A DNA stretch of 64,000 nucleotides from Verrucomicrobiia bacterium (GTDB lineage Bacteria > Verrucomicrobiota > Verrucomicrobiia > JABWAM01). Under the pieces are notes generated by a model that was not told where the DNA came from, searched no databases, and worked only from the letters and a program-made list of their open reading frames with translations. Below are positions 1 to 64,000 of this stretch, in pieces. Both the position numbers and the translations under genes were made by a program. The stretch lies in NCBI GenBank assembly GCA_028687435.1, contig JAQUAF010000004.1, positions 66,344 to 130,343 on the forward strand, in the 5' to 3' direction. How positions within the stretch are numbered: position 1 is the stretch's first letter; the number at the start of each line of letters is the position of its first letter.

Positions 1-556
1 GCGCCCCGTAAAGCCGCACGATCCGCTTTTTCCCCTTCGGCAGATGATCCGCCAGATATTTCGCCTGCAACTCGCCCACTTTGATGTTGTCAAAACTCAG
101 ATAGAGATCCAGATCGCAATTCAGGATCAACCGGTCATAAGCAATGACGGGAATGCCCGCTTCCACCGCAAGACGAACCCCCTCGGCCATGGCGGTGCCA
201 TCGTGCGGAACGATCACCAGCACATCCACCTTGTTCGCAAGCAACGACTTCACATCCTGAATCTGGCGGGTGTCGTCGCTGTTGGCCGATTGCACCAGCA
301 CCTTGGCGCCCAATGCCTCCGCACGCGCCACAAACAAATCGCGATCGCTCTGCCATCGGGCCTCCTTGAGGGTGTCCATCGACAACCCCACCACCACCTT
401 GTCGACGGTTCCAAACGCCCTGCCGCCTCCATCCCCATGCCGTCCGCTGACCGCCAGCCCGATGACCACGCTCAGAACAAGGGAAACCGTCACCAAAAAA
501 AACTGGGGGTTCTTCCAGAAAGACCTGGACCTCTCAGAATCAATGTTCTGTGACAT
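1..556 (-). CDS. Sugar ABC transporter periplasmic substrate-binding protein (XylF/RbsB-like). N-terminus and signal peptide are present; the C-terminus runs off the window.
   Basis: Own translation of the reverse strand from the ATG at 554-556 gives MSQNIDSERSRSFWKNPQFFLVTVSLVLSVVIGLAVSGRHGDGGGRAFGTVDKVVVGLSMDTLKEARWQSDRDLFVARAEALGAKVLVQSANSDDTRQIQDVKSLLANKVDVLVIVPHDGTAMAEGVRLAVEAGIPVIAYDRLI. This matches the periplasmic-binding-protein type I sugar-binding fold. It is absent from the ORF track because it is truncated by the window edge. Confidence 0.7.
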   Translation of the reverse strand, partial: MSQNIDSERSRSFWKNPQFFLVTVSLVLSVVIGLAVSGRHGDGGGRAFGTVDKVVVGLSMDTLKEARWQSDRDLFVARAEALGAKVLVQSANSDDTRQIQDVKSLLANKVDVLVIVPHDGTAMAEGVRLAVEAGIPVIAYDRLILNCDLDLYLSFDNIKVGELQAKYLADHLPKGKKRIVRLYGA

Positions 557-623
557 GTCCGGATGCTGCCCAAAATCGCGGCAAACAACAACGACAAATT
601 AAGCCGCGCCATGGAGGGAAAAC

Positions 624-790
624 TGCTCGATCCGCCTTCGCCCAAGCGCTTCGGCGAGACAAGCGCTCGACGCAGAAAACCGGAAAGGCGGTGCAGGAGC
701 CCCGCCTGCGTGGCCAAAGCCACTACGGCGCGGCGACGGCCCGCCCTCCATTCATTTTGCGACAAAAGGAGGGCGGGGCTCCTGCACCGC
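624..790. repeat. Family-B module (624-676) followed by a family-A hairpin repeat whose left arm carries a 35-bp insertion (682-790)
   Basis: CTGCTCGATCCGCCTTCGCCCAAGCGCTTCGGCGAGACAAGCGCTCGACGCAG; then GGCGGTGCAGGAGCCCCGCC[TGCGTGGCCAAAGCCACTACGGCGCGGCGACGGCC]CGCCCTCC..GGAGGGCGGGGCTCCTGCACCGC. Confidence 0.8.
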
Positions 791-839
791 TTATCTTCAG
801 ATGAAAAGTTAACGGCATTGGGCGGACGCCGATTCCGCT

Positions 840-1943
840 CTATTTCGCCTTGGAGGCGGCTTGGGCGGCCTCGGCTTCGGGCTGCGCCTCGCGTTTGGCC
901 TTGATTGCGGCCACGATCTTGTTCGCCACAGCCGGGTTTTCCTTGAGAAACACCCGTGCGGCTTCGCGGCCCTGGCCAATCATGTCGCTGCCAAAGGCCA
1001 GCCATGCGCCTTTTTTGGACACCACTTCAAGCTCGGTTGCGACGTCAAGGATGGATCCTTCCGCGGAAATTCCCTCGTTGTAAAGAATGTCAAATTCCGC
1101 CTCGGTAAAAGGAGGCGCCACCTTGTTTTTGACCACTTTCACCTTCACATGATTGCCAATAACGGTCCCCATGGCATCCTTGATCTGATCCTTGCGGCGG
1201 ATATCCAATCTCACGGAAGCATAAAATTTAAGGGCCCGTCCGCCCGGCTGGGTTTCGGGACTGCCAAACATGACGCCGATTTTTTCACGAATCTGGTTGG
1301 TGAAAAGCAGACAGGTCTTGGCCTTGTGCAACGCGCCGGTCAGCTTGCGCATGGCTTGGGACATCAACCGGGCCTGGGCGCCCACCGTGGCATCGCCCAT
1401 CTGTCCCTCAAGCTCCGCACGCGGAGTCAATGCGGCCACCGAATCCACCACAATGACATCAAGCGCATTGGAACGAATCAGCGTCTCGGCAATGGTCAGC
1501 GCCTCTTCCCCGGATCCAGGCTGGGAAAAGAGCAGATCCTTCATGTTCACCCCGATCCGGCGGGCATAAGCCACGTCAAGGGCATGCTCGGCATCAATAA
1601 AAGCGGCCAGACCGCCGCCCAACTGGGCATTCTTGATAATGTGCAGCATCAGCGTGGTTTTACCGGAGGATTCCGGCCCGAAAATCTCGACGATCCGGCC
1701 CCGCGGCACGCCGTTGACGCCAAGAGCCGTGTCCAGAGCCAGCGACCCGGTGGAAATCACCTGGATGGGCACCTTGGAATGTTCGTCGCCAAGACGCATG
1801 ATGGCGCCGTCTCCAAATTGTTTGGTGATGGATTGCAACGCCTGATCAAGCTCGCGCTGGCGGGCTGTCTGGGCCTTGCTGTTCTCGTCGGTTGTTTTTT
1901 CGGCAGTGGCTTTGGCCATGGTCTTCTCCTGGTTGCGCCGCAT
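840..1943 (-). CDS. recA: Recombinase RecA
   Basis: 367 aa. Contains [30 protein letters not shown] (Walker A) and a RecA-wide match. The start could alternatively be the internal ATG at 1919 (MAKATAEK). Confidence 0.95.
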
Positions 1944-2182
1944 TTTTCACCAGTGAAATATGCGGCAAAATTATAGTGGCTCAGGTCAGGCTGTTTGCCC
2001 GGCAAACTTCGCTGCCGCGCAGCCGCACCAACAGAAAGCTGAAAGTTTCCCTTCAGCCTTCAGTCTTCCCGCCTTCGTCCCGACACAGCGGGACCGCAGC
2101 GGGGCAGGCATCTTAAACAACTTTTCCTTAAGTCTCCTATGGGATGTTTGCATTGCCCGTCCAGTGTTTGGGCAAAAAAACA

Positions 2183-2794
2183 TCAAAAATACTTGAGAAC
2201 GTCCTTCAACACCTGAATGGGAGTGGTGGTGCCGTCAATGTCAACCCGGACTTTTTGATAAAAGTCGAGCATGGGTCTGGTTTCCTTCTCGTAAACCTCC
2301 AAACGGCGGCGGATGGTATCCTCATTGGCGTCATCCTTGCGTCCCTCGATCAACGCGCGCCTCTTGAGGCGTTGGATCAGGAGTTGGGGATCGGGAGTGA
2401 CCAGGTTGAAAAGCTGCACAGGTTCAATCTTGTCCTCCATCATTTTTGCCTGGGCCACGTTGCGAGGAATGCCGTCGAGAATCAAACGGCCGGCTTGGGG
2501 ATCGAATTTTTTGGCTTGTACCAGCCGTTCCATGTGATCCTGCCACAGGCGCACCGTGAAATCGTCGGGCACCAACAGTCCCTTGGAGGAATACTCGGCA
2601 AAAACCTTTCCCAGTTCGCTCTGTTTGTCGAGCCCCCGGAAAAGATCGCCGGATGAACAATGCAGAAAATTGGGAAGTTGTCCAAGCACTTTGCCTTGAG
2701 TCCCCTTCCCGCAACCGGGAGGGCCGAAAAGAAGAATGGTTTTGTATTTGGTAGCCACGGCGTGAGAGATTACGTCGGGCAGGGTGTAAAGCAA
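2183..2794 (-). CDS. Adenylate kinase family protein (short type, no LID insertion)
   Basis: 203 aa. P-loop LLFGPPGCGKGTQ and overall similarity to Adk/NMP kinases. Lies directly downstream of the cNMP-binding protein on the same strand. Confidence 0.75.
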   Translation of the reverse strand: MLYTLPDVISHAVATKYKTILLFGPPGCGKGTQGKVLGQLPNFLHCSSGDLFRGLDKQSELGKVFAEYSSKGLLVPDDFTVRLWQDHMERLVQAKKFDPQAGRLILDGIPRNVAQAKMMEDKIEPVQLFNLVTPDPQLLIQRLKRRALIEGRKDDANEDTIRRRLEVYEKETRPMLDFYQKVRVDIDGTTTPIQVLKDVLKYF

Positions 2795-2844
2795 GGTGAA
2801 AATCGCGGGAAGGCTTCCATCCAGCAGCGCCTTCCCGCGGTTCC

Positions 2845-4209
2845 TTATCGTCTGGTCGTCACCGTCAAAACCGCCTGGGATTGGACGCCGGCCGGAACCT
2901 CGTCGCAGATGAGTTCAAAGGTGTAGGAGCCTTTGCCCAGCCGGGTTGAACAAAGCTCGATCAAATCCATGTCCGGCGTGACATCCACCTTCCATGGAGC
3001 GATATCGGGATGCCCCACCACATTGACCGTCATCCGCATGGATGAACCAGCCTTCTTTGGAAAGTCCAGACGGCTGATCAAACGCACCGCCTTGGGAACA
3101 TGAATGCGCAGGGAATACACGGCGCCGCGCTTGATCATGACCTTTTCGGTCTGGGCGCTGTTGCTGAAAACAAACCAGTCGCACAACCCTTGGAAGGGCA
3201 ATGACCGGTAGCCGGGCGAGGAAGCGATCGATTCGCGCGTGTCCAGCGACAGGCAGTAAAACAGGGCCAGAATCGTCAACACAGGAAGCGTCAAAAACAC
3301 GGCCACAGGCAGCAGTTTGCTCATCAGGCTCGGGGGACGCATCGCATAGGCGATCGCGGGCGAGATGCGGGCGCGAACCTGGGGCACTCGAACCACCCTG
3401 GGCGCCGCCACAACCGCCTTTGCCGCGGCAGCCGCCGCAACCGCCATCGGCGCGGCCTGCTCATCCACAAATTTCAACCTTACCTTCAACCGCCGCCCGC
3501 TCCCTCCCTGCTCCAGCCATGGAACAATATCCACCTGGTTGGACTCGATCTTTGCGCGGATCAACTCGCGATGTTCCTCGGTAAGCGTGGCGTCAGGCCC
3601 CAATCCAAGGGCTTCGCGCACAAAACGGTCAAAAACCTCGTCCGGTATTTCCATCTCGGCGTGGTCGGCGGACTGCGGAGACTCCATGGCTTTGGCATCC
3701 GATTCGCGCGCCTTGGCGCCGAAATAAGCGCTGAGGGTGGAACTCATTCCCATGAGCCGCGTATTGCCCTCCTGAATGCGCCTGGCCAGCAAAGTGGCCA
3801 CATTCAGGCCGAGACGCACCCCGCCCGGACGGGTTTCCATGAACCGCCGCAACGAATCATGCGGAATGGCCCACGCCACAACTTCGTCGTTGGCCATCAC
3901 GTTCGCCGAGGCCATGGCGGCGGTGAGAAAACTCATCTCCCCAAAACACTGCCCCTCCCCAATGGTCGCCAGCACGCATTTCTTTTTCGTCTCGGGATTG
4001 ACTTTCGACACCTCGAAATTGCCTTTGATGATGTAGAAGAAATAATCGATCGCGCCCGCGTCGGCCACCACCAGTTCGCGGTGGTACTCCATGTAAATCC
4101 CCATGGATTCCAGGTCGGCGATCTGGCCGGAATCCAGTCCGTCCAGCACTCCGCTGGGGGTAAGATGACATTGTTTTGAGGACGCTTGTTCATGAGTAAG
4201 GCTGTTCAT
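2845..4209 (-). CDS. Cyclic-nucleotide-binding domain membrane protein, hypothetical
   Basis: 454 aa. N-terminal cNMP-binding motif (IGEGQCFGEMSFL), an Ala-rich linker, a hydrophobic TM segment (LLPVAVFLTLPVLTILALFY) and a C-terminal beta-rich domain of unknown function. Confidence 0.6.
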   Translation of the reverse strand: MNSLTHEQASSKQCHLTPSGVLDGLDSGQIADLESMGIYMEYHRELVVADAGAIDYFFYIIKGNFEVSKVNPETKKKCVLATIGEGQCFGEMSFLTAAMASANVMANDEVVAWAIPHDSLRRFMETRPGGVRLGLNVATLLARRIQEGNTRLMGMSSTLSAYFGAKARESDAKAMESPQSADHAEMEIPDEVFDRFVREALGLGPDATLTEEHRELIRAKIESNQVDIVPWLEQGGSGRRLKVRLKFVDEQAAPMAVAAAAAAKAVVAAPRVVRVPQVRARISPAIAYAMRPPSLMSKLLPVAVFLTLPVLTILALFYCLSLDTRESIASSPGYRSLPFQGLCDWFVFSNSAQTEKVMIKRGAVYSLRIHVPKAVRLISRLDFPKKAGSSMRMTVNVVGHPDIAPWKVDVTPDMDLIELCSTRLGKGSYTFELICDEVPAGVQSQAVLTVTTRR

Positions 4210-4376
4210 GGGGAATTTTCCGGTTGAATGGTTTTATGACAATACCGGAATACCCTAGGGGTATTCCAAAATCAGGACAATTTTTTTATTCAAGCCCTGG
4301 AACCGCATCCAACCAGCAGATTCATTTTCGCCCAACGCTGCCAACATTTGCCCAATTCGAACCATTCCGTTCTGAT

Positions 4377-4447
4377 GGAAGCGGTGCGGGAGCCCCGCCC
4401 TCCATTGTCGATATGATGGAAAAAGGAGGGCGGGGCTCCCGCACCGC
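4377..4447. repeat. Family-A hairpin repeat (REP/MITE-like), complete copy
   Basis: GCGGTGCGGGAGCCCCGCCCTCC ... GGAGGGCGGGGCTCCCGCACCGC: a perfect 23-bp inverted repeat around a 20-nt loop. It sits in the divergent intergenic region between the cNMP-protein gene and the GntR gene. Confidence 0.85.
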
Positions 4448-4540
4448 TTGTTGTGCAGCCTTCGGAATCCAACTGATTCAATTTGACAATTCACTTGGAC
4501 TAGTCTAATATGTGAATGTTTTGTCAATTGGACTATACCA

Positions 4541-5560
4541 ATGAAACCGCTTTTTCCTTTGGATATCAACATCGACAGAAAGGCACTTTCACCGGCCTGG
4601 GAACAAATTGCGGGACGGATCCGGACCATGATTCGCGAGGGTGACCTTCGGCCCGGAGACCGGTTGCCGACGGACCGGGAGTTGGCCGGAAAACTGGACA
4701 TGGCGCGCGGCACCATCCGGCGCGCTTACGAACAATTGCAACGGGAACAGTTGATTGAGATGACCCAGGGACGGGGAAGTTTTGTCCGGCACCCTGTGTC
4801 GTCACGGCATCCGGGCAAGGACGAACAGGCGGATGTTCTGGTGGAAGACATGATATCCAAACTCGAAATGCTGCGGTTTTCACACGAGGAAATCCGTCAA
4901 CTGCTGGAATCAAAGCTCCATGAACGCGAACAAGTGATGAAACGGCTGGAAATCGCGGTGGTGGATTGCAATCCGGAATCCCTGGCGGCATATGGACGGC
5001 AGTTGAATCTTCCCTCCTGCATCCGGCTCAAACATCACCTGCTGGAAGACCTGAAAGGCGCGTCAAAACCTTGCGCGGCGCTGGGGGACGTTGATTTGGT
5101 GATCACGACCGCCACCCACCATCATGATTTGCAACGAATCATCCCGGAATTGGCCGACCGATTATGCCAGGTGGCACTGGCCCCGACGCCCCGGACGATT
5201 GTGGAACTGGCCTCGCTTTCGGCCGGACAGAACGCGGGCGTTTTCTGCCAAAGCCGGAGATTTCAGGAAATCGTCTGCCGCGCCCTGGCCGAACTGCAGG
5301 TGGCCGGCGCCCCCCACCCCGCCTTGCTGTTCGCGGAAGAAAAAAATCTGGCGGATTTTCTGAGGAACAGGAAGTCATTGATTGTTCCACCAGGATTTGA
5401 CCCGGACTTCTCCCCCAAACGCGCCGGCATCATCCGTGATTTCACCGAAAAAGGGGGGCGTTTGATCTGCTTTGATTATCAGGTCGAAAAAGGATCGCTG
5501 CTTCACATCCAGGAACGCATCAACTCGCTTCTCAACGCCAAGATCTCAAATGAAAACTGA
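4541..5560 (+). CDS. GntR family transcriptional regulator with C-terminal effector domain
   Basis: 339 aa. N-terminal winged HTH ([43 protein letters not shown]). Sits directly upstream of the glutamate mutase operon and overlaps the glmS start. Confidence 0.75.
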
Positions 5561-6014
5561 GACTCCAAACGATTCATCAACGCCCCCGCCAACCATTGTC
5601 CTGGGAGTCATTGGAGCGGACTGTCATGCGGTGGGCAATCGCATCCTGGAACGCCTGTTCAAAGACGGCGGATTCAAGGTGGTCAATCTGGGCGTGATGG
5701 TTTCACAGGAGGAATTCATTTCGGCCGCCATTGAAACCGGCGCCCGGGCCATCTTGGTTTCGTCGCTTTACGGTCATGGCGAAATGGATTGCCAGGGGTT
5801 TCGAGAAAAATGCTCCGAAGCGGGTTTGGACGAAATTTTGCTTTATATTGGCGGCAACCTGGTGGTGGGAAAGACGGATTTTTCACTGGTGCGGGAAAAA
5901 TTCCTGAAAATGGGTTTTGACCAGGTTTTCCCTCCAGGCGCCGCGCCCGAGGAGGGAATCGCAGCTTTGAAAGAGGATTTGGCGCGGCGCATCGTCGCAA
6001 AGGCCGGCAACTGA
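5550..6014 (+). CDS. glmS: Glutamate mutase sigma (S) subunit, the B12-binding methylaspartate mutase small subunit
   Basis: MKTETP... [67 protein letters not shown] closely matches Clostridium GlmS/MutS, with the DxHxxG B12 motif. The track ORF 5472.. is an N-terminal over-extension; the ATG at 5550 overlaps the GntR stop (5558-5560). Confidence 0.9.
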
Positions 6015-6024
6015 CATCCCGATC

Positions 6025-7398
6025 ATGAAATATCTCCTGGCAGACATCGGCAGCACTTTTACCAAGCTATGCCTGGCGGATGTCGAACAGCGAACCGTGC
6101 TGGGGACAACCATCGCGCCAACAACCGTGAAAACGGATGTCAACCAAGGGGTGGAAGCAGCCAGGCAAAAGCTCGGGAAAAAAGCGGAGGATGTCGAAGC
6201 GACCCTGGCTTGCAGCAGCGCCGCCGGAGGATTGCGGATGGTGGCTGTGGGATTGATCCCCAATCTCACCGCCGAGGCGGCCAGACTGGCGGCGCTCGGC
6301 GCTGGAGGAAAGGTGGTGGAAACCTTTTCCTTTTTGCTGACAGAGGCGGATTTGGGAAGGATACGGGCCTTGCGACCGGACATCCTTTTGCTTTCCGGCG
6401 GAACGGACGGCGGAGACGTCAAACACATCCTTCACAATGCCCGGCAAATCCAAAACCATCTGCCCGATGTGCCGCTGATTGTGGCAGGCAACCGTTCCGC
6501 CCATGATGAAATACGCCGAATCCTGGACGGACGGCGGGAAGTCTGGTTTGTCGAAAATGTCATGCCGGATTTCAAGCAACTCCGGCTGGAACCGGCCCGG
6601 GAAGCCATCCGCCGGGTTTTTCTGGAACGGATCGTCGAGGCCAAGGGATTGACGCGATTGTGCGACCGGGCCAGGATTCTGATGCCGACTCCGGAAGCGG
6701 TTTTCAAAGCGGCGGTGTTGTTGTCCAAGGGGATTCCAAACTCGGAAAAAGGGATGGGGGAATTATTGATCGTGGATATTGGCGGGGCGACAACCGATGT
6801 TTATTCCTGCGCCGAGGGTGCCCCCGCCCTGGCCACGGTCCGCCAGCGGGGATTGAGGGAACCTTGCGAAAAAAGAACAGTGGAAGCGGACATCGGCATG
6901 CGTCACACCGCGTCTCATCTTCTGGAAGAACCGGCTCTCAAGGAAATCATCCGGGAAAACGGCGCGGAATGGGAGGAGATGCAAACCTGGACGCAAACGC
7001 TGACCGGCAATCCCGGGCGCCTGCCGCAGAGCGAAAAAGAACAAGCCATGGACACCGCTTTGGCAAGTGCTGCCTGCGAGGTTGCGGTTGGCCGTCATTG
7101 CGGACGATGGGAAGAGGCGTTCTGTCCCGACGGCCGTTTTTATTTTCAGGATGGGAAGGATCTTTCCAATGTCCGCCGGGTGATCGGGAGCGGAGGTCCG
7201 ATTGTCAACAGCAAGACACCCCGGGCGATCCTGGCAGGAGCGAAAAAGAAAGACGGGGAACCGGCGTTGAAACCCCGGGATCCCAACTATTATCTCGACA
7301 CTCAATATCTTCTTTGGGCCATGGGATTGCTGGCGGAAGTGGATCGCGCGGCAGCCTTGGAAATCATGAAAAAAAACATTTTGCCATTGACGAAATAA
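6025..7398 (+). CDS. glmL: Glutamate mutase-associated protein GlmL (MutL-type accessory/reactivase-like, ASKHA fold)
   Basis: 457 aa. MKYLLADIGSTFTKL..TVLGTTIAPTTV parallels Clostridium cochlearium GlmL (MKNALLIDFGSTYTKV..). Position between glmS and glmE is as in the clostridial operon. Confidence 0.8.
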   Translation: MKYLLADIGSTFTKLCLADVEQRTVLGTTIAPTTVKTDVNQGVEAARQKLGKKAEDVEATLACSSAAGGLRMVAVGLIPNLTAEAARLAALGAGGKVVETFSFLLTEADLGRIRALRPDILLLSGGTDGGDVKHILHNARQIQNHLPDVPLIVAGNRSAHDEIRRILDGRREVWFVENVMPDFKQLRLEPAREAIRRVFLERIVEAKGLTRLCDRARILMPTPEAVFKAAVLLSKGIPNSEKGMGELLIVDIGGATTDVYSCAEGAPALATVRQRGLREPCEKRTVEADIGMRHTASHLLEEPALKEIIRENGAEWEEMQTWTQTLTGNPGRLPQSEKEQAMDTALASAACEVAVGRHCGRWEEAFCPDGRFYFQDGKDLSNVRRVIGSGGPIVNSKTPRAILAGAKKKDGEPALKPRDPNYYLDTQYLLWAMGLLAEVDRAAALEIMKKNILPLTK

Positions 7399-7430
7399 AC
7401 CGAACCGCGCGCAGCAATTTGCTTTGGCCA

Positions 7431-7490
7431 CGCAAGCGGGGCTCATGCACCGCTTTGCCCGGCAAACATTGAAATTCCTGAACATTTGAA
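7431..7490. repeat. Family-A repeat, right-half partial copy plus tail
   Basis: AAGCGGGGCTCATGCACCGC followed by the TTTGCCCGGCAAACATTGAAATTCCTGAACAT tail motif. Located inside the operon between glmL and glmE. Confidence 0.7.
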
Positions 7491-7523
7491 CTGGATTCCC
7501 GCAGTTTCGTATTTTTCGAGAGC

Positions 7524-9020
7524 GTGAAAGGCAACAAAACCCCATCCCAAAACAGCAAGGCAACCGTGGAACTTCAAAATAAAAAAATCCCGCTGAATGA
7601 TTTCCTGACCATGCGTCCGGCGGTTCTGGACGTCTGGCCGGCAGGCAGGGAGGCATCGCGTCTGGAAGAGGCCTTTGCCTATCATCAGAACATTCCCGAA
7701 CGCAAGCGGTTCCACCTGTCCCTGCAAAAAGCGGAAAAAACGCAAACCACCCTGGCCCAACCCCGGGCCGGCGTTTGCCTGGTGGATGAACACATCCGGT
7801 TGCTGAATTATTTGCAAAACGAAGGAGAGGCCGATCTTCTGCCCACCACGATCGACAGTTACACGCGGCAGAACCGTTACGACGAAGCCCAGAAAGGAAT
7901 CGAGGAAAGCCGCAAAAACGGACGGTCGTTGTTGAATGGATTCCCGGCAGTCAATCACGGGGTAAAAGCCTGCCGGGCCATCATCGAAGCCTTGGAAAAA
8001 CCCGTGGAAGTGCGCCACGGAACACCGGACGCCCGCTTGCTCAGCGAAATCACGCTGGCGGGCGGTTTCACCTCGCTGGAGGGAGGCGGAATTTCCTACA
8101 ACATCCCCTACTCCAAAAATGTGCCGCTGGAAAAAAGCATTGCGGATTGGCAATACGTGGATCGTCTCGTCGGATTTTATGCCGAAAACGGGGTGATCAT
8201 CAACCGGGAGCCCTTTGGCCCGTTGACCGGCACCCTGGTGCCTCCCTGCATCTCCAATGCGGTGGCAATCATCGAGGGATTGCTGGCGGCGGAACAGGGA
8301 GTGCGGGATATCACGGTGGGTTATGGCCAATGCGGAAACATCTACCAGGATGCCGCGGCCATTGTCTCGCTGCGGCAGTTGTGCCGGCAGTATCTGGAGC
8401 GTTTTGGATATGGGGACGTCTGCCTTTCAACCGTCTTCCACCAGTGGATGGGCGGGTTTCCCATCGAGGAAGCCAAGGCATTCGCGGTGATCGCCTGGGG
8501 AACCACGGCGGCGGCTTTTTCCCGCTCAACCAAGGTGATCACCAAATCGCCCCACGAAGCAATGGGAATTCCAACCGCGGAAGCCAATGTCAACGGCTTG
8601 CGGGCCACCCGTCAAATCCTGAACATGCTTAAATCGCAACAATCCCTGGATTCGGCGCTCATTGAACGGGAGGCTGGGCTGATCACCCGTGAAACAACGG
8701 CTTTGCTGGAAGGAACTCTTCGTCTTGGGGATGGCGATCTGGCGCAGGGAACGGTGAGAGCCTTCCAAGCCGGAGTGCTGGACATCCCTTTTGCCCCCAG
8801 CCGGGCCGCTCATGGATCGGTGGTGCCGGTGCGCGATCTGCACGGGGCGGTTCGTTTTCTGGATTTTGGCGCACTTCCTTTCGATGAGGAAATCAAGACG
8901 TTTCACCGGGAAGTGATCGCCGAACGGGCCAAAACCGAACGGCGGGCCGTGTCCTTCCAAATGGTGACGGACGATATCTATGCCGTCAGCAAAGGCCGGC
9001 TGGTGGGGGCGCCCAAGTGA
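7524..9020 (+). CDS. glmE: Glutamate mutase epsilon (E) subunit, the methylaspartate mutase large subunit
   Basis: 498 aa, GTG start. N-terminal region ([26 protein letters not shown]) and length match GlmE/MutE. Confidence 0.9.
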
Positions 9021-9044
9021 TACACAATGCACGACGCCAAACTT

Positions 9045-9138
9045 GGCAAGGCGGTGCGGGAGCCCCGCCCTCCGTCATTTTCCAATAAATGGAGGGCGGG
9101 GCTCCCGCACCGCTTTTTCCGACAACCTTCAATTTTTC
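9045..9138. repeat. Family-A hairpin repeat, complete copy plus tail
   Basis: GGCAAGGCGGTGCGGGAGCCCCGCCCTCC..GGAGGGCGGGGCTCCCGCACCGCTTTTTCCGACAACCTTCAATTTTTCC, between glmE and mal. ORF 9027.. falsely starts in it. Confidence 0.85.
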
Positions 9139-9164
9139 CAACCACTCAAACGGAGCCACCAACC

Positions 9165-10466
9165 ATGTTGCACATAACAGACATCATTTGTTCGGCCGGC
9201 AAAACCGGGTTTTATTTCGACGATCAAAAGGCCATCAAAACCGGCGTCCCCCACGACGGTTTCTTTTGTGGAGGCAAACCGCTCACGTCCGGTTTTCATT
9301 CCGTCCGGCAGGCGGGAGAAAGCATTTCAGTGATGCTTTTGCTGGAAGACGGGCAGGTGGCTTATGGCGATTGCGCGGCAGTCCAGTATTCCGGCGCCGG
9401 CGGACGCGATCCGGTCTTCCTGGCCAATGAATTCATCCCCTTGATCCTGAAAAAAGCGGCGCCTTTGCTGAAAAACCGGCCATTGAAGGAATTCCGTCCC
9501 CTGGCGGCGGAAGCGGACTCCTTGGAAAACAAAGGGCGGCAAATTCACACGGCCATCCGCTATGGTCTCACACAGGCCATTCTCGACGCTGTTGCCAAAG
9601 CCACCCGCCGGCTACCTTGCGAGGTGATCGCCGATGAATATGGCACGTCTTTGGCCAATAAACCGATCCGGATTTTTACCCAGTCGGGAGATGACCGGTA
9701 TGTCAATGCGGACAAGATGATCATCAAGCAGGCCGATGTCCTGCCGCATGGCCTGATCAACCATGTTCCTGACAAACTCGGCCGCAAAGGGGAAAAACTG
9801 CCGGCCTATGTGAAATGGCTCCGAAAACGCATCCTGGCCAAACGGGCGGACGCGCGATATCAACCCGATTTACATTTGGATGTTTACGGAACCATCGGCC
9901 AGCTTTGCGGAAACGACACGGAGAAAATGGGCCGTTATCTGGCCCGCCTGGGAAAAGCCGCGTTTCCTCTAAAACTTCGGATCGAGGGGCCCATGGACAT
10001 GGGGGAACAAATCGCCCAGTGCGAAGCGCTGGCCGCCCTGCGAAAATTTTTGCGCCAGAACAAAATCCACGTGGGAATTGTGGCCGACGAATGGTGCAAC
10101 ACGCTCGAAGACACACGCCTGTTTGCCGATCGAAAAGCGGGGGACATGATCCAGATCAAAACTCCGGACCTTGGAGGGATTCAGAACAGCATCGAGGCGG
10201 TTCTCTACTGCAAACAAAAGGGTGTGGGGGCTTATCTGGGAGGAACATGCAACGAAACCGACCGCTCCGCGCAAATGTGCGTTCACATTGCGCTGGCCAC
10301 CCAGCCGGACCAGATGTTGTCCAAACCCGGCATGGGGGTGGATGAAGGTTACATGATTGTTTACAATGAAATGCGCCGGACCCTGGCCCTGCTGGCCGCA
10401 AAAAAACGCAAATTTAAGTCCCGGCTGAACCGGGCCTGTCCGACGCTGGAAAAAAAACCTGTCTGA
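9165..10466 (+). CDS. mal: 3-Methylaspartate ammonia-lyase (beta-methylaspartase)
   Basis: MLHITDIICSAGKTGFYFDDQKAIK...ESISVMLLLEDGQVAYGDCAAVQYSGAGGRDP...KTPDLGG...GGTCNETDRSA is near-collinear with C. tetanomorphum MAL. The in-frame ATG at 9165 is the true start; 9027-9164 is repeat sequence. Confidence 0.9.
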   Translation: MLHITDIICSAGKTGFYFDDQKAIKTGVPHDGFFCGGKPLTSGFHSVRQAGESISVMLLLEDGQVAYGDCAAVQYSGAGGRDPVFLANEFIPLILKKAAPLLKNRPLKEFRPLAAEADSLENKGRQIHTAIRYGLTQAILDAVAKATRRLPCEVIADEYGTSLANKPIRIFTQSGDDRYVNADKMIIKQADVLPHGLINHVPDKLGRKGEKLPAYVKWLRKRILAKRADARYQPDLHLDVYGTIGQLCGNDTEKMGRYLARLGKAAFPLKLRIEGPMDMGEQIAQCEALAALRKFLRQNKIHVGIVADEWCNTLEDTRLFADRKAGDMIQIKTPDLGGIQNSIEAVLYCKQKGVGAYLGGTCNETDRSAQMCVHIALATQPDQMLSKPGMGVDEGYMIVYNEMRRTLALLAAKKRKFKSRLNRACPTLEKKPV

Positions 10467-10488
10467 AAACCATCCACATCTCATTTTC

Positions 10489-11865
10489 ATGAAAACATCG
10501 AACTCCCCAAAAATGGATGAAATCCGGATTCTCTCTCCCACAGCCATTCTTGGCTACGGTTTCCCCAGGGAATCTTTTCTGCGGGGCATGAAGGCATCGC
10601 CCCACGTGATCGCCGTGGACGCCGGCAGTTCCGACCCGGGACCGTTCTACCTTGGACATGGCAAATCATTCGTGGACCGGAATGCCGTCAAACGGGACTT
10701 GGAAATCATGATCACCCAGGGGAAAAAACACGGCATCCCCGTGATCATCGGCACGGCGGGGGGAAGCGGCGCCAAAGTCCATGTGGACTGGTGCATGGAA
10801 ATCATCCGGGAGATTGTCCGCGCCCACCGGCTGCGGCTGCGAACAGCCCTGGTTTATTCCGATGTCGAAAAGAAAACAGTCATCCAAAACCTGCAAAAGA
10901 AAAAAATCCGCCCCCTTCCCTTTGCGCCATCCCTGACGCCCAAGATCGTCCGAAACACCACTCGCGTGGTGGCCCAAATCGGAGTCGATCCCTTGATCAA
11001 GGCGCTGTCCAAACCGGTCGATCTGGTGGTGGCGGGCCGCTGCTACGATCCGGCGGTCTTTGCGGCCTTGCCGGTGAAGGAAGGATTCGATCTGGGACTG
11101 GCGCTGCATTTGGGAAAAATCCTCGAGTGCGCCGCCATCGCCGCCTCCCCAGGAAGCGGACGGGATTGCGTGCTGGGCATCCTGAAAAAAAATTCGTTCA
11201 TCCTGCAAACCCTCAGCCCCAACCGCCGTTTCACGGTGAATTCAGTGGCGGCGCATACCCTGTACGAAAAATCCCACCCCTTTATTTTGCCGGGACCTGG
11301 CGGACATCTGGATCTTTCCCAATGCCGTTTCCGGCAAAAAACTCCGAACTCCGTGGAGGTTTCCGGAAGCCAATTCGTGCCGGACACCCCTTGCACCGTC
11401 AAGATCGAGGGCGCGGTTTGCGTGGGATACCGGACGATATCCATCTGTGGCATTCGCGACCGCATCATGATCCGGCAGTTGGACGACATTTTTGCGGCGG
11501 TGCGGGAGGCGGTGAAAAACAATTTCGGCGTCCGGGACTACCGGTTGAATTTCCGGGTTTACGGACGGGACGGAGTCATGGGGCCGCTGGAACCGGCGCC
11601 TCAAGAAATCGGGCATGAAGCGGGAGTGATCATCGATGTGGTGGCGGCCACGCAGGAGGAAGCCAACACCATTTGCGGTTTCACCCGCAGCACGGCCCTC
11701 CACTATGGCTATCCGGGCCGGATTGCCACGGCAGGCAACCTGGCCTTTCCATTCAGCCCCTCCGACACCCCCATGGGCGCCGTGTATGAATTCAGCATCT
11801 ACCATTTGATGGACATTGCCGGCCCCTCAAACCTGTTTCCGGTAAAATCAATGATTTTGAATTAA
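10489..11865 (+). CDS. AtuA-like (DUF1446) family protein, function unknown
   Basis: 458 aa. Architecture and motifs (IPVIIGTAGGSG; VVAGRCYDPAVFAALP; ILECAAIAASPGSG) resemble the acyclic-terpene-utilisation AtuA family. Followed by a DUF4387 gene, as is typical for AtuA-like genes. Confidence 0.5.
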   Translation: MKTSNSPKMDEIRILSPTAILGYGFPRESFLRGMKASPHVIAVDAGSSDPGPFYLGHGKSFVDRNAVKRDLEIMITQGKKHGIPVIIGTAGGSGAKVHVDWCMEIIREIVRAHRLRLRTALVYSDVEKKTVIQNLQKKKIRPLPFAPSLTPKIVRNTTRVVAQIGVDPLIKALSKPVDLVVAGRCYDPAVFAALPVKEGFDLGLALHLGKILECAAIAASPGSGRDCVLGILKKNSFILQTLSPNRRFTVNSVAAHTLYEKSHPFILPGPGGHLDLSQCRFRQKTPNSVEVSGSQFVPDTPCTVKIEGAVCVGYRTISICGIRDRIMIRQLDDIFAAVREAVKNNFGVRDYRLNFRVYGRDGVMGPLEPAPQEIGHEAGVIIDVVAATQEEANTICGFTRSTALHYGYPGRIATAGNLAFPFSPSDTPMGAVYEFSIYHLMDIAGPSNLFPVKSMILN

Positions 11866-12020
11866 GCCGGGCCGGAGCGCGGCAGCTTGACACCCGATGC
11901 TCGATGCTCGACGCAGAAACGATCACTCAAAGGCGGGATACGACCGCCCGGAGCCGTTCCGCCTTCGTCTCTCATCGGACTACGGCGGGACAGGCCGGGA
12001 GGTTCACCACGTTTCACGTG
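11866..12020. repeat. Long composite repeat module (shared with 62077..62240)
   Basis: AATTAAGCCGGGCC..; ACGATCACTCAAAGGCGGGATACGACCGCCCGGAGCCGTTCCGCCTTCGTCTCTCATCGGACTACGGCGGGACAGGCCGGGAGG recurs at about 95% identity at 62160-62240. Confidence 0.75.
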
Positions 12021-12104
12021 GCCGGCCCTCCATCTTTTTACGCCAAATGGAGGGCGGGGCTCCCGCACCGCCTTTTTCGCCAAACTTTGAAATTCCTTAA
12101 CATT
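12021..12104. repeat. Family-A repeat (left arm partial) plus tail
   Basis: GGCCGGCCCTCC..AAATGGAGGGCGGGGCTCCCGCACCGCCTTTTTCGCCAAACTTTGAAATTCCTTAACAT. Confidence 0.8.
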
Positions 12105-12127
12105 AAATTAACCCCTGATAAAAAAAC

Positions 12128-12448
12128 ATGAAAAAAACCCGATTGATGGATCTGGCCCATATCATCCGGAGCAAAAATTCCGGCCCTTACGAACTGACCC
12201 TGGATGTCTTTTTCAAAACGGAGAAGATTTACCAAACAGTCAAAAAAAGGAACCTGATCAACAAGACGCTGATCAAGCGGCTTTACCGGGTGGAGGAAAA
12301 TCGCATCCTAGACATCATCTATTTCGATCCCGTGAGGGCGGTCAAGGCCACCATCGCCCGCCCCATCCCCTCGGGAGCGGTGGAGGACACGGATGTTTAC
12401 GGGGCGCAACAACACATGCCGCTGGTGGACGCCATCATCAATTTTTGA
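12128..12448 (+). CDS. DUF4387-like small protein
   Basis: 106 aa. IRSKNSGPYELTLDVFF...VYGAQQHMPLVD matches the DUF4387 pattern that normally accompanies AtuA-like genes. Confidence 0.55.
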   Translation: MKKTRLMDLAHIIRSKNSGPYELTLDVFFKTEKIYQTVKKRNLINKTLIKRLYRVEENRILDIIYFDPVRAVKATIARPIPSGAVEDTDVYGAQQHMPLVDAIINF

Positions 12449-12564
12449 AGCAGGTTTTCAGGCATTTAGACTGTCAGGCCCGGACAATTTGTTGTCGTGA
12501 AATTTTGAATTAGCGCCTGACAACCTGATAGTCTAACAGCCTAACAGTCTAAACACCTAATTTT

Positions 12565-13533
12565 ATGACAAAAGATGTCAGACATGACAATTTGCGATTT
12601 GCCGCCTACTACGCGCCCAGGGGACGCGACCGTCTGCAATGGCTGGGCGAAAGCATCGCCCAACGCTATCTCTCGGCCCGCGACCAGTTGATCGGGATCA
12701 TGGGCGAAAGCGGCACAGGCAAATCCTCCATCATTCGCGGCATGTTTCCGGGACTTGAGTTGACCAATGACGACGAGGGGGTGAATGTCCGCCCCCTTCC
12801 CCTGATCCGCATGCACCGGGAGGAACATTTCACGGCGCATACCCTGCATATTGATATTCGGTTTGAGATGGCGTTTACACAGCCGGGTGAAATGGCCGAA
12901 GCCATCCGCGCGGCGCTCAAGCAGGGCAAACGGGTGGTGGTGGAACATTTCGAGGAAATCCATCCCCTGTTGAAAATCAACGCCCAGTTTCTCATGGGAG
13001 CCGGGGAGGATATCCTTGTTGTGCGCCCCAATCTTTTCGGCCCCTTTCCGGAAGACATCGGCAAAGTGATCAACCACACGGCCATTTTCCGCAAAATGGC
13101 CCATTCGGCGGAAGACATCGTCACCATGATTTTGGAAAAGGAATACGGCATTTCAAAACCCGAAAGACATGGCGATGTGCCGCGGGGATTTGTCCTGCAG
13201 TTCGCCAAGAAACCCTCATGCCTGGACCTTGGCCGCCTTGAGGAACGGGTCAAAGCCATCATTCAACAAGGGGTGGACATCAGTTATCTGGATGAGGGAC
13301 ACATCATGATCGGCAAGGAAGCCTACGCCTGCACCGGTCCCCGGATCCATGTCCGCAATTCCTCGGAAATCCGCAATTTCCGTCTGATGAAGGAACTGGC
13401 CTACGATGAAATGACCGACAGCCATTGCCTGGTTGGGCTGGTGGCCGAACCCCGCGCCCTCCACTTCATCGACCGCCACCCCGACATCGTGCCGGCCAGC
13501 GTGAAAGACCTCGTGGCCAACAGCACGTATTGA
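12565..13533 (+). CDS. P-loop protein, HPr-kinase C-terminal-domain-like (hypothetical kinase)
   Basis: 322 aa. Walker A GESGTGKSS followed by a TNDDEG segment, analogous to HprK GxSGxGKSE...ADD. Confidence 0.45.
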   Translation: MTKDVRHDNLRFAAYYAPRGRDRLQWLGESIAQRYLSARDQLIGIMGESGTGKSSIIRGMFPGLELTNDDEGVNVRPLPLIRMHREEHFTAHTLHIDIRFEMAFTQPGEMAEAIRAALKQGKRVVVEHFEEIHPLLKINAQFLMGAGEDILVVRPNLFGPFPEDIGKVINHTAIFRKMAHSAEDIVTMILEKEYGISKPERHGDVPRGFVLQFAKKPSCLDLGRLEERVKAIIQQGVDISYLDEGHIMIGKEAYACTGPRIHVRNSSEIRNFRLMKELAYDEMTDSHCLVGLVAEPRALHFIDRHPDIVPASVKDLVANSTY

Positions 13534-13544
13534 TCCGCAAAAAA

Positions 13545-13823
13545 TCACGGCATCCCATCATTTTCAGAGATCATTCCCGCGACCGTAACATCGGATTTTA
13601 AAATTTCCCCCTCCGGCGCATGCTTCCACGTCGTCAAGCCCATGCAAAGTTTCATGGCATCCGCGCGGGAATAAATGATTTCCGCTGCGGTCTGGCCGGT
13701 AATGGCCCAGTGCAATTTGTTTTGCGCCGTGGCAAAAAACTCCTTTGTCAAAGGCGCGTTGGGATCATAATCCACCGCCAGCGCATAAAGGTCCGTGATC
13801 TTTTGGTGGAACCGGCGCAACAA
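13545..13823 (-). pseudogene. RhuM-family (virulence/Fic-associated) protein, internal fragment
   Basis: 92 aa. LYALAVDYDPNAPLTKEFFATAQNKLHWAITGQTAAEIIYSRADAMKLCMGLTTWKHAPEGEILKSDVTVA matches only the central part of about 330-aa RhuM proteins. Both the N and C portions are missing. Confidence 0.5.
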
Positions 13824-13912
13824 ACATCGTATCCCCCGCCATATTTTTTTTCGCCTTATTCCCTCGAAATAAGAAGCTTTTCTTTTGGCGGTTTTGTCTG
13901 CAAGTTTCCGCC

Positions 13913-15769
13913 GTGAACCGGATCCGCATTCTGCCTGACACTGTGGCCAACCAAATCGCCGCCGGCGAGGTGGTGGAACGTCCCGCCTCAGCAGTGAAGG
14001 AACTCGTGGAGAATTCCGTCGACGGGCAGGCCTCCCAGATCCGCGTGGAAATCAAGGGCGGAGGCAAAAGCCTGATCCGTGTGACGGACAACGGCCACGG
14101 CATGAGCCGCGACGACGCCCTTCTCTGCATCGAGCGCCATGCCACCAGCAAAATCCACGATTCCGCCGACATCACGTCCATCTCCACGCTCGGCTTCCGG
14201 GGCGAAGCCATTCCCAGCATCGCTTCTGTCTCGCGTTTTCGTCTGCTCTCCCGCGAATCAAACGCCCCCGTGGGAGTGGAACTCGACATCCACGGCGGCA
14301 AATTGATCTCCGTCAAGGAAGCCGGCTGCGCCGCCGGCACGCAGGTGGAAATCCGAAACCTCTTCTACAATCTTCCCGCCCGGCGGAAATTCCTCCGCTC
14401 CGACGCCACGGAACTGGGACACGTTCATCATGTCTTCCTCCTCCACACCCTGGCCCGTCCGGCCATCGGCTGGACCCTGATCCAAGAGGAACGGGTCATC
14501 CACGACCTGCCGGCCATGCCGGAGGCCTCCGCTCCCGAAAAACATCCCGACGCCCTCCGCCGCCGGATCCGTTCGCTTTACGGAAATCAACTCGTCGAAC
14601 AACTCGTGCCCGTGGATTTCCAGCGCGATGGCGTCCGTCTGCATGGACTGATCGGCAAGGCCGGCCTGAGCCGTTCCAATCGCAGCGAGATGTACAGCTT
14701 CGTCAACGGGCGTCCCGTGGACAGCCGGGCCATTTACTATGGTCTCATCGAGGGATATCACACCGCCCTCATGCGCGGGCGTTATCCGGTCTGCTTTCTC
14801 TTTCTGGAAATCGACGCCGCCCGGGTGGACGTGAACATTCATCCGGCCAAGCGCGAGGTGCGTTTCCGGGAGGATGCGCTGGTGCAGGGGGTGGTCATCG
14901 AAGCCGCCCGCCAGGCGCTGGCAACCAAATCCTCCGACCGGCTGGTGGAACTCCCATCCGCATCCCCTCTCCCAACGCCGGATGCCTCATCCTCGCGCAA
15001 ACCCGCGGCGGCATCCCCTTCTCCAGCTTATTCCCAACCCTTTCTCGCTCCGGGAAATCAACCTTCCCCTGCCGCCGCCACCCCATCCTCCCCCGCGCCA
15101 TTCTCCCATCCGGACTCCGCCAGGCCAAGTCCCCCGGCGGCGCCAGTCTCCCAACCCTTGGGATCTGAAAAACCCGCCGGCATCCAGGTCTTGGGCGTGC
15201 TCGACAATCTTTACATCATCGCCATCGACACGGAGGGTCTCGTCATCGTGGACCAGCATGCCGCGCACGAACGGGTGCTTTTCGAACAGGTCATGAAACG
15301 CATGTCCCAAGGCGCCCCCCTGTCCCAACGGCTGCTGCTTCCCCAGACCGTGGAGCTTTCGCCGCGGGACGCCTCGGCCATCCGGCAGCAACTGGCCGTG
15401 CTGGAAAAGATCGGCATTGGCATCGCGGATTTTGGCGACCGAAGCTTCATCATCGACGCCCTCCCCCCATGGATGACCTCCCGCAACATCCAGGAACTCA
15501 TCCGCGACGTGATCGACGAAGTGGAGCGGGCCGGACACGGCATCAGCCGTGAACGGTTTGCCGAAGAGCTGATTGCCCGCACCGTCTGCCGCCACGCCGT
15601 CAAAGCCAGCGACACGCTCAAGACGGACGAACTCCAGCATATCCTGGACGAGCTTCAAACCTGCGAAAATCCGCACACCTGCCCCCACGGACGCCCCACC
15701 CTGTTGCGCTTCACTCCCGCCGAACTCGAAAAACGCTTCGGCCGCCGTGAGATGGGGAAAGAACTGTAG
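13913..15769 (+). CDS. mutL: DNA mismatch repair protein MutL
   Basis: 618 aa, GTG start. ANQIAAGEVVERPASAVKELVENSVDGQASQIRVEIKGGG (GHKL ATPase), a Pro-rich linker and a C-terminal dimerisation/endonuclease region. Confidence 0.9.
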   Translation: MNRIRILPDTVANQIAAGEVVERPASAVKELVENSVDGQASQIRVEIKGGGKSLIRVTDNGHGMSRDDALLCIERHATSKIHDSADITSISTLGFRGEAIPSIASVSRFRLLSRESNAPVGVELDIHGGKLISVKEAGCAAGTQVEIRNLFYNLPARRKFLRSDATELGHVHHVFLLHTLARPAIGWTLIQEERVIHDLPAMPEASAPEKHPDALRRRIRSLYGNQLVEQLVPVDFQRDGVRLHGLIGKAGLSRSNRSEMYSFVNGRPVDSRAIYYGLIEGYHTALMRGRYPVCFLFLEIDAARVDVNIHPAKREVRFREDALVQGVVIEAARQALATKSSDRLVELPSASPLPTPDASSSRKPAAASPSPAYSQPFLAPGNQPSPAAATPSSPAPFSHPDSARPSPPAAPVSQPLGSEKPAGIQVLGVLDNLYIIAIDTEGLVIVDQHAAHERVLFEQVMKRMSQGAPLSQRLLLPQTVELSPRDASAIRQQLAVLEKIGIGIADFGDRSFIIDALPPWMTSRNIQELIRDVIDEVERAGHGISRERFAEELIARTVCRHAVKASDTLKTDELQHILDELQTCENPHTCPHGRPTLLRFTPAELEKRFGRREMGKEL

Positions 15770-15855
15770 GGCAAGGGGTTCACGGTTTATTGGTTCAGCG
15801 GTTCAACGGTTCGGAGCGCCTCTGCCCAGTCCTACCCCCCTGGCAAACATGCGGA

Positions 15856-16413
15856 TTATTTTTTCACAATTACTTTGCCGGACATGACCGGTTCGCGTCC
15901 TGCAAGAAGGATATTTTCCCGCATCAGCGCCGCCGAGGCATGTTTGCTGTTGGGAAACCGCCGTTGGATTTCCTTCAGACATTCCATGGCGGCCGGCTGG
16001 TCATCCAGGGCATTCCAGAAAATATCCGCCATGCGCTGATAAAGAAGCGACACCGCATCTTCCCCCGTTGTTTTGCCCAAGGCGCTTTTCAATTCCGCCA
16101 CAGCCCCCAAGGGATCCTTAAGTTGCGTCAACTTGATATCCGCAATGCGAAGATAAGGGGCGGTTTCCCTTGGAAATTGTTCCGCATAAGAACGATAAAC
16201 CTCGATGGCCTTGGGATAATCCCCCCGCTTGACCTGGGCTTCGGCCAGACTATAGTCCGGCTGATAAATAAAGCTGCTGTCCGAGGGAAACCAGAAGAAA
16301 TTTCCAATGTGTTCCCCAAACCAAGTCCCAAACTTGATGGAAATATAAATGGCCAGGGGAAGTGAAAAAATCAAAGCCGCAAAAAGGAAGGTCTTGTCAA
16401 TATCCATATACAA
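15856..16413 (-). CDS. TPR-repeat membrane protein
   Basis: 185 aa. N-terminal TM helix, then TPR-like helical repeats. Last gene of the ECF sigma operon. Confidence 0.5.
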   Translation of the reverse strand: MYMDIDKTFLFAALIFSLPLAIYISIKFGTWFGEHIGNFFWFPSDSSFIYQPDYSLAEAQVKRGDYPKAIEVYRSYAEQFPRETAPYLRIADIKLTQLKDPLGAVAELKSALGKTTGEDAVSLLYQRMADIFWNALDDQPAAMECLKEIQRRFPNSKHASAALMRENILLAGREPVMSGKVIVKK

Positions 16414-16464
16414 TTGGACAAAGCCCCATCCAAAACCTCACGTTTTCGATTCGAAAAATTTTCA

Positions 16465-16692
16465 CTAAAACAACCTCCTCCACCACGGACGTTTTTTAGC
16501 CGGTTCCCGGGCCAGGCTTTCCTTGAGGCGCGACTGGATGGCGGGAGGGAGGGGCGCTTGCGAGGCATCGTATCTCAACAATTCCTCGGGCGTCTCAAAT
16601 TCCCTCACTCCCTCCTCGATTTTGTGGCGGGTTTCCCCGGTTTGCTCCTGCTGCTGATGACGTTGAAAATGCGGTTTCATGGTTTTCCTCAA
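16465..16692 (-). CDS. Small hypothetical protein co-transcribed with ECF sigma (possible anti-sigma-like partner)
   Basis: 75 aa. Its start overlaps the sigma-factor stop (ATGA). No recognisable motif. Confidence 0.3.
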   Translation of the reverse strand: MRKTMKPHFQRHQQQEQTGETRHKIEEGVREFETPEELLRYDASQAPLPPAIQSRLKESLAREPAKKRPWWRRLF

Positions 16693-17249
16693 GCGGTTTG
16701 GTTGAAAGCGGCCGCAAAAGCCTTGCGCGCGCGATACAATTTGCCTCTCACTGAATCGGCGGACTGCCCGGTGAGGGAGGCCGCTTCATCGTAACTCAAA
16801 TCCTTGTCGGCGATCAACAGAAGCAGCAGACGATAATCTTCCGGCAATGCGTCCAGCGTCCTTTGGATCCGTTCGCCCAATTCCTCGTTTTCCAATGCGC
16901 GCAAGGGATGATCGGCGCCGTCAGGAGTCTGCTCGTACAGATGTTCATTGCCGCAGGCAAAGATTTTGCGGTGATGCCAGCTTTGCAGCAGGTTTTGACA
17001 ATGGTTGACGGCAATCCGGTAAAGCCAGGTGCGGACGCCGGATTGGCCCCTGAATGAATCCAGCTTCCGAAACGCCTTCAGGAAAACATCGTGGGTGGCA
17101 TCCTCCGCCCGGGCCTGATTTCCCAGCATGCGCAGGGCCAGATAATAAATGGGGTGCGCGTGCTCCGCGTAAATCGTCTCAAAACGGGAGGCTTCAGCAG
17201 CCGCAGTCTTCTCCATCTTCGCAAACCCAAGGGTCATAGAGGATTCCAC
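16689..17249 (-). CDS. ECF (sigma-70 family, group 4) RNA polymerase sigma factor
   Basis: 186 aa. Region 2 (DATHDVFLKAFRKLDSFRGQSGVRTWLYRIAVNHC) and region 4 (LPEDYRLLLLLIADKDLSYDEAASLTGQSADSVRGKLYRARKAF). Confidence 0.85.
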   Translation of the reverse strand: MESSMTLGFAKMEKTAAAEASRFETIYAEHAHPIYYLALRMLGNQARAEDATHDVFLKAFRKLDSFRGQSGVRTWLYRIAVNHCQNLLQSWHHRKIFACGNEHLYEQTPDGADHPLRALENEELGERIQRTLDALPEDYRLLLLLIADKDLSYDEAASLTGQSADSVRGKLYRARKAFAAAFNQTA

Positions 17250-17336
17250 ATCCGTTTAGACAGGACTGACAGCCGATTGTCACGTGTGGAAAAAGGAAAG
17301 AAATTCAAATTTAACACTGAAAACAAGAATAAAAAC

Positions 17337-17372
17337 TTGACAAAAAATTCATTCCTCTGTTTTAATATCAAA
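17337..17372 (+). promoter_or_regulatory. Putative sigma-70 promoter in the AT-rich divergent region upstream of nrdR
   Basis: TTGACA -35 element, then about 17-18 nt, then TTTAAT/TAATAT -10-like elements. Located about 70 nt upstream of the nrdR ATG. Confidence 0.3.
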
Positions 17373-17436
17373 AAAACACTATTAGATGTGGTCTTGCTAT
17401 TGACCAAACACCATAAGTTGATCTATTAGTCTTTCG

Positions 17437-17895
17437 ATGGTTTGTCCCAAGTGCCAATCCCTGCGCGACCAAGTCATTGATTCCCGCCTCATCGAGGAAG
17501 GAAAAGTCATCCGTCGCCGCCGGGAATGCCTTGGCTGCCATCACCGGTTTACAACCTACGAAGAACTCCATCCTCAAAAACTGCGGGTTAGCAAAAAGGA
17601 TGGCCGCGTTGAGGACTTTGATCCTTCCCTCATCCACGCCGCCCTTGAGAAGGCATGCGAAAAGCGTCCGGTAAGCCATGAACAACTTGACCGGCTGGTC
17701 AAGGAAATCTCCCGAAGTCTCCACGAACTCGACGAACGCGAGGTGACATCCAGGCAAATCGGGGAAACCATCATGAACAAACTGCGGGAAGAGGATGAAG
17801 TGGCCTACGTGCGCTACGCTTCGGTGTACCGGCAGTTCAATGTCGCAACGGATTTTGTGCGCGAAGTGCAAAACCTCCACCCCGTCGCATCATGA
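17437..17895 (+). CDS. nrdR: Transcriptional repressor NrdR
   Basis: MVCPKCQSLRDQVIDSRLIEEGKVIRRRRECLGCHHRFTTYE zinc ribbon plus ATP-cone. Confidence 0.9.
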   Translation: MVCPKCQSLRDQVIDSRLIEEGKVIRRRRECLGCHHRFTTYEELHPQKLRVSKKDGRVEDFDPSLIHAALEKACEKRPVSHEQLDRLVKEISRSLHELDEREVTSRQIGETIMNKLREEDEVAYVRYASVYRQFNVATDFVREVQNLHPVAS

Positions 17896-18449
17896 CGCCT
17901 CTTTACCATCCCACCTTCGTCATCTATTTCGAGGACGGCCACACCGAATCCCACGATGTCCGGGAACTGGTCGTGCGCCTGACCAAGGATCCCGAGTTGG
18001 AGGGTCTGACCGGCGATCCCCGGCTGGTTGAAATGGTGGTTGACTGCCTGGTCAGTTTTTATCGTCAAACCCCCGAAACCGAGCCGGTCACCCTTGCGAA
18101 TTTCATCGAAAAGGCCCGCGAATTGCTGGTTGGTTTTGCCGAGGAAAAAGGCTTTGCCCCGCAACTCCGTTCCCTGCAATTGGATCTGCTCGAAACCGCC
18201 CGCCGTCCGGGATGCGGATTCGAACTCGAATTCTTCACCGAGCTTCGCGGTTTTCTGCAACAGCATCTGCGCTCCCGAACCTCGCCCCCCCACATGCGCA
18301 TCACCGGTCTGCGTCATTGCGTCAAATATCTGTTGGGCAGACGCCACTGGAGCCGGCGTTGCGGCTCTCTTCAGGACGAAATCGTGTCCGTCATCCGCAC
18401 CGAGGTGGCTCGAAGCGGACTGGCGGATTGCCGCCTCGCCATTTTTTGA
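17892..18449 (+). CDS. Hypothetical protein (start overlaps the nrdR stop)
   Basis: 185 aa. ATGA overlap with nrdR. No recognised domain. Confidence 0.45.
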   Translation: MTPLYHPTFVIYFEDGHTESHDVRELVVRLTKDPELEGLTGDPRLVEMVVDCLVSFYRQTPETEPVTLANFIEKARELLVGFAEEKGFAPQLRSLQLDLLETARRPGCGFELEFFTELRGFLQQHLRSRTSPPHMRITGLRHCVKYLLGRRHWSRRCGSLQDEIVSVIRTEVARSGLADCRLAIF

Positions 18450-18492
18450 TGGCATTTTTCCCGTACTCACAGGAATGATGAGAGGATCGGAA

Positions 18493-19296
18493 TCAGCCCG
18501 ATGGACGGAAGCGGGAAGGGGGGAGTCCGTAACGCTTGCGGAAAGCGCGGCTGAAATGGAAGGGGCTGGAATAATGAAGGCTTTCCGCGATCTCGGAAAG
18601 TTTCCGGTCGGAATCCCGCAGCCAGGCCGCCGCGCGGGCCAGACGCAGTTCCTCATACCACGCCTTGGGCGGCAGGCCGGTCTGCCTGGCAAACACCTTG
18701 CGAAAACGTCCCTCGCAAAGATGCGCCCGCGCCGCCAGTTCCGCGATGGAAAGCGGCTTTTCGCAAGTGGCCTGCATGAGGGTTAAAACATCGCGCATCC
18801 GCCGCCGGCCCGGTGTCTCAACCGTCCGTCGTCCAACCCATGCATCCTGCCAGCGATAAAGCAGATGCAAAAACGATGCAGCCGCCAGTTGGGCGCCGCT
18901 CCCATCCCGCTCCAGCAACCGCATGATTTCAACCAGCGTTTCCGCCTCGCGCGGCATCCGGCGGATGGAAAACAGGGTGTTGCAAGCCAGGCCGGGCGGA
19001 AAATGACCGCTGCATTCCAACCACCAGAAACTCCACAGCGGCGCCACACACCCGTATCCCATCACCGCCGAGGGATCGATCAGCGCCAGGGTTTCCGCAG
19101 CGCAAGACAACTCGCGCGTCTTCAATCTCAGCCGCCCCTCCCCCCCAAGAGTCCGCACCACAATCAACCCCTTGTGGGGATAACCGGGTTTCCACCGGAC
19201 CTGATAACTGGAATCGGCGCGGACTTCCCATGCGCGATGAATGCGAAGGCTGCCCGCCGCCGCCCTGCCGCTCGGGGAATAAAGCTGATCATGCAT
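18493..19296 (-). CDS. AraC family transcriptional regulator
   Basis: C-terminal HTH pair (LSIAELAARAHLCEGRFRKVFARQTGLPPKAWYEELRLARAAAWL...FHFSRAFRKRYGLPPSRFR). Confidence 0.8.
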   Translation of the reverse strand: MHDQLYSPSGRAAAGSLRIHRAWEVRADSSYQVRWKPGYPHKGLIVVRTLGGEGRLRLKTRELSCAAETLALIDPSAVMGYGCVAPLWSFWWLECSGHFPPGLACNTLFSIRRMPREAETLVEIMRLLERDGSGAQLAAASFLHLLYRWQDAWVGRRTVETPGRRRMRDVLTLMQATCEKPLSIAELAARAHLCEGRFRKVFARQTGLPPKAWYEELRLARAAAWLRDSDRKLSEIAESLHYSSPFHFSRAFRKRYGLPPSRFRPSG

Positions 19297-19390
19297 GGTT
19301 TGAAAAGTGTATGATTATGTCCGATTCTTCCATGGAATGTCGAGATTTTGATGATATTTTTAGTATATCAATCAAAACCACCCTTCCCCC

Positions 19391-20467
19391 ATGAAACTTT
19401 CCCCCCGCGAAAATCTTCTGAGAACCCTGCGCCGTCAGGGATTCGAGCAAGTCCCGGTCGATCCGGGATGTTTTTGCCCCTCCCAAACCGAGGCGTTTAA
19501 AAAACGCTTCGGCCACGAGGATCACTACGCCTTTTTTCAAGCGCCCATGCGCCACGCGGGAATCCCCACCGTCCAATCCTTCAATGGATGGAAAGAAAAA
19601 TACTACCGCCACGAGGAACTTCCGGCGGACACGGAATTTGACGCCTTCGGGGTGGGGCATTCGCATCGACCGGGCTGTTTTCACATGACCCGGATGCATC
19701 ACCCGTTGAAAGGGGAAGGGTTGACCGCGGACGACGTGCTCCGCTATCCCCTGCCCAAGCTGGCCGAAAACGCCCGTTCCCATTTGCGTGAAAAATGCGA
19801 CCAGTTGCATCAGGATGGCTTGGCGGTCATGGGCTGCCTGGGCTGCACGGTTTGGGAATGTTCCTGGTACATTCGCTCGATGGAAGACCTGATGGCCGAC
19901 ATGCTGACCGGGGAGGAAACCGCCGCATTGTTGCTGGATCGCGTGAGCGATCTTGCCTGCGAACGGGCGCGGTGCGCGGTGGAGGCGGGCGCGGACTTGC
20001 TTCAACTCGGAGACGACATCGGCATGCAATCATCCCCCATGATGAGCCTGGACCTGTGGCGTCAATGGCTGCAACCCCGGCTCAAAAAAGTGATCGATGC
20101 GGCGCGGTCCGTCCGGCCGGACATCCTGATTTTTTATCATTCCTGCGGTTATGTCCTGCCGTTTTTGGACGGTTTGATTGAGGCGGGGGTGGATATCCTG
20201 AATCCCGTCCAACCCGAATGCATGCAATTCGAGGAAGTCCATGCCAGGGTCGGAACACGGCTGTCGTTCTGGAGCACCATCGGGACGCAAACAACCCTGC
20301 CTTTTGGAAAACCCGATGAGGTGCGCGAGACGGTATGGCGGAATCTGCGCATCTGCGGCAATCAAGGCGGAATCGTGATCGGCCCCACCCACATGGTGGA
20401 ACCGGAAGTGCCGTGGGAAAACCTGATGGCCATGAAAGAGGCCTGCGAAAATTTCAGATTAAATTAA
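19391..20467 (+). CDS. Uroporphyrinogen decarboxylase (URO-D) / MtaA-like family protein
   Basis: 358 aa with a URO-D-fold signature (ERARCAVEAGADLLQLGDDIGMQSSPMMS...ILIFYHSCGYVLPFLDGLIEAGVDILNPVQPE). Confidence 0.7.
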   Translation: MKLSPRENLLRTLRRQGFEQVPVDPGCFCPSQTEAFKKRFGHEDHYAFFQAPMRHAGIPTVQSFNGWKEKYYRHEELPADTEFDAFGVGHSHRPGCFHMTRMHHPLKGEGLTADDVLRYPLPKLAENARSHLREKCDQLHQDGLAVMGCLGCTVWECSWYIRSMEDLMADMLTGEETAALLLDRVSDLACERARCAVEAGADLLQLGDDIGMQSSPMMSLDLWRQWLQPRLKKVIDAARSVRPDILIFYHSCGYVLPFLDGLIEAGVDILNPVQPECMQFEEVHARVGTRLSFWSTIGTQTTLPFGKPDEVRETVWRNLRICGNQGGIVIGPTHMVEPEVPWENLMAMKEACENFRLN

Positions 20468-20494
20468 GCCGCGCCAGGCGCGGCAACTTGAATA

Positions 20495-20636
20495 GCCACA
20501 AAAGGCACAAGCATCGTCAACAGGACAACGTTGACGATGTCACAAAATATGTTTTATCAAATGTCAACCATCCATTCTGAAATTAAATCTTGTGAAAGCG
20601 GCAATCGCGATTGCCGCTGCTTGTGCCTTTTGTGGC
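20495..20636. repeat. 142-bp highly structured element: 18-bp perfect outer stem enclosing two internal hairpins
   Basis: GCCACAAAAGGCACAAGC (20495-20512) pairs perfectly with GCTTGTGCCTTTTGTGGC (20619-20636). Inner hairpins: ATCGTCAAC-AGGACAAC-GTTGACGAT and GCGGCAATCG/CGATTGCCGC. Lies between the convergent URO-D and tsaB genes. Confidence 0.7.
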
Positions 20637-20681
20637 CATTCAATCGTGCCGATGATACTGAAACTTTGAATTTCCCAAACA

Positions 20682-21344
20682 TCAAGCTGAACTTCGCCCG
20701 GGCACGGCCACGCGGACATAATGGGGACCGAGACTGGAAAGCGCGGGCGCGCGGGAAAAATCCTGACGGCAGGCCAGCGCGCCGGTGGCTGATGCTGTGG
20801 GGAAAAGGCACAACCAAGGCGTCCCGGCCAAAAACGGAAAATCTTCAACCTTCAGTTCGTAACTGATCACCGCCGCAAAAGACCGTCCGAAAATTTGTTC
20901 CAATCCGGAGGGAGGCGCAACACGGGTTTCCGCCTGCCTCAGCGCACCTCCCCGCAATTCGACCTTGGCGCCAAAGATTTCCTCCCGCCGGGCATCGTTG
21001 AGCGCCAGAAAATCACCATCGGAAAGCTTGAGTTGACTGGCGGCCTGCGCGGCAAGGGCAAGCGGCGTCGGAATCTCGCACACCGGCATCTCATCCGCGC
21101 AAAGCAACCCCTTCAAGAATGCATAGCCAACCCGGAGGCCATTGTACGATCCGGGACCCTGGCCGATGACACAAAAATCGACGTCCTCCAACCGGACGCC
21201 AAGCCGCCGGTAAAGCGGCTCGATCAGGCGGGAAGCGTTGCCGCTTTCGGACACTTCGCGCAAGACAGTCTCCCCCTCGCCCAAGGCGAGACTCAATTGG
21301 GACGAAGAACTTTCAATGGCAAACCAACGGCGGGAGGTTTTCAT
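20682..21344 (-). CDS. tsaB: tRNA threonylcarbamoyladenosine biosynthesis protein TsaB
   Basis: 220 aa, YeaZ-like (LSLALGEGETVL...CVIGQGPGSYNGLRVGYAFLKGL). Confidence 0.85.
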   Translation of the reverse strand: MKTSRRWFAIESSSSQLSLALGEGETVLREVSESGNASRLIEPLYRRLGVRLEDVDFCVIGQGPGSYNGLRVGYAFLKGLLCADEMPVCEIPTPLALAAQAASQLKLSDGDFLALNDARREEIFGAKVELRGGALRQAETRVAPPSGLEQIFGRSFAAVISYELKVEDFPFLAGTPWLCLFPTASATGALACRQDFSRAPALSSLGPHYVRVAVPGRSSA

Positions 21345-21769
21345 CAGGGATTCGTCATGGATACCCGCCAGGCACCATCTTGCGTTTCGGCAAACACCAC
21401 CCGATAGGTGCGGGAATCGGGCAGAAGGGGTTCAACCAATTTCGGCCATTCAATGGCCAGCACATTTTCCTGACTCAACTCCTGTTCCAAATCCAGGGCC
21501 TCAACCTCCTCCAAACGCTTCAGTCGATACAAGTCGTAATGAACCAGATCCAACCGTCCGCCACGATAGTAATGGACGAGGTTGAATGTGGGGCTGGTGA
21601 CAGGCTGCTGAAAGCCAAGCCCGGCTGCAAGCCCCTTGACAAAGGTGGTTTTGCCGGCGCCCAGTTCGCCATAAAGGGCAAACACCTCGCCGCCCTGCGC
21701 CAGATGCGCGGCGTCAGCCGCCAAATTCATGGTCTCCTGGGCCGAACGGCAAAGATGATGGCTGGTCAT
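21344..21769 (-). CDS. tsaE: tRNA threonylcarbamoyladenosine biosynthesis ATPase TsaE
   Basis: 141 aa with YjeE P-loop (FALYGELGAGKTTFVKGLA..SPTFNLVHYY). Confidence 0.85.
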   Translation of the reverse strand: MTSHHLCRSAQETMNLAADAAHLAQGGEVFALYGELGAGKTTFVKGLAAGLGFQQPVTSPTFNLVHYYRGGRLDLVHYDLYRLKRLEEVEALDLEQELSQENVLAIEWPKLVEPLLPDSRTYRVVFAETQDGAWRVSMTNP

Positions 21770-21801
21770 GACCGCAAGAAAACCGGCGTGGCCGCGTCCC
21801 G

Positions 21802-22188
21802 TCAGGGAACAATGAATATCTTGCCGGTATGCGGACAGCGGACTGGCGTTCCCGAAGCCATGGCGCCCACATCCACAAGGGTTTTATCCTGGGCATAGGG
21901 GCTTTTCACCAAGCCGGGCCATTTGGTCTTGATGCCGAATGGATATCCGCTCTTCTTGGGCAGCTTGTCCAGAGGAATGATCTGATTGGAATCCGCTGCG
22001 GTGGGAGGAGGGGGAGGAGGTTGGGAAGGCTGGGATGGCGCCGGTTCAGAAGGGGGATCAGCCGGCACTTCGCTCCCCGGCGTGGGTTGCTGGGGTTCCG
22101 TCTTCTTGGCGGACTGCGTTGTGGCGCACCCGGAAAATACAAGGGCAGCCGCCAAAGCGAAAATACTGGTCAAGCGGATCGATTTCAT
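21802..22188 (-). CDS. Lipoprotein, Pro-rich, hypothetical
   Basis: Signal peptide with lipobox (LVFSGC), then a PQQPTPGSEVPADPPSEPAPSQPSQPPPPPP linker. Confidence 0.5.
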   Translation of the reverse strand: MKSIRLTSIFALAAALVFSGCATTQSAKKTEPQQPTPGSEVPADPPSEPAPSQPSQPPPPPPTAADSNQIIPLDKLPKKSGYPFGIKTKWPGLVKSPYAQDKTLVDVGAMASGTPVRCPHTGKIFIVP

Positions 22189-22248
22189 AACAAAACAGAC
22201 TAAAGCATAAACCGGCGGTCATTCAACTCAAAACAAACACCCAAAAAC

Positions 22249-23382
22249 TCAAACCATCCGGACAGCGCTATCGTCGTCAAACTTGCATCGCAACATCTCG
22301 GCGGTGGAGGGGGAAATCAGGCTGCCCTCCAAAAGCTGTCCCAGGCGCTTTTGCCAGGAAACCGACCGGCTGCCCGCCAGACATTCCGCATCCAGCCGCG
22401 CCCACGATCCATTGACAATCGCGGACCGGATCGCCTGCTGGTCGTTGACCAGCGCCTCGTACATCAATTCCGGCAGCACATACTCCCCATCCTGCGCCTC
22501 CCGCCTGACCAACATCTGGCAGATCACCCCCCTCACCAACCCGCCCAGTTTATGACGCAATACGCGGCACCCCTCGGAATTCTGAAAGGAATGGGCATCC
22601 ATCACGGCATCGAAAACACGCGACACCCGGTCGGCAAAGGTGGTGGTGATGACCAGATGCCCGCTGCCCGCGGCTTCCACCGCCAGCCGGATGGTTTCGG
22701 GTGTGCGCATCTCACCAATCACAATCAAATCGGGTTTTTCCCTTTTGGCCCGGAAAATTCCCTCCTCCCATGTCTGGACATGGGTCCCCACATGTTTCTG
22801 CGAGAACATGCAGTCCCTGAAACGAAAAACGTACTCCACGGGATCCTCCAGGCTGACCACATGCGATCCCGGATAAATCTGGCAGAACTCCCTCACCAGC
22901 GACGCCATGGTGGTGGATTTGCCGCTTCCCGTGGGACCTCCAACCACGATGATTCCCTCGCGTTTTTCAAGCAGCGCGGCGGCAAGCCCCTTCGGAAAAC
23001 CCAACCCGTCCAACGGATCGATCTGCGCCCGCAAAACCCGCACATCCACGGCAAACCCCATGTAATTCTCGCTCTCATGCCCGCGAAACCGGTACAGTTG
23101 CTCCCCCACCGTGGCGTCAAAGGAAAAATCAAGGCTGTCCGGACGGGCCTTGCGCAAGTCGCCCTCGGAATCCACCTGCATGGCCTCCGCCAAAAAACGG
23201 GACATCTCCGCCTCGGTCAAGGAATCGCGCAAGGAAGGATGCGGCATCCACTGGCGGTTCATGTTCACAAAAGGCGGGCTGCCGTTCTGCAGGCGCAAGT
23301 CGCTGATGAAAGGGGTGAGGCTCCGGTCATTGAGGTAACGTCTCAACATCACCGGATTGATTGGAGAAGCGGGAGAAGACAT
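22249..23382 (-). CDS. PilT/PilU-family type IV pilus retraction ATPase
   Basis: 377 aa. Walker A GIIVVGGPTGSGKSTT, plus Asp-box and His-box regions typical of PilT. Confidence 0.8.
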   Translation of the reverse strand: MSSPASPINPVMLRRYLNDRSLTPFISDLRLQNGSPPFVNMNRQWMPHPSLRDSLTEAEMSRFLAEAMQVDSEGDLRKARPDSLDFSFDATVGEQLYRFRGHESENYMGFAVDVRVLRAQIDPLDGLGFPKGLAAALLEKREGIIVVGGPTGSGKSTTMASLVREFCQIYPGSHVVSLEDPVEYVFRFRDCMFSQKHVGTHVQTWEEGIFRAKREKPDLIVIGEMRTPETIRLAVEAAGSGHLVITTTFADRVSRVFDAVMDAHSFQNSEGCRVLRHKLGGLVRGVICQMLVRREAQDGEYVLPELMYEALVNDQQAIRSAIVNGSWARLDAECLAGSRSVSWQKRLGQLLEGSLISPSTAEMLRCKFDDDSAVRMV

Positions 23383-23422
23383 GATGATTCAAAATTTAAG
23401 ATTCAAGATTGACCTTCCCTTT

Positions 23423-24241
23423 TCATGGAAGGGGTTTTGAGTCGAATATCGAACGGGTTTCGCCGGGCCTTCTGCCCGCCGCGTTTTTTTCCAGCATCAA
23501 AATCTGTTCCAGCAACATCCGCCGCCGGCGTTCGAGCCTTTGGACTTCGTCGCCCAATTCACCGGCGGAAAGATTCGTCCGCAAACTCTCGACCCGCACC
23601 GCGCCATCGGGCTGGGCGCTCAACCGGAAACACCCCATCCTCAGCAGGGGCGCCAGCAAATCCTCGGTGACTATGCCCTCGGGCTTGATGCTGACCGATA
23701 AATCCCCGCCTGCCTGCCGGGCCGCCTTTCGCAAAAGCTGCAATTCGCGCAAAACCATCTCCACCCGCCGCCCCGCAACCGCCGGCAGGGCGGCGCTTTG
23801 CATCTCCCCCCCATTGAGCGAGGGTTTCCATCTGGAAGCGCCCGGTTCCCTGGACATCACATCCACCCTTGGAGATGGCGCATAGCCATCCGCCTCTTCA
23901 TTCCGATTCTGCCGGGAACTTCTGGTTGTGGATTGAAGGGGGGATTTTCCGGAAAAATCCTCCGCCTCAATCTCGAGCGAACCGCCCCCCTCGCGGGCCG
24001 GCATTGCCGGCTCATTGCGGGAAACCACCCGGATGCCCAGTTCCGGCTCCGCGTCCACATCCGCCGGGCGCGCTGCATTCTGGCGCGATACTTCAACCAA
24101 ATCCCTTCCCACCCGTTTGACGCGGATTTGTTCCTCTTCCGCGCGCAGATGCCCCACCCCAAGACAAACCACCCATCCCGCAATCGCCAGCTTCCATATC
24201 CGCGGAAAGCGGTTGAGAAAGGAGAAAAATGGCCATCTCAT
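23423..24241 (-). CDS. Hypothetical secreted protein upstream of PilT-like gene
   Basis: 272 aa. N-terminal hydrophobic signal/anchor. Low-complexity, charged. Confidence 0.4.
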   Translation of the reverse strand: MRWPFFSFLNRFPRIWKLAIAGWVVCLGVGHLRAEEEQIRVKRVGRDLVEVSRQNAARPADVDAEPELGIRVVSRNEPAMPAREGGGSLEIEAEDFSGKSPLQSTTRSSRQNRNEEADGYAPSPRVDVMSREPGASRWKPSLNGGEMQSAALPAVAGRRVEMVLRELQLLRKAARQAGGDLSVSIKPEGIVTEDLLAPLLRMGCFRLSAQPDGAVRVESLRTNLSAGELGDEVQRLERRRRMLLEQILMLEKNAAGRRPGETRSIFDSKPLP

Positions 24242-24298
24242 ACCCTCCTATGGGTTGTCAGGCATCCATCGACAAGCGATTTTAAAAAAAATCCGCAA

Positions 24299-25279
24299 TT
24301 ATTCCGAAACCCGGCTTGCAAACCACTCGTAAGTCCGGCGCAAGCCGGCGGCAAGACCGGTGCGGGGATTCCATCCCATTTGCCGGAGCGGCGTCCAGTC
24401 GAGCGTCTTCGCCGCCGCGCCATCCGGCTTGGAGGTATCCCACGCAATCCGCCCCTTGAAACCTGTCACTTCAACCAGGCAAGCCGCCAACTCGGCAATG
24501 GAACAAACCTGTCCCGACCCCGCATTGACCGGCGCCTCCCCATCGTAACGCTCCAGCAAAAGCAAAACCGCCTCCGCCAGATCGTCCACATAAAGCAACT
24601 CTCTCTGAGGCCGTCCACTACCCCACAAGACCACCTCCGAAGCCCCGGTCTGTTTCGCCTCATGAAACCGGCGCATCAAGGCGGTCACCACATGGGCGCG
24701 CTCCGGGTCCAGGCAATCCCCGGGGCCATAGACCCCGGCGGGAATGACATTGATATAGGCAACCCCGTGCTGCCGCCGGTAGGCGTCGCACATGATCATC
24801 CCGGCCAGTTTGGCCGTTGAATAGGGTTCGCTGGTCGGTTCCATGGGCCCGGTCCCGATCTGCTCCGGCCGCATCGGCTGCGAACATTCGCGAGGATAAA
24901 CACATCCCGATCCAAAGTTAACCAGACGCCGCACCCCCGCCTTCCACGCGGCATGGATGACATTGGCCTCAATCATGAGATTGTCATAAATAAAATCCGC
25001 CGGCTGCTTCCGGTTCGCGCCAATCCCCCCAACCCGGCCGGCCGCCACAATCACCGCATCGGGACGTTCCTTTTCCAAAAACGTCGTCACCGCCGGACCA
25101 TTGCGCAAATCCAATTCCCCCCGGGAAACCGTCAAAATCTTTGCCCCGTTTTCGTCCGACAACCGCCTTGTCAAGGCGGAACCCACAAGCCCCGAATGAC
25201 CGGCCACAAAAACGCGCCTGCCCGAAAGGGGAAAACACCGGTTGGATTGACGTTCGACGCCCATAAGCGCGCAAATCAT
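24299..25279 (-). CDS. fcl: GDP-L-fucose synthase
   Basis: RVFVAGHSGLVGSALTRRL NAD(P) motif; YSTAK catalytic Y-x3-K. The track ORF extends to 25462 into a repeat; start chosen at the ATG at 25279 (alternative 25264). Confidence 0.85.
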   Translation of the reverse strand: MICALMGVERQSNRCFPLSGRRVFVAGHSGLVGSALTRRLSDENGAKILTVSRGELDLRNGPAVTTFLEKERPDAVIVAAGRVGGIGANRKQPADFIYDNLMIEANVIHAAWKAGVRRLVNFGSGCVYPRECSQPMRPEQIGTGPMEPTSEPYSTAKLAGMIMCDAYRRQHGVAYINVIPAGVYGPGDCLDPERAHVVTALMRRFHEAKQTGASEVVLWGSGRPQRELLYVDDLAEAVLLLLERYDGEAPVNAGSGQVCSIAELAACLVEVTGFKGRIAWDTSKPDGAAAKTLDWTPLRQMGWNPRTGLAAGLRRTYEWFASRVSE

Positions 25280-25334
25280 GCCCACGCCCCCGGCCATGAA
25301 CAAGAAAAAAGCCGCGCCGGAGCGCGACGGCTCG

Positions 25335-25440
25335 ACGCCCAATGCTCGATCCGCCTTCGCTCTGCGAACTTGCGCCTTCGCCAAAGCTTCGGCGTCACAA
25401 GCTGGCGAGACAAGCGCCGAAGCAAAAAACCGGCAAGGCG
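25335..25440. repeat. Family-B module (variant)
   Basis: CTCGATCCGCCTTCGC..CTTCGGCG..GAGACAAGCGCC, related to 624-676, 40262-40320 and 62102-62160. Confidence 0.6.
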
Positions 25441-25451
25441 GTGCGGGAGCC

Positions 25452-25553
25452 CCGCCCTCCATTCATTTCGCGACAAATGGAGGGCGGGGCTCCCGCACCG
25501 CCTTTTTCGCCAAATATTGAAATTTCTGAACATGAACCAAGACAATTTTCTCA
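25452..25553. repeat. Family-A hairpin repeat, complete copy plus tail
   Basis: CAAGGCGGTGCGGGAGCCCCGCCCTCC..GGAGGGCGGGGCTCCCGCACCGCCTTTTTCGCCAAATATTGAAATTTCTGAACAT. Confidence 0.85.
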
Positions 25554-25641
25554 AAAAATTTGCAAAAATTCGTTTATCCCCTATATTATGGCAAACGTTT
25601 GCCGCCCACAACCACACTTCTTCAATCATAAAAAAGGCCTC

Positions 25642-27306
25642 ATGAAAAATCCTTTTGCCAGGTCACGCTGCCAAAATTTCATGCATCCGAAGAAAAACGG
25701 CTTTTTCATCCTTTTCCTCATCGGCTGGCTCTCTCTCTTTCTCGGGGTTTTTACAATCTTGAGCCCTGCCGCACCGTCCAAAAATCAACCGGCCAACCCC
25801 GGCTCTGAAAAGGTGAAGGTTGCCCAGTTGGAGGGATGGAAATCTCCACCCTACTGGTCATCCATTCTGCGCCCCGTCAACGAAAAAGGCGACACCCGCA
25901 GCGACTTGTTCCACGCCAGACTGACCTCGTCACTTCCCTCTCAAAAAGAGGGCATATGGCGGGGTGTCGTGTGTCCGGCCATCAGTCCCAAGGACTTTTT
26001 AGGCCATCGTTTCCGCTTTACGGTCCAAGCCAAAGGCAAAGGCGAATTATCCCTGGGATGCGCCGAACATGTGACCAAAGACAAATCCGGCACACCCGAC
26101 ATTCGTCTGAACTGGCAAAAGAATCCCATTGCGCTGACAGAGGACTGGCAGGAGGTTGCATTTGAATTCCAAGTCATGGATCCACAACTCACAAAGCTCC
26201 ATGTCATGTCCGAGGTGCGTGGCAACAATGCCGAAGCCTGCTTCGACAAGGCTTCCCTCGCAACGGTGAGCCCGACGGAAGTCAGCATGACGGCCACGCC
26301 CGCGCATACCATGACAACACCGGATGAAAAAGTCGCCATCCGTGTTGCCGTGTCCAAGGGAGGCCAACCCGCGGCGGGCGTGAACATCAGGACTCTCATC
26401 CATTTGGAAGCTGGAACCTCAAGCAGGACGGAACCGGAAGGTTGGACAAACATCCAAACCAATCCTTCAGGCATCGCGGAAATTGTCTGCGATTGGCCGG
26501 CTCAAACAACATCTGCGGTTTACCGCATCGTGATCGCCCAACCGGATTCGGGCCTGGCTTGCACGACATATGTCGAACTTGCCGACAAGGCAACCTGTGA
26601 AACGTTTGCGGCAGCGGCCCAAAAGGCCAAGCTCTTGCCTCAACCAGCCCATCTGCTGTTCATTGGAGACAGCCTGACCGATTTTCAACGCGGATACAAT
26701 TACGTGGATGAACTGCAAACATGGTTGAGAACATCAGGCAAAAAGGTTTCGACTCACAACGCGGGTGTTGGCGGCGATTTCACCTCCCGCGTCTGGCAAA
26801 GAATGAACAAGGATCCCAAGTCATACCGGCCTGAGATGTATGACCATCTGTTCGATCCCAAACCCAGCCATGTCTTTTTCTGCCTTGGCCACAACGACAG
26901 CAAAGTCAGCAGCGCTTCGAACTATGCGCAGCCTCTTGTGCCTCTTGGAACCTTCGGAAACATCTACCGCCAAGCCATCCGGAAGATTCAACAGGAAACC
27001 GGAGCCAGGGTGACGGTGATTTCGACCACTTCGTCCCTGTTCGAGACATGCAAGGCCAACGCCGACAAAGCCCGGGCGGCAGGCAGGGAACACATGCTCT
27101 TCGGAAAACCGGACATGCTGGAAAAGTTCAACGCCATCGCCCAAAAAGCGGCGAAAGAAACGGGGGCGGACTATGTGAACATCTACGAGCCTTTCCGCGC
27201 TTATCCCGGCAAGCCAAGCCTCTTCAATCCGAATGACGGCGTGCACCTGTCCAACGCGGGAAATCGTCTTATCGCCCTGGAGTTGCTCAAATATTTGGGA
27301 CGGTAA
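25642..27306 (+). CDS. Secreted SGNH/GDSL-type hydrolase with N-terminal carbohydrate-binding-like domain
   Basis: Signal/TM segment (FFILFLIGWLSLFLGVFTIL). C-terminal SGNH motifs (LLFIGDSLTD; GVGGD; DGVHLS). True start at ATG 25642; the track start 25342 lies in a repeat. Confidence 0.65.
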   Translation: MKNPFARSRCQNFMHPKKNGFFILFLIGWLSLFLGVFTILSPAAPSKNQPANPGSEKVKVAQLEGWKSPPYWSSILRPVNEKGDTRSDLFHARLTSSLPSQKEGIWRGVVCPAISPKDFLGHRFRFTVQAKGKGELSLGCAEHVTKDKSGTPDIRLNWQKNPIALTEDWQEVAFEFQVMDPQLTKLHVMSEVRGNNAEACFDKASLATVSPTEVSMTATPAHTMTTPDEKVAIRVAVSKGGQPAAGVNIRTLIHLEAGTSSRTEPEGWTNIQTNPSGIAEIVCDWPAQTTSAVYRIVIAQPDSGLACTTYVELADKATCETFAAAAQKAKLLPQPAHLLFIGDSLTDFQRGYNYVDELQTWLRTSGKKVSTHNAGVGGDFTSRVWQRMNKDPKSYRPEMYDHLFDPKPSHVFFCLGHNDSKVSSASNYAQPLVPLGTFGNIYRQAIRKIQQETGARVTVISTTSSLFETCKANADKARAAGREHMLFGKPDMLEKFNAIAQKAAKETGADYVNIYEPFRAYPGKPSLFNPNDGVHLSNAGNRLIALELLKYLGR

Positions 27307-27322
27307 ATCAACCTGCCTCGCC

Positions 27323-28345
27323 ATGAATGATTTTTCGCCATCCGAAACCAATGCGGCGCTTCATCTCAAGGAGATCGCGCGCAAAACCGGTTTTTCCATT
27401 TCGTCCGTCTCCCGCGCCCTCAATTCATATCCCGACAAGAACTCGCACATCTCGGAAAAAACCCGCCAAAAAATCGTCGAGTCGGCGCGCAAAACCGGTT
27501 TCCGGCGCAACCGCGCGGCGGAATTCATGCGGCGCGGCAGCCAGCCCACCATCGGAGTGTTCGTCCCCACCGTCTCCTCCAGCCTCACCGCCGACCTGAT
27601 TCTGGGCATCTCCGAAGTCCTGACCGAGGAGGATTTCCCCGTCCAGATCGGATCTTTTCAATCCAAGGACGATTTTCATCATTTCATCAGCCGCAACACC
27701 GCCCTTTCCCACGCCGGAATCATCACCTACCCGCTGCTGATCTCCAACGACCAGGTGAGGGAAGAAATGAAAGCCTACCGGCATGGCGGCGGCAAGGTGG
27801 TCCTTCTAAACTCCACGCTGCACATGGAAGGGGTGCCTGTCGTGTCCATGGATGAAAGCCTCGGCGGACGCCTGGCAGCCGAACGGTTGTTGGAACGATC
27901 CTGCGAACGGTTTGCCGTCCTGGGTGAATACGAAACCCGCAATACCAGTTTTTTGGAAACCCTGGAGGCCCGGGGCAAAACGGCAAAAGCCATTCCCAAA
28001 GATCCCTTCGAGGAAGGTCCCGAAGGTCTGGCCGAGGTGGTGGAATTTTGCCGGGGCGCCACGGAATCCCAACCGGCGGGCGTCTTCGCCGTCACCGACG
28101 ACCTTGCCCTGCGGGTGATCCGGGAATTTGCCGCCACCCCCCTGAGGATCGGACGCGAAATTCTTCTCATCGGATACGATGACCTGGAACTGACCTCCCT
28201 CATGACGCCCGCCCTCACCACCCTTCACCAACCCATGAGGGAAAAAGGCCGTCTTGCCGCCCGCAAACTCATCAACATCCTTTACAACCGCCCTGAAACC
28301 TCCACAATCCTGCAGCCGCGTCTGGTCATCAGGGATACCGCATGA
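27323..28345 (+). CDS. LacI family transcriptional regulator
   Basis: [23 protein letters not shown] plus a periplasmic-binding-fold sugar sensor domain. The start at 27323 (MNDF) is preferred over the track start 27233. Confidence 0.8.
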
Positions 28346-28983
28346 AATTCAAAATGCAAAAACATTCCGCCTTCACGCTGACCGAATTATTGGTCGTCAT
28401 AACGATTTTGTCCATGTTGTGCGCCCTGCTGGCGCCCGCCTTGGCGCAAGCCCGGGAAAAGGCAAGGCAGATCGTCTGCATAAACAATCTGAAACAATGC
28501 GGTCTGGGCTTGATGCTCTACACCAAGGACAATGAAGGCTGGATCCCCAGCGCCAAGGACGCCACCGCCGCCTATCCCTATTGGCACCAGTTTTTGGTGA
28601 TGAAAGGCTATCTCAACGACTACGAAGCCACCAAATGCCCCTCGTCAAAATTGCCAAAAGGATACTCTTATAACAGCTACGGGCTTCTCAGCGGCGCCTA
28701 CGACAGTTACCAATACAATTTATGGAACCTGCAGGATCCCGCCGCCAGGATTTTACTGGGCGACAGCGGGGAAACCACCCAGTTTCTCGGCTGTCCCAGC
28801 CTGGCAACCTCATATCCCTCAGCCCGGTTTGCCAACCTGAGGCATTCGGGAACCATGTCCGGCTGTTTTGCCGACGGAAGCGTGCGCGTTCTCGGCGTGG
28901 CCGACCTGTCGTCCGCCGGCCTGACCAACAAGACAAAATACATCCTCAACGGCATCGGCTATGTCGATGGAGTCCCCCAATGA
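28342..28983 (+). CDS. Prepilin-type N-terminal cleavage/methylation domain protein with H-X9-DG (DUF1559) motif
   Basis: [16 protein letters not shown] pilin-like N-terminus; C-terminal [12 protein letters not shown] matches H-X9-DG. This family is typical of the PVC superphylum. Confidence 0.8.
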
Positions 28984-31900
28984 TCCATCCTGTGAAACAC
29001 CATTGTTTAGTCTTGTTACTGGCGCTGGTTTGGATTCTTTCCATTCCGCCGCTGTTCGCGGAAAAGTGGAGTTTTGGAGTGATCGCCGACACCCAGCAAA
29101 GCCCTTTCAACAACCGCAATGGCTCGGTCGCGGTTGACATCATTGACGCCATCAACCGGCAATTCATCGAGGCAAAAGTGGACCTGGTCATTCAAGTTGG
29201 CGATCTGGCGGATTACGGCACAACAGCGGCCCTGGATGTCCGCGCCGCCCATCAGGCCGCGCTAAAAGCCGCCTCCATCCCGTTTTACCCTGTCCGCGGC
29301 AATCATGACGGCCGGTTGATTTCAGCCAGACATTTCCTCCAAGCCTTCCCTGGCCTGCCCGGAACACCCGGCAATGGCGGGTCAAGCCCTCAACTGTCCG
29401 GGGCAAGCGGACACACCTATTCCTTTGTCCACAAAGCAACAAAGTTCATTCTATTGGACCAGTTTGAATTGGACGACGGCAAAGGCGGCTCCGTCACCCA
29501 TACCATGGCCGGCTACCAGCCGTGGATCGACGCCGAACTTTCGGCAAACGATCATCTCCACGCCTTTGTTCTTTCCCACAAGCCGCTCTTGGGACAGGCG
29601 CACAAGGACAATCTCTTCGGCAACCCCGCCAATCCCAATGACGCCGGCGATATCCACCCGGAAATGCAAAACGCATTCTTTGCCAGTCTGGCAAACCACA
29701 AAGTCCGTTATTATCTCTGCGGCCACGACCACAAGCACCATCATGCCATGGTTTCAAGTCCCGACGGCAAAAGCCGGGTTCAACAAATCATTGGCGCCTC
29801 GGCCAGTCTGTTCGGCTCTTACTGCTCCTACGGCTCCAAGCCTCCATTCTCACCCCGTGAGATTCCCCTTTCCCAGGAAGGCGGACAATGTCTCGGTTAT
29901 TATATTTACACCGTGGACGGCCCCCGGGTTTCAGGCCGCTTATACACCGTCCCCCTGGCTCAATTCAACGCGGCATGCCGTGGCGCGGAAGCGTCATCGG
30001 CCGTCATCCCCTGGAAATCGGCAAAAACTTTCGGTTACAGCCTGAACGGCGGGGATTGGCTTGTGTCGCCCGGACAAAGTTTGCAAGGCCTGGCTCATGC
30101 CATCCCTCCCGGTGAAGGTTTTGCGGGAACCCAATGCCGGTTTCTGGGTGGCGTTGCCCCTGATAGCGCACGCACTTCGGACAAACGTCCCTGTTCCACT
30201 TTGGTCAGTGTGGGATGGGCGCAAAAAAAATCCGATGAAAATTTTCTATGCAGCGACGTGTTGACCGTCTGGAACACCTCCAGTCAATCGACCCCCTGTG
30301 TCCTGTCCATGAACTTCCCTCCCCTCTCCCCCAGCCAGCCCCGTCAGGATGGAGATCCGGTTTTGCTTGCCCGAAATGAAAATGGCCAATGGATCAATGC
30401 CGCCGCATGGAATGACGGAATCCCCCTCCGTCAGGCGCAGGGGGAATACGAATCCAAATCCGGCTGCGCATTGGGAACTTACGGGATCGACAAAGCGCAT
30501 CACTCCGTCTGGGCGGTCATCAACCGCGGCGGCGAATTCGCGGTGGGATGGCCAATGCAATCCGCCGAAAAAAAATCCCCTCAAAAAACAATGGAAACCA
30601 ACGCAAATCCGGCCGGCTGCTGGCCTCTCAACGAGGGAAACGGAAAAAACATCGAGGACCTCTCCCCAAACAGGAGAAATGGCGCCATCCAGGGAAACAA
30701 CTTTTTCTGGTTTAAAAACGGGGGGCAATCGGCTCTGGAAATCATGGAAGGAAGCCGCATCGACATCCCCGCTTCAACAAACCTCAATTTCACCTCCGAA
30801 TTCACCCTCATGGCCTGGATCAACCCGGCCGGGGAAAGCCCGGATTTCATGTCCATCATGGCCAAGGGCGGCTATGCGCGCAACGCAGGCTATCATCTTG
30901 TTTGCTGCAAAAACCGGCTCGGCATCTATCTTTCCACCGCGAACACCCGGGCAACCGGCGGACATGGATTGAAAATCCTGACGGACGAACCGGTTTTGAA
31001 ACCGCGCGAATGGTCGCATGCGGCCTGCACTTACAGCCTGTCGGAAAAAAAACTGCGCCTTTATTGCAACGGAAAAATCGTCCATGAATCACCCGCCACC
31101 CAGCCGGTCGCCTATCGTCATGAAGATATCGCTTCGATGCCATTGAGACTGGGCTGCATGGGCTGGCTCCCAGGCTGGTGGCAATTCAAGGGATTCATCA
31201 GGGAAGTGAAAATCTTCCAAACCGCCCTCTCTCCCCGTCAAGTCGAAGAGGAATGCCTGGGATCCCAGGCTCAATTCAACGCGCTGCAGGTCAAACATTA
31301 CGCCCAAAGGCTGGCGGAAGTTTCCACCTGCAAAATCCAGGCGAAAATCATCGACGCAAAAACCAAACAACCAATCGAAGCCATGGTCTCCGTCATGGGA
31401 AGCGACGGCAAATCGCGCCACCCCGAAAACAGCTTCGGCGAAGCGATTTTCTGCGCCTTTGGCGGATTTGACCTGATGACCGCCCCCGGCGAGACGCTCA
31501 TCACTGTTTCGCGGGGGGTTGACTATGAGGTTAAAAAAATCAACCTTGCGACCAGGGACGGGGAAACGCAAAACCTCGCCATTGAACTGGCGCCTCTTGT
31601 CGACATGGCGGCGCTGGGCTGGTACTCGGGGATGCATCATCTTCACTACTCCCAGCATGGGGGAAAATACATCGATCGCATGGGCCCCTCCAACGCCTGC
31701 CTCGTTGCCCGCGCCGATGGATTGAATTATGTGAACTGGATGGACTCCTTTGGCGCGCAGGCGGCATTGGATTCCATGTCCACCGGCCGATTTATCGCCC
31801 ACCAGGGAATCGAAGGCGGCGATCATTCCCTTCATGGCTCGCTGGTCAACCTGTATGTGAACTCGCTGCAAGGCGACTATTGGGAACAAATGGAAGACGC

Positions 31901-32753
31901 CAAACGGCAGGGCGGCATCTCCATTCCCACCCACCCCTACCGCACCAAAATGCTTGAAGCCGTCCGTGATCCCGCCCAATCAACCTACTCCCGCGCCCTG
32001 CCCATCGGCATCGCCCTGAACATGACCCCGGTCTATGACTTGTATTGCGGCGATGGCGACATGAAAGAACGTATCCGCGACTGGTATCGCTTTCTGAATC
32101 TGGGATTCAAGGTTGGCGCAACCGGAAGTCCCGACTGGGACGTGGCCTGCTCGGGAAAACTGGCGGGCGGCGCAAGAACCTATGTCAAACTCCCCCAACT
32201 GTCCTTCCCGGAAATCATCAACGCCTTGAGGGCGGGAAAAACCTTCTTCACCAACGGGCCTCTCATCCTTTTCACCGTCAACGGAAAGGACGCCGGCGAC
32301 ACGCTGGCCTTTTCCGGAACAAAACCCGAACGGCTTTCCTGCTCCGTCAAGGCATGGTTGGCCCGCGGAGGGCTAAAAAAAGTCGATGTCATCTGGAACG
32401 GCGCGGTTGCCAAAACCCTTCATTCAAGCGGCGGCAAAATGGATGAATCCCTTGATCTGGAAATCAAGGAGTCCGGATGGCTGGCGGCATCGGCCAGCGG
32501 CGGCGGTTTCGCCCACACCAGTCCGATCTATGTCCAGTTCGGCAATGAAAAAATAAAACCGAAAAAAGAGGATGCCGAATATTTCATCACCTGGCTGGAC
32601 AACTTCGAAAAGGTTTTGCCGGAATGGGAAAAATTGCAGAAAAAAATGGGCAACCCGGCAAAAATCCCCCAACGCACCCCGGAACTGATTGCCCAAGCCC
32701 GGGAAATATTCAAATCGCTTCTCGCCGCCGCTGAAAAACAAGGAACACCATGA
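28980..32753 (+). CDS. Large secreted multidomain protein: calcineurin-like metallophosphoesterase, LamG/concanavalin-like lectin domain, and a C-terminal metal-dependent hydrolase-like (PHP/CehA-like) domain
   Basis: Signal peptide after [17 protein letters not shown] / [11 protein letters not shown] / VRGNHD phosphoesterase motifs. LamG-like block ([11 protein letters not shown]...LRLYCNGK). His-rich [12 protein letters not shown] region. Start ATG at 28980 overlaps the upstream stop (ATGA); the track start 28722 is an over-extension. Confidence 0.6.
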
Positions 32754-34567
32754 AAAAAACCAATCCCATCGTCCTCAAAATCGTTTGTTTCCTTTTCGCC
32801 CTTTTGCTCCTGCCTCGCCCCTTCACGGGAATGGCGCAGCAAACGACCCCGGACAGGGATATCTTTGACCTGGCAACCGTCAAAAGCGATTACCGGGACA
32901 ACCTGTGCGTTTATCTTCACAACTCCACTTCCAATCCCATCCAAATCAAGGAAGTGTTCATCAACGGCAACAATGTCGCGCTTTTAAACAAGGCGGGATG
33001 CAAGGTTCCCATCAAAAAGGAAAAAAGCGGAGTGGTGATCTGGCACGATGTCTGTCCCAATCCCCTGCCGCCCGGAGACTCGGGCGTTGTGAAAGTGCGC
33101 ATTGGAGACAAGGGCGGGATCAAGGACAAGGTCTGCGTCAAGTTGATCGCGGAAAACGGCGGGACTTATGAAAAGGAACTCCCGGTCATCACCGATGTCC
33201 CCATGCAGTTTGACTCTTACTGCTTTAATCCGGAATTAAACCGGCTTTTCATCCAAATGAAGGGATGCAACGAACCGGGCCCTGAAAAAATTTTCATCAA
33301 CAACCAGGATCACACCGCCAAAACCCTGGTGACAAGAACCCAGGCAAAGGACGGAGAACATTTCTCCATGGAAATCCGGCTTTCCTCCGCGGTGGAGGAA
33401 GGCAAATACCTGGTGGTGAAGATCGAGGGCAAAAACGGCCCGCGCGCCTGCCTGATCAAAACCATGAAGCCCTTCTTCCCCATCTCCATGTACGCGCTTG
33501 AAAATCACTGGCCCAAGATTTCCGGACAGGAACCCATCCTCGTCCCCGACTGGTTCAAGGATTGCGCCGAACATTCCATCAACAGTTTTCACCTGGATTT
33601 CATATGGGTCCAGAATGGCGCGAAAAACGCGGAACTTTTCACCCAACAATATAAAATGAAACCCATCTTCGATCCCGGATGGGGAAAGGAACTGCGGCCT
33701 GCCATCGAAAAATTCAGGGATCAACTGCCCCTCCTGGCCTGGATGGTCGCCGATGAGCCGGAAATGTATTGGGAAAAAGGACTGAATCCCATGAGCACCC
33801 TGAAAAGGACCCAGGAATTCCGCAAGTTCGGCCCCCGGTTCCCCACCTGCCTGGTCCATTGCCCGTGGCCCGGGTCGCCCTCGGAATACAACCTCACGGA
33901 TGTCATCATGCTGGATGACTATCCGATCGCTGACGCGCCCTTGCTCTCCCGCATCAAGCGGAGTTTTCAGGAAGCGCGGCAGGCCAGCCTCCCCAAACCC
34001 ATCTGGTTCGCTGTCCAGGCCTTCCGCCAGTTGCCGTCGTACCATCGTTTTCCCACGGATGAGGAGGAGCGCCTCATGATCTATCAAGCCATCGCGGAAG
34101 GCGCCAAGGGCGTCCTGTATTTCTGCTATTCCGCCGACACCGCCGACAAATGCAACGGACTGCGGCACCCGGATTCCGGAAACCTGTGGAATGAAATCCG
34201 GAACATCAACCGCGAACTCACCGAACTTGCCCCCTATCTTCTGAACGGCGCCGTGGTCCCGCTCGCGGAAACCAAAACTCCAAAACTCGAAGTGTCCTCC
34301 CTGTTGTGCGGCAGGGAAGCCATTGTCCTGGTCCTTCTGAACAATGACTTCGCTTACGATAAAAAGAGCTTCCAATCCCACGCCCTGAAAGATGTTCAGA
34401 TTGACCTCAGTGTTCCCAACTGGTTTGATCCCCGGGAACTTCGCGAGATCAGTTCTGATCATCCTCAAAAAATCGCCTTCAAGATGGAAAATCAAAAGAT
34501 CCATTTGAATCTCGACACCGTCAAAAACGCCAGGGTGTTCCTCCTCAGCGGAAAACCGTCGGATTGA
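32750..34567 (+). CDS. Secreted protein with TIM-barrel glycoside-hydrolase-like C-terminal domain
   Basis: 605 aa, signal peptide. WMVADEPE / LYFCYS style GH-like blocks. ATGA overlap with the upstream gene. Confidence 0.45.
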   Translation: MKKTNPIVLKIVCFLFALLLLPRPFTGMAQQTTPDRDIFDLATVKSDYRDNLCVYLHNSTSNPIQIKEVFINGNNVALLNKAGCKVPIKKEKSGVVIWHDVCPNPLPPGDSGVVKVRIGDKGGIKDKVCVKLIAENGGTYEKELPVITDVPMQFDSYCFNPELNRLFIQMKGCNEPGPEKIFINNQDHTAKTLVTRTQAKDGEHFSMEIRLSSAVEEGKYLVVKIEGKNGPRACLIKTMKPFFPISMYALENHWPKISGQEPILVPDWFKDCAEHSINSFHLDFIWVQNGAKNAELFTQQYKMKPIFDPGWGKELRPAIEKFRDQLPLLAWMVADEPEMYWEKGLNPMSTLKRTQEFRKFGPRFPTCLVHCPWPGSPSEYNLTDVIMLDDYPIADAPLLSRIKRSFQEARQASLPKPIWFAVQAFRQLPSYHRFPTDEEERLMIYQAIAEGAKGVLYFCYSADTADKCNGLRHPDSGNLWNEIRNINRELTELAPYLLNGAVVPLAETKTPKLEVSSLLCGREAIVLVLLNNDFAYDKKSFQSHALKDVQIDLSVPNWFDPRELREISSDHPQKIAFKMENQKIHLNLDTVKNARVFLLSGKPSD

Positions 34568-34596
34568 TCAACCGCCAGGAAACATAGAAAACCCGC

Positions 34597-35265
34597 ATGA
34601 AATTCCGACATCCAAAACATTCCGCCTTCACGCTGACCGAATTATTGGTCGTCATAACGATTTTATCCATCATGTCCGCCCTGCTGATGCCCGCCCTGTC
34701 GCAAGCCCGGGAAAAGGCAAGGCAGATCACCTGCATGAACAACCTGCGGCAACTGGGCGCATCCATCGCGGCGTACGCCACGGAATACGATGACTGGCTG
34801 CCTCTGGTGGACAATGGCGGGAGCAGTCCGCTGCCTGACGCCGCCAGTTCCAGTTGGATCTACTGCATCCCCCTGATGCGCAACATCGGCGTCAACGATA
34901 TTGCAAAAAACAAGACCGCCCTGCGTTGTCCCTCGGACAAGACCCCTCAATCCTATTACAGCGGCGCAGTTCTGGTCAGTTATTGCGCCAATTACAACGC
35001 CGGATCGTCCTGGGTCGGGCGTTATAAAAAACTCTCGGAATTTTCAAATCCATCGGCCACGGCATGGGCGGTTGAATCCAATTACACCAGAAGAGGCAGC
35101 TATGGCGATTTCGCCTACTGGGACTATTTTCACACCGGCGGCATGAACGTCCTCTTTCTGGATGGCCATGTTTGCTGGATGGCCAAAGACATCCCTTATT
35201 ATAAATCCGGAGAAACATGGTTTCCGTCCGAGGCGGAGGGAAAGGCGTTCTGGCTGGGAGAATGA
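34597..35265 (+). CDS. Prepilin-type N-terminal cleavage/methylation domain protein with H-X9-DG motif (second copy)
   Basis: [16 protein letters not shown]; [12 protein letters not shown] matches H-X9-DG. Confidence 0.8.
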
Positions 35266-35480
35266 AAATGCATCCCCATCCTCTTTCGCCGCCATTCCCG
35301 CGAATGCGCATGCGCGGCAAGCGAAGGCGCCCGGTCAAACCCATTGAACATTGATGAACAGGATGAATGGGATGTTTTAATTCTGAAGGGACGATTTGAA
35401 TTTTATCCTTTCCATCCTGCCTATCGATGTGAATTTCACCCGCACAAAAAATTTATTCAACCCGCCAACCGGAGCAAACC

Positions 35481-37751
35481 ATGAAATATCGATTCGTCAT
35501 TCTTCACATCCTTCTTTTGACATCCCTCATCGCCAGCCCCGCCCTGTGCGACATTGACAATCCCGGCTTCGAGGACGGCTTTCGCGGATGGAGCGGGGTG
35601 AAAAAGGACGACATCGCCGGACCGGGTGACTCCAAAAGCCAGAACTTCAAGGTGGAGGTGGACGAATCCATCCGCCACTCCGGAGGAAAATCGGTTTCCA
35701 TTGAGTACCTTTCCGGCCCGGATGACTCTTATTGCTGGTTTCAACAAACCGTCAAAGTCAAAAAAGGCAAATGTTACAAGTTGTCGCTCCATGTCAAAAT
35801 GGAAAACGTCCAAAAGACGCAGCAGGTTCACATCCGCTGGCCCAAACACGGAACCCACGCTCCTTATGAATTGTCTTCCGGCACTTTTGACTGGAAACCC
35901 TTCACCCATTATTTCGTCGCGCAGGCGGACGTCTTCAACCTGTCGCTGGTGTTCGTCGGCAGGGGAAAAATATGGTTCGACGACCTGCAATTGACCGGGA
36001 TTTCCGATCCCGCCGCCCAATCAAACCTCATCCTGACCAACGGCACGCTCTTCACCTGCAAACCGCGCCAGGAAAAAGACGACGTCCCTCTCGGCGACAT
36101 CACCCCGGCGGAAACCTCCCGCGGCTGGATAACCTATGTGCGCGGCGATCCCCGCGATGTCTATCCTCAAAGCATCCCCAAACGCGAGGAAATCACCTCG
36201 GAGCTGAAGATCACCGTCACGCCGGGCGAATATGGAACAGCTTGGTTTTCATTGTACGCCCTGCAGCCGGTGGAACAGGCAAAAATCCAAATCGCCGGCG
36301 ATTTGCAATCCGCAGCCGAAACCATTCCCGCCAAAAACATCGAATTGCGGACGGTCAGATGCTGGTCCCAGAGAACAGGCTATGCGGCCACAACTTATTA
36401 TATTATTCCGGAGCTTCTGGAAAAAAAGGACACCGCAAAAGTCCCCAAGGGATCATCCCAAACCTTCTGGATCGCCGTCAAAACATCCGGGGAAACAAAA
36501 CCAGGGGAATATGAAACCAAAATCGCCCTGGAATTGGACGGTCAAAAGAAAGGCGAACTGAACCTGAAACTGCGGGTTCTGCCGTTCAAACTAAAAAATC
36601 CCAAGGACAGACATTGGGTCATGTGGACCTCTGGCAAGGGGTACGACAAAATGGGCAAAGATGAAATCCGACGGGAACTGGCCGACATGAAGGAACACGG
36701 CATCAACAGCATCCTCGTCTCCCCCATGGGATTCAAGGATTGCAAACTGCAAAAGAACGATCAGGGAAATCTCACTTTCACCTCGCCAAAACTCGGCGAA
36801 TTTCAGGAGCTTCGCAAGGAACTGGGGCTAAACAGCCCGCTGCTGCTTTACTGGGGCGCTGAACTCGAACGGATGGCCGGGAATCTCATCGGCGTAAAGG
36901 ACGTCTCCGACAACCGGGTTCCCGCGGCGGCAAAAACTCCCGCCTATCAAAAAACGGTCAAGGACGCCTTCCAAGCCCTCGACCGTTTCATCAGGGAAAC
37001 CGGCGGCGCTGAATATGGAGATTGGTATTATCTGGGCATGGATGAGCCCGGCTGTCATCCGCAGCGTCAAGCCCGGTCGTTCCTGGAACATCAACTGGCT
37101 CACGACGCAAACATCAAGACCCTCATCACCATCAGCCCCAGCGAGTTTGTTCAAAAAGTCGCTCCCCATGTCGCCGGCATGTGCTGGTCGTCAGGCGCCG
37201 CTTCGCGGGAAAAAAATGAGGGCAGGCAAATTCCGGACAAGGAATATTGGTGGTATGGCAGCGGCGTTTACACCGGCCAGGAAGGCGGTCTCATGCCCAA
37301 CCGTTACCTGTGCGGCGTTGAATTTTACAAAACCGGCGCCAGGGGACAGGTCAGCTTCATTTACAGCCGCCCCGGAGAAACCGGCGATCCCTACGACGAT
37401 TTCGACGGCGCCAGCCATTCGGAACCCAAGGATCTCTTCATCGCCTATCCCTCAGCCGACGGACCCGTTTCCACGCTCCAATGGGAAGGCATCCACGAGG
37501 GCATTGTGGATTACAAGTATCTTTCCACACTGGAGGATTTGATCGCCGCGGCAAAGCGCTCCGGCAAAAAGGAGCTGGTTGAAATGGGAATCGCCACGGA
37601 AAAAAAACTCAAAACGCTCATCGAAGAATTGCCATGGGAATCCATCCGCATGCCCAAGGACGTTGACAACGCCAGGGTGAGCGCGTTCCGGGAAACCGTC
37701 ATTTCCCTTATCCTGGAGCTGAGGAACCTTTCGACGGTCAACGCTCGATGA
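35481..37751 (+). CDS. Secreted protein with N-terminal CBM-like beta-sandwich and glycoside-hydrolase-like core
   Basis: 756 aa. GGAG RBS 7 nt upstream, signal peptide, NPGFEDGF..GWSG CBM4/9-like start. Confidence 0.45.
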   Translation: MKYRFVILHILLLTSLIASPALCDIDNPGFEDGFRGWSGVKKDDIAGPGDSKSQNFKVEVDESIRHSGGKSVSIEYLSGPDDSYCWFQQTVKVKKGKCYKLSLHVKMENVQKTQQVHIRWPKHGTHAPYELSSGTFDWKPFTHYFVAQADVFNLSLVFVGRGKIWFDDLQLTGISDPAAQSNLILTNGTLFTCKPRQEKDDVPLGDITPAETSRGWITYVRGDPRDVYPQSIPKREEITSELKITVTPGEYGTAWFSLYALQPVEQAKIQIAGDLQSAAETIPAKNIELRTVRCWSQRTGYAATTYYIIPELLEKKDTAKVPKGSSQTFWIAVKTSGETKPGEYETKIALELDGQKKGELNLKLRVLPFKLKNPKDRHWVMWTSGKGYDKMGKDEIRRELADMKEHGINSILVSPMGFKDCKLQKNDQGNLTFTSPKLGEFQELRKELGLNSPLLLYWGAELERMAGNLIGVKDVSDNRVPAAAKTPAYQKTVKDAFQALDRFIRETGGAEYGDWYYLGMDEPGCHPQRQARSFLEHQLAHDANIKTLITISPSEFVQKVAPHVAGMCWSSGAASREKNEGRQIPDKEYWWYGSGVYTGQEGGLMPNRYLCGVEFYKTGARGQVSFIYSRPGETGDPYDDFDGASHSEPKDLFIAYPSADGPVSTLQWEGIHEGIVDYKYLSTLEDLIAAAKRSGKKELVEMGIATEKKLKTLIEELPWESIRMPKDVDNARVSAFRETVISLILELRNLSTVNAR

Positions 37752-37777
37752 GCGATGCACGACGCCCGCAAACCCCT

Positions 37778-37880
37778 GGCAAGGCGGTGCGGGAGCCCCG
37801 CCCTCCACTTGTCGGAAAATGATGGAGGGCGGGGCTCCCGCACCGCTTTCCCACAAATATTGAAGTTCCTTAACACTGAA
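37778..37880. repeat. Family-A hairpin repeat, complete copy plus tail
   Basis: GGCAAGGCGGTGCGGGAGCCCCGCCCTCC..GGAGGGCGGGGCTCCCGCACCGCTTTCCCACAAATATTGAAGTTCCTTAACACTGAA. Confidence 0.85.
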
Positions 37881-37911
37881 TTATTACACCCATCAAATAA
37901 ACGACATCCCC

Positions 37912-40236
37912 ATGAAAATCACAAAACAACACCTCCTCCCTCATCTTGTTGCGGGAATCATCCTGTTATTCAGCTTCGCCGCGCATGGACAGGACGGGCT
38001 TTCATGGAGTCATACCACTTATAAAGGCAAACCGGCTTTTTCAAAGGATGGCGAAACCCTGCAAATCACAGGAATGGCAAACGGGGACAGCGGTTCATGG
38101 TATGTCCGCCTTCCGGCAAAGGAAGGCGCCGGCTATTGCTTCTCAACCACGGTAAAACTGAAAAACATCCAGGGGAAAGGCGTCCGCTGGTATGTTTCCT
38201 TCCGGAGCGAAAAGGAAAACATCAAGGAAGTCTTCGGCCCTTTCATTGCTTCGGCGGAAGATGAAAAAACCATGGCCTTCCAGACCCTCGCGCCGGCCGG
38301 AACCGTCTCCATGATCGTCCGGCTGAACCTCAGCGAATCCTCCGGCGAGGCTGTCTTCAAAAAAATCGGGGTGCGCGAAATCGACGCAAACGCCCTGGCC
38401 AAACCGGAGGTTTCGGGCATTGTTTTTGAGGATTCCAACCACAATGGAATTCCCGACCCCGATGAAAAAGGCATCGCCAATGTCCAGGTGTCCGACGGTC
38501 TGGCCATCGCGGTCACGGATTCATCCGGAAAATTTCGGATCGCCCGGCCAGCGGAGGATATGGCCGCCTTTCATGTCTTTGCCTCCATTCCCTCCGGATA
38601 TGCGCCGGTCGCTTACACCTCATGGTTCAAGGAAATCAACCCTGCCGAGACTGAAAAAAAGCCCGTTTCCTTCGCCTTTGTCAAAAGCGCCGAAAATCAA
38701 GATTCCTTTTCCTTCATCCATTTCAGCGACACCCACATGCAAGCCTCCAATCCAGGCGCCACCGACAAATTCCATGCCATTTATAAATACTGCCAGGGCA
38801 GCAGGACTTGGGATGTGTTCTTTGGCAAATATTTGTCCAAAATGGCTTCTCAAAAACCCGAGCCAGCCTTCATGATGGACACCGGCGATATTGGGCTTGC
38901 GGAAATATCCCGCGAACCGGAAAAAGAGGCTGTCCTCTACCGGCAAAAGCTCGATGCGGCGTCCAAGCTGGTGTTTTTTGTCCCCGGAAACCACGATAAA
39001 AGGGAAACTGAAAAAATCATGCCCCCCTATTATGCGTTCAATTGGGGAAAATTTCACTTTGTCTGCCTCAAATACACCTACCCGGGTTTGAATGAAACTC
39101 ATCTAAAAAAACAATTTTCGTGGTTGAAAAACGATCTCGCTCTCCAACCCCGGGACATCTCCATCATTGTTTTTGTCCATTATCCCTTTTGGGACGCAAA
39201 ACCCGCGGAACAGGAGGAGTTTTATTCCATTCTTTCCGGACATCAGGTCAAGGCGGTCTTCTTCGGACATCAACACGCGATCATTCAACGCCAAAGCCAC
39301 GGCATCCCGCATATCCTGTCATCCGCCGTTTATCTGGGCAGCCGCTGCAACCGGGTGGGATACCCATCGGGTTATCGCCAGGTGTTTATCGAAGGCGGGG
39401 AAATCGCCCGCACGGTTTACAAATCGCTTGAAAGCGACAACCCCATCGCCTTCCTCTGCCCCAAGGACGGCATGGTCACGGAAGGGCTGAAATATCCCTA
39501 TTTCTCCGGCAATGACGGCAAGGAATGGGATGGAAAAATCAGGACCGCATTCCTGGACATGGATCATGAAAATGTGACTGCGATGGAATACCGTCTCGAC
39601 GGAAAGGAATGGCAAAAAATGCAGCACGAAGACGCCGAATTCTATCAACGCTGGGCCGGCGCCCAGAATTGCGCCGCAAATCTTTCCCCGGGAAAACACA
39701 CACTGGAGGCCCGGGCTTCAACCAGGACAGGCAAAACCTTCTCCAACTCCATCCAGTTTTACACGCGCCGGGAATTCCTCCCAGGCAAAAACATGTTCCC
39801 CAACCCGTCATTCGAAATTTCCGGCGCCGGCAGCCGGATGCCCGAAGGCTGGACGCGGGAAAATTACACGGACTCCATCCTTTGGGACGACCGGACAGCC
39901 AAGACCGGAACCCATTCCATGAAATTCGTAAATTTTCCACACGGAAAAATTGTCGAAATGCTTTCAAACCCCATGGAGGTGGACTCCTCAAAACTCTACA
40001 ACCTGTCCATGTGGGTCAAAGCCGAAAAGGTCACCGGCGGCTACCTGCTGTTCACCGGATTCGGCGACTCAACTTTTCTCTCATTTCCAACCGGCACCTA
40101 CGATTGGAAGGAAATCAACGCCCAGGTCCTGATCAAGCCGGGTGTCACCCATGTCGGATTCCTCTTTTCCAACTGGGGCGAGGCCGGCACAGGAACCCTG
40201 TGGATCGACGACGTGGAACTCAAACCGTGCCAATGA
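37912..40236 (+). CDS. Secreted calcineurin-like metallophosphoesterase with N-terminal beta-sandwich, SdrD-B/CarboxypepD_reg-like and C-terminal CBM-like domains
   Basis: 774 aa, signal peptide. GIVFEDSNHNGIPDPDEKGIANVQVSDG; FIHFSDTHMQ / GNHD phosphoesterase motifs. Confidence 0.55.
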   Translation: MKITKQHLLPHLVAGIILLFSFAAHGQDGLSWSHTTYKGKPAFSKDGETLQITGMANGDSGSWYVRLPAKEGAGYCFSTTVKLKNIQGKGVRWYVSFRSEKENIKEVFGPFIASAEDEKTMAFQTLAPAGTVSMIVRLNLSESSGEAVFKKIGVREIDANALAKPEVSGIVFEDSNHNGIPDPDEKGIANVQVSDGLAIAVTDSSGKFRIARPAEDMAAFHVFASIPSGYAPVAYTSWFKEINPAETEKKPVSFAFVKSAENQDSFSFIHFSDTHMQASNPGATDKFHAIYKYCQGSRTWDVFFGKYLSKMASQKPEPAFMMDTGDIGLAEISREPEKEAVLYRQKLDAASKLVFFVPGNHDKRETEKIMPPYYAFNWGKFHFVCLKYTYPGLNETHLKKQFSWLKNDLALQPRDISIIVFVHYPFWDAKPAEQEEFYSILSGHQVKAVFFGHQHAIIQRQSHGIPHILSSAVYLGSRCNRVGYPSGYRQVFIEGGEIARTVYKSLESDNPIAFLCPKDGMVTEGLKYPYFSGNDGKEWDGKIRTAFLDMDHENVTAMEYRLDGKEWQKMQHEDAEFYQRWAGAQNCAANLSPGKHTLEARASTRTGKTFSNSIQFYTRREFLPGKNMFPNPSFEISGAGSRMPEGWTRENYTDSILWDDRTAKTGTHSMKFVNFPHGKIVEMLSNPMEVDSSKLYNLSMWVKAEKVTGGYLLFTGFGDSTFLSFPTGTYDWKEINAQVLIKPGVTHVGFLFSNWGEAGTGTLWIDDVELKPCQ

Positions 40237-40244
40237 ATTAAATT

Positions 40245-40320
40245 AGGCCGGGCCCAAGGCCCGGCAACTGCTCGATCCGCCTTCGCCCAAGCGCTTCGGC
40301 GAGACAAGCGCTCGACGCAC
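40245..40320. repeat. Stop-codon-proximal GC hairpin (GGCCGGGCC-CAA-GGCCCGGC) plus family-B module
   Basis: AATTAGGCCGGGCCCAAGGCCCGGCAACTGCTCGATCCGCCTTCGCCCAAGCGCTTCGGCGAGACAAGCGCTCGACGCA, nearly identical to 62085-62160 and 624-676. Confidence 0.8.
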
Positions 40321-40331
40321 CCCACCTTAAT

Positions 40332-40385
40332 CCTCCCCTTGTCAAGGGGAGGTGTTGAAATGGCTCCCCCTTGTTCAAGGGGGAG
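40332..40385 (+). promoter_or_regulatory. Two tandem, near-identical small hairpins upstream of the NRPS operon
   Basis: CCTCCCCTT-GTCA-AAGGGGAGG and CTCCCCCTT-GTTC-AAGGGGGAG, 11 nt apart, about 180 nt upstream of the NRPS1 start. Confidence 0.4.
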
Positions 40386-40564
40386 TTAGAGTCGTCGGGA
40401 CGGGACCCCTTTTCCCAACCTGTCACGCCAAAGCCTCGGCGGCGGCGGATTGACAGTTGTCCGTCCCTTGCAAACGTCAATGTCATTTTTAACTCGATCT
40501 GAAACATTTTTCGGGAAATCCTCTCCCAAAACAGGGAGAAATGCCGGATAAGCTCTAAACCGTT

Positions 40565-43500
40565 ATGAAAAACGATACCCCTTTCAAGGCAAGCCGTTAT
40601 GCGCGGCTCTTGTGGAACGAATGGATGATGCAGCCGGACGATGACTGCTACAATATCGGCTTTGTCTATGAAATCACAGGGAAACTGGATGTGGAGCGTC
40701 TGAAAACCGCCCTGCAATGCTATATCAACCGGAACCCGCAGATCCGTTCCTCTTTCAGTGAAAAACAGGAAACCCTGTATCAAACCTTCCAAAGCCAAAT
40801 CAAGGATCCCATCGTTTGCCAGGATTGCTCGGGCCAAGGACAAGAGGAACTCGACGGTCTGATCCAAAAGCTCTGCGGGCAAAGCTTTGATCTCTCCCAT
40901 GCGCCGCTGTTTAAGTTTTCCATCCTTAAAGCCGATGACCACCGGCACTACTTGGCGTTGCGTTTTCACCACATCATCGTTGACGGGACCTCACTCGAAA
41001 AAATCCCCCTGTCGATTGCCGCATTGTATAACGCCACCGATCCATTGCTCCCCGGAGAAGTCGTCGGCGAACCGCCCCAACTGGGCGCTTATTTGGAATA
41101 TGAAGAGGCGCTTTTTAAGAAGTCATCCCTGCCGGAAGCTCTGGATTATTGGGAACAATTGCTTGGCGGCCGGAGCTTGTATGTCAATTTGTCGAAAAAA
41201 GAAAGCGCCCCCAAGAATCCTGATTTTTCAGTCAAAATCTTCAATTTCGATTTGGACCAGAAACTGACGAATCTGATTTCCAATTTGGCCCGGGAAAATT
41301 CCGCCACGGTTTTCCATGTCATGGCGGCGCTCTGGAGCGTTTTCCTGAAAAAATATTCCGGCCAGGAAAGCATTGCCTTTGTTTATCCTGTCGGAATGCG
41401 CCCCGGAAACATGATGGACATGGACGGTTATGCCGTGAACTCGCTGCCGATGGTCACGGATTATCGCGAAAATACGACATTCGTTTCTTTGGTCGGCCAA
41501 ATCAAGGAACAGCGGAAACTCGCCAAACGCCATCAATTCGCCCCTTTTGACGAGATCGTCAACCGATATAATAAAACGGCGCCTTCCAAATACGGCCAAC
41601 AATACAATAACTATCTGAACGCGGTCATCAGCCAATCCAACGAGTTGCTGGACTCGCCGATGGACTTGAAAGGGGTGCAGGTCAAAGCCATCCCCTCCTC
41701 AACCCTGTTCCATGCGGAAATGGGATTGATCTATCGCAAAGAACCTCAGACCCTTCATTGCCAGATCTGTTACAACCAGGCTTTGTTTGAAGATTTTGTT
41801 TACGCGTCGGCAGAAAAGGATTTTACGCGTTTGGCGGAAAGGTTGCTGGCCGATCCCCATCAAGAGGTTGACGCGGTGTCCCTTCTTGCCGAGGGCGACC
41901 GGCAACAAATCCTTTGCGACTGGAACAAAACAGACGTTCCCTTTTCCAAGGAAAAAACCATTTCCGCGCTTTTTGAAGAGCAGGTGGAACAAACACCGGA
42001 CAACCTTGCCGTGGTCTATGAAGGAAAAAGCCTGAGCTACCGGGCTCTCAATCAACAGGCCAATCAACTGGCCCATGCCATTCGGGGGAAATACCGGGAA
42101 TTCCATGGGAAAGAGATCCAAGGCGATACGCTGATCGGGTTTTATATGGAACGCGGCATGGAAATGATTGCCGGCATCCTGGCGATCCTGAAGGCCGGGG
42201 GCGCCTACGTGCCATTTGATCTCGCCGATCCTGAAGAAAGGTTGAAATTCAAGCTTGACGACAGCAATTGCAAAATGATCGTTGCCAGCGCGGAAACCCT
42301 TGAAAAATTGCAGCCGCTGACCGGCGCAAAAATTCCAACGATCAGCATCGACGCCGAGGCGCGCGAAATAGAAAAAAGACCGGCCTCCAACCCGGCGCCG
42401 GTGAATCATTCCAGAAACCTGGCCTGCCTGATCTATACGTCGGGATCGACCGGCCGCCCCAAAGGCGTGATGACCGAGCACTGCGGCGTGGTGAACTTCA
42501 TCGACTATCACCGGAAGAACTTCGTCCCCCTCAAAAAGCATCATCATGTCCTGCAAAGCATTTCCCTGAGTTTCGACGCCTCATGGACCGAATTGGCCCT
42601 CGGGCTTTTTACCGGCTCAACTCTGCATATCGTCAAGTCGATGGCGGAAATGACCGAAAAGCGGATGCTCCAATTTCTCAAGGACCATGAAATCAATGTT
42701 TTCATCTCGACTCCCGCGATGGTGGAAAACCTGTCCAAAAAAGACAGCGCCAGCCTGGAGATCATCATTTGCGGGGGCGAGGTCTGCGAGAAATCAATCA
42801 TGGATGACTGGAGCGACCGGGTCAAATTTTACAACGCCTACGGCCCGACGGAAGCAACGATCTGCGCCACCTATTCCGCGCATCGCCGGAGCAAATCCAA
42901 CCGGAATATCGGAAAGCCGTTGCAGAACAAAAAAGCTTATATCCTTGATGCCAGGCTTAACCCGGTTCCCAAGGGGCTGTGGGGTGAGTTGTATATCGGG
43001 GGAGAAGGCCTGGCCAGGGGCTATTGGAATCGGCCGGAATTGACCCGGGAACGGTTCATGGATGATCCCTTCGCCCCTGCCGCGGGATCGAAAATGTATA
43101 AAACGGGTGACATGGTCCGCTGGCTGGAAGATGGCAGCATCGAGTTTCAGGAAAGAAACGACGACCAGATCAAGATCAACGGCTTCCGGGTGGAACTGGG
43201 TGAAATTGAAAACAAGCTTGCGCAATGCCCCGCCCTCTCCCGCAATGTCGTGGTCTGCAGGGAACGGGCGGGAAGAAAATATCTGGCCGCCTATTATACA
43301 ACCCGCGACAAAATTGAACCCGACGCCTTGAAAAAGCACCTTGCCGGTTTGCTGCCGAATTACATGGTGCCGGGTTGTTTCCTCGAACTGCCCAGGCTTC
43401 CCCTGACTCCCAACGGCAAAATCGACAAAAAAGCGCTTCCCGATCCCCATTTCGAACCAGCCAAGGAAACCTATGCGCCGCCGGAAAACGCAATCCAACG

Positions 43501-46500
43501 GCAATTGTGTCAAACCATGAAGGAGGTGCTGGGATTGGATAAAATCGGAATAAGGGACGACTTCTTCGCCAACGGCGGGGATTCGATTGCCTGCCTGCGG
43601 CTGAGCGCGAAGTGCCGCGACAAGGGGCACGCCCTGAGCCCCAGGGATATCTTCGAAAAACGCACGGCGGAAAATCTTTCCCGCTTGATCCAGGAGAACA
43701 AGGGAAAAGGGGCGGCTCCGGATGATCAGGAGGACTTTTCGCAAACATGCCGGGATTTTCTTCCCGCCGGGCTTTTGGCGGAAATCCATCGCCGTTATGC
43801 CGTTGAGGAAATCCTTCCCGCAAACAGCCTGCAGCAGGGGTTTTTGTATCACCTATTGAGCCATCCGGGTGACGACGCCTATCACATCCAAATGCTGGCG
43901 GACTATCGGCAAGGGATTGACGTCACGAAATACGAACAGGCCTGGAAATACGCCGTAAAAAAATATCCCCCCATGCGGACTTGCTTCAATTGGAAGGAAG
44001 AAATCGTCCAAATCATCTGCCGGGATATCGATTTCAAGCTCAACTTTTCCGATGTTTCCAACCACGAAAATAAAGAGGCGGCCATTGATGAAATCCGCCA
44101 TGCCGATCGGAAAAAGGGTTTCGATCTCGCCCAACCGGGGCTTTTTAGGATTTATCTTGTCAAACAGGGCGAGAGCCATTACACGCTGTTAAAAAGCGAA
44201 CATCACAGCATCACCGACGGCTGGAGCAATTCCCTGCAGTTGAATTATGTCCATGCGGTTTACAAGCAACTCCTGAAAAATCAGTCTCCCCCAAACGAAC
44301 CCGACGAAGCCTACTGCGCCGCGCAAAAACACCTCTTTGTCAACCAGGATAAAGCGCAGGCTTATTGGAACGACCGGATCAAAAAAGCCGCTCCGGCCCA
44401 TGATATCCGCCCGCTCTTTTCGGCAAACCAAAATCCCGATGCCATGAAGAAAATCAGGGAACCCCGGGAATATTCCCTGCGGATAGACGGCGCCCCCTAT
44501 GATCTCATTAAAAAAGCGGGACTCAAGGCCGGGGCAACCCTGAATGTCCTCATTCAGTTCGCCTGGCACAAACTTCTCTCCCTCTATGGCGGCAACAGCC
44601 CGACCGTGGCGGGAACGGTTGTATCGGGAAGAGCCCTTCCCATCAAAGGCATCGAAAACAGCGTGGGTCTTTATGTCAATACGCTGCCGCTGATCGTTGA
44701 CTGGCGGGAAAAAACCGTGCAGGAGCAATTGAATCAAATTCATTCCGCCATGATGGAGATGGACGAACATAGTTCCATGAACATCGGCCAACTCCATCGG
44801 GGGGGGCATCGGCTTTTTCACAGCCTCTTCGTATTTGAAAACTACCCCCTGCCCGAGGAAGAAACCCCGGGGCCGGAAGCCCTTGAATTTACGCTGAGAA
44901 AAGCAGCCGGCAAACTCGATTTCCCCCTTTGTTTGGCGGTCTTTGAAAAGGATCATTCGCTTCTTCTCCAACTGAACTACGATGGCGCTTGTTTATTCCC
45001 GGAAGATGCCAGAAAGCTGATGTCCCAAATGGAGCTGATCATCAACGAAATCCCGGACAAACTCGGGGTTTCCCACCACGCAATCTCCGCTCTTTCCCCC
45101 CTGGATTACGAAAAAACGATTCATCTCTGGAACAAGACCGCCTTGGACTATGGGAGGGATCAAACGATTGCCGAAGCCTTCGAAGCCCAGGCGATGAAAA
45201 CCCCCGGGCAGACCGCCCTGGTCTTTGGCGGGGAAAAATTGACCTATCGGCAACTCAACCAACAGGCCAACCAAATCGCGGCCGCGCTCAAAAAAGATTA
45301 TCTCCAGAACTTCGGGGAAGCCATCAAACCCGGCGCCCTTGTCGGGCTTTACCTGGATCGCTCCGTCCAGATGATCGCCGCCATTCTCGGCATTCTCAAA
45401 GCCGGCGCCGCCTACGTTCCTTTTGACCGCGCCGATCCCGCCGGGCGGCTGCAATACAAAATCGAGGATTGCGCCTGCAAGATGATGCTGACCTCCTCGG
45501 CATGCGCGGCGGATCTGGCCTTTTTGCCGCCCGGACGTCCGGCACGCTGGGAGATCGACCGGCATACGACGGAAATCGCCGCCCAGCCGGATTCCAATCC
45601 GAACCGCATCAATCGCGCCACGGATCTGGCCTATGTCATCTATACCTCGGGTTCGACCGGCCAACCCAAAGGGGTGATGCTGGAGCACTACGGAGTGATC
45701 AACCTGGCGGCGTCCCACCGCCAAAGTTTCAACATCGGGGAACAATCGACGATTTTGCAATTTGCGCCGGTGAGTTTCGACGCCTCGGTCTCGACGCTGT
45801 TCACCACGCTGCTCAACGGCGGCACGCTTTGCCTTTGCCCGGAAGAGACGAGGAAAGACACGCAAAAATTGGGTGAACTGATCGTCCAGAACCGGGTGAC
45901 CCTGATCGATATTCCAGCCAGGTTGCTGGAGGTTTTCCCCCGGGATCTCGACCTGTCGCATTTGCGTTGCATCATCACGGCCGGGGAGGTCTGCGACCAA
46001 AAGACCATGGACTACTGGAGCGGCAAAGTGAGGTTGATCAACGCCTACGGGCCAACGGAAGGCGCCGTCTGCGCGACCTTTTCGATCCATGCGAAAGGGA
46101 AAAGCAACAAGAACATCGGCAAACCGATTGGAAACAAGAAAGTTTATGTTTTGAACAGCGACCTCACCCCCCTGCCGGTGGGGGCGCCCGGGGAGTTGTA
46201 CCTTGGCGGGGACGGACTGGCGCGGGGTTATCTGAACCGGCCGGAGATCACGCGGGAGCGTTTTATGGCAAATCCCTTTCTAAAGGAAGGCGGACCCACG
46301 CTGCGTGAGGCGAGGATTTACAAGACCGGGGATCTGGTGCGCTGGCTGGACAACGGCGAGCTGGAATTCTTGGGACGAAACGACGACCAGGTGAAAATTC
46401 ACGGCTACCGGATTGAACTCGGGGAAATCGAACAACGGCTGCTGTCGTATCCCGGGATCTCGGGCGGCGCGGCAAAAATTCAGGACTGGAAAGGCGCCCC

Positions 46501-46960
46501 CTGTCTCTGCGCCTACTATTCAGTGTCTAAAAAAGTTTTGCCGGAAGAACTGAAAAAACATCTTTCCGCTGCGTTGCCGGATTACATGATCCCTTCGCAT
46601 TGGATGGAGTTGCCAAGCCTCCCGTTGACCGTTTCGGGAAAAATCGACCGGCACGCACTGCCGGTCCCCGAGTTAAAAACGGTTGATGCCCCATGCATCC
46701 CACCCCGCAACGAACTGGAAGCGCGGCTCTGCGAATTGTGGCGGCAGATTCTGGGGCTGGAACGCCTCGGCATTCACGATGACTTTTTCAATTTGGGCGG
46801 CAATTCGATTGCCGCCATCAAACTGGTCAACAAGATGACCGGCCTTTTGGGCGCGGAGATCTCCATCGCCGAGCTCTACCAAAAACGAACCATCGCAAAT
46901 TTTAATTTTGCCGAACAACCGGCCCAAAATAAAATCGAAGGCGAAGAAATCGAACTATGA
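40565..46960 (+). CDS. Non-ribosomal peptide synthetase, two modules (C(starter)-A-T-C-A-T)
   Basis: 2131 aa. C motifs HHIIVDGTS and HHSITDGWS. A-domain cores LIYTSGSTGRPKGV and VIYTSGSTGQPKGV, plus NGK and YKTGD motifs. T domains FFANGGDSIA and FFNLGGNSIA. The stop overlaps the next NRPS start (ATGA). Confidence 0.92.
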   Translation: MKNDTPFKASRYARLLWNEWMMQPDDDCYNIGFVYEITGKLDVERLKTALQCYINRNPQIRSSFSEKQETLYQTFQSQIKDPIVCQDCSGQGQEELDGLIQKLCGQSFDLSHAPLFKFSILKADDHRHYLALRFHHIIVDGTSLEKIPLSIAALYNATDPLLPGEVVGEPPQLGAYLEYEEALFKKSSLPEALDYWEQLLGGRSLYVNLSKKESAPKNPDFSVKIFNFDLDQKLTNLISNLARENSATVFHVMAALWSVFLKKYSGQESIAFVYPVGMRPGNMMDMDGYAVNSLPMVTDYRENTTFVSLVGQIKEQRKLAKRHQFAPFDEIVNRYNKTAPSKYGQQYNNYLNAVISQSNELLDSPMDLKGVQVKAIPSSTLFHAEMGLIYRKEPQTLHCQICYNQALFEDFVYASAEKDFTRLAERLLADPHQEVDAVSLLAEGDRQQILCDWNKTDVPFSKEKTISALFEEQVEQTPDNLAVVYEGKSLSYRALNQQANQLAHAIRGKYREFHGKEIQGDTLIGFYMERGMEMIAGILAILKAGGAYVPFDLADPEERLKFKLDDSNCKMIVASAETLEKLQPLTGAKIPTISIDAEAREIEKRPASNPAPVNHSRNLACLIYTSGSTGRPKGVMTEHCGVVNFIDYHRKNFVPLKKHHHVLQSISLSFDASWTELALGLFTGSTLHIVKSMAEMTEKRMLQFLKDHEINVFISTPAMVENLSKKDSASLEIIICGGEVCEKSIMDDWSDRVKFYNAYGPTEATICATYSAHRRSKSNRNIGKPLQNKKAYILDARLNPVPKGLWGELYIGGEGLARGYWNRPELTRERFMDDPFAPAAGSKMYKTGDMVRWLEDGSIEFQERNDDQIKINGFRVELGEIENKLAQCPALSRNVVVCRERAGRKYLAAYYTTRDKIEPDALKKHLAGLLPNYMVPGCFLELPRLPLTPNGKIDKKALPDPHFEPAKETYAPPENAIQRQLCQTMKEVLGLDKIGIRDDFFANGGDSIACLRLSAKCRDKGHALSPRDIFEKRTAENLSRLIQENKGKGAAPDDQEDFSQTCRDFLPAGLLAEIHRRYAVEEILPANSLQQGFLYHLLSHPGDDAYHIQMLADYRQGIDVTKYEQAWKYAVKKYPPMRTCFNWKEEIVQIICRDIDFKLNFSDVSNHENKEAAIDEIRHADRKKGFDLAQPGLFRIYLVKQGESHYTLLKSEHHSITDGWSNSLQLNYVHAVYKQLLKNQSPPNEPDEAYCAAQKHLFVNQDKAQAYWNDRIKKAAPAHDIRPLFSANQNPDAMKKIREPREYSLRIDGAPYDLIKKAGLKAGATLNVLIQFAWHKLLSLYGGNSPTVAGTVVSGRALPIKGIENSVGLYVNTLPLIVDWREKTVQEQLNQIHSAMMEMDEHSSMNIGQLHRGGHRLFHSLFVFENYPLPEEETPGPEALEFTLRKAAGKLDFPLCLAVFEKDHSLLLQLNYDGACLFPEDARKLMSQMELIINEIPDKLGVSHHAISALSPLDYEKTIHLWNKTALDYGRDQTIAEAFEAQAMKTPGQTALVFGGEKLTYRQLNQQANQIAAALKKDYLQNFGEAIKPGALVGLYLDRSVQMIAAILGILKAGAAYVPFDRADPAGRLQYKIEDCACKMMLTSSACAADLAFLPPGRPARWEIDRHTTEIAAQPDSNPNRINRATDLAYVIYTSGSTGQPKGVMLEHYGVINLAASHRQSFNIGEQSTILQFAPVSFDASVSTLFTTLLNGGTLCLCPEETRKDTQKLGELIVQNRVTLIDIPARLLEVFPRDLDLSHLRCIITAGEVCDQKTMDYWSGKVRLINAYGPTEGAVCATFSIHAKGKSNKNIGKPIGNKKVYVLNSDLTPLPVGAPGELYLGGDGLARGYLNRPEITRERFMANPFLKEGGPTLREARIYKTGDLVRWLDNGELEFLGRNDDQVKIHGYRIELGEIEQRLLSYPGISGGAAKIQDWKGAPCLCAYYSVSKKVLPEELKKHLSAALPDYMIPSHWMELPSLPLTVSGKIDRHALPVPELKTVDAPCIPPRNELEARLCELWRQILGLERLGIHDDFFNLGGNSIAAIKLVNKMTGLLGAEISIAELYQKRTIANFNFAEQPAQNKIEGEEIEL
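45128..46440. repeat. 1313-bp near-identical direct repeat (copy 1) covering the adenylation domain of NRPS1 module 2
   Basis: Identical to 51646..52958 at a constant offset of 6518 nt with 2 mismatches. The antisense ORF translations in the track are identical between the copies. Confidence 0.9.
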
Positions 46961-49900
46961 ATATCCTTGGACTTTTTCGGGACCTGAAAAAGCGGAACAT
47001 CTCCCTGTGGTGCGAGGCTGGCAAGCTGAAGGCTTTTCTCCCCAAAGGCGGATCCCTTGCCGCCGGGGAAAAGGGTTTTATCGATGAGAACAAACCGGAA
47101 ATTCTCCGGATCTTGCAGGAGAACGGAATCCAGGCAAAGGAGGATTTTCCCGGCCGCGAGATTTACCGGAATGTCCTTGCCAAGGGCAACTGGGGGCTGT
47201 CCTATGCCCAGGAACGGTTATGGTTTCTGGAGCAGTATGAAGGAGGAAGCTCGGCCTACAACGTCCCGCTCCTGCTCGATCTTGGCGCCGGCGTTGATCT
47301 TCCGGCTTTTAAGCAGAGCGTTGAGCGTGTGGCTGCACGTCACGAAGTCCTGCGGACGGTTTTCAGGAAAGACAGCGCCGGCAACGACTATCAATGCATC
47401 CTTCCCGGGACGCCGGCGATCCATGAAGAACGTCTTTTGGAAAAAGATCTCCCCGCCCGGTTGAAACAAAACATCAACTCCGTTTTTGATCTGGTCCATG
47501 AAGGCCCCTTGAAAGTCTGGCTCTTGCGCACCGAGCGCACGGTGTATGCCTTGATCAATCTGCATCATCTCGCCGTTGACGGTTGGTCCATGGGGATCCT
47601 GACCGCCGAACTGGAAAATTTTTACCAGGCCGGCATGGAAAACAGGGAGCCGAAACTGGCGGGACTCGACATTCAATACAAGGATTTTTCCTTGTGGCAA
47701 AAGGATTGTCTCTCGGGCGAAGAACTCGCCCGCAACCTTGCGTTCTGGAAAAAGCGTCTGGAGGGATATGAACCGTTGGATTTTCCGACGGATTTTCCAC
47801 GCCCCTCCCGTGTGGATTACGCCGGTGAATACGTTCCCTTTGAACTCGACGAGAAACTTTCCGTGTCGCTGAAGAAGCTGGCCGCCCAAAAAGGAACGAC
47901 TCTTTACGTCGTTTTGTTGTCCGCTTTTTACCTGCTGCTGCATAAATACACCGCTCAGAGTTCCCTGGTCGTGGGAACGGTGGCCGCGAACCGAAACCAT
48001 AAACAACTCGAAAATCTGATCGGTTTTTTTGTCAACAGCCTTGTCCTGAACATACAGATCGATCGGGAATCAACCTTTGACCGCCTGATCGACCAGGTCA
48101 AAAGCCTCCTGGTGGATGGGCAAACGTTTCAAGAGCTTCCTTTTGAGAAACTCGTTGAGCTTCTGAAATTGGAACACGACCCATCCCGTCACCCGATTTT
48201 CCAGATTATGTTTGGCGGAATGGGTTTTGGTGAAAACAAGCAAAGATTGTTCAGGGAAGTCCCGCTGGACAGCCATTATAAGCCCGCCAAATTCGATTTG
48301 AGCCTCTTTATCGATGAGCGCGATTCTGCGCTAAAGGGAACCTTCAATTATCGGGTGGCGCTTTTTAAGGAGGAAACCATCCGCCGGTTGAAGGATCATT
48401 TTGTCAACATCCTTGGCCAGATCGCCAAAAACAGCGCCGTCCCGATCAAGGAGATCAGCTTTCTTTCCAACCGTGAATACGAAACGCTGATTTACGAGTG
48501 GAACAAAACCGACGCAGCTTATCCGCAGAGCAGGACCATCATCGAACTTTTTGAGGAGCAAGCAAAAGAAAACCCCGATCAGCCAGCCATTCTTTGCCAG
48601 GGGGAATGCTTAACCTATCGGGAACTGAATGAAAAGACGAACCAACTGGCCCATACCATCCGCAAAGTCTTTCATGAATTTAACGGGACGCCCATTGCCG
48701 GCGATACGCTCATTGGAATCTATATCGACCGTTCGGTTGAAATGGCGCTGGCCATTCTCGGCATCTTAAAGGCCGGGGCCGCCTATGTCCCATTTGATTC
48801 GGCGGACCCGCAGGACCGGCTTAAATTCAAAGTCAATGACTGCGGTTGCAAAATGGTGCTGACCACCGCGAACAACCTGGAAGACCTGGTGTTTCTTGCC
48901 GAAACGGACACCATCCCCTTCTCGGTCGACGGGTACATGGATGAAATCCGGAAAGCGCCAACCAGCAACCCGGGCCGGGTCAATGGCCCGGAAAATCTGG
49001 CCTACATCATCTATACCTCGGGTTCCACGGGAAGGCCAAAGGGGGTCATGCTCGAACATCGCAGCGTCATCAATTACATTGAAAATTTCAAAAATGCCAC
49101 CGCCCCCGGAAAAAAAATCGTCGATCTGTCGAGCAGTCTCAGCTTTGACCTTACGGTGACAACCACGCTTGTCCCGCTGGCAACCGGAAGCACGATCGCC
49201 ATCTACCCGGGAAACTTGCAGGACATCGACGGCTACATGAAGCACCTGGCAGCCTGCGGCGTGACCTTTGTCAAAACCGTTCCCAGCCTGTTGTACCTGC
49301 TGCTGCAACGCGAAAAACCGGCCTCCCTTGCCGAAATATTCGTTGGTGGAGAAAAGCTCAAAAGGGAGTTGTTGGCCCATCGCGAAGGACTCACGATTTA
49401 TGACGAGTATGGCCCCACCGAAGCCACCGTGGGGACGACTCTCGCCAATGTTTTTCCGCTCAATCAAAACGGCATTGGCAAACCTTACCATCATTACAAG
49501 GTCTATATTCTGGACGCCGGCTTGAAACCGGTTCCCATCGGCGTCAAAGGCGAGCTTTTCATCGGCGGCGCCTGTCTGGCCAGGGGCTATTTTAACCGGC
49601 CGGAACTCACTCAAGAACGCTTTATTGCCAATCCGTTTGCCACGGCCGGGGAAAAACAAAAGGGATTAAACGCGAGGATCTATAAAACCGGCGATATCGT
49701 TCGCTGGCTGCCGGATGGCAACATCGAGTATCTCGGACGCAATGACGACCAGGTGAAAATCCGCGGTTTCCGGATCGAACTGGGGGAAATTGAGCAAAGG
49801 TTGTCCGAACATCCATCGATCGAACATTGCGCGGTCGTATGCAAAGAAGTGAACGCCAACAAGTATCTGATCGCCTATTATGTCGCTTCCCGGGAGTTGA

Positions 49901-52900
49901 CCTCCGACACTCTGCAAGATGACCTCAGCCGGATCCTTCCGGAGCATATGATCCCGTCCTGTTTTATCGCCCTGCCGGAAATGCCGCTGACCGTGAACGG
50001 GAAAGTCAACCATAAGGCCCTCCCCTCGCCTGATTTCAGGGGCGACGCCAACGACTTCCAACCTCCGCGCAATGATGCCGAGGCCCTCCTGTGCCGGCTG
50101 TGGAAAGAAATTTTGGGAATCGACAAAGTCGGCATCAACGACGATTTTTTCAAACTAGGCGGTCATTCCATCCTGGCCATCAAACTCTGCCATAGGATGA
50201 CCAAGGAACTGCAGCGGGAAATTCCAATTGCCGCGCTGTTTGAGAAAAAAACCATCAAGGGAATCTCCTCCGCCCTCCCGCTGTTCAAGCGTCTGGTTGC
50301 GATCAAGCATTATGCCGAAACCGAAGCCATCCTCTCCTTTGCCCAGGAACGCCTTTACTTTATCGAGGAGTATGAACGGGGCAGCAAGGCTTACAATATT
50401 CCGATCCTGCTGGAGCTCGACCCAAGCGTCGATCTGCGCGCATTGAGGGAATCGCTGCGGAGCATCGTCGATCGGCATGAAGTTTTGAGAACCGTTTTTG
50501 CGAAAAACGAGCAGGGAATCGTTTATCAGAAAGTCAAAACCGGCCCGCTGGAAATAGCGGAGATCAACGTGGCGGAGGCGGATTTCCCTCGGCAGGCAAG
50601 CGAACGCATCAATATCGCCTTTGACCTGCACCTCGAGTATCCAATACGGGCAACGCTGCTTTCCACCGATCGGCGAAGGTGTTTGCTGGTCAATATCCAT
50701 CACATCGCGTTTGACGGTTGGTCGGCGGATATTTTCTTGCGGGAACTGAACGCCTTTTACCGGCATCATCGCGAGGGCGTTCCCCACGGGCTTCCCCCCC
50801 TGGAAATCCAATACAAGGATTTTGCCCTCTGGCAACGGGATTGTCTTTCCGGGGAAAATCTGGAGCGGGAACTGGCTTACTGGAAAAACAATCTGCAAGA
50901 TTGCGAAACGCTGGAGCTTCCCGTTGACAAACCACGCCCCCCCGAAGTCGATTACCACGGCGATTATTTCGCATTCAATCTCGATGAGGATATTTCCCGT
51001 CAAGCGCGGCAATGCGCAAAAAAATATGGGACAACCCCTTACACAGTTTTTTTAAGCGCTTTTTACATCCTGCTTCACAAATACAGCGGCCAGAGCGATA
51101 TCGTCGTCGGCGCCCCCACAGCCAACCGGCATTATGCCCAACTGGAAAACCTCATCGGCTTTTTCGTGAATTCCACGCCCATGCGGTTCCGGCTGGCTCA
51201 GACGCCGGACATTAAAAGCCTGATGGAGAACACCGCGGCATCCCTGGCCGACATGCAGTCCCACCAGGATTTGCCATTCGAAAAACTGGTTGACCTCCTG
51301 GGCGTGCCCAAAGACCCGTCGCGACACCCGTTGATCCAGGTGATGTTCAGCGTGCAGAGCTTTGGATCCCTCGATCAAAAAAATGGGCCGGGCCTTTTCA
51401 AGAATATCGACACCACGGAGTCGTATAAAATCGCCAAATACGATTTAAGCCTCTTCATCGACGATTCCCAGGAAAGGTTTTCCTGCGGCTTTAACTACGC
51501 CACCAGCTTGTTCACGCGGGCCGCCATTGAAAGGATGGCCAGCCATTACAATGCCGTTTTGCGGGCCTTTTTATCGGGAGAAAATCGGCGGATCAAAGAC
51601 ATCAATCTCTTAACCGGTGACGAATTCGAGACGATCATCCGGAATTGGAACAAGACCGCCTTGGACTATGGGAGGGATCAAACGATTGCCGAAGCCTTCG
51701 AAGCCCAGGCGATGAAAACCCCCGGGCAGACCGCCCTGGTCTTTGGCGGGGAAAAATTGACCTATCGGCAACTCAACCAACAGGCCAACCAAATCGCGGC
51801 CGCGCTCAAAAAAGATTATCTCCAGAACTTCGGGGAAGCCATCAAACCCGGCGCCCTTGTCGGGCTTTACCTGGATCGCTCCGTCCAGATGATCGCCGCC
51901 ATTCTCGGCATTCTCAAAGCCGGCGCCGCCTACGTTCCTTTTGACCGCGCCGATCCCGCCGGGCGGCTGCAATACAAAATCGAGGATTGCGCCTGCAAGA
52001 TGATGCTGACCTCCTCGGCATGCGCGGCGGATCTGGCCTTTTTGCCGCCCGGACGTCCGGCACGCTGGGAGATCGACCGGCATACGACGGAAATCGCCGC
52101 CCAGCCGGATTCCAATCCGAACCGCATCAATCGCGCCACGGATCTGGCCTATGTCATCTATACCTCGGGTTCGACCGGCCAACCCAAAGGGGTGATGCTG
52201 GAGCACTACGGAGTGATCAACCTGGCGGCGTCCCACCGCCAAAGTTTCAACATCGGGGAACAATCGACGATTTTGCAATTTGCGCCGGTGAGTTTCGACG
52301 CCTCGGTCTCGACGCTGTTCACCACGCTGCTCAACGGCGGCACGCTTTGCCTTTGCCCGGAAGAGACGAGGAAAGACACGCAAAAATTGGGTGAACTGAT
52401 CGTCCAGAACCGGGTGACCCTGATCGATATTCCAGCCAGGTTGCTGGAGGTTTTCCCCCGGGATCTCGACCTGTCGCATTTGCGTTGCATCATCACGGCC
52501 GGGGAGGTCTGCGACCAAAAGACCATGGACTACTGGAGCGGCAAAGTGAGGTTGATCAACGCCTACGGGCCAACGGAAGGCGCCGTCTGCGCGACCTTTT
52601 CGATCCATGCGAAAGGGAAAAGCAACAAGAACATCGGCAAACCGATTGGAAACAAGAAAGTTTATGTTTTGAACAGCGACCTCACCCCCCTGCCGGTGGG
52701 GGCGCCCGGGGAGTTGTACCTTGGCGGGGACGGACTGGCGCGGGGTTATCTGAACCGGCCGGAGATCACGCGGGAGCGTTTTATGGCAAATCCCTTTCTA
52801 AAGGAAGGCGGACCCACGCCGCGTGAGGCGAGGATTTACAAGACCGGGGATCTGGTGCGCTGGCTGGACAACGGCGAGCTGGAATTCTTGGGACGAAACG

Positions 52901-55900
52901 ACGACCAGGTGAAAATTCACGGCTACCGGATCGAACTCGGGGAAATCGAACAACGGCTCTCGGCCATCGAGGGAATCTCCCTCTGCGCGGTAAAAGTGTT
53001 TGAAAGGGAAAACTCCAAGTGCCTATGCGCCTATTATTCGCGAATCTCAAAAATATCGGAAAACCAAATCAGGAATCAGCTGGCCGCCGTATTGCCCGAT
53101 TACATGACGCCGGCCTATTATGTCGAGCTCGAGTCGTTTCCCCTGAACACTTCCGGCAAGATTGACCGGAAAGCCTTGCCGTCCCCGGATCTCAGCCTCG
53201 AAAGGGCCGCTTATACCGCCCCTGGCGCCCCTCTGGAAAAAACGCTTTGTGAGACTTTCCAGAAGTTGCTTCACGTGGATAAAATCGGGGTGAATGATGA
53301 TTTCTTCAAAAATGGCGGCGATTCGATTTTGAGCATTCAGCTTTGTTCAGCCCTGAAAAAGGCGGGGATTTCCTGCGCCGTCAAGGATCTCTTCAAAAAT
53401 CCAACGGTCAAAAAGCTCGCCAATCATCTTTCCTCCCCCCAAGGGCCGGCTATTCCGATCATCCGCGAAACCGGCGTGTTGGAAGGGGAATTTGAACTGC
53501 TGCCCATCCAAAAATGGTTTTTTGACAAAGTGGAAAGCGGAAGCTTCGGACGCCCCAACCACTGGAACCAAAGCTTTATGTTGAAGGTTCCGCCGCTTGA
53601 TCCGGAGGCGATAAAAAGGGCCATCAGCGCTCTGACCGGCCATCACGATATGCTCCGGGCCACTTTTAAAGGGAGGACCCAGAAATACAACCCGGCGATT
53701 GCCGTTCCTAAATTAAAGCTTCTCGATCGAAGCGGATTGGCGGACGAAAAACTTTTTGCCATCCTCACCGAATGGCAGAGCGGTTTTGACATTGAGAATG
53801 GGCCTCTTTGGCAGATCGGCTACATCACCGGCTATCCCGACGGCGGCGCCAGGTTGTTTTTCGCTTTTCATCATCTGATCATCGATGCGGTCAGTTGGAG
53901 AATCATCAGCGATGATTTCAGAAGAGTTTATGACGGCGAGCCTTTGAATGAAAAGGGAAGCAGTTACCGGCAATGGGTCCATGAAATGGGGCATTACCGG
54001 CAAACACACAGGGAAGAAGCCGCCTATTGGGAAAATGTCCTGGGCTCGCTTCCCGCCCACCCCATCGCCAATGACCAACACAAAAGCATTCAGCGCACAC
54101 CGTCATTTCGGGAAGTCCGCTTTGAAAAGGAATTCACCGCCCAACTGCTTAAAGAAGCCCATGCCGCTTATGCCACCTCCATCAATGACCTGCTGCTGAC
54201 TGCCGCGGCCTATATGCTTAAAGACTGGCTGGGCGGCGGCCTTCAGGGGATCACCTTGGAAGGACACGGACGGGAAAATATCAATCCTGCCATCGACCAC
54301 AGCCATACCGTGGGCTGGTTCACGAATACTTATCCCGTAAAACTGGAGGTCGGCCGGGATATGTCTGCAACGATCATGGGGATAAAAGAAAACCTGACCC
54401 GCATTCCGAACAAGGGAATCGGTTTCGGGGCCTGCTTGTCCGGCAACAAAAAGCAAAGGCTGCCGCCGATAACCTTTAATTATCTCGGTCAACTCGACGG
54501 CGCCGACGACGTCAATACCTGGCCCTTTGCGGCCGAACCAGCGGGACAAAGCACCGCGGCGGAAAATAGCGACACCAGCCTGATTGCCATGAATGGGTTT
54601 GTCGCGGAGGGAGAACTCCGTTTCCAGTTCATGACCAACCTGGGAGAACAGGCAACCGCCCAATGCGCCCAAAACTTTGAGCGGACGCTCAAAACGGTGG
54701 TTGAGCATTGTCTTGCCGCGCGGCGAACCGGCGCCCCGGCCGTCCAACAAACGGCGGAATTCGAGTATGTGCCCTGCCTTTTATTGAACCAGGAAGCCCG
54801 CTCGAATAAATTGATGATCATGGTTCATCCGGATTCCGGTTATGAGGCCTATATGGCTTCGCTGTATCCTGCGCTCTCCAGTGACATCAAGGTCATTCTT
54901 ATCGATAACTACTACAAAAAAGTTTATCTGCAAAACGGCGTCACGTTGGCCAAAAGCGATCTCAACGGCTTCAAGGATTTGGCGGATTATTACATCAAAC
55001 TCCTGTTTGCCAAAGAAAGGGAGCTGTTGGAACAATCCGCCTGTTCACTGCTGGGTTACAGCTTTGGCTGTCCGATCGCATGGGAAATGCACCGCATCCT
55101 CAAGGGCCATGCCATCGCCGTTAACGACCTCTACATGGTCGACCCCCTGCTGCCGTCCTTGCTGAAAACCAAACGACGGCTGAATTGCTTCTCATGGTAC
55201 GAGGAATATCTTCCGGCGCCGACGGAAACGCCCGTGATCCATTTCCATTGCACGGTTCCCGATCCGTCCATTCCGGGTTATGCCGAGCATTTCACGGACA
55301 AAGAAAATTATTCCCTGCGATCCATCGCCCAAAACCTGCGGGAATATGAAATAAAGTGCCACCATACCGGCATCCTCAACAATCCCGACTTTATAAAAAC
55401 TTTCCAAACGACGGCGAACAGCGGTTGGGTCATTAAGGATGAAAGCGCAAGACAGACCACAGGCAGAGGCGGCGACATCCAACGGATTGAACTCGCGGTA
55501 AGGGAAATCCTGTCAAAGATTATGAGGCCGGAAAAAGAATTGGCCGGCGCAGAAAACCTTTTCCACCAGGGGTGCGCTTCCATCCAGACGTTGTCGATCC
55601 TGGCCATGGTCAATGATCGATTCCGGCTGTCCATGTCTCTGCCTGACATCATCCGAAACTTTACCATCGACGGCCTGGCCGCCTTGATCGCCAAGAACGA
55701 GGTTGTCCGAAAAAGCGATCCCGTCTGGGAACCTGTGGTGTTCAAAAGCCGGAATCCGGATGCCGCCAATCTGTATTTCCTCCCCGGTTTTATCGGATCG
55801 GTGGGTTCCTACAGTCGAATCTGCTCCGGCTTGTCCAGGCTTTTCAATGTCATCTTCATGGAACCCAAGGGAATGTATGGCGATATGACGCCTTTTGCCT

Positions 55901-56550
55901 CCCCGGCCGAAGCGCTCGCCGTTTATGCAAGCGAGATCACCCAAAGAAATAAGATCGATTCTCCCGTTTTCCTGGCCGGCCACTCGGTGGGTTCGGTTCA
56001 TTCATTGGATCTGGCGATCAAACTGGAGGAAATGGGATACCGGAAGGTGGGCCTGATCAATATCGACGGTTACTTGCACAAGATGGAAAGTCTCATGCAA
56101 TCGTTCAGAACCCTCAATTTGGATGCGGCCCTGGTGGCGGCGATAAAAAGATTCTTCAAGGAAAACCCGGCAAAGGAATCCGCCCTGGCGCCGCAGGATC
56201 CGGTGCGGGAAATCGCCTCGATTTTGTTCCCATCGCCGGAGGTGAGCCGGGATTACGCCTTAAGGGTTGCCCTGGGATACCGCAATATCTGGCATCAGCA
56301 AATTGACGACATCATCAAATACAACGAGCCCTCCCGGAAATTCGCCGGCAAGCCCCTGGCGTTCATCACTCTGGATTCGGATAAAAAAATCCAGGAGATG
56401 ATCCTGCGCTCATGCCATGAGCGCTACGCCGGCAAGTTTCAACTCCATTATATTGAGGGAGACCACTTGAGTTGCATTATCAAGCAGGAACTCATCGAGA
56501 AAGTTGTCAATCTTGTCTCCCAATGGAAAGAGTCCTCAAGCGTTTTTTAG
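46957..56550 (+). CDS. Non-ribosomal peptide synthetase, two modules plus termination region (dock-C-A-T-C-A-T-E-TE-T-TE)
   Basis: 3197 aa. N-terminal TubC-like docking domain (LGLFRDLKKRNISLWCEAGKLKAFLPKGG). C motifs HHLAVDGWS and HHIAFDGWS. A cores IIYTSGSTGRPKGV and VIYTSGSTGQPKGV. T domains FFKLGGHSIL and FFKNGGDSIL. Epimerisation domain motifs E1-E7 (PIQKWFF; HHLIIDAVSWRI; EGHGRE; HTVGWFTNTYP; FNYLGQ). Thioesterase GYSFG, a degenerate carrier-like segment (LFHQGCASIQ) and a second alpha/beta-hydrolase TE (GHSVG). Confidence 0.92.
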   Translation: MNILGLFRDLKKRNISLWCEAGKLKAFLPKGGSLAAGEKGFIDENKPEILRILQENGIQAKEDFPGREIYRNVLAKGNWGLSYAQERLWFLEQYEGGSSAYNVPLLLDLGAGVDLPAFKQSVERVAARHEVLRTVFRKDSAGNDYQCILPGTPAIHEERLLEKDLPARLKQNINSVFDLVHEGPLKVWLLRTERTVYALINLHHLAVDGWSMGILTAELENFYQAGMENREPKLAGLDIQYKDFSLWQKDCLSGEELARNLAFWKKRLEGYEPLDFPTDFPRPSRVDYAGEYVPFELDEKLSVSLKKLAAQKGTTLYVVLLSAFYLLLHKYTAQSSLVVGTVAANRNHKQLENLIGFFVNSLVLNIQIDRESTFDRLIDQVKSLLVDGQTFQELPFEKLVELLKLEHDPSRHPIFQIMFGGMGFGENKQRLFREVPLDSHYKPAKFDLSLFIDERDSALKGTFNYRVALFKEETIRRLKDHFVNILGQIAKNSAVPIKEISFLSNREYETLIYEWNKTDAAYPQSRTIIELFEEQAKENPDQPAILCQGECLTYRELNEKTNQLAHTIRKVFHEFNGTPIAGDTLIGIYIDRSVEMALAILGILKAGAAYVPFDSADPQDRLKFKVNDCGCKMVLTTANNLEDLVFLAETDTIPFSVDGYMDEIRKAPTSNPGRVNGPENLAYIIYTSGSTGRPKGVMLEHRSVINYIENFKNATAPGKKIVDLSSSLSFDLTVTTTLVPLATGSTIAIYPGNLQDIDGYMKHLAACGVTFVKTVPSLLYLLLQREKPASLAEIFVGGEKLKRELLAHREGLTIYDEYGPTEATVGTTLANVFPLNQNGIGKPYHHYKVYILDAGLKPVPIGVKGELFIGGACLARGYFNRPELTQERFIANPFATAGEKQKGLNARIYKTGDIVRWLPDGNIEYLGRNDDQVKIRGFRIELGEIEQRLSEHPSIEHCAVVCKEVNANKYLIAYYVASRELTSDTLQDDLSRILPEHMIPSCFIALPEMPLTVNGKVNHKALPSPDFRGDANDFQPPRNDAEALLCRLWKEILGIDKVGINDDFFKLGGHSILAIKLCHRMTKELQREIPIAALFEKKTIKGISSALPLFKRLVAIKHYAETEAILSFAQERLYFIEEYERGSKAYNIPILLELDPSVDLRALRESLRSIVDRHEVLRTVFAKNEQGIVYQKVKTGPLEIAEINVAEADFPRQASERINIAFDLHLEYPIRATLLSTDRRRCLLVNIHHIAFDGWSADIFLRELNAFYRHHREGVPHGLPPLEIQYKDFALWQRDCLSGENLERELAYWKNNLQDCETLELPVDKPRPPEVDYHGDYFAFNLDEDISRQARQCAKKYGTTPYTVFLSAFYILLHKYSGQSDIVVGAPTANRHYAQLENLIGFFVNSTPMRFRLAQTPDIKSLMENTAASLADMQSHQDLPFEKLVDLLGVPKDPSRHPLIQVMFSVQSFGSLDQKNGPGLFKNIDTTESYKIAKYDLSLFIDDSQERFSCGFNYATSLFTRAAIERMASHYNAVLRAFLSGENRRIKDINLLTGDEFETIIRNWNKTALDYGRDQTIAEAFEAQAMKTPGQTALVFGGEKLTYRQLNQQANQIAAALKKDYLQNFGEAIKPGALVGLYLDRSVQMIAAILGILKAGAAYVPFDRADPAGRLQYKIEDCACKMMLTSSACAADLAFLPPGRPARWEIDRHTTEIAAQPDSNPNRINRATDLAYVIYTSGSTGQPKGVMLEHYGVINLAASHRQSFNIGEQSTILQFAPVSFDASVSTLFTTLLNGGTLCLCPEETRKDTQKLGELIVQNRVTLIDIPARLLEVFPRDLDLSHLRCIITAGEVCDQKTMDYWSGKVRLINAYGPTEGAVCATFSIHAKGKSNKNIGKPIGNKKVYVLNSDLTPLPVGAPGELYLGGDGLARGYLNRPEITRERFMANPFLKEGGPTPREARIYKTGDLVRWLDNGELEFLGRNDDQVKIHGYRIELGEIEQRLSAIEGISLCAVKVFERENSKCLCAYYSRISKISENQIRNQLAAVLPDYMTPAYYVELESFPLNTSGKIDRKALPSPDLSLERAAYTAPGAPLEKTLCETFQKLLHVDKIGVNDDFFKNGGDSILSIQLCSALKKAGISCAVKDLFKNPTVKKLANHLSSPQGPAIPIIRETGVLEGEFELLPIQKWFFDKVESGSFGRPNHWNQSFMLKVPPLDPEAIKRAISALTGHHDMLRATFKGRTQKYNPAIAVPKLKLLDRSGLADEKLFAILTEWQSGFDIENGPLWQIGYITGYPDGGARLFFAFHHLIIDAVSWRIISDDFRRVYDGEPLNEKGSSYRQWVHEMGHYRQTHREEAAYWENVLGSLPAHPIANDQHKSIQRTPSFREVRFEKEFTAQLLKEAHAAYATSINDLLLTAAAYMLKDWLGGGLQGITLEGHGRENINPAIDHSHTVGWFTNTYPVKLEVGRDMSATIMGIKENLTRIPNKGIGFGACLSGNKKQRLPPITFNYLGQLDGADDVNTWPFAAEPAGQSTAAENSDTSLIAMNGFVAEGELRFQFMTNLGEQATAQCAQNFERTLKTVVEHCLAARRTGAPAVQQTAEFEYVPCLLLNQEARSNKLMIMVHPDSGYEAYMASLYPALSSDIKVILIDNYYKKVYLQNGVTLAKSDLNGFKDLADYYIKLLFAKERELLEQSACSLLGYSFGCPIAWEMHRILKGHAIAVNDLYMVDPLLPSLLKTKRRLNCFSWYEEYLPAPTETPVIHFHCTVPDPSIPGYAEHFTDKENYSLRSIAQNLREYEIKCHHTGILNNPDFIKTFQTTANSGWVIKDESARQTTGRGGDIQRIELAVREILSKIMRPEKELAGAENLFHQGCASIQTLSILAMVNDRFRLSMSLPDIIRNFTIDGLAALIAKNEVVRKSDPVWEPVVFKSRNPDAANLYFLPGFIGSVGSYSRICSGLSRLFNVIFMEPKGMYGDMTPFASPAEALAVYASEITQRNKIDSPVFLAGHSVGSVHSLDLAIKLEEMGYRKVGLINIDGYLHKMESLMQSFRTLNLDAALVAAIKRFFKENPAKESALAPQDPVREIASILFPSPEVSRDYALRVALGYRNIWHQQIDDIIKYNEPSRKFAGKPLAFITLDSDKKIQEMILRSCHERYAGKFQLHYIEGDHLSCIIKQELIEKVVNLVSQWKESSSVF
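51646..52958. repeat. 1313-bp near-identical direct repeat (copy 2) covering the adenylation domain of NRPS2 module 2
   Basis: See copy 1 (45128..46440). Protein-level difference is a single residue (GGPTLREA vs GGPTPREA). Confidence 0.9.
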
Positions 56551-56714
56551 AAGATGCGCGAAAAGGATCGCGCCATTCGCAATGCTGATTTTCCCAACAG
56601 TCTTTTTCTCACCGCACAGTCTTCAAAAAAATCCAAACTTTAATCTTGAACTTGGCGCATTGCCCCTTGACCCTTGAATCTTAAACCGCGAGGCCGCATT
56701 GCCTTGCCAGAACC

Positions 56715-57023
56715 ATGTTTAACTATCATTTTCAAGAAGGCCCGGAAAAAACGCTTGTCATTGTCATGGCAGGCGAACTGGATACCCTTGCGGCACAACC
56801 GATCCAAAAAGAGATTGAGCTTTATAAGGGAAAAAACTACGAGAAAGTCTTGTTCGAAATGTCCAATCTGACCTACATGGCCAGTTCCGGGCTGCGGGTT
56901 ATTTTTTATGCCCAAAAGAATTTGGGTGAAAATGTAAAAATTGAAATCAAAGGGGCCAAGGAACTGGTGGCTAAAATACTGCAAATCAGCGGCATGTCGA
57001 AATATGTGACGACCGTTCCGTAG
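56715..57023 (+). CDS. STAS-domain protein (anti-sigma-factor antagonist, SpoIIAA-like)
   Basis: 102 aa. VIVMAGELDTLAAQPIQKEI...LTYMASSGLRVI is a typical STAS fold sequence with a phosphorylatable Ser region. Confidence 0.65.
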   Translation: MFNYHFQEGPEKTLVIVMAGELDTLAAQPIQKEIELYKGKNYEKVLFEMSNLTYMASSGLRVIFYAQKNLGENVKIEIKGAKELVAKILQISGMSKYVTTVP

Positions 57024-57105
57024 CGCGGGAACAAGTCGTCCAGAGGCCGACCCTCCATTGATTTCCAATTGGAGGAGAATGGAGAGCGGGACTCCTGCAC
57101 GGTTT

Positions 57106-57131
57106 GGCTTCAGGTAGTCTGAAGCCTGATT
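57106..57131 (+). terminator. Putative intrinsic terminator between convergent STAS and MFS genes
   Basis: GGCTTCAG-GTAGT-CTGAAGCC hairpin followed by TGATTTTATGG. A degenerate family-A repeat lies just upstream (57048-57104). Confidence 0.4.
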
Positions 57132-58601
57132 TTATGGTTCCGGCTTGTCCGGGTTGGGGATAGACGCCAAATTTTTCATCGCCGATCGGATCACGGCATA
57201 GCCGGATAAAATGGTTAACCCGGCAACCAGAAAGATCAAACCCCGGCTGGCGGCCATCAGTTGGCCGAGAATCAATGCGCTCGCAAACCACATGAGGGAG
57301 TAGATCTGTCCCAACCCGCCCATCACAACCCCCTGTTCGCCCGGTTTGGCAATATTGGAGTAAAGCGTGGTAAGTCCCAATTGGACAAACGGCAGGGCGA
57401 GAAAAAACAACAGAGCCACAGTCCAGAGTTCAAAGGGCAGAAGCGAGCCTCTTCTTAAATCGGAGACAAACAGGAAGAGGAACAGCAGGCCTTGGGCCAG
57501 AAGGCTGAACAAAATCAACTTGCGGTAATCGAAGTGTTTCAGGGCGCCGGGCTGAAGAAAAAAAACGCTTACCCCCAGGGACAGGGCCACAAAAATAAAA
57601 AACACCCCGATGTCAGACGGGGAATATCCGAAGACATGGGCCAGATAAAGGGAAATGGATTGGAGAAAAAGCCCGAAGCCGAAATAAAAAAAAGAATAGC
57701 CCAGGTTCAACTTTTTCAGCGCGGTTGACCGCAGCAAATAGGTGATGGACGCAAAAATGTTCCGCCATGGCGAAGCCGTTTGATCATTCAAGACACAGGG
57801 CGCAGTCTCGGCAAAAACAAAAAACAGCATGACCCCATTCACCAGCGACAAAAACGCGGCCAGAAAAAAGGGAAGAGCCAGGGGAAAAGGAAACGGTATC
57901 AAATGAATCCCGGAGGAAATGGCCGGCCCCAGGATAAACCCGGCAATATTGGCGATCACGGGCCATTTGAAATTGCTGAGCTTGCTCCGCGTGTCCGCGC
58001 TGATATCGGAAATAACCGCATTGGCAATGACCAGGGTGCCGCAACAAAAACCGCTGACAGCCCGGGCCGACAAAAAAAGCAAATAACTGCCGATGACGAT
58101 GCTCCATGCTCCCAGGAAATAGCCGGCGACAATGCCGGCCAAACCGGCCAAAATCAATTTTCGCCGTCCGTAAAAGTCCGACAGCCCGCCAAGAATCGGC
58201 ATGCCGAAAAAACTCAAAAGAGGGAAGGCTGCAAAGGCCATCCCGTAAAGAATATCCCGGGACAAGAAAATCTCATCGGCTTGGATAAGCCCTTGGACGG
58301 GGTCAAGAAACAGCTTGGGCATGAGGGGATAAATGATAGCCACCCCCAGCGCATCGATAAAAATCAGCGAATAAAGCGCAAACAGCCTTTTGTTCAAAAT
58401 GCCCCTAGCCTTCGCAGAGATAAAAGTGTTTTTCCCACTGTTTAAAATGTTTCTTTTGAAACAGGCTTCCAGACACAAACCAGCGCCTCCAGCAAACCAA
58501 CGACAAGCAACACCAGGAATGTTTTTTTCATGGAAGGGACGCCCATCAGAGTTTTTCGCCGCTTTGTTTCCCTTCATAGCGCCATCCAGGGCGGAATTCA
58601 A
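57132..58601 (-). CDS. MFS transporter (DHA/TetA-like drug:H+ antiporter family), probable exporter for the NRPS product
   Basis: 12-14 predicted TM helices. Motif-A-like GGLSDFYGRRKLILAG. The start is uncertain: the ORF maximum is 58601, and internal ATGs are possible. Confidence 0.75.
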   Translation of the reverse strand: MNSALDGAMKGNKAAKNSDGRPFHEKNIPGVACRWFAGGAGLCLEACFKRNILNSGKNTFISAKARGILNKRLFALYSLIFIDALGVAIIYPLMPKLFLDPVQGLIQADEIFLSRDILYGMAFAAFPLLSFFGMPILGGLSDFYGRRKLILAGLAGIVAGYFLGAWSIVIGSYLLFLSARAVSGFCCGTLVIANAVISDISADTRSKLSNFKWPVIANIAGFILGPAISSGIHLIPFPFPLALPFFLAAFLSLVNGVMLFFVFAETAPCVLNDQTASPWRNIFASITYLLRSTALKKLNLGYSFFYFGFGLFLQSISLYLAHVFGYSPSDIGVFFIFVALSLGVSVFFLQPGALKHFDYRKLILFSLLAQGLLFLFLFVSDLRRGSLLPFELWTVALLFFLALPFVQLGLTTLYSNIAKPGEQGVVMGGLGQIYSLMWFASALILGQLMAASRGLIFLVAGLTILSGYAVIRSAMKNLASIPNPDKPEP

Positions 58602-58635
58602 TCATGAACCGCCGGCAGCGCATTCCCAGGTACCT

Positions 58636-58989
58636 TCAATTCGCGACGCAACGAAATTTTTTTCGATTTTTTTGAAAATCCTTGATCAAAAATCGGATGT
58701 GATCCATGAGCTCCTTTTGGCGCTTTGTCAGACACTCAACATCGACCCGGTAACGTTCGACAGACAACAGACGTGGTTCCGCAAGCCGTTCGGCATCCGC
58801 ATCCAGCTTGGCATGAATGGTTTCAACGGCAAGTTTGGGAATGGCATTCTCGAAAAAATATTCGCGCCGGATGAATTGCCTGCTGGTCTCAATCGACCAA
58901 TCGAGATGACAAATCCGATCGCCGTCCAGATAAACCCCCAATCCCGTGCCTCCGCAGGATTCCTCCGATGTCGGCCCCTCAAGATGCAA
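58636..58989 (-). CDS. Hypothetical small protein upstream of the MFS transporter (weak call)
   Basis: 117-aa ORF on the same strand, ending 35 nt before the MFS ORF. Protein-like composition, no recognised domain. Competes with a low-complexity plus-strand frame. Confidence 0.25.
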   Translation of the reverse strand: MHLEGPTSEESCGGTGLGVYLDGDRICHLDWSIETSRQFIRREYFFENAIPKLAVETIHAKLDADAERLAEPRLLSVERYRVDVECLTKRQKELMDHIRFLIKDFQKNRKKFRCVAN

Positions 58990-59141
58990 AAGCGACGATT
59001 TATCGGACTCAAAACGCGATTGCAGACAAGCTCAATTTGCCCCCCCCTGCGCCCGCTCATTGCCCGGCTTGCGCGGAATTGTATTGGCCTCCCATATCAG
59101 TTATATTTTCCTGATGTTCAGAAAACTCAAATCCGCGGCAT

Positions 59142-59796
59142 GTCTCCCCCCATCGTTCATGACGCCGCCAAAAAATCCTGTCAAAAAATTCAATCGCAAC
59201 TTTTCTTTCACCCAAAAACTTTGAATTCCCCAGACATTCAATCAAAAAAACCGACATCACGCCGCATTGCATGGTTCTTTGTGATCCTTGGATTGTCGTG
59301 GTCTGTTTGGGTCAGTCCAAAAACCCCGGTTGAATTCTTTGATGCCGCTGTCCGGGACGCAAACATCCTCACCAAGCGCGACATGGAATTGTTCAATAAA
59401 ATTGACCCGGCAAAGGCGGCTGACGTCCGGAAAATTGAAGAGATGAATTCCCTCCGCGCCCGCATGGAACGGATTTCGCTCGTCCACGATTGGTTGAACC
59501 ATCCGAAATACGTCCGCGAACAACGATCCGACATCGTCTGGGGATTCTATACGGCCCATTCAGGCACGGAAACTGTCCTTTTGGCAAAAAACCCGGAATA
59601 TCTCTCTTTATCGGAGAAATTTGAGACGCTCAAAACGGAGGTCAAGTCCAGGAAACTTTTAAAGGCAGCCAGCAGCCTCAGTCATGAACTGGAAAAAGAC
59701 CCTCGTCGCAAAACGGATGACTTCCGCATACAAATGCAACGGTTCCTATTGAGAGAATTTCAGGCCCGCATTTTCTGGTGGGGGAACAACCCATGA
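59142..59796 (+). CDS. Hypothetical membrane-anchored protein (weak call)
   Basis: C-terminal part of track ORF 58390..59796, taken from the in-frame ATG at 59142. A TM helix (IAWFFVILGLSWSVWV) is followed by a charged helical domain. Its stop overlaps the next gene (ATGA). Confidence 0.3.
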
Positions 59797-60242
59797 CTCC
59801 CTTTCTTGCCGATGTCGTGTGGCCGGCCCTCATTCTTTCCGTCCGCCTCCTGGCATGGTGGTGCATCGCCGCGAGTCTCGTTCTTGAAGCGATGGCGCTC
59901 TGGCATTTCATGGGAATCCGTCCCGTCAAGGCATTCGCGGCATCCGTCGCAATGAACACCGTTTCCGCATTTTTCGGCGCCCTGCTTCTGCCCATGGCCG
60001 GAATCTGGTGGGAAACGCTCGCAAGCTTTCCCTGTCTTGCGTGGCTGGGACACGGAACATTCCATCCCATTTCCTGGATTGCCACCTGCTTGATTGCCAT
60101 CGCAATAAGCACCCTCATCGAAACATTCGTCCTCTGGCTCGTTTTTCTCATGCCATGGACACGCCGTCTTGCGGCGGTGATTCTGCTCGCCAACGGGGCC
60201 ACGGTCATCCCCGCCGTTTTGGCCATCTTCTTCTTGAAATGA
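59793..60242 (+). CDS. Hypothetical integral membrane protein (4 TM)
   Basis: MTPFLADVVWPALILSVRLLAWWCIAASLVLEAMALWHFMGI... is strongly hydrophobic. Translationally coupled to the upstream ORF. Confidence 0.4.
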   Translation: MTPFLADVVWPALILSVRLLAWWCIAASLVLEAMALWHFMGIRPVKAFAASVAMNTVSAFFGALLLPMAGIWWETLASFPCLAWLGHGTFHPISWIATCLIAIAISTLIETFVLWLVFLMPWTRRLAAVILLANGATVIPAVLAIFFLK

Positions 60243-60390
60243 AAAATTGAGACCGTGGCAATGACCGCTTTCGCGGGAATGACGAAGAAGAAAGAATGAC
60301 GAAGAAAGAAAAGAAATGATGAATTCGGGTAAAATCAGATGGAACCCTGCCAAAGACATTTTCCCCCGTCGGGGATAGAGTCGGAGAAAG

Positions 60391-60774
60391 CCAAAGTCCA
60401 AAGAGGCTCTTGCAAAACTACGATACTTGGCGTTGCAGCGGATTTTTTTCGCTGGGAAGGCGTGGAGCTTGGGCAATCCCTGCAACGGTGCCGCTTGTGC
60501 GGCACAAGCGATCCCGCCACAGCGGGACCGCCAGCGAAAACAAAGACGCGCAACCCTCTGGGCGACAACCGCTTTGGCCAACTCCGGCGTTGACCTCCTC
60601 GACTTCGCTCGGAACAAGTCGGCAGCTTGTCTCGCCGAAGCGCTCGGGCGAAGGCGGACCTGTCTCGCCGTAGCTTCTGAGCGAAGGCGGATCAAAGCCC
60701 ACTTTGGGGATTTTCCCGCCTCATCGCCTTGGATTTGGCCATAGCGGTTCATCGCGCCAAGCATCGTAGTTTTG
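60391..60774. repeat. 384-bp element bounded by 30-bp terminal inverted repeats (MITE-like); interior built from family-B repeat modules
   Basis: Left end GAGGCTCTTGCAAAACTACGATACTTGGCG (60391-60420). Right end (60745-60774) has the reverse complement GAGGCTCTTGCAAAACTACGATGCTTGGCG, a 29/30 match. The interior contains ..CTGTCTCGCCGAAGCGCTCGGGCGAAGGCGGA.. in inverted orientation. Confidence 0.65.
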
Positions 60775-60851
60775 CAAGAGCCTCCAAAGGCTGAAATTTG
60801 GGGAGGGCCCTTCGGCTTGATCTCCGCATTTTTGAATTTTTAATTGTGAAG

Positions 60852-62018
60852 ATGATGAATAAAAAAACGCATCGGGTGGCGGTGGTTGGCTGCGGCGCCC
60901 TGGCGCAGGGGGCGCATCTGCCCCACTGCCAGAGAAATCCGCGCGTGGAACTGGTGGCAACCTGCGACATCGACGCCGTCAACGCCGAGGCATGCCGGAA
61001 GAAATTCGGCGCCCAACGCGCTGAAAGCGATTGGCGGCGCGTGGTGGAAGCCCGGGACATCGATCTTTGCATCCTCTGCACCCACACCAATTTGCGCGGC
61101 GAATTCATCATCCCCGCCTTGGAATCCGGCAAGGCGGTTTACACCGAAAAACCACTGGCGCCCAATTTCCGCGAAATGACCGATATTGTCAAAGCCACCC
61201 GCCGCACCGGCCGCCCGGTCTGCGTCGGACACAACCGCCGGTCCAGTCCGGCCGTGCTGGAATTCAAACGATTGGCGGACAAAGCGCTCCACGGCGCCTC
61301 CTCCCGGCCCCCCACCGTAAATCGCATGGAACAGCGAAAGCTTTTGCCGGAGGAAAAACAGTTGCAAATCCTGATGCGGATCAACGATGACAGCCGCAGT
61401 TGGAAACCGTGGATTTTTTGGGATGCGGAAGGCATTCTCTTCGCTGAAATGGTTCACTTCATTGATCTGGCTCTCTGGCTCAACCCGGGACATCCTGTCC
61501 GCGCTTTTGCCGAAGGATCCCCCCGCGGCAATTTCAGCCTATTGCTCCGGTTCAACGATGGTTCCATCACCACCATCCAGCATACCATGGTGGGACACTT
61601 CGATTATCCCAAGGAACTGTTTGAAGCCACCGCCGGCTTCATCACCGTGGGCATGGATCAGCATCTGGAAGTCCGTCAATGGGGAATGAAAGACGAACCC
61701 GCGCAAAAATTTTTCCCCTACGCCCATGGTTGTGATTGGGCCGTCAAACAAGGCATGGCCGGTTATCTCCAGGAACTGGAAGCCGAAGTCCGGCAATCTG
61801 AGAAAACAGGAAAACAAGCCCGCTGGCTCAATGTGAACAAGGGCCACTACGAACAATTGGACCGCTTCCTCACCCATCTGGAAGGCGGGGGAGAAAACCC
61901 CTGTCCGGTGGATGGCGCGGTGGCGGTTAACCGGGTGGCCATGAAATTGCTGGAATCTGTCCGGCTCGGTCTGCCAGTAGCCATCACCCCGGAAGACTGG
62001 CATATTCCTGAACTCTGA
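60852..62018 (+). CDS. Gfo/Idh/MocA family NAD(P)-dependent oxidoreductase
   Basis: HRVAVVGCGALAQGAHLPH Rossmann start; EKPLA motif. The track start 60798 is an over-extension. Confidence 0.8.
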   Translation: MMNKKTHRVAVVGCGALAQGAHLPHCQRNPRVELVATCDIDAVNAEACRKKFGAQRAESDWRRVVEARDIDLCILCTHTNLRGEFIIPALESGKAVYTEKPLAPNFREMTDIVKATRRTGRPVCVGHNRRSSPAVLEFKRLADKALHGASSRPPTVNRMEQRKLLPEEKQLQILMRINDDSRSWKPWIFWDAEGILFAEMVHFIDLALWLNPGHPVRAFAEGSPRGNFSLLLRFNDGSITTIQHTMVGHFDYPKELFEATAGFITVGMDQHLEVRQWGMKDEPAQKFFPYAHGCDWAVKQGMAGYLQELEAEVRQSEKTGKQARWLNVNKGHYEQLDRFLTHLEGGGENPCPVDGAVAVNRVAMKLLESVRLGLPVAITPEDWHIPEL

Positions 62019-62076
62019 CGAGAATCAGCCTCAACCCAACTGAAGCGAAACCTCGCAATTCAAAAGAAAAAATTTA

Positions 62077-62240
62077 AATTAGGCCGGGCCCAAGGCCCGG
62101 CAACTGCTCGATCCGCCTTCGCCCAAGCGCTTCGGCGAGACAAGCGCACGACGCAAAAACGATCACTCAAAGGCGGGATACAACCGCCCAGAGCCGTTCC
62201 GCCTTCGTCTCTCATCGGACTACGGCGAGACAGGCCGGGA
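62077..62240. repeat. Long composite repeat (stop-proximal hairpin, family-B module and shared 80-bp module), paralog of 11866..12020 and 40245..40320
   Basis: AAATTAGGCCGGGCCCAAGGCCCGGCAACTGCTCGATCCGCCTTCGCCCAAGCGCTTCGGCGAGACAAGCGC..ACGATCACTCAAAGGCGGGATACAACCGCCCAGAGCCGTTCCGCCTTCGTCTCTCATCGGACTACGGCGAGACAGGCCGGGAGG. Confidence 0.8.
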
Positions 62241-62322
62241 GGCCGGCCCTCCATCATTTCGCAGCAAATGGAGGGCGGGGCTCCTGCACCGCTTTTTCCA
62301 ACAAACATTGAAATTCCTGACC
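62241..62322. repeat. Family-A repeat (left arm partial) plus tail
   Basis: GGCCGGCCCTCC..AAATGGAGGGCGGGGCTCCTGCACCGCTTTTTCCAACAAACATTGAAATTCCTGACC. Confidence 0.8.
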
Positions 62323-62384
62323 GACCCTCGCCTAAAGGCGAGGGGTTTACCCATCCCAAACAAGAGACTCTAAAATCCCGAATC

Positions 62385-63773
62385 ATGTCCAAACCAACCG
62401 ATATTCGTCCCATAGGCGCGGAATTGTATTTCCTGCCCGTTCACATGCGCGTGCCGCTCAAGTTTGGCGCGGAAACCATTCAGAAATGCCATTGCGGACG
62501 GGTCCGCATCCGGGTTCGCGACGCCAAAGGCAGGGAGGCGGACGGCTGGGGGGAAACCCCTCTGAGCGCGGCATGGGTGTGGCCAAGCAAACTCAGTTAC
62601 GACGAGCGGGAAAAAGCCATGATGGATTTCTGCCGGCAACTGGCCAAGGCATGGAGCGCTTTCGATTCCAGCGGACACCCCATGGAAGTCGGCCACGATT
62701 TCATGGAAAAACAACTGCCGCGGCTGCATCAGGAATTCAACCGTCAACGCGCCGCCGAACCCATGCCATGGCTTGGCGCCCTGGTCTGTTGCTCCCTCTT
62801 TGACCTGGCGTTGCACGACGCCTATGGAGCGCTTCATCAAACACTGGTTTACGACACTTATCACGCCGGTTTCATGAACCGGGATCTGGCTTCCTATCTT
62901 GAACCCGCGTCCGATACCCGGGTGTCTTTTGCCAGAAAATATCCGCGGGATTTTTTCCAGCTTCCCGCTCCCCAAAAGCTCACGGTCTGGCATCTGGTCG
63001 GCGGCAAGGATCCCCTTGATCCGTCCGAACTGGACGGTTCGGAGCCAAAGGACGGCTATCCCTCCCATCTGGTGGAATGGATTCAGCGCGACGGGTTGAA
63101 GTGTCTCAAGATCAAATTGCGGGGCAACGACGAGGCTTGGGATTACGACCGCTTGGCCAAAGTGGGCCGGATCGGCATTGAACAAGGCGTTCATTGGCTG
63201 AGCACGGATTTCAACTGCATGGTCACCGACCCCGCCTATGTCAACCGCATCCTGGACCGGCTCCTGCTGGAACATCCGCGGATTTACGGAATGATTCTCT
63301 ATGTCGAGCAACCCTTTCCCTACGAGTTGGAGGAACATCAAATTGACGTACACAGCGTTTCCGCGCGCAAACCCCTTTTCATGGATGAGAGCGCCCACGA
63401 CTGGCGGTTGATCAAACTTGGACGACAACTGGGCTGGACCGGCGTGGCGCTCAAGACCTGCAAAACCCAGACGGGCGCCCTTCTCAGCCTTTGCTGGGCC
63501 AAAGCCCATGGCATGACGCTCATGGTGCAGGATCTGACCAATCCCATGCTGGCCCAGATTCCGCACGTTCTTCTCGCCGCCCATGTCGGCACCATCATGG
63601 GGGTTGAATCCAACGCCATGCAATTCTGGCCCGACGAATCGAAACCCGAGGCGGCGGTTCATCCCGGCCTCTACCAGCGCCGCAACGGCATCCTTGATCT
63701 CGCCACGATTCGCGGCCCAGGCTTCGGATATCGCATGAACGAAATTCGCCGCCAACTCCCCGCTTCAACTTGA
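62385..63773 (+). CDS. Enolase-superfamily enzyme (mandelate racemase / muconate lactonizing enzyme-like)
   Basis: VHMRVPLKFGAETIQ..VRIRVRDAKGREADGWGE capping/N-terminal domain pattern. 463 aa from the ATG at 62385. The track start 62268 lies in a repeat. Confidence 0.65.
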   Translation: MSKPTDIRPIGAELYFLPVHMRVPLKFGAETIQKCHCGRVRIRVRDAKGREADGWGETPLSAAWVWPSKLSYDEREKAMMDFCRQLAKAWSAFDSSGHPMEVGHDFMEKQLPRLHQEFNRQRAAEPMPWLGALVCCSLFDLALHDAYGALHQTLVYDTYHAGFMNRDLASYLEPASDTRVSFARKYPRDFFQLPAPQKLTVWHLVGGKDPLDPSELDGSEPKDGYPSHLVEWIQRDGLKCLKIKLRGNDEAWDYDRLAKVGRIGIEQGVHWLSTDFNCMVTDPAYVNRILDRLLLEHPRIYGMILYVEQPFPYELEEHQIDVHSVSARKPLFMDESAHDWRLIKLGRQLGWTGVALKTCKTQTGALLSLCWAKAHGMTLMVQDLTNPMLAQIPHVLLAAHVGTIMGVESNAMQFWPDESKPEAAVHPGLYQRRNGILDLATIRGPGFGYRMNEIRRQLPAST

Positions 63774-63799
63774 TCCTCGCAACAACAGGCGGCGCGGAA

Positions 63800-63870
63800 T
63801 CCCCTCCCTCCATTTTCTTCCAGTTGGAAGTAGATGGAGGGCTGGCCTCCTGACCTGTCTCGCCGAAGTC
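63800..63870. repeat. Degenerate family-A-like repeat
   Basis: CCCTCCCTCCATTTTCTTCCAGTTGGAAGTAGATGGAGGGCTGGCCTCCTGACCTGTCTCGCCGAAG. Confidence 0.5.
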
Positions 63871-64000
63871 CATGGGACAAAGGAACACCCAGGGGTAAAA
63901 AGGTACACCTTCGCAAAAGTGCATTTTATGACCGCAACGGGTATATGTGTACAGGAGGCTACCGTTATTTTTCGTACCATTGTGAATGTACCATGCCAAA

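Follow-up and report, generated by a model that had tools for sequence, protein, structure and literature searches.

Results

Organization of the locus and its host

The window analyzed in this work, a 64-kb stretch of DNA, carries two large genes on the forward strand, nrpsA (40565-46960, 2131 aa) and nrpsB (46957-56550, 3197 aa), each constituting one uninterrupted open frame, with an ATGA overlap joining the end of the first to the start of the second. Pfam searches, run on whole proteins as well as on pieces, identified two Condensation, two AMP-binding and two PP-binding matches in nrpsA, and a TubC_N docking domain, three Condensation matches, two AMP-binding matches and PP-binding in nrpsB, followed by the tail domains; all NRPS domains scored above the curated HMM cut-offs. 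Co-linear C, A, T and TE domains above curated thresholds (Pfam, NCBIfam) identify a type I modular NRPS, and the core motifs HHxxxDG, TSGSTGxPK, YKTGD, GGxSI and GxSxG were all found in the two proteins. According to the ORFs, Pfam, NCBIfam and domain envelopes, the domain order is C1-A1-T1-C2-A2-T2 plus a C-terminal docking tail for nrpsA (i.e., C-A-T-C-A-T), and dock-C3-A3-T3-C4-A4-T4-E-TE1-T5-TE2 for nrpsB (i.e., dock-C-A-T-C-A-T-E-TE-T-TE). This is exactly the arrangement of two coupled megasynthetase genes described in an initial annotation of this DNA, and the possibility considered there, that the domains fail HMM thresholds, does not apply to any of them. The evidence from domains and motifs, for the NRPS genes and their neighbours, could not be explained by chance; the locus is a real and intact two-gene, four-module NRPS operon on a chromosome from an uncultured member of the Verrucomicrobiae.

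Condensation subtypes were assigned by combining class HMMs with a tree and with a ranking of PDB matches. C3 (47164-48489, HHLAVDG) and C4 (50302-51636, HHIAFDG) are LCL-type domains, the former scoring 464 with the LCL class HMM versus 166 with the DCL one and matching Txo2 in the PDB (293 bits), and the latter scoring 487 with the LCL class HMM and placed accordingly in the tree. The carrier domains of the four modules are T1 (43487-43696, GGDSI, Ser1007), T2 (46709-46957 including the C-terminal docking tail, GGNSI), T3 (50071-50280, GGHSI) and T4 (53227-53436, GGDSI). The docking tail of nrpsA (...IEGEEIEL) is kept as ...MEGEVVEL in the orthologous locus L006, and nrpsB begins with a TubC_N-type N-terminal docking domain (46972-47121, aa 6-55; PF18563, 27.2 bits, cut-off 26); the hand-over from nrpsA to nrpsB would be mediated by these two elements. 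Over its full length, nrpsB is 53-55% identical to the homologue P0006 and to its L006 orthologue.

The proposed PVC-group host was corroborated by the RecA encoded in the window, which matches a protein from a Verrucomicrobiae MAG in NCBI at 100% identity (next matches 83-90%, one of them from a named Verrucomicrobiae MAG), and by two pilin-like proteins (28342-28983 and 34597-35265), both with a prepilin N-terminus and the H-X9-DG motif, one of which passes the TIGR04294 threshold.

A rare cluster family

Relatives of the cluster were found in MAGs of Acidobacteriota, Bacteroidota and Desulfovibrionales and in metagenomes, having in common with it an E-TE-T-TE tail, a STAS gene and the same set of A-domain codes. 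The loci L003 (an Acidobacteriota MAG), L004, L006 and L007 share a common architecture, the tail and a STAS-kinase-PP2C-MFS synteny, and two clusters, those of the window and L003, were seen in full. As judged from these sequences, the cluster family is very rare and is present in several phyla.

Adenylation domains and predicted product

Specificity codes were extracted for the four A domains: DATIIGAICK for A1 (41969-43447), DASDIAAVCK for A2 (45176-46669), the Asn-like DLTTFGEVGK for A3 (48547-50031), and again DASDIAAVCK for A4 (51694-53187). The same series, DAT[IV]IGA[IV]CK, DASDIAAVCK, DLTTFGEVGK and DASDIAAVCK, was obtained for the window, L003, L006 and P0005, which indicates that the codes of all four binding pockets are fixed throughout the cluster family. 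Since the A2 and A4 codes are fixed and equal, residues 2 and 4 would be the same building block. Furthermore, A2 and A4 of L003 share just 60% identity at the protein level and 72% at the DNA level; selection therefore maintains the identity of their codes, which is not just a by-product of the repeat. By comparison with reference codes, the pockets of A1 and A2 (and thus A4) would be Phe/Tyr-like, with an extra Asp at position 278 in A2, and that of A3 would be Asn-like. The product would be a tetrapeptide X1-X2-X3-D-X2. The three specificity codes are absent from the searchable literature, and the relatives of the cluster are MAG or metagenome proteins only; the four-residue peptide product is undescribed, as had been anticipated.

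The cores of A2 and A4 contain a perfect direct repeat of 1174 bp (45128-46301 and 51646-52819, both on the forward strand), near-perfect on to about position 46390 in the first copy, with flanks that are only 50-60% identical; this pattern points to a recent gene conversion between the two cores. A perfect identity between such divergent flanks in a sequence derived from a MAG could also arise if binning or polishing had overwritten one A core with the other, in which case A2 and A4 would really differ. We consider an artefact of this kind very improbable, as an independent Logan contig of identical sequence (SRR22315507) is interrupted at 52902, at the repeat boundary, as expected of a short-read graph at a real repeat, and the A2 and A4 codes are already equal in L003 and L006. 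In L006, moreover, A2 and A4 are 79% identical over 2 kb, which together with the shared codes suggests that homogenisation recurs in the cluster family.

A DCL-type C2 domain without an epimerization partner

C2 (43793-45118; HHSITDG at aa 1213) is a DCL-type domain, scoring 390 with the DCL class HMM versus 157 with the LCL one after having been left out of the training set. Its best PDB matches were McyB, PvdL, BacC, TycB1 and SrfA-C, and in the tree it clusters with domains located downstream of E domains. No E domain precedes C2 in the window, where T1 (to aa 1044) leads straight into C2 (from aa 1077), whereas in the L003 orthologue an intact E1 domain (about 430 aa) lies at this position. 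Because C2 is DCL-type without an E domain while the orthologue has one, the module-1 E domain was probably deleted in the window copy, which may consequently work poorly. In L006, a different C type occupies the C2 position.

The first condensation domain

C1 (40565-41911, aa 1-449; PF00668, 222 bits) is a divergent N-terminal condensation domain which starts at residue 1 with no docking domain, the ORF being impossible to extend upstream, as is also the case in L003; elongation subunits in the compared set carry a docking sequence of 47-81 aa. The catalytic HHxxxDG motif is intact (HHIIVDG at aa 135), as in the L003 orthologue (44-49% identical, HHIIIDG). In the class HMMs, C1 scored 234 with LCL, 144 with DCL and 43 with E, as compared with 439-690 for LCL members, and it was therefore rejected as an ordinary LCL domain. 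Motif alignment showed that C4, LPxDxxRP and C7 are degenerate, and that C3, C5 and C6 are kept.

The initial annotation had regarded C1 as being in the position of a starter C domain, and this view stands as to the N-terminal position and the lack of a docking domain. Like the starters of colibactin (ClbN), rhizomide (RzmA) and CDA (PSI), C1 is N-terminal in the first synthetase and has an intact HHxxxDG; its class-HMM profile also resembles that of ClbN, a genuine starter (LCL 144, DCL 73), in being nearest LCL yet far under the LCL members. Starter C domains are nearest LCL and do not conserve motifs C2 and C4 (Rausch 2007, PMC1894796), and C1 likewise is nearest LCL and has unconserved donor-side motifs. 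By pairwise scores, however, C1 differs from these starters (ClbN starter C 40 bits, RzmA 49, CDA-C1 30), which lie below ordinary LCL domains (85-140 bits, 120 for the Txo2 LCL), and membership in the known starter C group was rejected by sequence. In the neighbour-joining tree, C1 forms a separate long branch, not beside P0058_7, the best partner of ClbN. The comparison against starter, LCL and DCL domains thus places C1 apart from the starters and closer to LCL than to DCL.

The step from a starter C to a lipotetrapeptide, for which position was the sole basis, was not supported either: genes for a FAAL, ACP, acyl ligase, PPTase or MbtH were not found in the 64-kb window, and no acyl-activating or carrier gene lies near the cluster in the window or upstream in L003. 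A lipopeptide product accordingly remains putative. With neither an upstream module nor a docking domain, and with degenerate donor-side motifs, the most likely role of C1 is to cap X1 at its amine with a non-aminoacyl acid drawn from CoA or ACP.

The E-TE1-T5-TE2 tail

Downstream of T4, nrpsB continues with an E domain (53461-54741), the third of its Condensation matches, displaying HHLIIDA, EGHGRE, GWFT and FNYLG motifs (TIGR01720, 76.4 bits, cut-off 74.2; E class HMM, 438). The terminal E domain noted earlier is thus real, which makes a D-configured last residue likely. It is followed by TE1 (54772-55431; GYSFG; Ser2702, Asp2729, His2803; PF00975, 33.1 bits, cut-off 26.4), by an extra carrier, T5, which lacks its own A and C domains (55501-55701; QGCASI, Ser2875; PF00550, 24.8 bits, cut-off 20.8), and by TE2 (55762-56541; GHSVG; Ser3010, Asp3038, His3171; PF00975, 46.7 bits). 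The tail therefore has two TEs with Ser-Asp-His triads, as tandem TEs do, which are not directly adjacent but separated by T5. The TE1 triad is invariant in all four homologues covering this domain (window, P0006, P0005 and P0001), and T5 Ser2875 and the TE2 triad are invariant in five. TE1 and TE2 share 51-58% identity with their counterparts, which makes them as conserved as E, and T5 is only 37-43% identical among the five homologues, yet its carrier serine is invariant, which argues for use as a carrier rather than as a spacer. In other NRPSs (P0013, P0018, P0019 and P0021), domains resembling TE1 stand at the terminus, and ordinary A-T-TE ends can be aligned to T5-TE2 as a single unit, with about 28% identity. 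In an NRPS of otherwise ordinary kind, the double release end is rare, and no paper describing a TE-T-TE arrangement was found in a literature search.

Arthrofactin (ArfA-C), lysobactin (LybB) and teixobactin (Txo2) synthetases are likewise multi-subunit type I NRPSs with two terminal TEs; arthrofactin also has C as first domain, and Txo1 and Txo2 were the best solved-structure matches for C1 and C3. They differ from the system described here, in which a carrier lies between the TEs, E directly precedes TE1, C1 is outside the known starters, and there are only four modules and no lipid-supply genes. The top structural match of the tail model was the Vlm2 TE of valinomycin synthesis, a weak match by sequence (identity <20%). 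This TE passes the chain held on its serine to a carrier-bound nucleophile. Together with the gramicidin S GrsB TE, it belongs to the oligomerising or relay thioesterases, in which the TE serine bears the chain and the partner it reacts with sits on a carrier; those systems have a single upstream carrier and one TE, in contrast with the second downstream carrier and second TE found here.

In the mechanism that we prefer, the tetrapeptide would be epimerised on T4 and then moved to TE1, whose acyl-enzyme would be passed to, or coupled with, something on T5, TE2 carrying out the final release; T5-TE2 would represent the normal end of a fifth module without C and A. T5 has no A domain to serve it, and its loading is putative. 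A relay of this kind is also disfavoured by the energetics of moving a chain from a serine ester on a TE to a carrier, for which, as a dedicated forward step, no precedent is known. Tandem TEs that lie directly next to each other are redundant or proofreading (PMC10510592), and under that reading no relay is needed.

A STAS gene and a convergent transporter gene

A STAS-only protein of 102 aa (56715-57023, forward strand; PF01740, 47.6 bits) and a convergent MFS transporter (57132-58601, reverse strand; PF07690, 86.9 bits) lie downstream of nrpsB, as originally reported. The start of the latter is more likely at 58478; the gene call on an identical public contig starts it later, giving 448 aa. 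Between both genes, a consensus scan identified a terminator-like hairpin with a 9-bp stem and a T-rich tail (57106-57126). Orthologues of the STAS protein, 42-49% identical and with an invariant MASSGLRVIF, directly follow nrpsB in L003, L004, L006 and L007, where they are in turn followed by an RsbW-like HATPase_c_2 kinase, a HAMP-PP2C (SpoIIE) phosphatase and an MFS transporter. By sequence (PF01740, MASSGLRVIF), the protein is a STAS antagonist with a phosphorylatable-serine motif, its phosphorylation being putative.

The kinase, the PP2C and the family-orthologous MFS are absent from the whole 64-kb window (tblastn). The window MFS had been proposed as the exporter of the cluster, and it is indeed adjacent; it shows no significant similarity to the L003 or L004 MFS, themselves 49% identical to each other, and is not the conserved exporter of the family. 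These comparisons suggest that the window STAS is a remnant of a conserved partner-switching module whose kinase and phosphatase have disappeared from the window copy, as has the family MFS. In the family, the STAS/RsbW-like kinase/HAMP-PP2C set would control expression or activity, and the MFS would act in export. The four orthologous loci resemble SpoIIAA/RsbV-RsbW-RsbU systems in having a STAS-only protein with a serine motif (ASSG), a kinase and a phosphatase, and differ from them in that the set lies inside an NRPS cluster with no sigma factor gene, the window keeping only the STAS. STAS-only regulators of biosynthesis do exist, e.g., Vibrio SypA/SypE (PMC8256260, PMC10120452), and no NRPS cluster linked to a partner-switching set was found in a literature search.

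Discussion

The best explanation of these findings is that the copy in the window, remodelled recently, belongs to a rare cluster family spread between phyla. The reading as a whole, comprising an intact operon, a remodelled family copy, capping by C1, a TE1-T5-TE2 relay and partner-switching control in the family, has in our judgement an even chance of being correct. The locus might instead encode a classical lipotetrapeptide synthetase, in which C1 performs lipo-initiation with a long-chain acyl-CoA or ACP, TE1 alone releases or cyclises the chain, TE2 is redundant or proofreading (type-II-like, cf. lysobactin, teixobactin), and T5 is a spacer or decoy. This agrees with a catalytically intact C domain, kept in L003, at the very start of the first gene, with the documented redundant or editing roles of tandem TEs (PMC10510592), and with the sufficiency of TE1-like domains as terminal TEs elsewhere; conversely, the distance of C1 from ClbN, RzmA and CDA-C1, the lack of FAAL, ACP or lipid genes in the window, the invariant T5 serine, the match of T5-TE2 as a unit to T-TE release pairs, and the lack of any paper with a TE-T-TE arrangement make it doubtful, if the more plausible of the alternatives. 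It is somewhat less probable that the window copy is decaying or silent, with little or no product. The missing E1 before a C2 that is still DCL-type, the lost kinase, PP2C and MFS, and the recent recombination within the genes would fit decay; nevertheless, both ORFs (16 kb in total) are uninterrupted and retain every catalytic motif, no specificity code has changed, the same sequence was recovered from an independent read set, and L006 shows that a different C type is tolerated at the C2 position.

C1 and T5 could also cooperate, with T5 presenting the donor of C1. This would be a starter acid that is loaded in trans or else the completed tetrapeptide from TE1; in the latter case the line would run twice and TE2 would release an octapeptide. 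Neither C1 nor T5-TE2 has an obvious partner, both co-occur in the window and L003, and the closest folds are those of oligomerising TEs like Vlm2. We nonetheless see only a slim chance for this arrangement: a D-terminated donor calls for a DCL-like C1, and C1 is nearer LCL; any contact between T5 and C1 is putative; and a co-occurrence in two complete clusters is weak evidence. Returning to the preferred reading, its strongest form, in which TE1 is a chain-transfer catalyst to or with T5, TE2 releases the product, and the family provides the first NRPS pathway under the control of its own STAS/kinase/PP2C set, appears to us unlikely. If TE1 does transfer to T5, the tail would constitute a module devoid of C and A domains that elongates or relays a chain.

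The DCL-type C2 without an E domain, the 1174-bp repeat, the status of the STAS gene as a remnant and the orthologues in other phyla are features that the initial annotation had missed.

Gene pair and domain organization

Two genes on the plus strand, nrpsA (40565-46960; 2131 aa ORF) and nrpsB (46957-56550; 3197 aa ORF), overlap by the sequence ATGA and were found where the initial annotation had placed them. Pfam searches with the whole proteins returned Condensation, AMP-binding, AMP-binding_C and PP-binding domains in both products, and additionally Thioesterase and a TubC_N docking domain in nrpsB. The domains were also scanned as separate pieces against curated cut-offs, and none fell below its HMM threshold (failure to reach the thresholds would, according to the initial annotation, have refuted its reading); scores were 222 bits for the N-terminal condensation domain of nrpsA (C1), 210 bits for the third condensation-family domain of nrpsB, 33.1 bits for the first thioesterase domain (TE1; cut-off 26.4), 24.8 bits for the extra PP-binding domain (T5; cut-off 20.8), 46.7 bits for the second thioesterase domain (TE2) and 27.2 bits for TubC_N (cut-off 26). 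The third condensation-family domain of nrpsB further reached 76.4 bits with TIGR01720 (cut-off 74.2) and carries the E-type motifs HHLIIDA, EGHGRE, GWFT and FNYLG, which identify it as an epimerase (E). With every domain above its cut-off and this assignment of E, the order is therefore C-A-T-C-A-T in nrpsA and dock-C-A-T-C-A-T-E-TE-T-TE in nrpsB, as originally proposed.

Orphan NRPS clusters are common in uncultured bacteria, and an NRPS cluster by itself constitutes a routine genome-mining lead. The present one, a real and probably functional cluster for an undescribed short peptide, is ordinary in kind, its unusual traits being the E-TE-T-TE end, the orphan C domain at the N-terminus and, at the level of the family, a link to a partner-switching module.

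A release end with a carrier domain between two thioesterases

The catalytic residues of the release end are strictly conserved: the TE1 triad (Ser2702, Asp2729, His2803) is invariant in all four homologues covering TE1, and the T5 serine (Ser2875) and the TE2 triad (Ser3010, Asp3038, His3171) are invariant in five. TE1 and TE2 display 51-58% identity, being as strongly conserved as E, and T5 displays 37-43%; all three domains appear to be used. Other NRPSs end in TE1-like domains, which in two of them (P0013 and P0019) follow an E domain, and T5-TE2 aligns as one unit to ordinary A-T-TE ends (about 28% identity). The nrpsB tail therefore resembles an ordinary E-TE terminus to which the T-TE end of another module, devoid of C and A, has been fused.

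Directly adjacent tandem TEs are redundant in teixobactin biosynthesis, and in lysobactin the second one is editing-like (PMC10510592); unlike in these systems, where the two TEs adjoin, a carrier separates TE1 from TE2 in the window, and no paper describing a TE-T-TE order was found in the searchable literature. The AlphaFold model of the tail is of moderate quality (pLDDT 67 overall, about 40-50 in T5), and its Foldseek matches were generic thioesterases (Vlm2, NocB, oocydin TE, TesA), which favour neither a redundant TE2 nor a relay in which the chain would pass from the carrier of module 4 (T4) to TE1, then to T5 and finally to TE2. Redundancy of TE2 is the less favoured of the two explanations, as the conserved carrier serine of T5 argues against it, and for this same reason we favour the relay. 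The E-TE-T-TE end, present in only four of 1.84 billion representative proteins, offers a clean, small system in which to study the role of a carrier domain between two thioesterases.

A rare cluster family in several phyla

A HMMER search with the 600-aa tail of nrpsB against 1.84 billion representative proteins recovered, beyond the window, only three proteins with a complete TE1-T5-TE2, from an Acidobacteriota MAG (P0006), a Bacteroidota MAG (P0001) and an ENA metagenome (P0005), together with one fragment. Scanning GTDB with the tail yielded one 3-kb contig from a Desulfovibrionales MAG, the window's own genome not being among the matches, and a metagenome scan added two JGI contigs. The cluster family is rare and present in several phyla. 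Over its full length, nrpsB is 53-55% identical to its counterparts in two orthologous loci, L003 (from an Acidobacteriota MAG) and L006.

In the four orthologous loci with flanks (L003, L004, L006 and L007), nrpsB is followed by a STAS orthologue, a HATPase_c_2 kinase, a HAMP-SpoIIE phosphatase and a convergent MFS gene. The initial annotation had placed a STAS protein and an exporter directly downstream of the NRPS genes, and both were confirmed (STAS, 56715-57023; MFS, 57132-58601, minus strand). The STAS orthologues are 42-49% identical to that of the window, with MASSGLRVIF invariant, and the kinase, the phosphatase and the orthologous MFS are absent from all 64 kb of the window. STAS orthologues accompanied by kinase and phosphatase in the relatives, both enzymes missing here, mark the STAS protein as a genuine cluster member and the remnant of a partner-switching set. 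The window MFS is not significantly similar to that of the family and is tied to the cluster by position only. The cluster consists of nrpsA, nrpsB and the STAS gene, with the MFS gene adjoining, and represents a reduced, recently recombined variant of the family. Partner-switching genes within an NRPS cluster suggest that production is gated by a signal. About 3 kb past the homologous cluster, L004 (an ENA metagenome contig) carries type III-A CRISPR genes (Csm2, Csm4 and RAMP proteins; 11816-15205).

Condensation subtypes and the N-terminal domain

We compared 93 C-family domains from 45 NRPSs, labelled by context, the NRPSs being aligned in three batches of 15, by means of a neighbour-joining tree and class HMMs (LCL, DCL and E) from which the window's own domains were left out. 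C3 (LCL 464, DCL 166, E 49 bits) and C4 (487, 167 and 71 bits) are assigned to the LCL type, the top PDB match of C3 being Txo2 (293 bits), and the terminal E scored 67, 43 and 438 bits. C2 (157, 390 and 27 bits) is classified as DCL, its closest solved structures being McyB, PvdL, BacC, TycB1 and SrfA-C.

True LCL domains reach 439-690 bits on the LCL HMM versus only 234 for C1 (DCL 144, E 43 bits). C1 begins at residue 1 in the window and in L003; among the 45 NRPSs compared, elongation subunits carry 47-81 aa of docking sequence ahead of the C domain. In L003 (1311-2229), C1 is split over two reading frames by a frameshift near residue 180, which is due to an error in the MAG sequence or marks a pseudogene. 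The HHIIVDG motif of C1 is intact and conserved; among the core motifs of the domain, C3, C5 and C6 are kept, and the C4 motif, LPxDxxRP and C7 are degenerate. Starter domains lie nearest to LCL, with C2 and C4 motifs unconserved (Rausch et al. 2007, PMC1894796), a description that the profile and degenerate C4 motif of C1 match. The starter domain of ClbN (E. coli CFT073) resembles C1 in its low, LCL-leaning profile (LCL 144, DCL 73 bits), but differs from it in pairwise comparison, where C1 scored 40 bits with ClbN, 49 with RzmA and 30 with CDA-C1, versus 85-140 with ordinary LCL domains. A word-indexed homologue search with C1 returned two matches (22-23% identity) and was insensitive, missing the L003 orthologue and Txo-like proteins.

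By its LCL-leaning profile and its distance from known starters, C1 is a diverged side branch of the LCL group that occupies a starter position. The starter C domain and lipopeptide claimed initially are supported by N-terminal position and profile, and opposed by the distance from ClbN, RzmA and CDA-C1. The most likely function of C1, to which we would give about even weight or slightly better, would be capping of residue 1 with a non-aminoacyl acid; a long fatty acyl group as the cap is less likely than capping in general and seems rather doubtful. No PPTase, MbtH, FAAL, free ACP or tailoring gene was found in the window, and no MbtH-like motif in any frame; with FAAL and ACP missing and an MFS that is not the family's, the reading as a lipopeptide with exporter is only partly supported.

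Loss of E1, adenylation codes and the A2/A4 repeat

Module 1 of the window has no E domain ahead of the DCL-type C2. In L003, an intact E1 of about 430 aa (HHLIVDA, EGHGRE, FNYLG) lies between T1 and C2; the T1-C2 linker of the window resembles the post-E linker of L003, and T1 retains GGDSI, the core motif typical of carriers feeding E domains. On these grounds, the lineage of the window has probably lost E1 by deletion. At the C2 position, L006 carries an LCL domain resembling C4, with the part ahead of it not visible; the configuration of residue 1 therefore varies within the family.

As the initial annotation had advised, specificity codes were extracted for all four A domains, each aligned to GrsA-PheA (whose own canonical code, DAWTIAAICK, was recovered as control). 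A1 reads DATIIGAICK, A2 and A4 both DASDIAAVCK, and A3 DLTTFGEVGK; L003 has DATVIGAVCK, DASDIAAVCK, DLTTFGEVGK and DASDIAAVCK for A1 to A4, and L006 and P0005 agree in the sequence-visible parts. Known codes are DASTVAAVC for Tyr and DLTK[IL]GEVG for Asn; by comparison with such codes, A1 and A2/A4 are presumably Phe/Tyr-type pockets, with Asp at position 278 in A2/A4 versus the Tyr code and Thr at position 278 in A3 versus the Asn code. The three codes (A1, A2/A4 and A3) occur in no searchable paper. The probably new product would be a short peptide, rich in aromatic residues and ending in a D residue. In L003, A2 and A4 have equal codes despite only 60% protein identity (72% at the DNA level), which argues that the common code is kept by selection and that residues 2 and 4 would be the same monomer.

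In the window, the cores of A2 and A4 form a perfect direct repeat of 1174 bp (45128-46301 and 51646-52819), near-perfect for about 90 bp further, with flanks down to 50-60% identity. An independent short-read contig (Logan) stops at the edge of the repeat, as expected of a real one. In L006, a 2-kb stretch that starts at the end of C2 and runs across A2 as far as T2 shares 79% identity with module 4. The perfect repeat, together with the DNA identities in L003 and L006, suggests that modules 2 and 4 have been homogenised repeatedly in the family, at an older date in the related loci and very recently in the window. Repeated homogenisation of two same-residue modules, and natural variants at one junction (E with DCL, DCL without E, and an LCL-like C), provide direct examples of NRPS evolution by recombination, of relevance to engineering.

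Host and genomic setting

A PVC-type host had been proposed, and RecA (840-1943, minus strand) matches an NCBI protein named 'MAG: Verrucomicrobiae bacterium' at 100% identity. Most of the matches that follow (83-90% identity) are metagenome proteins; one of them, at 83%, likewise bears the name of a Verrucomicrobiae MAG. The two upstream prepilin-type H-X9-DG proteins (28342-28983 and 34597-35265) agree with this origin. Between them are encoded a CehA/McbA metallohydrolase-domain protein of 1343 aa and a protein of 605 aa without family match, and LacI, GDSL lipase, GH123 and metallophosphoesterase genes adjoin the stretch (28342-35265), which has the appearance of a PVC-style locus for secreted glycan degradation.

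The window is ordinary chromosome, with MutL, TsaB, a methylaspartate-pathway operon and many carbohydrate-use genes, and its segment 52902-60429 agrees in every base with a Logan contig of SRR22315507. A horizontal-transfer signal from base composition was rejected (cluster GC3 0.66 versus 0.63-0.75 in neighbours), as was a dedicated racemase role for the enolase-superfamily gene at 62268-63773, which is 5.7 kb away, next to a sugar oxidoreductase, and lacks conservation in the other loci. Within the window, no Rfam matches and no tRNA genes (ARAGORN) were found, and promoter and terminator scans gave one hairpin and otherwise nothing. The 330-bp spacer 5' of nrpsA contains two similar GC-rich hairpins (CCCCTTGTCAAGGGGAG and CCCCCTTGTTCAAGGGGGAG; 40325-40390), with no Rfam family or sigma-70-like promoter in it.

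Beyond the MFS gene, 58636-60764 holds small ORFs without Pfam match, not conserved in related loci: one of 117 aa on the minus strand, an overlapping pair (about 16 nt shared) of 218 and 154 aa on the plus strand, and one of 334 aa on the opposite strand. The methylaspartate (mesaconate) pathway operon (6025-11865), encoding GlmL, methylaspartate mutase subunit E, methylaspartate ammonia-lyase and an AtuA-like protein, suggests that the Verrucomicrobiae host ferments glutamate anaerobically. An ECF-type sigma factor is encoded at 16689-17249 (minus strand), and a homologue of the MtaA/CmuA-family methyltransferases, unexpected outside methylotrophic anaerobes, at 19391-20467.

Follow-up and report, generated by a model that had tools for sequence, protein, structure and literature searches.

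Results

Organization of the NRPS locus

The window, the whole 64,000-nucleotide stretch of DNA analysed here, carries a lipopeptide-type NRPS cluster of a Verrucomicrobiae MAG. The first of two synthetase genes (40565–46960, + strand) encodes NRPS1, a protein of 2,131 amino acids that matches GenBank entry MDD2706956.1, from a Verrucomicrobiae MAG, exactly and comprises modules 1 and 2 in the order C1-A1-T1-C2-A2-T2. The second gene (46957–56550, + strand) overlaps the NRPS1 stop with its own start (ATGA) and encodes NRPS2 (3,197 amino acids; MDD2706957.1), which supplies modules 3 and 4 and the release region and is arranged as dock-C3-A3-T3-C4-A4-T4-E-TE1-T5-TE2. A first-pass annotation of this DNA had assigned the repeat described below to the second module of each gene, and domain profiles return the matching architecture, C-A-T-C-A-T, both for NRPS1 and for the opening part of NRPS2.

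The adenylation domains are recognized by PF00501 (269 bits) and PF13193 and match the structures of GrsA (1AMU) and LgrA; moreover, the FDxS, NxYGPTE and GKxD motifs align within them, and equivalents of the conserved Asp235 and Lys517 are present. The condensation domains that precede A2 and A4 are of different types. C2 (43805–45088, + strand) aligns best with the DCL-type region of a PvdL-like profile, whereas C4 (50317–51630, + strand) is LCL-like and is orthologous to C4 of K and J, two of the related clusters introduced below. The two domains share only ∼19% amino acid identity and are unrelated, in agreement with the initial observation that the C domains flanking the repeat are clearly different.

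The last condensation-like domain of NRPS2, which follows T4 (53482–54720, + strand), is an epimerization domain, identified by NCBIfam TIGR01720 (76.3 bits against a cut-off of 74.2) and by alignment to the PvdL-like profile in its E region, and its position after T4 leads to the prediction that the residue loaded by A4 becomes D-configured. A degenerate A domain was considered for the 260-residue gap that follows, and was rejected because the gap is a thioesterase domain. An 82-nt direct repeat at 40238–40319 and 62074–62155 was rejected as the border of a mobile island, as a third copy lies at 596–674; this repeat, which flanks the cluster, is a dispersed intergenic repeat.

Two nearly identical adenylation cores with sharp edges

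Positions 45128–46440 (+ strand), which encode NRPS1 residues 1522–1958 and constitute the Acore of A2 (copy 1), recur at 51646–52958 (+ strand), where they encode NRPS2 residues 1564–2000 and constitute the Acore of A4 (copy 2). In an ungapped comparison within this one MAG assembly, 1,311 of 1,313 nucleotides are identical at an offset of 6,518 nt, a divergence of 0.15% between the two Acore copies, and the longest exact repeat between them is 1,174 nt. Both copies lie on the same strand and in the same codon phase, each in codon register with its own gene. Near-identity with two nucleotide differences and one Leu-to-Pro change had been claimed from the outset, and exactly this was found. 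The first difference (T at 46302, C at 52820) occupies a second codon position and distinguishes CTG, for Leu1913 of NRPS1, from CCG, for Pro in NRPS2, at a site within a loop that is variable across all homologues. The second (T at 46414, C at 52932) is synonymous (ATT/ATC, Ile).

The edges of the tract are sharp. Identity is 99.85% inside and at most ∼55% past both edges, with 17 of the 28 nucleotides immediately upstream mismatched and an identity of ∼55% downstream. Alignable similarity between modules 2 and 4 itself begins near the left edge (∼62% in the preceding 30 codons), and alignment places the start of the tract after the C-A linker, at WNKT, as the first-pass annotation had proposed. 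The same annotation took GEIEQRL, at the other end, for the end of the A domain, which is incorrect: this sequence is the end of motif A8, at the hinge between Acore and Asub. Copy 1 extends from WNKT to five residues beyond motif A8 (GYRIELGEIEQRL) and holds nine of the 10 specificity-code residues. The AMP-binding_C domain (NRPS1 residues ∼1954–2026), motifs A9 and A10 and the equivalent of Lys517 lie beyond its right-hand end and are not the same in modules 2 and 4. Indeed, the Asub remainder of module 2 (A9, A10 and the Lys) and T2 (46441–46900, + strand) are native and unconverted, and share ∼49–63% nucleotide identity with their counterpart in module 4 (52959–53430, + strand), which is also native and is orthologous to module 4 of the related clusters K, J and E.

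No third copy of the tract was found within the 64-kb window. The remaining A-domain pairs of NRPS1 and NRPS2 are only 55–57% identical across the same columns, which excludes chance as the source of the near-identity of A2 and A4. Comparison of third codon positions inside and outside the tract, a check proposed with the first-pass annotation, gave a clear result. Inside, 436 of 437 third positions are identical, against 40% over the next 165 codons downstream and 27% upstream, such that synonymous sites are identical within the tract and saturated beyond it. The difference from the sequence just downstream indicates copying rather than selection.

Nucleotide-level selection for identity would be unable to hold so many synonymous positions constant, and this explanation, together with the independent acquisition of the same foreign segment twice from outside the cluster, is considered extremely improbable. 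A foreign origin would be in keeping with the composition of the tract, which at 58.5% GC and 74% GC3 exceeds the rest of both genes (52–53% and 61–68% respectively). The similarity of the tract to A2 and A4 of K and J (63–64%) nevertheless matches that of C4 and T4, on its flanks, to their own orthologues, which marks it as native to this family, and its best match outside the family among 5.8 billion proteins reaches only 47%. The latter value was the ceiling of a word-index search with the 437-residue tract, in which the family members themselves were absent from the matches listed; the search recovered no A domain closer than this from that protein set. A HMMER search of all representatives was led by giant multi-module NRPSs, ranked on summed score. 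An exact 42-nt scan of metagenome contigs returned no matches to the tract, a scan of genome contigs queried with NRPS1 gave only relatives at ∼30% identity, and neither NRPS protein had an exact match in a contig index, so that no second assembly of this organism was found.

A2 and A4 pair within each lineage

Related clusters from other metagenomes were compared with that of the window (hereafter W). Both A2 and A4 are present in three lineages only, namely W, K (L039) and J (L041). The orthologous cluster K has the same architecture as W and an NRPS2 that is ∼59% identical at the amino acid level throughout. The five-module architecture is common to all three lineages, with A2 and A4 spaced by 6,518 nt in W, 6,533 nt in K and 6,512 nt in J.

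Across the tract columns, A2 and A4 of K are 89.6% identical to one another at the nucleotide level and 63–64% identical to those of W. In J, A2 and A4 are 68–91% identical per 75-nt window, and only ∼70% identical to either copy in K. In a neighbour-joining tree of the tract, (W2,W4), (K2,K4) and (J2,J4) are each recovered with 100% bootstrap support, whereas the adjacent T-domain columns group by position, with (K2,J2) at 100% and (W4,K4,J4,E4) at 90%. Pairing of paralogues within a genome on the tract, with positional grouping of the regions next to it, is a feature of gene conversion, as is an identity between paralogues that, synonymous sites included, greatly exceeds the identity of the paralogous sequence on either side. 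The copying by gene conversion or homologous recombination that was suggested at first reading is supported both by the synonymous sites and by flanks that are positionally orthologous to those of the relatives.

The copied unit is not the same in each lineage. In W it is 1.3 kb long and comprises the Acore only, while in K a T-C-A unit of ∼3.8 kb is copied (12371–16198 and 18904–22731); the Acore-only unit is absent from K and J, where the unit is approximately T-C-A. C2 is a copy of C4 in both of these lineages, and orthology places the W tract with that type. Around the A2 core of W, C2 and the Asub remainder are about equidistant from all other modules. Over both NRPS genes, three independent K assemblies differ at only two sites, SNPs in A2 that are separated by 26 nt (15598 and 15624 in L039). 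At both SNPs the A2 of L039 has the A4 alleles, which produces the longest exact run between A2 and A4 in that cluster (111 nt; the next is 50 nt), and the pair may thus record a micro-conversion in which A4 was the donor and A2 the recipient.

These comparisons also bear on whether the near-identity in W could be an artefact of assembly or polishing, in which one consensus was written in both places over A2 and A4 cores that are truly more divergent. The source is a MAG represented by a single assembly, the 1,174-nt exact repeat exceeds short-read inserts, and both nucleotide differences sit at most 139 nt from the right-hand unique flank, a distance over which short reads could still tell the copies apart. 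Furthermore, the contigs of relatives E and M start inside or beside module 4, which shows that this region is difficult for assemblers. Nevertheless, the structure is present in relatives and in independent assemblies: module order and spacing are repeated in K, in J and in the three independent K assemblies, so that no duplication arose as an artefact. The two-copy arrangement is collinear with three relatives that were assembled independently, and a high similarity of A2 to A4 is characteristic of the whole family. The copies in K and J, at 80–90% identity, were assembled unhomogenized, and polishing could merge only copies that were already at least ∼98% identical, in which case the biological conclusion would stay intact. 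A short-read graph normally breaks at a repeat of this kind, yet here a 173-kb contig passes through it, and both reading frames are intact. An artefact is, on balance, very unlikely.

A shared specificity code

The Stachelhaus code was read against a GrsA reference with a numbering that is self-consistent at positions 235–331. The code DASDIAAVCK is present in A2 and A4 of W, in A2 and A4 of K and in A4 of E, so an exchange that changes specificity, the feature of most published Acore cases, was not found in this set. The sharing of one code is consistent with the earlier proposal that modules 2 and 4 would load the same substrate. None of the three specificity codes was matched by a paper when the literature was searched. 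Since a single code occurs in all A2 and A4 domains examined, the product was most likely not altered by the conversion; it is predicted to be an N-acyl tetrapeptide in which positions 2 (L) and 4 (D, through epimerization) bear one and the same aromatic-type residue, with Asn at position 3.

It is quite unlikely that the tract instead records a first-time, diversifying Acore replacement, in which module 2 (or 4) once loaded another amino acid and the peptide was changed. Specificity-changing Acore swaps are common in the literature (PMC8097286; PMC3640908), and the ancestral A2 core of W may have been distinct, given that C2 and the Asub remainder are equidistant from the other modules. However, A2 and A4 of three lineages have the same code and pair within each genome, and the simplest history is that positions 2 and 4 were already alike. 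RecA-type exchange requires long exact matches, which cores of ∼55% identity would not provide, and it would proceed more easily between members of a pre-existing similar pair. The term 'natural module swap', which the first-pass annotation applied, therefore overstates the event: A2 and A4 are also closest paralogues in K and J, and the code is identical in every A2 and A4 recovered.

Discussion

The data are best explained by recent intra-cluster gene conversion between A2 and A4, as the newest round of concerted evolution and with the product most likely unchanged, a reading to which we assign a probability of about 0.78. The event would be a non-reciprocal homologous recombination (intrachromosomal gene conversion) between direct, in-phase paralogous segments 6.5 kb apart, by which one Acore was overwritten by the other. 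The transfer probably ran from A4 to A2; copy 2 is the probable donor, as suggested by the C4-derived C2 of K and J, by the orthology of the W tract to that type and by the micro-patch in K.

As C2 and C4 are unrelated, alignable similarity between modules 2 and 4 sets in at WNxT, beyond the C-A linker, and the tract starts near this point; its right-hand end falls at the A8 hinge, a conserved motif. With these limits, neither module lost its native C domain, C-A linker, Asub or T domain. The A-domain replacement originally envisaged thus holds for the Acore plus A8, which were copied, and not for the A domain as a whole. Recurrent conversion, with a different tract length each time, would keep A2 and A4 alike in each lineage, and the event looks like the homogenization of two domains that already shared a function.

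This kind of event is already well known in NRPS evolution and the mechanism is not new. Exchange of the Acore with retention of the native C-A linker and Asub-T has been described for NRPSs of bacteria (Baunach et al., 2021, Mol Biol Evol, PMC8097286). The W tract, from WNKT to A8, is similar in covering nearly the whole Acore, in having its breakpoints in conserved core motifs and in leaving the native C-A linker, Asub (A9–A10) and Asub-T interface in place. The published cases were mostly recognized by a changed amino acid, whereas in W the donor and recipient belong to one cluster and apparently do not differ in function, and little time seems to have passed since the almost fresh event. 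In the microcystin synthetase genes mcyA2 and mcyB1/mcyC, replacement tracts of ∼1 kb cover the specificity-conferring part of the A domain (PMC3640908), and the resulting mixed A-domain trees, with C, T and E domains grouping by position, resemble the discordance in W, K and J. In the mcy genes, which are cyanobacterial, such events change the toxin variant, whereas no change is predicted for W and its host is an uncultured Verrucomicrobium. A review describes gene conversion within BGCs as very common (PMC13500794), and one-way copying between homologous parts of a single BGC, with homogenization that masks the duplication history, was described in 2022 (PMC9205934). Concerted evolution is best documented for PKS KS and AT domains, in contrast to the present NRPS with unequal tracts in three lineages.

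On its left the W tract begins at WNxT, the motif that serves as the XU fusion point (WNATE, in the C-A linker). The ∼3.8-kb unit of K (T1-C2-A2 similar to T3-C4-A4) resembles the T-C-A-T XUT unit, a natural T-to-T exchange unit (preprint 10.1101/2022.12.02.518901). XU and XUT are engineering concepts, however, and the W unit stops at A8, neither within a T domain nor in a C-A linker. PvdD of Pseudomonas aeruginosa, with its two nearly identical Thr modules, is a further synthetase whose highly similar repeated modules load one and the same residue. There the similarity extends over whole neighbouring modules of one protein, whereas W shares only the Acore, between two proteins and behind different C-domain types.

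W offers a clean and nearly fresh natural case of Acore exchange, which those who engineer NRPSs try to imitate, with borders resolved to the nucleotide (WNxT on the left, the end of A8 on the right) and with one Acore placed behind both an LCL-like and a DCL-like C domain. The 1.3-kb direct repeat could delete or duplicate modules 3–4, and makes the region hard to assemble; a deletion between the copies would, judging from their shared codon phase, yield the in-frame two-module fusion that the first-pass annotation foresaw.

A more far-reaching proposal is that modules 2 and 4 are held in lock-step by persistent, biased conversion from module 4 to module 2, tolerated or favoured by selection because both positions would have to follow the same unusual substrate. 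We regard this as unlikely. If it were true, the borders of conversion would be set by the swappable interfaces, being Acore only with a DCL-like C2 and T-C-A with a C2 copied from C4, and GC-biased conversion would have left its trace in the elevated GC3 of the tract. The family would then amount to a natural experiment, in which one Acore works behind two C types and before two Asub-T pairs.

To our knowledge, non-ribosomal peptides have barely been studied in the host phylum. Intra-cluster gene conversion, our preferred explanation, would mean that the same pair of modules has been homogenized repeatedly across lineages, with tracts of differing length, and it carries the prediction that one residue is common to positions 2 and 4 of the peptide.

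Organization of the synthetase genes

NRPS1 (40565-46960; 2,131 aa) encodes modules 1-2 as C-A-T-C-A-T, and NRPS2 (46957-56550; 3,197 aa) encodes modules 3-4 as dock-C-A-T-C-A-T followed by a release region. The NRPS1 stop and NRPS2 start overlap as ATGA, and the two genes are translationally coupled. They correspond to MDD2706956.1 and MDD2706957.1, each recorded once, on a 173,647-bp contig of a Verrucomicrobiae MAG. Surrounding genes encode a DUF1559 protein with a prepilin-type N-methylation motif and glycoside hydrolases, consistent with the phylum.

The GC content of the NRPS region (40000-60000) is 0.50-0.55, and that of the remainder of the window 0.56-0.59. An 82-nt intergenic repeat containing the hairpin GGCCGGGCC...GGCCCGGC lies on both sides of this region (40238-40319 and 62074-62155, 99% identity), with partial inverted matches at 60625-60693. 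A third copy (596-674, 89%), located 40 kb away, rules out that these repeats are the ends of an island; the repeat is a dispersed REP-like element.

A near-identical core segment in A2 and A4

A repeat scan and base-by-base comparison (offset 6,518) showed that 45128-46440 in A2, the adenylation domain of module 2, and 51646-52958 in A4 are the same at 1,311 of 1,313 positions, in agreement with the first-pass annotation of a near-identical segment. One difference (46302 T, 52820 C) changes CTG, Leu1913 in NRPS1, to CCG, Pro in NRPS2; the other (46414 T, 52932 C) is synonymous (ATT/ATC). Both edges are sharp, with 17 of 28 bases mismatched directly upstream and ∼ 55% identity past the tract. 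The remaining A-domain pairs of the two genes are 55-57% identical across the tract columns, and no third copy was found within the 64-kb window.

The suggested comparison of third-codon-position divergence inside and outside the segment gave 436 of 437 identical positions within the tract, 40% identity over the 165 codons that follow and 27% ahead of the tract. Copying accounts for this pattern; purifying selection cannot. GC3 is 74% in the tract (GC 58.5%) and 61-68% in all other domains of both genes; in the related clusters described below, it is likewise raised in A2 and A4 of J (71-75%) and not in those of K. This may be a footprint of GC-biased conversion, although the signal is weak and ambiguous.

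The tract spans NRPS1 residues 1522-1958 and NRPS2 residues 1564-2000, with the codon register kept in both. Its first codon is precisely the Trp of WNKT, ∼ 35 residues ahead of core motif A1, and its end lies 5 residues past motif A8 (DDQVKIHGYRIELGEIEQRL). The copied unit had been described as running from just after the C-A linker to the end of the A domain; the start after the linker holds, but the tract stops at the A8 hinge, and the Pfam C-terminal subdomain, motifs A9 and A10 and the catalytic Lys all fall outside it and differ between copies. The unit is thus the N-terminal core (Acore) plus the A8 hinge, less than a whole A domain. The flanking C domains are indeed different, C2 and C4 being unrelated (∼ 19% aa identity, 82/426).

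Related clusters and probable concerted evolution

Four related clusters were recovered from other assemblies: K (L039, a 330-kb JGI contig, with two further assemblies, L043 and L044), J (L041), M (L042; 88% nt identity to J) and E (L040). K has the same five-module architecture as the present cluster, W, with ∼ 59% aa identity along the whole length of NRPS2. E supplies only A4 and M no Acore, since their contigs start inside or beside module 4: the first base of L040 is the end of C4, and that of L042 lies inside the C-terminal subdomain (Asub) of A4. These starts may be assembly breaks induced by A2/A4 similarity.

Across the tract columns, A2 and A4 are 99.8% identical at the nucleotide level in W and 89.6% in K; in J they are 68-91% identical per 75-nt window (79% across 2,041 nt). 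Copies of W and K share 63-64%, and those of J and K about 70%, positional orthologues being no closer than the other pairs. A bootstrapped neighbour-joining tree of the tract paired the copies within each cluster, (W2,W4), (K2,K4) and (J2,J4), at 100% each, whereas the T-domain columns next to it in that alignment grouped by position, (K2,J2) at 100% and (W4,K4,J4,E4) at 90%. Such discordance is what gene conversion and concerted evolution classically leave behind.

These clusters also bear on whether the near-identity is an assembly artefact. In favour of one, W is represented by a single assembly, the copies share an exact repeat of 1,174 nt and both mismatches are no more than 139 nt from the right flank. 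However, module spacing and order recur in three K assemblies and in J, where divergent copies assemble unmerged; polishing could merge only copies already about 98% or more identical, and a short-read graph would be expected to break at such a repeat, not cross it. An artefact is therefore improbable, and gene conversion is the preferred reading.

The converted unit varies. In W it is the 1.3-kb Acore; in K it is ∼ 3.8 kb (L039 12371-16198 versus 18904-22731), starting near T1/T3, taking in C2/C4 and stopping where Asub ends, and J resembles K over the extent of its locus. In W, C4, C1 and C3 align to the first C domain of a PvdL-like NCBIfam profile, and C2 (43805-45088) aligns best to the region of the C domain that follows an E domain, making it DCL-like, although module 1 carries no E domain. 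In K and J, C2 (L039 about 13200-14500) is an 85-90% copy of C4 and LCL-like. Two branches of the family thus differ in C-domain type at this position. The gene neighbourhood of W is not that of K and E, in which STAS and SpoIIE genes sit downstream of the cluster, and lineage E has ∼ 36% GC; the cluster seems to pass from one genome to another.

Within K, both NRPS genes are identical in the three independent assemblies save two SNPs in A2, 26 nt apart (L039 15598 and 15624). L039 carries the A4 allele at both (paralogous sites 22131 and 22157), and L043 and L044 the A2-specific allele; together the SNPs create the longest exact A2=A4 run in L039, 111 nt, the next being 50 nt. One short A4-to-A2 patch, a candidate ongoing micro-conversion, fits better than two clustered point mutations, while the pair could also be a local assembly error. 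Over 26 kb, the sole other K variation is one SNP at 2332 and a copy-number difference of a 39-nt tandem repeat (unit CTTTCACCCCAGG) in L044 (about 866-904 versus L039), upstream of a catalase gene.

Predicted specificity and product

Specificity codes were extracted by aligning all A domains to a fragment of GrsA-PheA whose numbering was self-consistent at 235, 278, 299/301, 322 and 330/331. A1 reads DATIIGAICK in W and K, and A3 reads DLTKFGEVGK, matching at 9/10 positions the Asn code DLTKLGEVGK. A2 and A4 both read DASDIAAVCK in W and K, as does A4 of E, so that modules 2 and 4 are predicted to load one substrate, as first proposed. This code resembles aromatic (Tyr/Phe-type) codes, but with Asp at 278; a literature search returned no published match.

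An initial C domain is a general sign of N-acylation, and as NRPS1 begins with one, N-acylation of the product is suggested. Residue 4 should be D-configured, as an E domain follows T4. At its end (53482-56502), NRPS2 has the order T4-E-TE1-T5-TE2, in which a thioesterase follows the E domain and precedes an additional T-TE pair. This unusual order is kept in 5/5 lineages recovered, and the GYSFG, DPL and HT motifs of TE1 (54817 to about 55450) are invariant across W, K and E.

Probable mechanism and direction of conversion

Such tracts are ordinarily explained by intrachromosomal, non-reciprocal homologous recombination between direct repeats, and this mechanism would account for the homogenization of A2 and A4. 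The left border lies near the point at which modules 2 and 4 of W start to be alignable, the 30 codons ahead of the tract being only ∼ 62% identical and the C domains unrelated, and the right border lies inside conserved motif A8. Conversion probably ran from A4 to A2, because C2 of K and J copies C4, with C4 of W orthologous to that type, because the W tract matches the cores of K and J as closely as C4 and T4 match their orthologues, and because the K micro-patch has the same direction.

Natural NRPS recombination mostly exchanges Acore and retains the C-A linker, Asub and the Asub-T interface, with C-A or T-C-A-T units as rarer exceptions (Baunach et al., PMC8097286). Against this pattern W is a textbook Acore exchange, whereas K and J represent the larger-unit exception; the K unit resembles the natural T-to-T unit of the XUT concept. 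In microcystin synthetase, as here, A trees are discordant with C/T trees and tracts are ∼ 1 kb (PMC3640908). Gene conversion inside BGCs is "very common" according to a recent review (PMC13500794), and its homogenizing effect was pointed out by Booth et al. (PMC9205934). The kind of event is thus already known; the merits of this case are a sharp, fresh tract, replication in multiple lineages and the host phylum.

The product has most likely not been altered by conversion, given that every lineage has the same A2/A4 code. The first-pass annotation had also raised deletion between the copies to give a two-module fusion. Neither deletion nor duplication variants of modules 3-4 were found among the proteins searched, and the W organism was absent from the metagenome contig collection, but the direct repeat shares its codon phase in NRPS1 and NRPS2 and so permits such a fusion. 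Recombination between the copies would yield an in-frame C1-A1-T1-C2-A-T4-E-TE-T-TE synthetase or, alternatively, a duplication of modules 3-4.

Follow-up and report, generated by a model that had tools for sequence, protein, structure and literature searches.

The last gene of a two-gene, four-module nonribosomal peptide synthetase (NRPS) from an uncultured Verrucomicrobiae bacterium (MAG) ends in E-TE1-T*-TE2, in which an epimerization domain is followed by a thioesterase, a carrier (T*) with no A domain, and a second thioesterase. This terminus is genuine. The Pfam matches of E, TE1, T*, and TE2 are well beyond chance, with TE1, T*, and TE2 all above the gathering cut-offs, and the same domain order is found in six independent metagenome loci at ~50% identity, that is, the locus in the window (the whole 64-kb stretch of DNA analyzed) and five more, which excludes a misassembly or frameshift artifact. 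In textbooks, nonribosomal and polyketide assembly lines end at a TE domain. Here, the series of a TE, a carrier on its own, and another TE, with the catalytic residues all intact, is conserved across six divergent loci, and it probably depends on a way of handing over the chain that has yet to be described for NRPSs. We tentatively infer, at somewhat less than an even chance, that the terminus functions as a double-termination unit: TE1 would catalyze transfer in line, and the product would be finally released by TE2.

Domain architecture and distribution of the terminus

The two synthetase genes are as follows.
40565..46960, + strand: NRPS gene 1, 2131 aa, C-A-T-C-A-T (modules 1 and 2), as assigned from the ORF list, Pfam, and a phmmer domain map
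46957..56550, + strand: NRPS gene 2, 3197 aa, a single uninterrupted ORF

The stop of gene 1 and the start of gene 2 overlap by 4 nt. The product of gene 2, identical to NCBI MDD2706957.1 (a Verrucomicrobiae MAG protein), begins with a weak TubC_N-like docking region and continues with C-A-T-C-A-T-E-TE1-T*-TE2. The features of its C-terminal part are listed below.
53212..53436, + strand: T4, a canonical carrier with FFKNGGDSILSI (aa 2086-2160)
53467..54741, + strand: E domain (aa 2171-2595) with motifs E1-E7 and an intact HHLIIDAVSW active-site motif
54757..55431, + strand: TE1 (aa 2601-2825), thioesterase of the alpha/beta-hydrolase type whose lid is very short
55060-55062, 55141-55143, and 55363-55365, + strand: TE1 triad, Ser2702 (the Ser of GYSFG), Asp2729, and His2803
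55432..55470, + strand: TE1-T* linker, unconserved
55471..55692, + strand: T* (aa 2839-2912), an A-less carrier with four predicted helices
55579-55581, + strand: putative phosphopantetheine site Ser2875, the Ser of GCAS, where helix 2 begins
55735..56535, + strand: TE2 (aa 2927-3193), thioesterase whose lid is large and made of four helices
55984-55986, 56065-56067, and 56464-56466, + strand: TE2 triad, Ser3010, Asp3037, and His3170

A first-pass annotation of the window had described this anatomy and had added suggestions on function; the anatomy stands, and the suggestions are only partly borne out. T4 has the GGDSI-type carrier motif that is usual ahead of E domains, and a full E domain follows it as annotated, with PIQKWFF at aa 2183 (nt 53503), HHLIIDAVSWRI at aa 2305, EGHGRE at aa 2435, and FNYLGQ at aa 2507. 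The excised E domain matches the Condensation family (PF00668) at 210 bits. HHxxxD is present within HHLIIDAVSW, and the remaining motifs of E1-E7 are found as DLLLTA, TVGWFTNTYPV, and PNKGIGFG in addition to those above.

The layout is rare. When 1.84 billion representatives were searched exhaustively, only three 50%-identity clusters and one fragment with TE-carrier-TE were found. A word-indexed search was repeated with a six-sequence profile and gave the same two proteins as before. No description was found by literature string searches for TE-T-TE and its name variants (TE-PCP-TE and TE-ACP-TE), and NCBIfam has no meaningful family for TE1, T*, or TE2. A carrier between two TEs was thus rightly called atypical. 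The six loci are divergent from each other and come from uncultured, mostly anaerobic-type lineages. An apparent frame break in one of them (L004) looked like a split gene, but it is a run of masked N.

TE1 and TE2

Excised TE1 matches PF00975 at 33.1 bits (E 8.7e-8), above the cut-off of 26.4, though only the N-terminal half of the profile is covered (positions 4-105 of 226). The GYSFG motif annotated in a TE after the E domain is located at aa 2700 (nt 55054). Excised TE2 gives a full-length match to the same profile (46.7 bits, E 5.9e-12), and GHSVGS, the motif of the second TE in the annotation, is at aa 3008 (nt 55978). The structure of TE1-T*-TE2 was predicted by AF2 from a 32-sequence alignment (pLDDT 85), in which the TE1 part is based on four sequences only, MAFFT having put the terminal relatives under TE2. 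A model from a 3-sequence alignment (pLDDT 55) was set aside. In both TEs of the AF2 fold, Ser follows a strand at the nucleophile elbow, Asp lies just past the next strand, and His lies past the last strand; the spacing from Ser to Asp is +27 in each. The two triads are therefore complete and at canonical positions, as far as the predicted alpha/beta fold is concerned.

Ser and Asp of the TE1 triad are present in 6/6 loci, and His is present in the five readable ones (the position is N-masked in L004). For TE2, Ser3010, Asp3037, and His3170 are all there, as the check on triad completeness had asked; every family row of the alignment keeps them, and so do almost all of the terminal TEs aligned with it. 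The pLDDT is high in this region.

The relatives of TE1 should be noted. Members of its clade are normally the last domain of the last gene, directly after T-E, and four relatives (P0016, P0054, P0085, and P0123) terminate exactly in T-E-TE. The TE1 triad is kept in 4/5 terminal relatives, the exception being P0123, with Ser in place of Asp. No separate T-TE gene was found downstream of the E-TE1-ending NRPSs P0054 and P0085. These relatives release their products in the ordinary way, and TE1 may thus do no more than that. The T-E-TE order of ACV synthetase is similar in that a TE after an E domain accepts a D-configured chain, the likeness being one of domain order. However, T-E-TE enzymes end at the TE, whereas in the window T*-TE2 comes next, and TE1 differs from its purely terminal relatives in the alignment by a family-specific 7-aa insert (VYLxDGV) and an HPDSGYEAY loop. 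The insert and the altered loop fit a changed partner or function.

These relatives are the starting point of one alternative, in which TE1 is the sole true release enzyme of the ACV-synthetase type and T*-TE2 is accessory. TE2 would then be a built-in editing or regenerating TE for mis-acylated carriers, like TE2 of LybB, and T* would be a spacer or a decoy kept clean. Two C-terminal PF00975 TEs are likewise found in the last modules of lysobactin LybB, teixobactin Txo2, and Pseudomonas cyclic lipopeptide synthetases. The catalytic Ser is present in both TEs of such lipopeptide tandems, and the second TE of LybB behaves like a type II proofreading TE (PMC10510592, section 5.4.1), which speaks for an accessory role. 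So does the structural comparison, since the type II TEs RifR, BorB, YbtT, and RedJ are among the matches of the model, with scores near those of type I TEs. In the lipopeptide synthetases, however, the TEs are directly adjacent, whereas here a 74-residue carrier and linkers lie between them and E precedes TE1. Moreover, the two TEs in the window belong to different clades, each related to TEs that are the sole terminal one.

The type-II-like proofreading role annotated for TE2 is not favored: by sequence, TE2 is closest to terminal TEs that are integrated together with their cognate T, and not to stand-alone type II enzymes. Type II TEs are stand-alone proteins, and TE2 is fused in every locus uncut by a contig end, lying inside the 3197-aa ORF in the window. 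Four apparent stand-alone T-TE proteins were rejected. P0002 begins at base 20 of the contig that holds it, and P0007, P0010, and P0011 open with C-terminal tails of A domains (LPxYM and NGKxD), indicating that they are truncated gene calls. Neither T* nor TE2 is lost in any lineage, which also disagrees with an accessory unit. Altogether, we regard the accessory role as fairly unlikely.

The inter-thioesterase carrier T*

Excised T* matches PF00550 at 25.4 bits (E 1.7e-5; cut-off, 20.8) over profile positions 3-67 of 67, and the annotated PCP-like segment between the TEs, with LFHQGCASIQTLSILAMV at aa 2868 (nt 55558), lies within T*. The check on its fold likewise came out in favor of a carrier: four helices are predicted at residues 244-261, 280-294, 300-305, and 309-317 of the 602-aa segment, with Ser280 of the model (Ser2875) at the start of helix 2. 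The pLDDT values in the T* block are 75-93, while those of residues 234-242, in or beside the TE1-T* linker, are below 50. The model of T*-TE2 superposes on solved PCP-TE didomains.

The core motif of T* deviates from that of NRPS carriers. The NRPS PCP core motif is GG[H/D]S, and T* in the window has GCAS, as had been read correctly; it belongs to a conserved family variant, G-[C/I]-[A/T/S]-S, and is not a sign of decay. G-x-x-S is an ACP-style pattern (LGxDS), and the motif is thus compatible with phosphopantetheinylation. The PCP-TE units of EntF, AB3403, SulM, and SrfA-C are comparable in arrangement, but T* has no preceding C-A, its motif is G-[C/I]-x-S as against GG[H/D/N/S/T]S, and the Trp in helix 1 is lost. 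The core motifs nevertheless align with those of canonical T domains column by column without gaps. The Ser is kept in 6/6 loci, and helix 2 is strongly conserved as S-[ILM]-[QR]-x-L-S. Such conservation of the Ser and of the recognition helix 2, together with a canonical PCP-TE arrangement, is unexpected for a spacer.

T* is the least conserved domain of the terminus. The pairwise identity in the family is 37% for T*, compared with 56% for T4, 49% for E, 55% for TE1, and about 52% for TE2. This difference from T4, with the loss of the second Gly of GGxS and of the helix-1 Trp, could mean relaxed constraint, and the low conservation and the lack of a loading domain are in line with an accessory T*-TE2. 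On the other hand, the adjoining linker has only 16% identity, and with the Ser in 6/6 loci the idea that T* is a relic is disfavored. L001 and L004, the only close pair, differ by eight synonymous and four non-synonymous changes across T*-TE2, which is weak evidence for purifying selection.

Loading of T* in trans, another annotated possibility, finds no support as the work of a dedicated enzyme. No loader for T* (A domain, ligase, AT, PPTase, or MbtH-like gene) was found in the 64-kb window or in the flanks of the five related loci. Because none of the six loci is flanked by an A domain, a ligase, an AT, or a PPTase, T* must rely on the synthetase itself. T*-TE2 derives from an ordinary terminal A-T-TE unit, from which C-A was lost.

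Possible routes of the chain and surrounding genes

In the proposed mechanism, E would equilibrate the tetrapeptidyl chain on T4 at its C-terminal residue, and Ser2702 of TE1 would accept the D-configured chain. TE1 would not release the chain but deliver it to the downstream holo-T* at Ser2875. In the variant that we prefer, delivery would be made straight to the pantetheine thiol, and this T4 -> TE1 -> T* relay would serve as a D-epimer gate replacing a DCL condensation domain. Alternatively, the chain may be delivered onto a nucleophile that one of the synthetase's own A domains has already tethered to T*, TE1 replacing a C domain. TE2, with its large lid, would release the final product from T* by cyclization or hydrolysis. 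The domain order is colinear with this chain flow, and the conservation of TE1 and TE2 matches that of E and T4; both points are counted in favor of the relay.

We know of no PF00975 TE that moves an acyl group from its Ser to a downstream pantetheine thiol, nor, to our knowledge, does any TE condense onto a downstream carrier. CmaE and SyrC, stand-alone alpha/beta hydrolases, shuttle aminoacyl groups from carrier to carrier via a covalent enzyme intermediate, which is the job that the relay asks of TE1. However, they act as separate proteins, use a Cys nucleophile, belong to another alpha/beta-hydrolase subfamily, and move single amino acids. It is somewhat doubtful, but worth considering, that TE1 is the first intramolecular peptidyl transferase of the TE family, by which the D-epimer is re-thioesterified onto an A-less carrier, or ligated to a residue there, as a stereochemical gate replacing a DCL domain, with the second TE releasing the product.

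TEs followed by carrier-containing parts in the same protein are also found in icumazole IcuJ, malleicyprol/burkholderic acid TE-B, FR901464 Fr9C, alpiniamide AlpA2, and the oocydin branching TE. These are PKS or hybrid enzymes with full modules after the TE, whereas the window has a pure NRPS with a bare carrier and TE2. Non-terminal TEs have been called highly unusual with mostly unclear functions, and non-release roles are known for them in PKS (10.1101/2022.11.22.517467, section 6). A branching role in the manner of oocydin may be considered for TE2, in which T* would hold a small acyl or aminoacyl unit whose source is outside the cluster (loaded by, for example, a primary-metabolism acyltransferase, a PPTase with acyl-CoA, or a distant A domain), TE2 would transfer this unit onto a side-chain nucleophile of the peptide, and TE1 would release the peptide. 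Indeed, the best sequence match of TE2 among solved structures is the oocydin branching thioesterase 7r0x (E 3.7e-6, compared with about 6e-4 for the DEBS TE), which is also among the top structural matches; our literature search found no paper for 7R0X. However, the margin of 7r0x over other TEs is small, a conserved loading enzyme is absent near all six loci, and T*-TE2 is most similar in sequence to plain terminal A-T-TE units. This role is improbable.

Another alternative is iterative oligomerization, in which T* would park one tetrapeptide while a second one is built, and TE2 would ligate and cyclize both copies. Fungal cyclodepsipeptide synthetases have twin carriers, for which waiting-position models exist, and the extra A-less carrier here is reminiscent of them. 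The oligomerizing TE of Vlm2 gives the top Foldseek matches to the TE domains, but this likeness is generic to TE folds. Gene 1 opens with a C domain, suggesting that the chain is N-acylated and lacks the free amine needed for head-to-tail ligation, and TE1 would still be required to load T*. Oligomerization is improbable, slightly more so than branching.

If TE1 hands the chain on, a new elementary step would be added, either from a Ser ester to a carrier thioester or as TE-catalyzed elongation, and NRPS engineers would have a compact D-specific gate as an alternative to a C domain. A TE1 transferase would thus define a new kind of module (TE-T) in nonribosomal logic. If TE1 just releases the peptide, the layout would be no more than an odd domain fusion. 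With about 600 aa, the tridomain is small enough for direct in vitro work.

Two genes downstream of the NRPS genes should also be mentioned.
56715..57023, + strand: STAS-domain gene, 102 aa (Pfam)
57132..58601, - strand: MFS transporter gene, 489 aa, on the strand opposite to the NRPS genes

An orthologous, syntenic STAS gene lies directly downstream of the NRPS in 6/6 loci, and it probably belongs to the conserved gene cluster. The product in the window is 41-49% identical to the STAS proteins of L001-L003; those of L005 and L006 were taken from gene tables. By tblastn, the window has no match to two L003 proteins, an RsbW-like kinase and a SpoIIE phosphatase. The MFS gene is convergent with the NRPS also in L005 and L006, suggesting that it is likely the exporter of the cluster.

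Domain organization of the gene 2 terminus

Gene 2, the second of the two adjacent NRPS genes, is a single unbroken ORF, and the stop of gene 1 shares 4 nt with its start.

Gene 1: window 40565-46960, 2131 aa, modules 1-2
Gene 2: window 46957-56550, + strand, 3197 aa, modules 3-4

The domain map, drawn from Pfam and phmmer, is C-A-T-C-A-T for gene 1. In gene 2, a weak TubC_N-like docking region is followed by C-A-T-C-A-T-E-TE1-T*-TE2, where TE1 and TE2 are the first and second thioesterases and T* is the carrier between them, which has no A domain. The region under study is the C-terminal third of the gene 2 protein, which is identical to NCBI MDD2706957.1 ("amino acid adenylation domain-containing protein", Verrucomicrobiae MAG, 173.6-kb contig). 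All motifs quoted in the first-pass annotation were found at their positions. The HHLIIDAVSW motif of the E domain is intact, and the other E motifs are present. The four C-terminal domains were scanned with Pfam as separate segments.

Pfam matches of the separate segments (score, cut-off, coverage)
E: PF00668, 210 bits, 30.6, full length
TE1: PF00975, 33.1 bits, 26.4, limited to the N-terminal half of the profile
T*: PF00550, 25.4 bits, 20.8, profile positions 3-67 of 67
TE2: PF00975, 46.7 bits, 26.4, full length

Both thioesterases have full catalytic triads: Ser2702 (GYSFG), Asp2729, and His2803 in TE1, and Ser3010 (GHSVG), Asp3037, and His3170 in TE2. The Ser-to-Asp spacing is 27 residues in each, which is that of the surfactin TE. 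A first AlphaFold model based on three sequences was poor (pLDDT 55), and a second with a 32-row alignment gave a pLDDT of 85.3; its TE1 part was built on four sequences, since MAFFT placed TE1-like relatives under TE2. In both TEs of the second model, Ser follows a strand at the nucleophile elbow, Asp the next strand, and His the last strand. TE1 has a very short predicted lid, with some 30 residues between strands. A VYLxDGV segment of TE1 (window 54900-54960, gene 2 residues ~2653-2666) has low pLDDT and is predicted as a β-hairpin.

The segment between the TEs is predicted to form helices at model residues 244-261, 280-294, 300-305, and 309-317, and this predicted layout is the carrier-protein arrangement. 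Predicted helix 2 begins at Ser280, i.e. Ser2875, the serine of GCAS. The core motifs of T* align without gaps with the canonical T domains of its own synthetase, four in number, and with those of other NRPSs. The two outcomes that the first-pass annotation had named as refuting its reading, an inter-TE segment with no carrier fold in the prediction and an incomplete triad in TE2, did not occur. Both TEs are catalytically complete, and the carrier is conserved, keeps its putative modification site, and is predicted to dock canonically onto TE2.

Rarity and conservation of the arrangement

Among 5.8 billion proteins, a word-indexed search picked up two relatives. When 1.84 billion cluster representatives were searched exhaustively with HMMER, only three full-length proteins (P0001, P0003, and P0004; 739-1213 bits) and a fragment (P0005) matched the TE1-T*-TE2 profile as a whole, and the following hits fall to about 150 bits. 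A genome scan added L003 (a Victivallales MAG) and L004 (a small contig binned as Desulfovibrionales). Six independent loci are thereby defined: the window, L005 (P0004), L006 (P0003), L002 (P0001), L003, and L004 with L001. They are mutually about 50% identical, and their GC contents range from 34% to 55% where measured. The order E-TE1-T*-TE2 is found in all six wherever the sequence is uncut, so the anatomy first read from the window is real and conserved.

The pairwise identities are 62% for A4, 56% for T4 (the carrier of module 4), 49% for E, 55% for TE1, 16% for the TE1-T* linker, 37% for T*, and about 52% for TE2; T* evolves faster than T4. Across the loci its motif reads G-[C/I]-[A/T/S]-S-[I/L/M]-[Q/R]; the serine is present in 6/6, and helix 2 is well conserved. 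L001 and L004, which share 98.7% nucleotide identity, are the sole close pair, and between them T*-TE2 shows 8 synonymous and 4 non-synonymous changes. The domain identities, the invariant serine, and these substitutions indicate that T* and TE2 are not decaying relics, which disfavors the earlier suggestion of a relic carrier.

Tandem TE-TE termini are found in teixobactin and lysobactin synthetases (PMC10510592), but these have no carrier between the TEs. Non-terminal TEs have been described as highly unusual and mostly unexplained; those of icumazole, malleicyprol (TE-B), Fr9C, and alpiniamide belong to PKS or hybrid systems with full modules behind the TE. Full-text literature searches for TE-T-TE and its variants gave no result. 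The description of the inserted carrier as atypical therefore holds, and the end of gene 2 represents a way of arranging NRPS termination domains rather than a new class of enzyme.

Neighboring genes and the search for a loader of T*

An orthologous STAS gene (anti-sigma-antagonist-like) lies directly 3' of the NRPS genes in all six loci, with 41-68% identity among the four compared. An RsbW-like kinase is present at every locus except the window where the contig continues (L001, L002, L003, L005, and L006), and a HAMP-SpoIIE phosphatase stands behind it in all of these but L001. The window has the STAS gene only, with neither kinase nor phosphatase. A partner-switching module is retained inside the NRPS cluster.

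STAS/kinase/SpoIIE regions and the transporter of the window
Window 56715-57023, + strand: STAS gene
L003 12323-14843: STAS/kinase/SpoIIE region
L005 19024-21536: the same region
L006 5205-7667: the same region
L002 2391-4573: the same region
L001 1241-1981: STAS/kinase region, without SpoIIE
Window 57132-58601, - strand: MFS transporter, convergent with the NRPS and STAS genes

A transporter is located 3' where the contig is long enough: MFS in the window, L005, and L006 (convergent, at the same relative place), and MATE in L003. The MFS protein of the window is likely to be an exporter of the cluster product. Downstream of it, the ORFs at 58390-59796 (+, 468 aa) and 59760-60764 (-, 334 aa) have no Pfam match.

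A search for an A domain, acyl ligase, acyltransferase, MbtH-like protein, or PPTase found none next to the six loci, nor in the rest of the 64-kb window. The trans loading once proposed for T* thus gains no support where a dedicated enzyme is concerned, and the cargo must be supplied by the synthetase or by housekeeping enzymes. By analogy with oocydin, T* could bear an acyl unit of its own, which TE2 would join to the peptide as a branch. The best solved-structure sequence match of TE2 (7r0x) fits this idea, but its margin over the others is small and no loader exists; we regard such branching as improbable.

Ancestry of the two termini and a possible route of the chain

TE1-type domains elsewhere are the final NRPS domain, after T-E in P0016, P0054, P0085, and P0123 and after T in P0058, and no T-TE gene lies 3' of P0054 or P0085. 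This places TE1 in a clade that is, by sequence, one of releasing TEs acting after an E domain (an ACV-synthetase-type terminus). Compared with these terminal relatives, TE1 of the family has a 7-residue insert (VYLxDGV), and HPDSGYEAY where the relatives have PPGGGGSE.Y; both may be adaptations to the downstream carrier. T*-TE2 is closest to ordinary terminal A-T-TE units (P0006, P0008, P0018, and others). Their carrier motif is GG[N/S/T]S, and they have a W-x-P linker and a long lid of four helices in common with T*-TE2. The type II-like role once considered for TE2 is disfavored. T-TE proteins that seem to stand alone result from truncated gene calls. The simplest history would be fusion of a complete T-E-TE1 terminus to a T-TE2 terminus that had lost its C-A.

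If TE1 alone released the peptide, with T*-TE2 as an accessory editing unit by analogy with lysobactin, this would account for the ancestry of TE1 but not for the conservation of the T* serine and helix 2; this is unlikely. That T* is a waiting position for dimerization is very improbable, as the N-terminal C domain of gene 1 speaks against a free amine. We tentatively prefer a forwarding route, in which the chain on T4 is epimerized, passed by TE1 to T*, and released by TE2. The E domain would epimerize the C-terminal residue on T4, and TE1 would take the D-chain onto Ser2702. TE1 would then hand it to T*, either directly to the pantetheine thiol or to an aminoacyl group put on T* by one of the synthetase's own A domains, and TE2 would release the product.

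We know of no direct precedent for the TE1-to-T* transfer by a PF00975 domain. The nearest analogies are of three kinds. Acyltransferase domains and the CmaE/SyrC shuttles transfer an acyl group held on an enzyme nucleophile to the thiol of a carrier. Some A-less modules receive their substrate from a neighboring A domain. Iterative TEs join the chain that they hold to a nucleophile bound on a carrier. Vlm2, an iterative TE with solved structures, is among the structural matches of the model. The arrangement is a rare one with a puzzling mechanism, and it is open to testing on a 600-aa construct.

The A domains of module 2 (window 45128-46440) and module 4 (51646-52958) are 99.85% identical over 1313 bp, with 2 mismatches and no gaps, a sign that internal duplication or gene conversion took place recently. 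The two modules should activate the same amino acid, probably an aromatic one. Gene 1 begins (40565-41900) with a C domain (HHIIVDGTS at residue 135) without an upstream module; it may be a starter C domain, in which case the peptide would be N-acylated. The other C domain of gene 1 (HHSITDGWS) likewise diverges from both C domains of gene 2.

Window 6025-10466, + strand: MutL-like gene (PF13941), methylaspartate mutase E chain, and methylaspartate ammonia-lyase in a row
Window 28342-28983 and 34597-35265, + strand: two genes with a prepilin-type N-terminal methylation motif and DUF1559

The first group of genes corresponds to the methylaspartate route of glutamate fermentation and suggests an anaerobic host. 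The prepilin-type genes have no relation to the NRPS and sit among genes for glycoside hydrolases and metallophosphatases. Their combination of motif and DUF1559 is typical of Planctomycetota, Verrucomicrobiota, and Lentisphaerota, and their presence upstream of the NRPS genes agrees with the Verrucomicrobiae origin of MDD2706957.1.

What the first reader, a model, noticed from the sequence alone, without database searches (positions are those of the whole stretch)
60391..60774. 384-bp element flanked by 30-bp near-perfect terminal inverted repeats (MITE-like) between the membrane-protein pair and the Gfo/Idh/MocA gene
GAGGCTCTTGCAAAACTACGATACTTGGCG (60391-60420) matches the reverse complement of 60745-60774 at 29/30 positions. 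These arms are unrelated to the family-A arms, while the interior is assembled from inverted family-B modules plus a CACAGCGGGACCGCCAGCG segment that also occurs at 2083-2103. This suggests a second class of non-autonomous element that has captured family-B sequence, or alternatively a very long structured RNA.
Basis: seen in the sequence. Interest (0 to 1): 0.5.

Follow-up and report, generated by a model that had tools for sequence, protein, structure and literature searches.

The report
Small ISL3-like MITE insertion
The flagged sequence is most likely a 378-bp non-autonomous transposon (a MITE) with insertion-sequence-type ends and an 8-bp target duplication, sitting between two genes of an uncultured Verrucomicrobiae bacterium; this is an ordinary kind of genome parasite, not a new system.

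Summary
The 29/30 inverted repeat is real, but it lies at 60403-60432 / 60755-60784, about 10-12 bases right of the stated coordinates.

Trimming two bases from each arm gives a 378-bp element (60405-60782). Its 28-bp terminal inverted repeats (TIRs) begin GGCTCTT. It is flanked by an 8-bp direct repeat, TCCAAAGA / TCCAAAGG (7/8; p about 0.003 by random-flank simulation). GGCTCTT ends plus 8-bp duplications are the signature of ISL3-family insertion sequences and of a published ISL3-type MITE. IS6-family ends (GGCTCTGTTGCAAA, also 8-bp duplications) are a close second.

The element:
- encodes nothing recognisable;
- is 60% G+C inside a 42-46% G+C spacer;
- has an interior of nested palindromes, including two inverted copies of the genome's "family B" hairpin repeat.

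No second copy was found in the window, in GTDB representative genomes, in JGI metagenomes or in IMG/VR. However, the source genome itself could not be searched. An independent k=31 assembly of the same population stops inside both TIRs, as it does at known repeats, which hints at further copies.

There is no Rfam match, no recombinase gene nearby and no conservation in relatives. The structured-RNA and invertible-switch readings are therefore unsupported.

Verdict: a new member of a known kind; low interest.

The parts
60397..60404 (.). Left copy of the putative 8-bp target-site duplication, TCCAAAGA
   Evidence: Read from the sequence. It matches 60783-60790 at 7/8. A comparable repeat arises with random flanks in 0.34% of trials.
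60405..60432 (+). Left terminal inverted repeat, GGCTCTTGCAAAACTACGATACTTGGCG (28 bp)
   Evidence: 27/28 complementary to 60755-60782. It starts with GGCTCTT, as ISL3-family IS ends do.
60432..60554 (.). Interior block 1. An imperfect inverted repeat (60432-60455 / 60531-60554) encloses the palindrome 60492-60510 and the hairpin TCCCGCCACAGCGGGA. It is present only next to the left TIR, so it looks like an insertion into an originally longer palindrome.
   Evidence: Self-versus-reverse-complement blastn; folds. 60512-60536 resembles 2078-2101 at 23/25.
60567..60749 (.). Interior block 2. An inverted repeat (60567-60593 / 60721-60749, about 83%) extends the symmetry of the outer TIRs inward and encloses the family-B copies.
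   Evidence: folds.
60618..60658 (-). Family-B repeat, copy 1, inverted relative to the other window copies
   Evidence: 37/41 identical to 631-671, 40276-40316 and 62112-62152 (pairs I8-I10); orientation count.
60661..60693 (-). Family-B repeat, copy 2, more diverged, in tandem with copy 1
   Evidence: 28/33 to 629-661, 40274-40306 and 62110-62142 (pairs I22-I25), family D1.
60755..60782 (-). Right terminal inverted repeat (reverse complement GGCTCTTGCAAAACTACGATGCTTGGCG)
60783..60790 (.). Right copy of the putative 8-bp target-site duplication, TCCAAAGG

Best explanation
The element is a non-autonomous DNA transposon (MITE) of 378 bp at 60405-60782. A DDE transposase supplied in trans, most likely of the ISL3 family and less likely IS6, would bind the 28-bp terminal inverted repeats and insert the element at a staggered 8-bp cut. 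Repair of that cut would leave the flanking TCCAAAGA/TCCAAAGG duplication, in which one base has since mutated. The element landed in the A+T-richer spacer between a membrane-protein gene (ends 60242) and a Gfo/Idh/MocA oxidoreductase gene (starts 60855), about 70 bp upstream of the latter, and it disrupts no gene. Its interior carries no gene. It is a stack of nested palindromes, including two copies of the genome's dispersed family-B hairpin repeat. Shown here: the TIRs, the flanking direct repeat, the IS-type terminal motif, the lack of coding capacity and the compositional contrast with the spacer. Inferred: the transposase family, mobility in trans, the existence of other copies, and whether the family-B units were captured or inserted later.
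For: - Inverted repeat: 29/30, none expected by chance.
- Flanking repeat: with the ends set at GGCTCTT.../...AAGAGCC the flanking 8-mers are TCCAAAGA and TCCAAAGG. This is the only GGCTCTT/AAGAGCC pair in the window. Random flanks give an equivalent direct repeat in 0.34% of trials.
- Published ISL3 ends: ISArsp7 IRL GGCTCTTCGCGG... with an 8-bp DR (PMC6305408). Microcystis ISL3 elements and a 187-bp, 31-33-copy MITE share GGCTCTTCG ends and 8-nt DRs (PMC11448079). An 8-bp DR is called classical for ISL3 (PMC7643977).
- My own survey of loci annotated as ISL3 transposase genes: GGCTCTT(C/T) ends in Arthrobacter, Sinomonas, Rhodococcus, Pseudomonas IS1411, M. avium, an ISPfr2-like element and E. 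faecium IS1476. Perfect 8-bp duplications were found in six of them, including CAAAGAAA and CCTTTGCC, which resemble the target here.
- No coding capacity: no Pfam hit for any interior ORF, and no predicted protein among 5.8 billion clusters resembles any of the six frames.
- Composition: the element is 60% G+C, the flanking spacer 42-46%.
- Independent assembly: two 100%-identical k=31 contigs from SRR22315507 stop at 60429 and 60760, inside the two TIRs. Their outer ends stop exactly 30 nt (52902) and about 28 nt (62101) into known repeats. A k=31 graph built from the window alone has no branch there, so sequence from outside the window probably shares at least 30 nt with each terminus.
- Relatives: Gfo orthologues in relatives have 64-150-bp upstream spacers without the element.
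Against: - No second copy was found anywhere. The TIR is unique in the 64-kb window. The hits in GTDB genomes (26), JGI metagenomes (7) and IMG/VR (7) are all single-arm chance matches, mostly in rsmH or a phage coding sequence.
- No transposase gene is present in the window, and no autonomous element with this TIR was found.
- The duplication is 7/8, not perfect, and the boundary was chosen after seeing it.
- Identity to ISL3 ends stops after 7 bases. The next block, TGCAAAA, looks more like IS6-family ends (GGCTCTGTTGCAAAA), but only with a 2-nt gap. The parent family is therefore not settled.
- The exact contig stop positions imply that 5-7 flanking bases are shared as well, which a simple second copy does not predict.
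- No empty site could be examined.
Confidence: 0.65

Rival explanations
1. A local composite of the genome's palindromic intergenic repeats (a REP/BIME-like cluster). Its outer inverted repeat would have arisen by inverted duplication or template switching, not by transposition. The flanking 8-mer repeat and the GGCTCTT ends would then be coincidence.
For: The genome is crowded with dispersed hairpin repeats that stack in arrays: family A at 7 sites and family B at 8 or more, with arrays at 593-792, 11906-12106, 25336-25536 and 62074-62330. The interior of this element contains two family-B units and several further nested palindromes. No other copy of the arms has been found.
Against: This reading does not predict an 8-bp direct repeat exactly abutting the inverted repeat (p about 0.003). 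Nor does it predict termini that match the conserved IS-end motif in the register set by that repeat. The arms have no similarity to families A or B. The Logan contigs break inside the arms, as at dispersed repeats.
Confidence: 0.15
2. A long structured non-coding RNA, or a cis-acting RNA leader, of about 380-400 nt closed by a 30-bp helix. It would be transcribed between the membrane-protein gene and the Gfo/Idh/MocA gene.
For: The predicted fold is very stable: -210 kcal/mol, z about -10. On the - strand the single arm mismatch becomes a G-U pair, and the - strand fold has 9 G-U pairs against 3 on the + strand.
Against: There is no Rfam family at gathering or at E<=1. Both strands fold equally well, as expected for DNA palindromes. 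Near-perfect long helices are typical of repeats rather than of functional RNAs. No promoter-like site was found. The element is absent upstream of the orthologous gene in relatives at 70-74% protein identity. No homologue is available, so covariation cannot be tested. The flanking direct repeat is left unexplained.
Confidence: 0.07
3. An invertible DNA switch (inverton). A site-specific recombinase would flip the 322-bp segment between the 30-bp inverted repeats to turn a promoter for the downstream Gfo/Idh/MocA gene on or off.
For: The geometry fits: inverted repeats of about 30 bp around about 320 bp, ending 70 bp upstream of a gene. The short-read assembly graph is tangled exactly at the arms.
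Against: No tyrosine or serine recombinase gene was found in the window: 30 of its larger ORFs were scanned against Pfam and none matched one. No sigma-70-like promoter lies inside. Inversion predicts contig ends at 60424 or 60432 and at 60763 or 60755, not at the observed 60429 and 60760 (reasoned from the sequence; simulation). The 8-bp direct repeat and the IS-type ends are not features of invertons.
Confidence: 0.05

Closest known systems
ISL3-family MITEs, e.g. the 187-bp MITE of Microcystis aeruginosa PCC 7806 (PMC11448079), and ISL3 insertion sequences such as ISArsp7, IS1411 and IS1476
   Same: The termini begin GGCTCTT. The flanking direct repeat is 8 bp. The TIR length (28 bp) is within the range seen for ISL3 ends. 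There is no transposase gene. The location is intergenic and the element folds as a stem-loop. The target is of the same A-run type as other ISL3 duplications (CAAAGAAA, CCTTTGCC).
   Different: Identity to ISL3 ends stops after base 7 (GGCTCTT-GCAAAAC versus GGCTCTTCG...). The element is twice as long as the Microcystis MITE. The interior is unrelated and contains host repeat modules. Only one copy is known, and no cognate ISL3 element was found.
IS6 (IS26) family ends: IS6100 GGCTCTGTTGCAAAAATCG, IS1216 GGTTCTGTTGCAAAGTTT
   Same: GG termini, an 8-bp target duplication, and two shared blocks, GGCTC and TTGCAAAA (13 of the first 16 bases).
   Different: The match needs a 2-nt deletion between the blocks. 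An ungapped match shifts the end to 60403, which leaves only a 4-bp flanking repeat. IS6 elements move through cointegrates. I recall no IS6-derived MITEs, but this was not checked in the literature.
REP/BIME-type intergenic palindromic repeats
   Same: The interior is a mosaic of short G+C-rich hairpins that also occur elsewhere in the genome.
   Different: REP units lack long terminal inverted repeats and target duplications. The outer arms here are not part of families A or B.

Membership tests
MITE (generic) | Terminal inverted repeats | tested here: met
   27/28 (29/30 with the two palindromic TSD bases); none expected by chance.
MITE (generic) | Target-site duplication directly outside the TIRs | tested here: met
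   TCCAAAGA / TCCAAAGG, 7/8. Random-flank simulation gives p about 0.003 after allowing several boundaries and lengths.
MITE (generic) | Small size and no transposase gene | tested here: met
   378 bp. Interior ORFs have no Pfam hit. The six-frame translation matches no predicted protein.
MITE (generic) | Several copies in the genome | tested here: inconclusive
   Unique in the 64-kb window and absent from the collections searched, but the source genome is not in those collections. k=31 contigs of the same population stop inside both TIRs, as at known repeats.
MITE (generic) | Empty site in a related strain | not testable with these tools
   The nearest relatives have 70-74% identity in the Gfo protein and lack upstream synteny.
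ISL3 family (as parent) | Ends beginning GGCTCTT(C/T) | tested here: met
   The element starts GGCTCTTG. Seven surveyed ISL3 elements start GGCTCTT(C/T) (L044-L046, L050-L052, L055); others start GGCTCT(A/C), GGTTCT(A/T) or GG(T/G)TC(A/T)T. Literature.
ISL3 family (as parent) | 8-bp direct repeats | tested here: met
   8 bp, 7/8 identical. ISL3 examples with perfect 8-bp DRs: and PMC7643977.
ISL3 family (as parent) | A cognate ISL3 transposase with matching TIRs in the same genome | not testable with these tools
   No transposase in the window. No IS with this 18-mer exists in the GTDB representative genomes.
IS6/IS26 family (as parent) | TIR GG(C/T)(T/A)CTGTTGCAAA in register with an 8-bp duplication | tested here: inconclusive
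   The match needs a 2-nt gap (GGCTC--TTGCAAAA). The ungapped register destroys the 8-bp repeat.
Invertible promoter (inverton) | A recombinase gene nearby, an internal promoter, and both orientations in the population | tested here: not met
   No recombinase among the 30 larger window ORFs scanned against Pfam. No promoter-like site. The contig ends do not fall where inversion predicts. Orientation in the reads could not be examined.
Known structured RNA families (Rfam 15) | Covariance-model match | tested here: not met
   Nothing at gathering score in the window. Only chance-level hits at E<=1 in 59500-61500.

The most novel reading that the evidence does not exclude
The element is the first seen member of a Verrucomicrobial MITE family whose cargo is the host's own hairpin repeats (family B). 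A transposase would then be spreading REP-like, possibly terminator- or RNase-target-type, modules around the genome. Alternatively, this copy has been domesticated as a long double-stranded RNA or insulator element between the two genes.
Probability: 0.08. Interest if true: 0.45.

Novelty: new member of a known kind. Interest (0 to 1): 0.18.

Why it matters
If correct, this adds one more small non-autonomous transposon to the catalogue, in a poorly sampled lineage (an uncultured Verrucomicrobiae MAG). It also shows that this repeat-rich genome hosts at least one transposase-dependent repeat class besides its hairpin families A and B. Practically, it marks a place where short-read assemblies of this organism break. 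It is also a spacer that should not be mistaken for a regulatory RNA. It opens no long-standing question.

Tried and rejected
- Rfam at gathering and at permissive thresholds: nothing.
- TIR scans: GTDB genomes, 26 single-arm hits, many in Bacteroidales, the one read through (L028) lying in an rsmH-like methyltransferase CDS; JGI metagenomes, 7 chance hits; IMG/VR, 7 hits in one phage CDS. blastn of the TIR against plasmids found nothing relevant.
- Six-frame translation of the element against 5.8 billion protein clusters, to catch spurious ORFs from other copies: no hit at E<=10.
- Orthologous loci of the Gfo gene (L035-L040): the upstream region is not syntenic, no element is present, and no similarity to the spacer was found. 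The empty-site test was therefore impossible.
- Pfam scan of 30 window ORFs for transposases or invertases: none.
- Promoter and terminator scan: nothing useful.
- G-U asymmetry between strands: weak, 9 versus 3.
- A transposon-circle junction or a simple inversion as the cause of the Logan contig ends: the predicted break positions (60426, 60424 or 60432) do not match the observed 60429 and 60760.
- pWW0 and E. faecium DO plasmid 1 fetched to obtain an ISL3 transposase: none annotated there. The sequence was obtained instead through the ISArsp7 end.
- I ran no further search on looking for a Verrucomicrobial ISL3 partner, because only the top 120 hits are listed and success was unlikely.

Full report
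**Observation.** The window sequence GAGGCTCTTGCAAAACTACGATACTTGGCG and a 29/30 reverse-complement partner are real. No dinucleotide shuffle of the window gives any match, and the arms occur nowhere else in the 64 kb.

The interior holds two tandem copies of the window's "family B" repeat, at 60618-60658 and 60661-60693. Both are inverted relative to six + strand copies elsewhere. They cover only about a quarter of the interior.

The rest of the interior consists of other nested inverted repeats: 60432-60455/60531-60554, 60567-60593/60721-60749, and a palindrome at 60492-60510.

The quoted 19-mer CACAGCGGGACCGCCAGCG is exact only at 60518-60536. The sequence near 2084 is one base shorter.

**Setting.** The window comes from an uncultured Verrucomicrobiae MAG: the neighbouring Gfo/Idh/MocA protein is 100% identical to an NCBI MAG protein on a 173,647-bp contig. 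The region is ordinary chromosome, carrying RecA, adenylate kinase, MutL, glutamate mutase, two large NRPS genes and an MFS transporter. None of the 30 larger ORFs scanned against Pfam matched a transposase or site-specific recombinase.

The element sits in a 612-bp spacer between a small membrane-protein gene (59793-60242, +) and the Gfo/Idh/MocA gene (60855-62018, +). The element is 60% G+C. The spacer on either side is 42-46%.

**What the ends look like.** Immediately outside the repeat the sequence reads ...AGTCCAAAGA|GGCTCTT...AAGAGCC|TCCAAAGGCT.... With the termini set at GGCTCTT/AAGAGCC the element is 378 bp (60405-60782), has 28-bp TIRs (27/28), and is flanked by TCCAAAGA and TCCAAAGG.

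I tested the flanking repeat by simulation. Boundaries were allowed to be trimmed by 0-3 bases and repeat lengths to range from 6 to 10. An equally good direct repeat then arose in 0.34% of trials.

**Comparison with known IS ends.** Ends that begin GG, together with 8-bp duplications, point to two IS families.

ISL3, from the literature:
- ISArsp7 has IRL GGCTCTTCGCGGTTGGTGGTGAAT and an 8-bp DR (PMC6305408).
- Microcystis ISL3 elements and a 187-bp MITE with 31-33 copies share GGCTCTTCG ends and 8-nt DRs (PMC11448079).
- An 8-bp DR is described as classical for ISL3 (PMC7643977).

ISL3, from my own survey. I extracted the ends of loci annotated as ISL3 transposase genes:
- Arthrobacter, Sinomonas and Rhodococcus: GGCTCTTCGCG..., with perfect 8-bp duplications.
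- Pseudomonas IS1411: GGCTCTTCGCATTTAAGGGTGTAG.
- M. avium and an ISPfr2-like element: GGCTCTTC(G/C)CAGATGAGGGTGTAG.
- E. faecium IS1476: GGCTCTT(T/C)GTCAAAT.
- ISSau8, a Parageobacillus element and ISAcma10: GG(C/T)TCT... or GG(T/G)TC..., with duplications TTTTTTAT, CAAAGAAA and TAAATAAT.

The window element shares GGCTCTT ungapped, in exactly the register fixed by the 8-bp repeat.

IS6. This family is the second candidate. IS6100 (GGCTCTGTTGCAAAAATCG) and IS1216 (GGTTCTGTTGCAAAGTTT) share the blocks GGCTC and TTGCAAAA with the element, but only across a 2-nt gap. The ungapped alignment moves the end to 60403 and leaves only a 4-bp flanking repeat.

I therefore favour ISL3 but do not regard the parent family as settled.

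**Coding capacity and RNA.** No interior ORF hits Pfam. A concatenated six-frame translation finds no predicted protein among 5.8 billion clusters, even at E<=10. Rfam gives nothing.

The region folds very stably, but equally so on both strands: -209.9 and -211.6 kcal/mol, z about -10. That is what nested DNA palindromes do. The - strand has slightly more G-U pairs (9 versus 3), which is weak evidence at most. No sigma-70-like promoter was detected.

**Copy number.** This is the weak point. Exact scans with the core of the TIR gave:
- 26 single-arm hits in GTDB representative genomes. Many are in Bacteroidales, and the one read through (L028) lies in an rsmH-like coding sequence.
- 7 single-arm hits in JGI metagenomes.
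- 7 hits in IMG/VR, all in one phage gene.

None had a partner arm. The source genome itself did not turn up, so its own copy number could not be measured.

Indirect evidence comes from an independent k=31 assembly (Logan, SRR22315507) of the same population:
- Contig L041 equals window 52902-60429 and contig L001 equals 60760-62101. Both are 100% identical to the window, and both stop inside the TIRs.
- Their other ends calibrate the behaviour. 52902 is exactly 30 nt inside an exact NRPS repeat that ends at 52931. 62101 is about 28 nt inside the family-B repeat that starts at 62074.
- A k=31 de Bruijn graph built from the window alone has no branch near the element.

The simplest reading is that other sequence in that sample shares at least 30 nt with each terminus. 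That would mean further copies, or a full-length IS with the same ends.

There is a caveat. The exact stop positions imply that 5-7 flanking bases are shared too. This would need a target preference, or insertion into a repeated target. It fits neither a simple inversion nor a circle junction.

**Relatives.** The closest Gfo orthologues are only 70-74% identical. Their upstream neighbours differ, and their upstream spacers are 64-150 bp without any similar sequence. The element is therefore not a conserved leader of this gene, and no empty-site comparison is possible.

One relative (L039) does keep the Gfo-then-enolase-superfamily gene order, with a 35-bp spacer. The window has about 250 bp there, all of it family B/A repeats. 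This shows that the genome's repeats are insertions into otherwise short spacers.

**Conclusion.** The best-supported explanation is a MITE: a 378-bp non-autonomous DDE-transposon derivative with ISL3-like (or IS6-like) ends and an 8-bp target duplication, inserted in an intergenic spacer and carrying host hairpin repeats. Whether the family-B units were captured or inserted later cannot be decided from a single copy.

Rival explanations, with my estimated probabilities:
- A locally generated palindromic repeat cluster: about 0.15.
- A long structured RNA: about 0.07.
- An invertible switch: about 0.05.

This is a new member of a known kind and of low general interest.

Noticed in passing
window 727-792, 4384-4449, 9050-9115, 12008-12073, 25438-25503, 37783-37848, 62229-62294: Family A is a dispersed hairpin with a 29-bp near-perfect stem (AAGGCGGTGCGGGAGCCCCGCCCTCCATT ... 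AATGGAGGGCGGGGCTCCCGCACCGCCTT), usually followed by a T-run. It looks like a mobile or duplicated intrinsic-terminator-type repeat, with 7 copies in 64 kb.
   Followed up: partly
window 593-792, 11906-12106, 25336-25536, 40238-40319, 62074-62330, 63833-63871: Family B (TCCGCCTTCG...CGGCGAGACA), a third module (11906-12002 = 62146-62242, 95%) and family A stack in modular arrays downstream of + strand genes, in the manner of BIME-like mosaics. No RAYT-type or other transposase gene is present in the window.
   Followed up: partly
window 62019-62330 versus L039 7189-7222: The spacer between the Gfo/Idh/MocA gene and the following enolase-superfamily gene is 35 bp in a relative. In the window it is about 250 bp and consists entirely of repeats B, D11 and A. 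This serves as a distant 'empty site' for those repeats.
   Followed up: partly
window 40565-56550: Two large NRPS genes (2131 and 3197 aa) contain long exact internal repeats (45128-45702 = 51646-52220; 46348-46413 = 52866-52931). This points to recent module duplication or gene conversion, and short-read contigs break there.
   Followed up: partly
window 20488-20643: A 33-nt inverted repeat (91%) with a 90-nt spacer lies between the convergent genes 19391-20467 (+) and 20682-21344 (-). It could be a second small IR-flanked element or a bidirectional terminator.
   Followed up: no
window 60277-60310: A tandem purine-rich 17-mer (GAATGACGAAGAAGAAA, GAATGACGAAGAAAGAA) lies in the spacer just upstream of the element.
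   Followed up: no
window 2068-2105: An intergenic hairpin, CCGCCTTCGTCCCGACACAGCGGGACCGCAGCGG, combines a family-B-like 5' half with the TCCCG.CACAGCGGGA hairpin that also occurs inside the element (60512-60536). This suggests a further small hairpin module shared between repeats.
   Followed up: partly
L044-L061 (ISL3 elements) and L043, L053 (IS6 elements): ISL3-family and IS6-family ends resemble each other (GGCTCTT(C/T)GTCAAAT versus GGCTCTGTTGCAAA), and both families make 8-bp duplications. End sequence alone is therefore a poor discriminator between the two families.
   Followed up: partly
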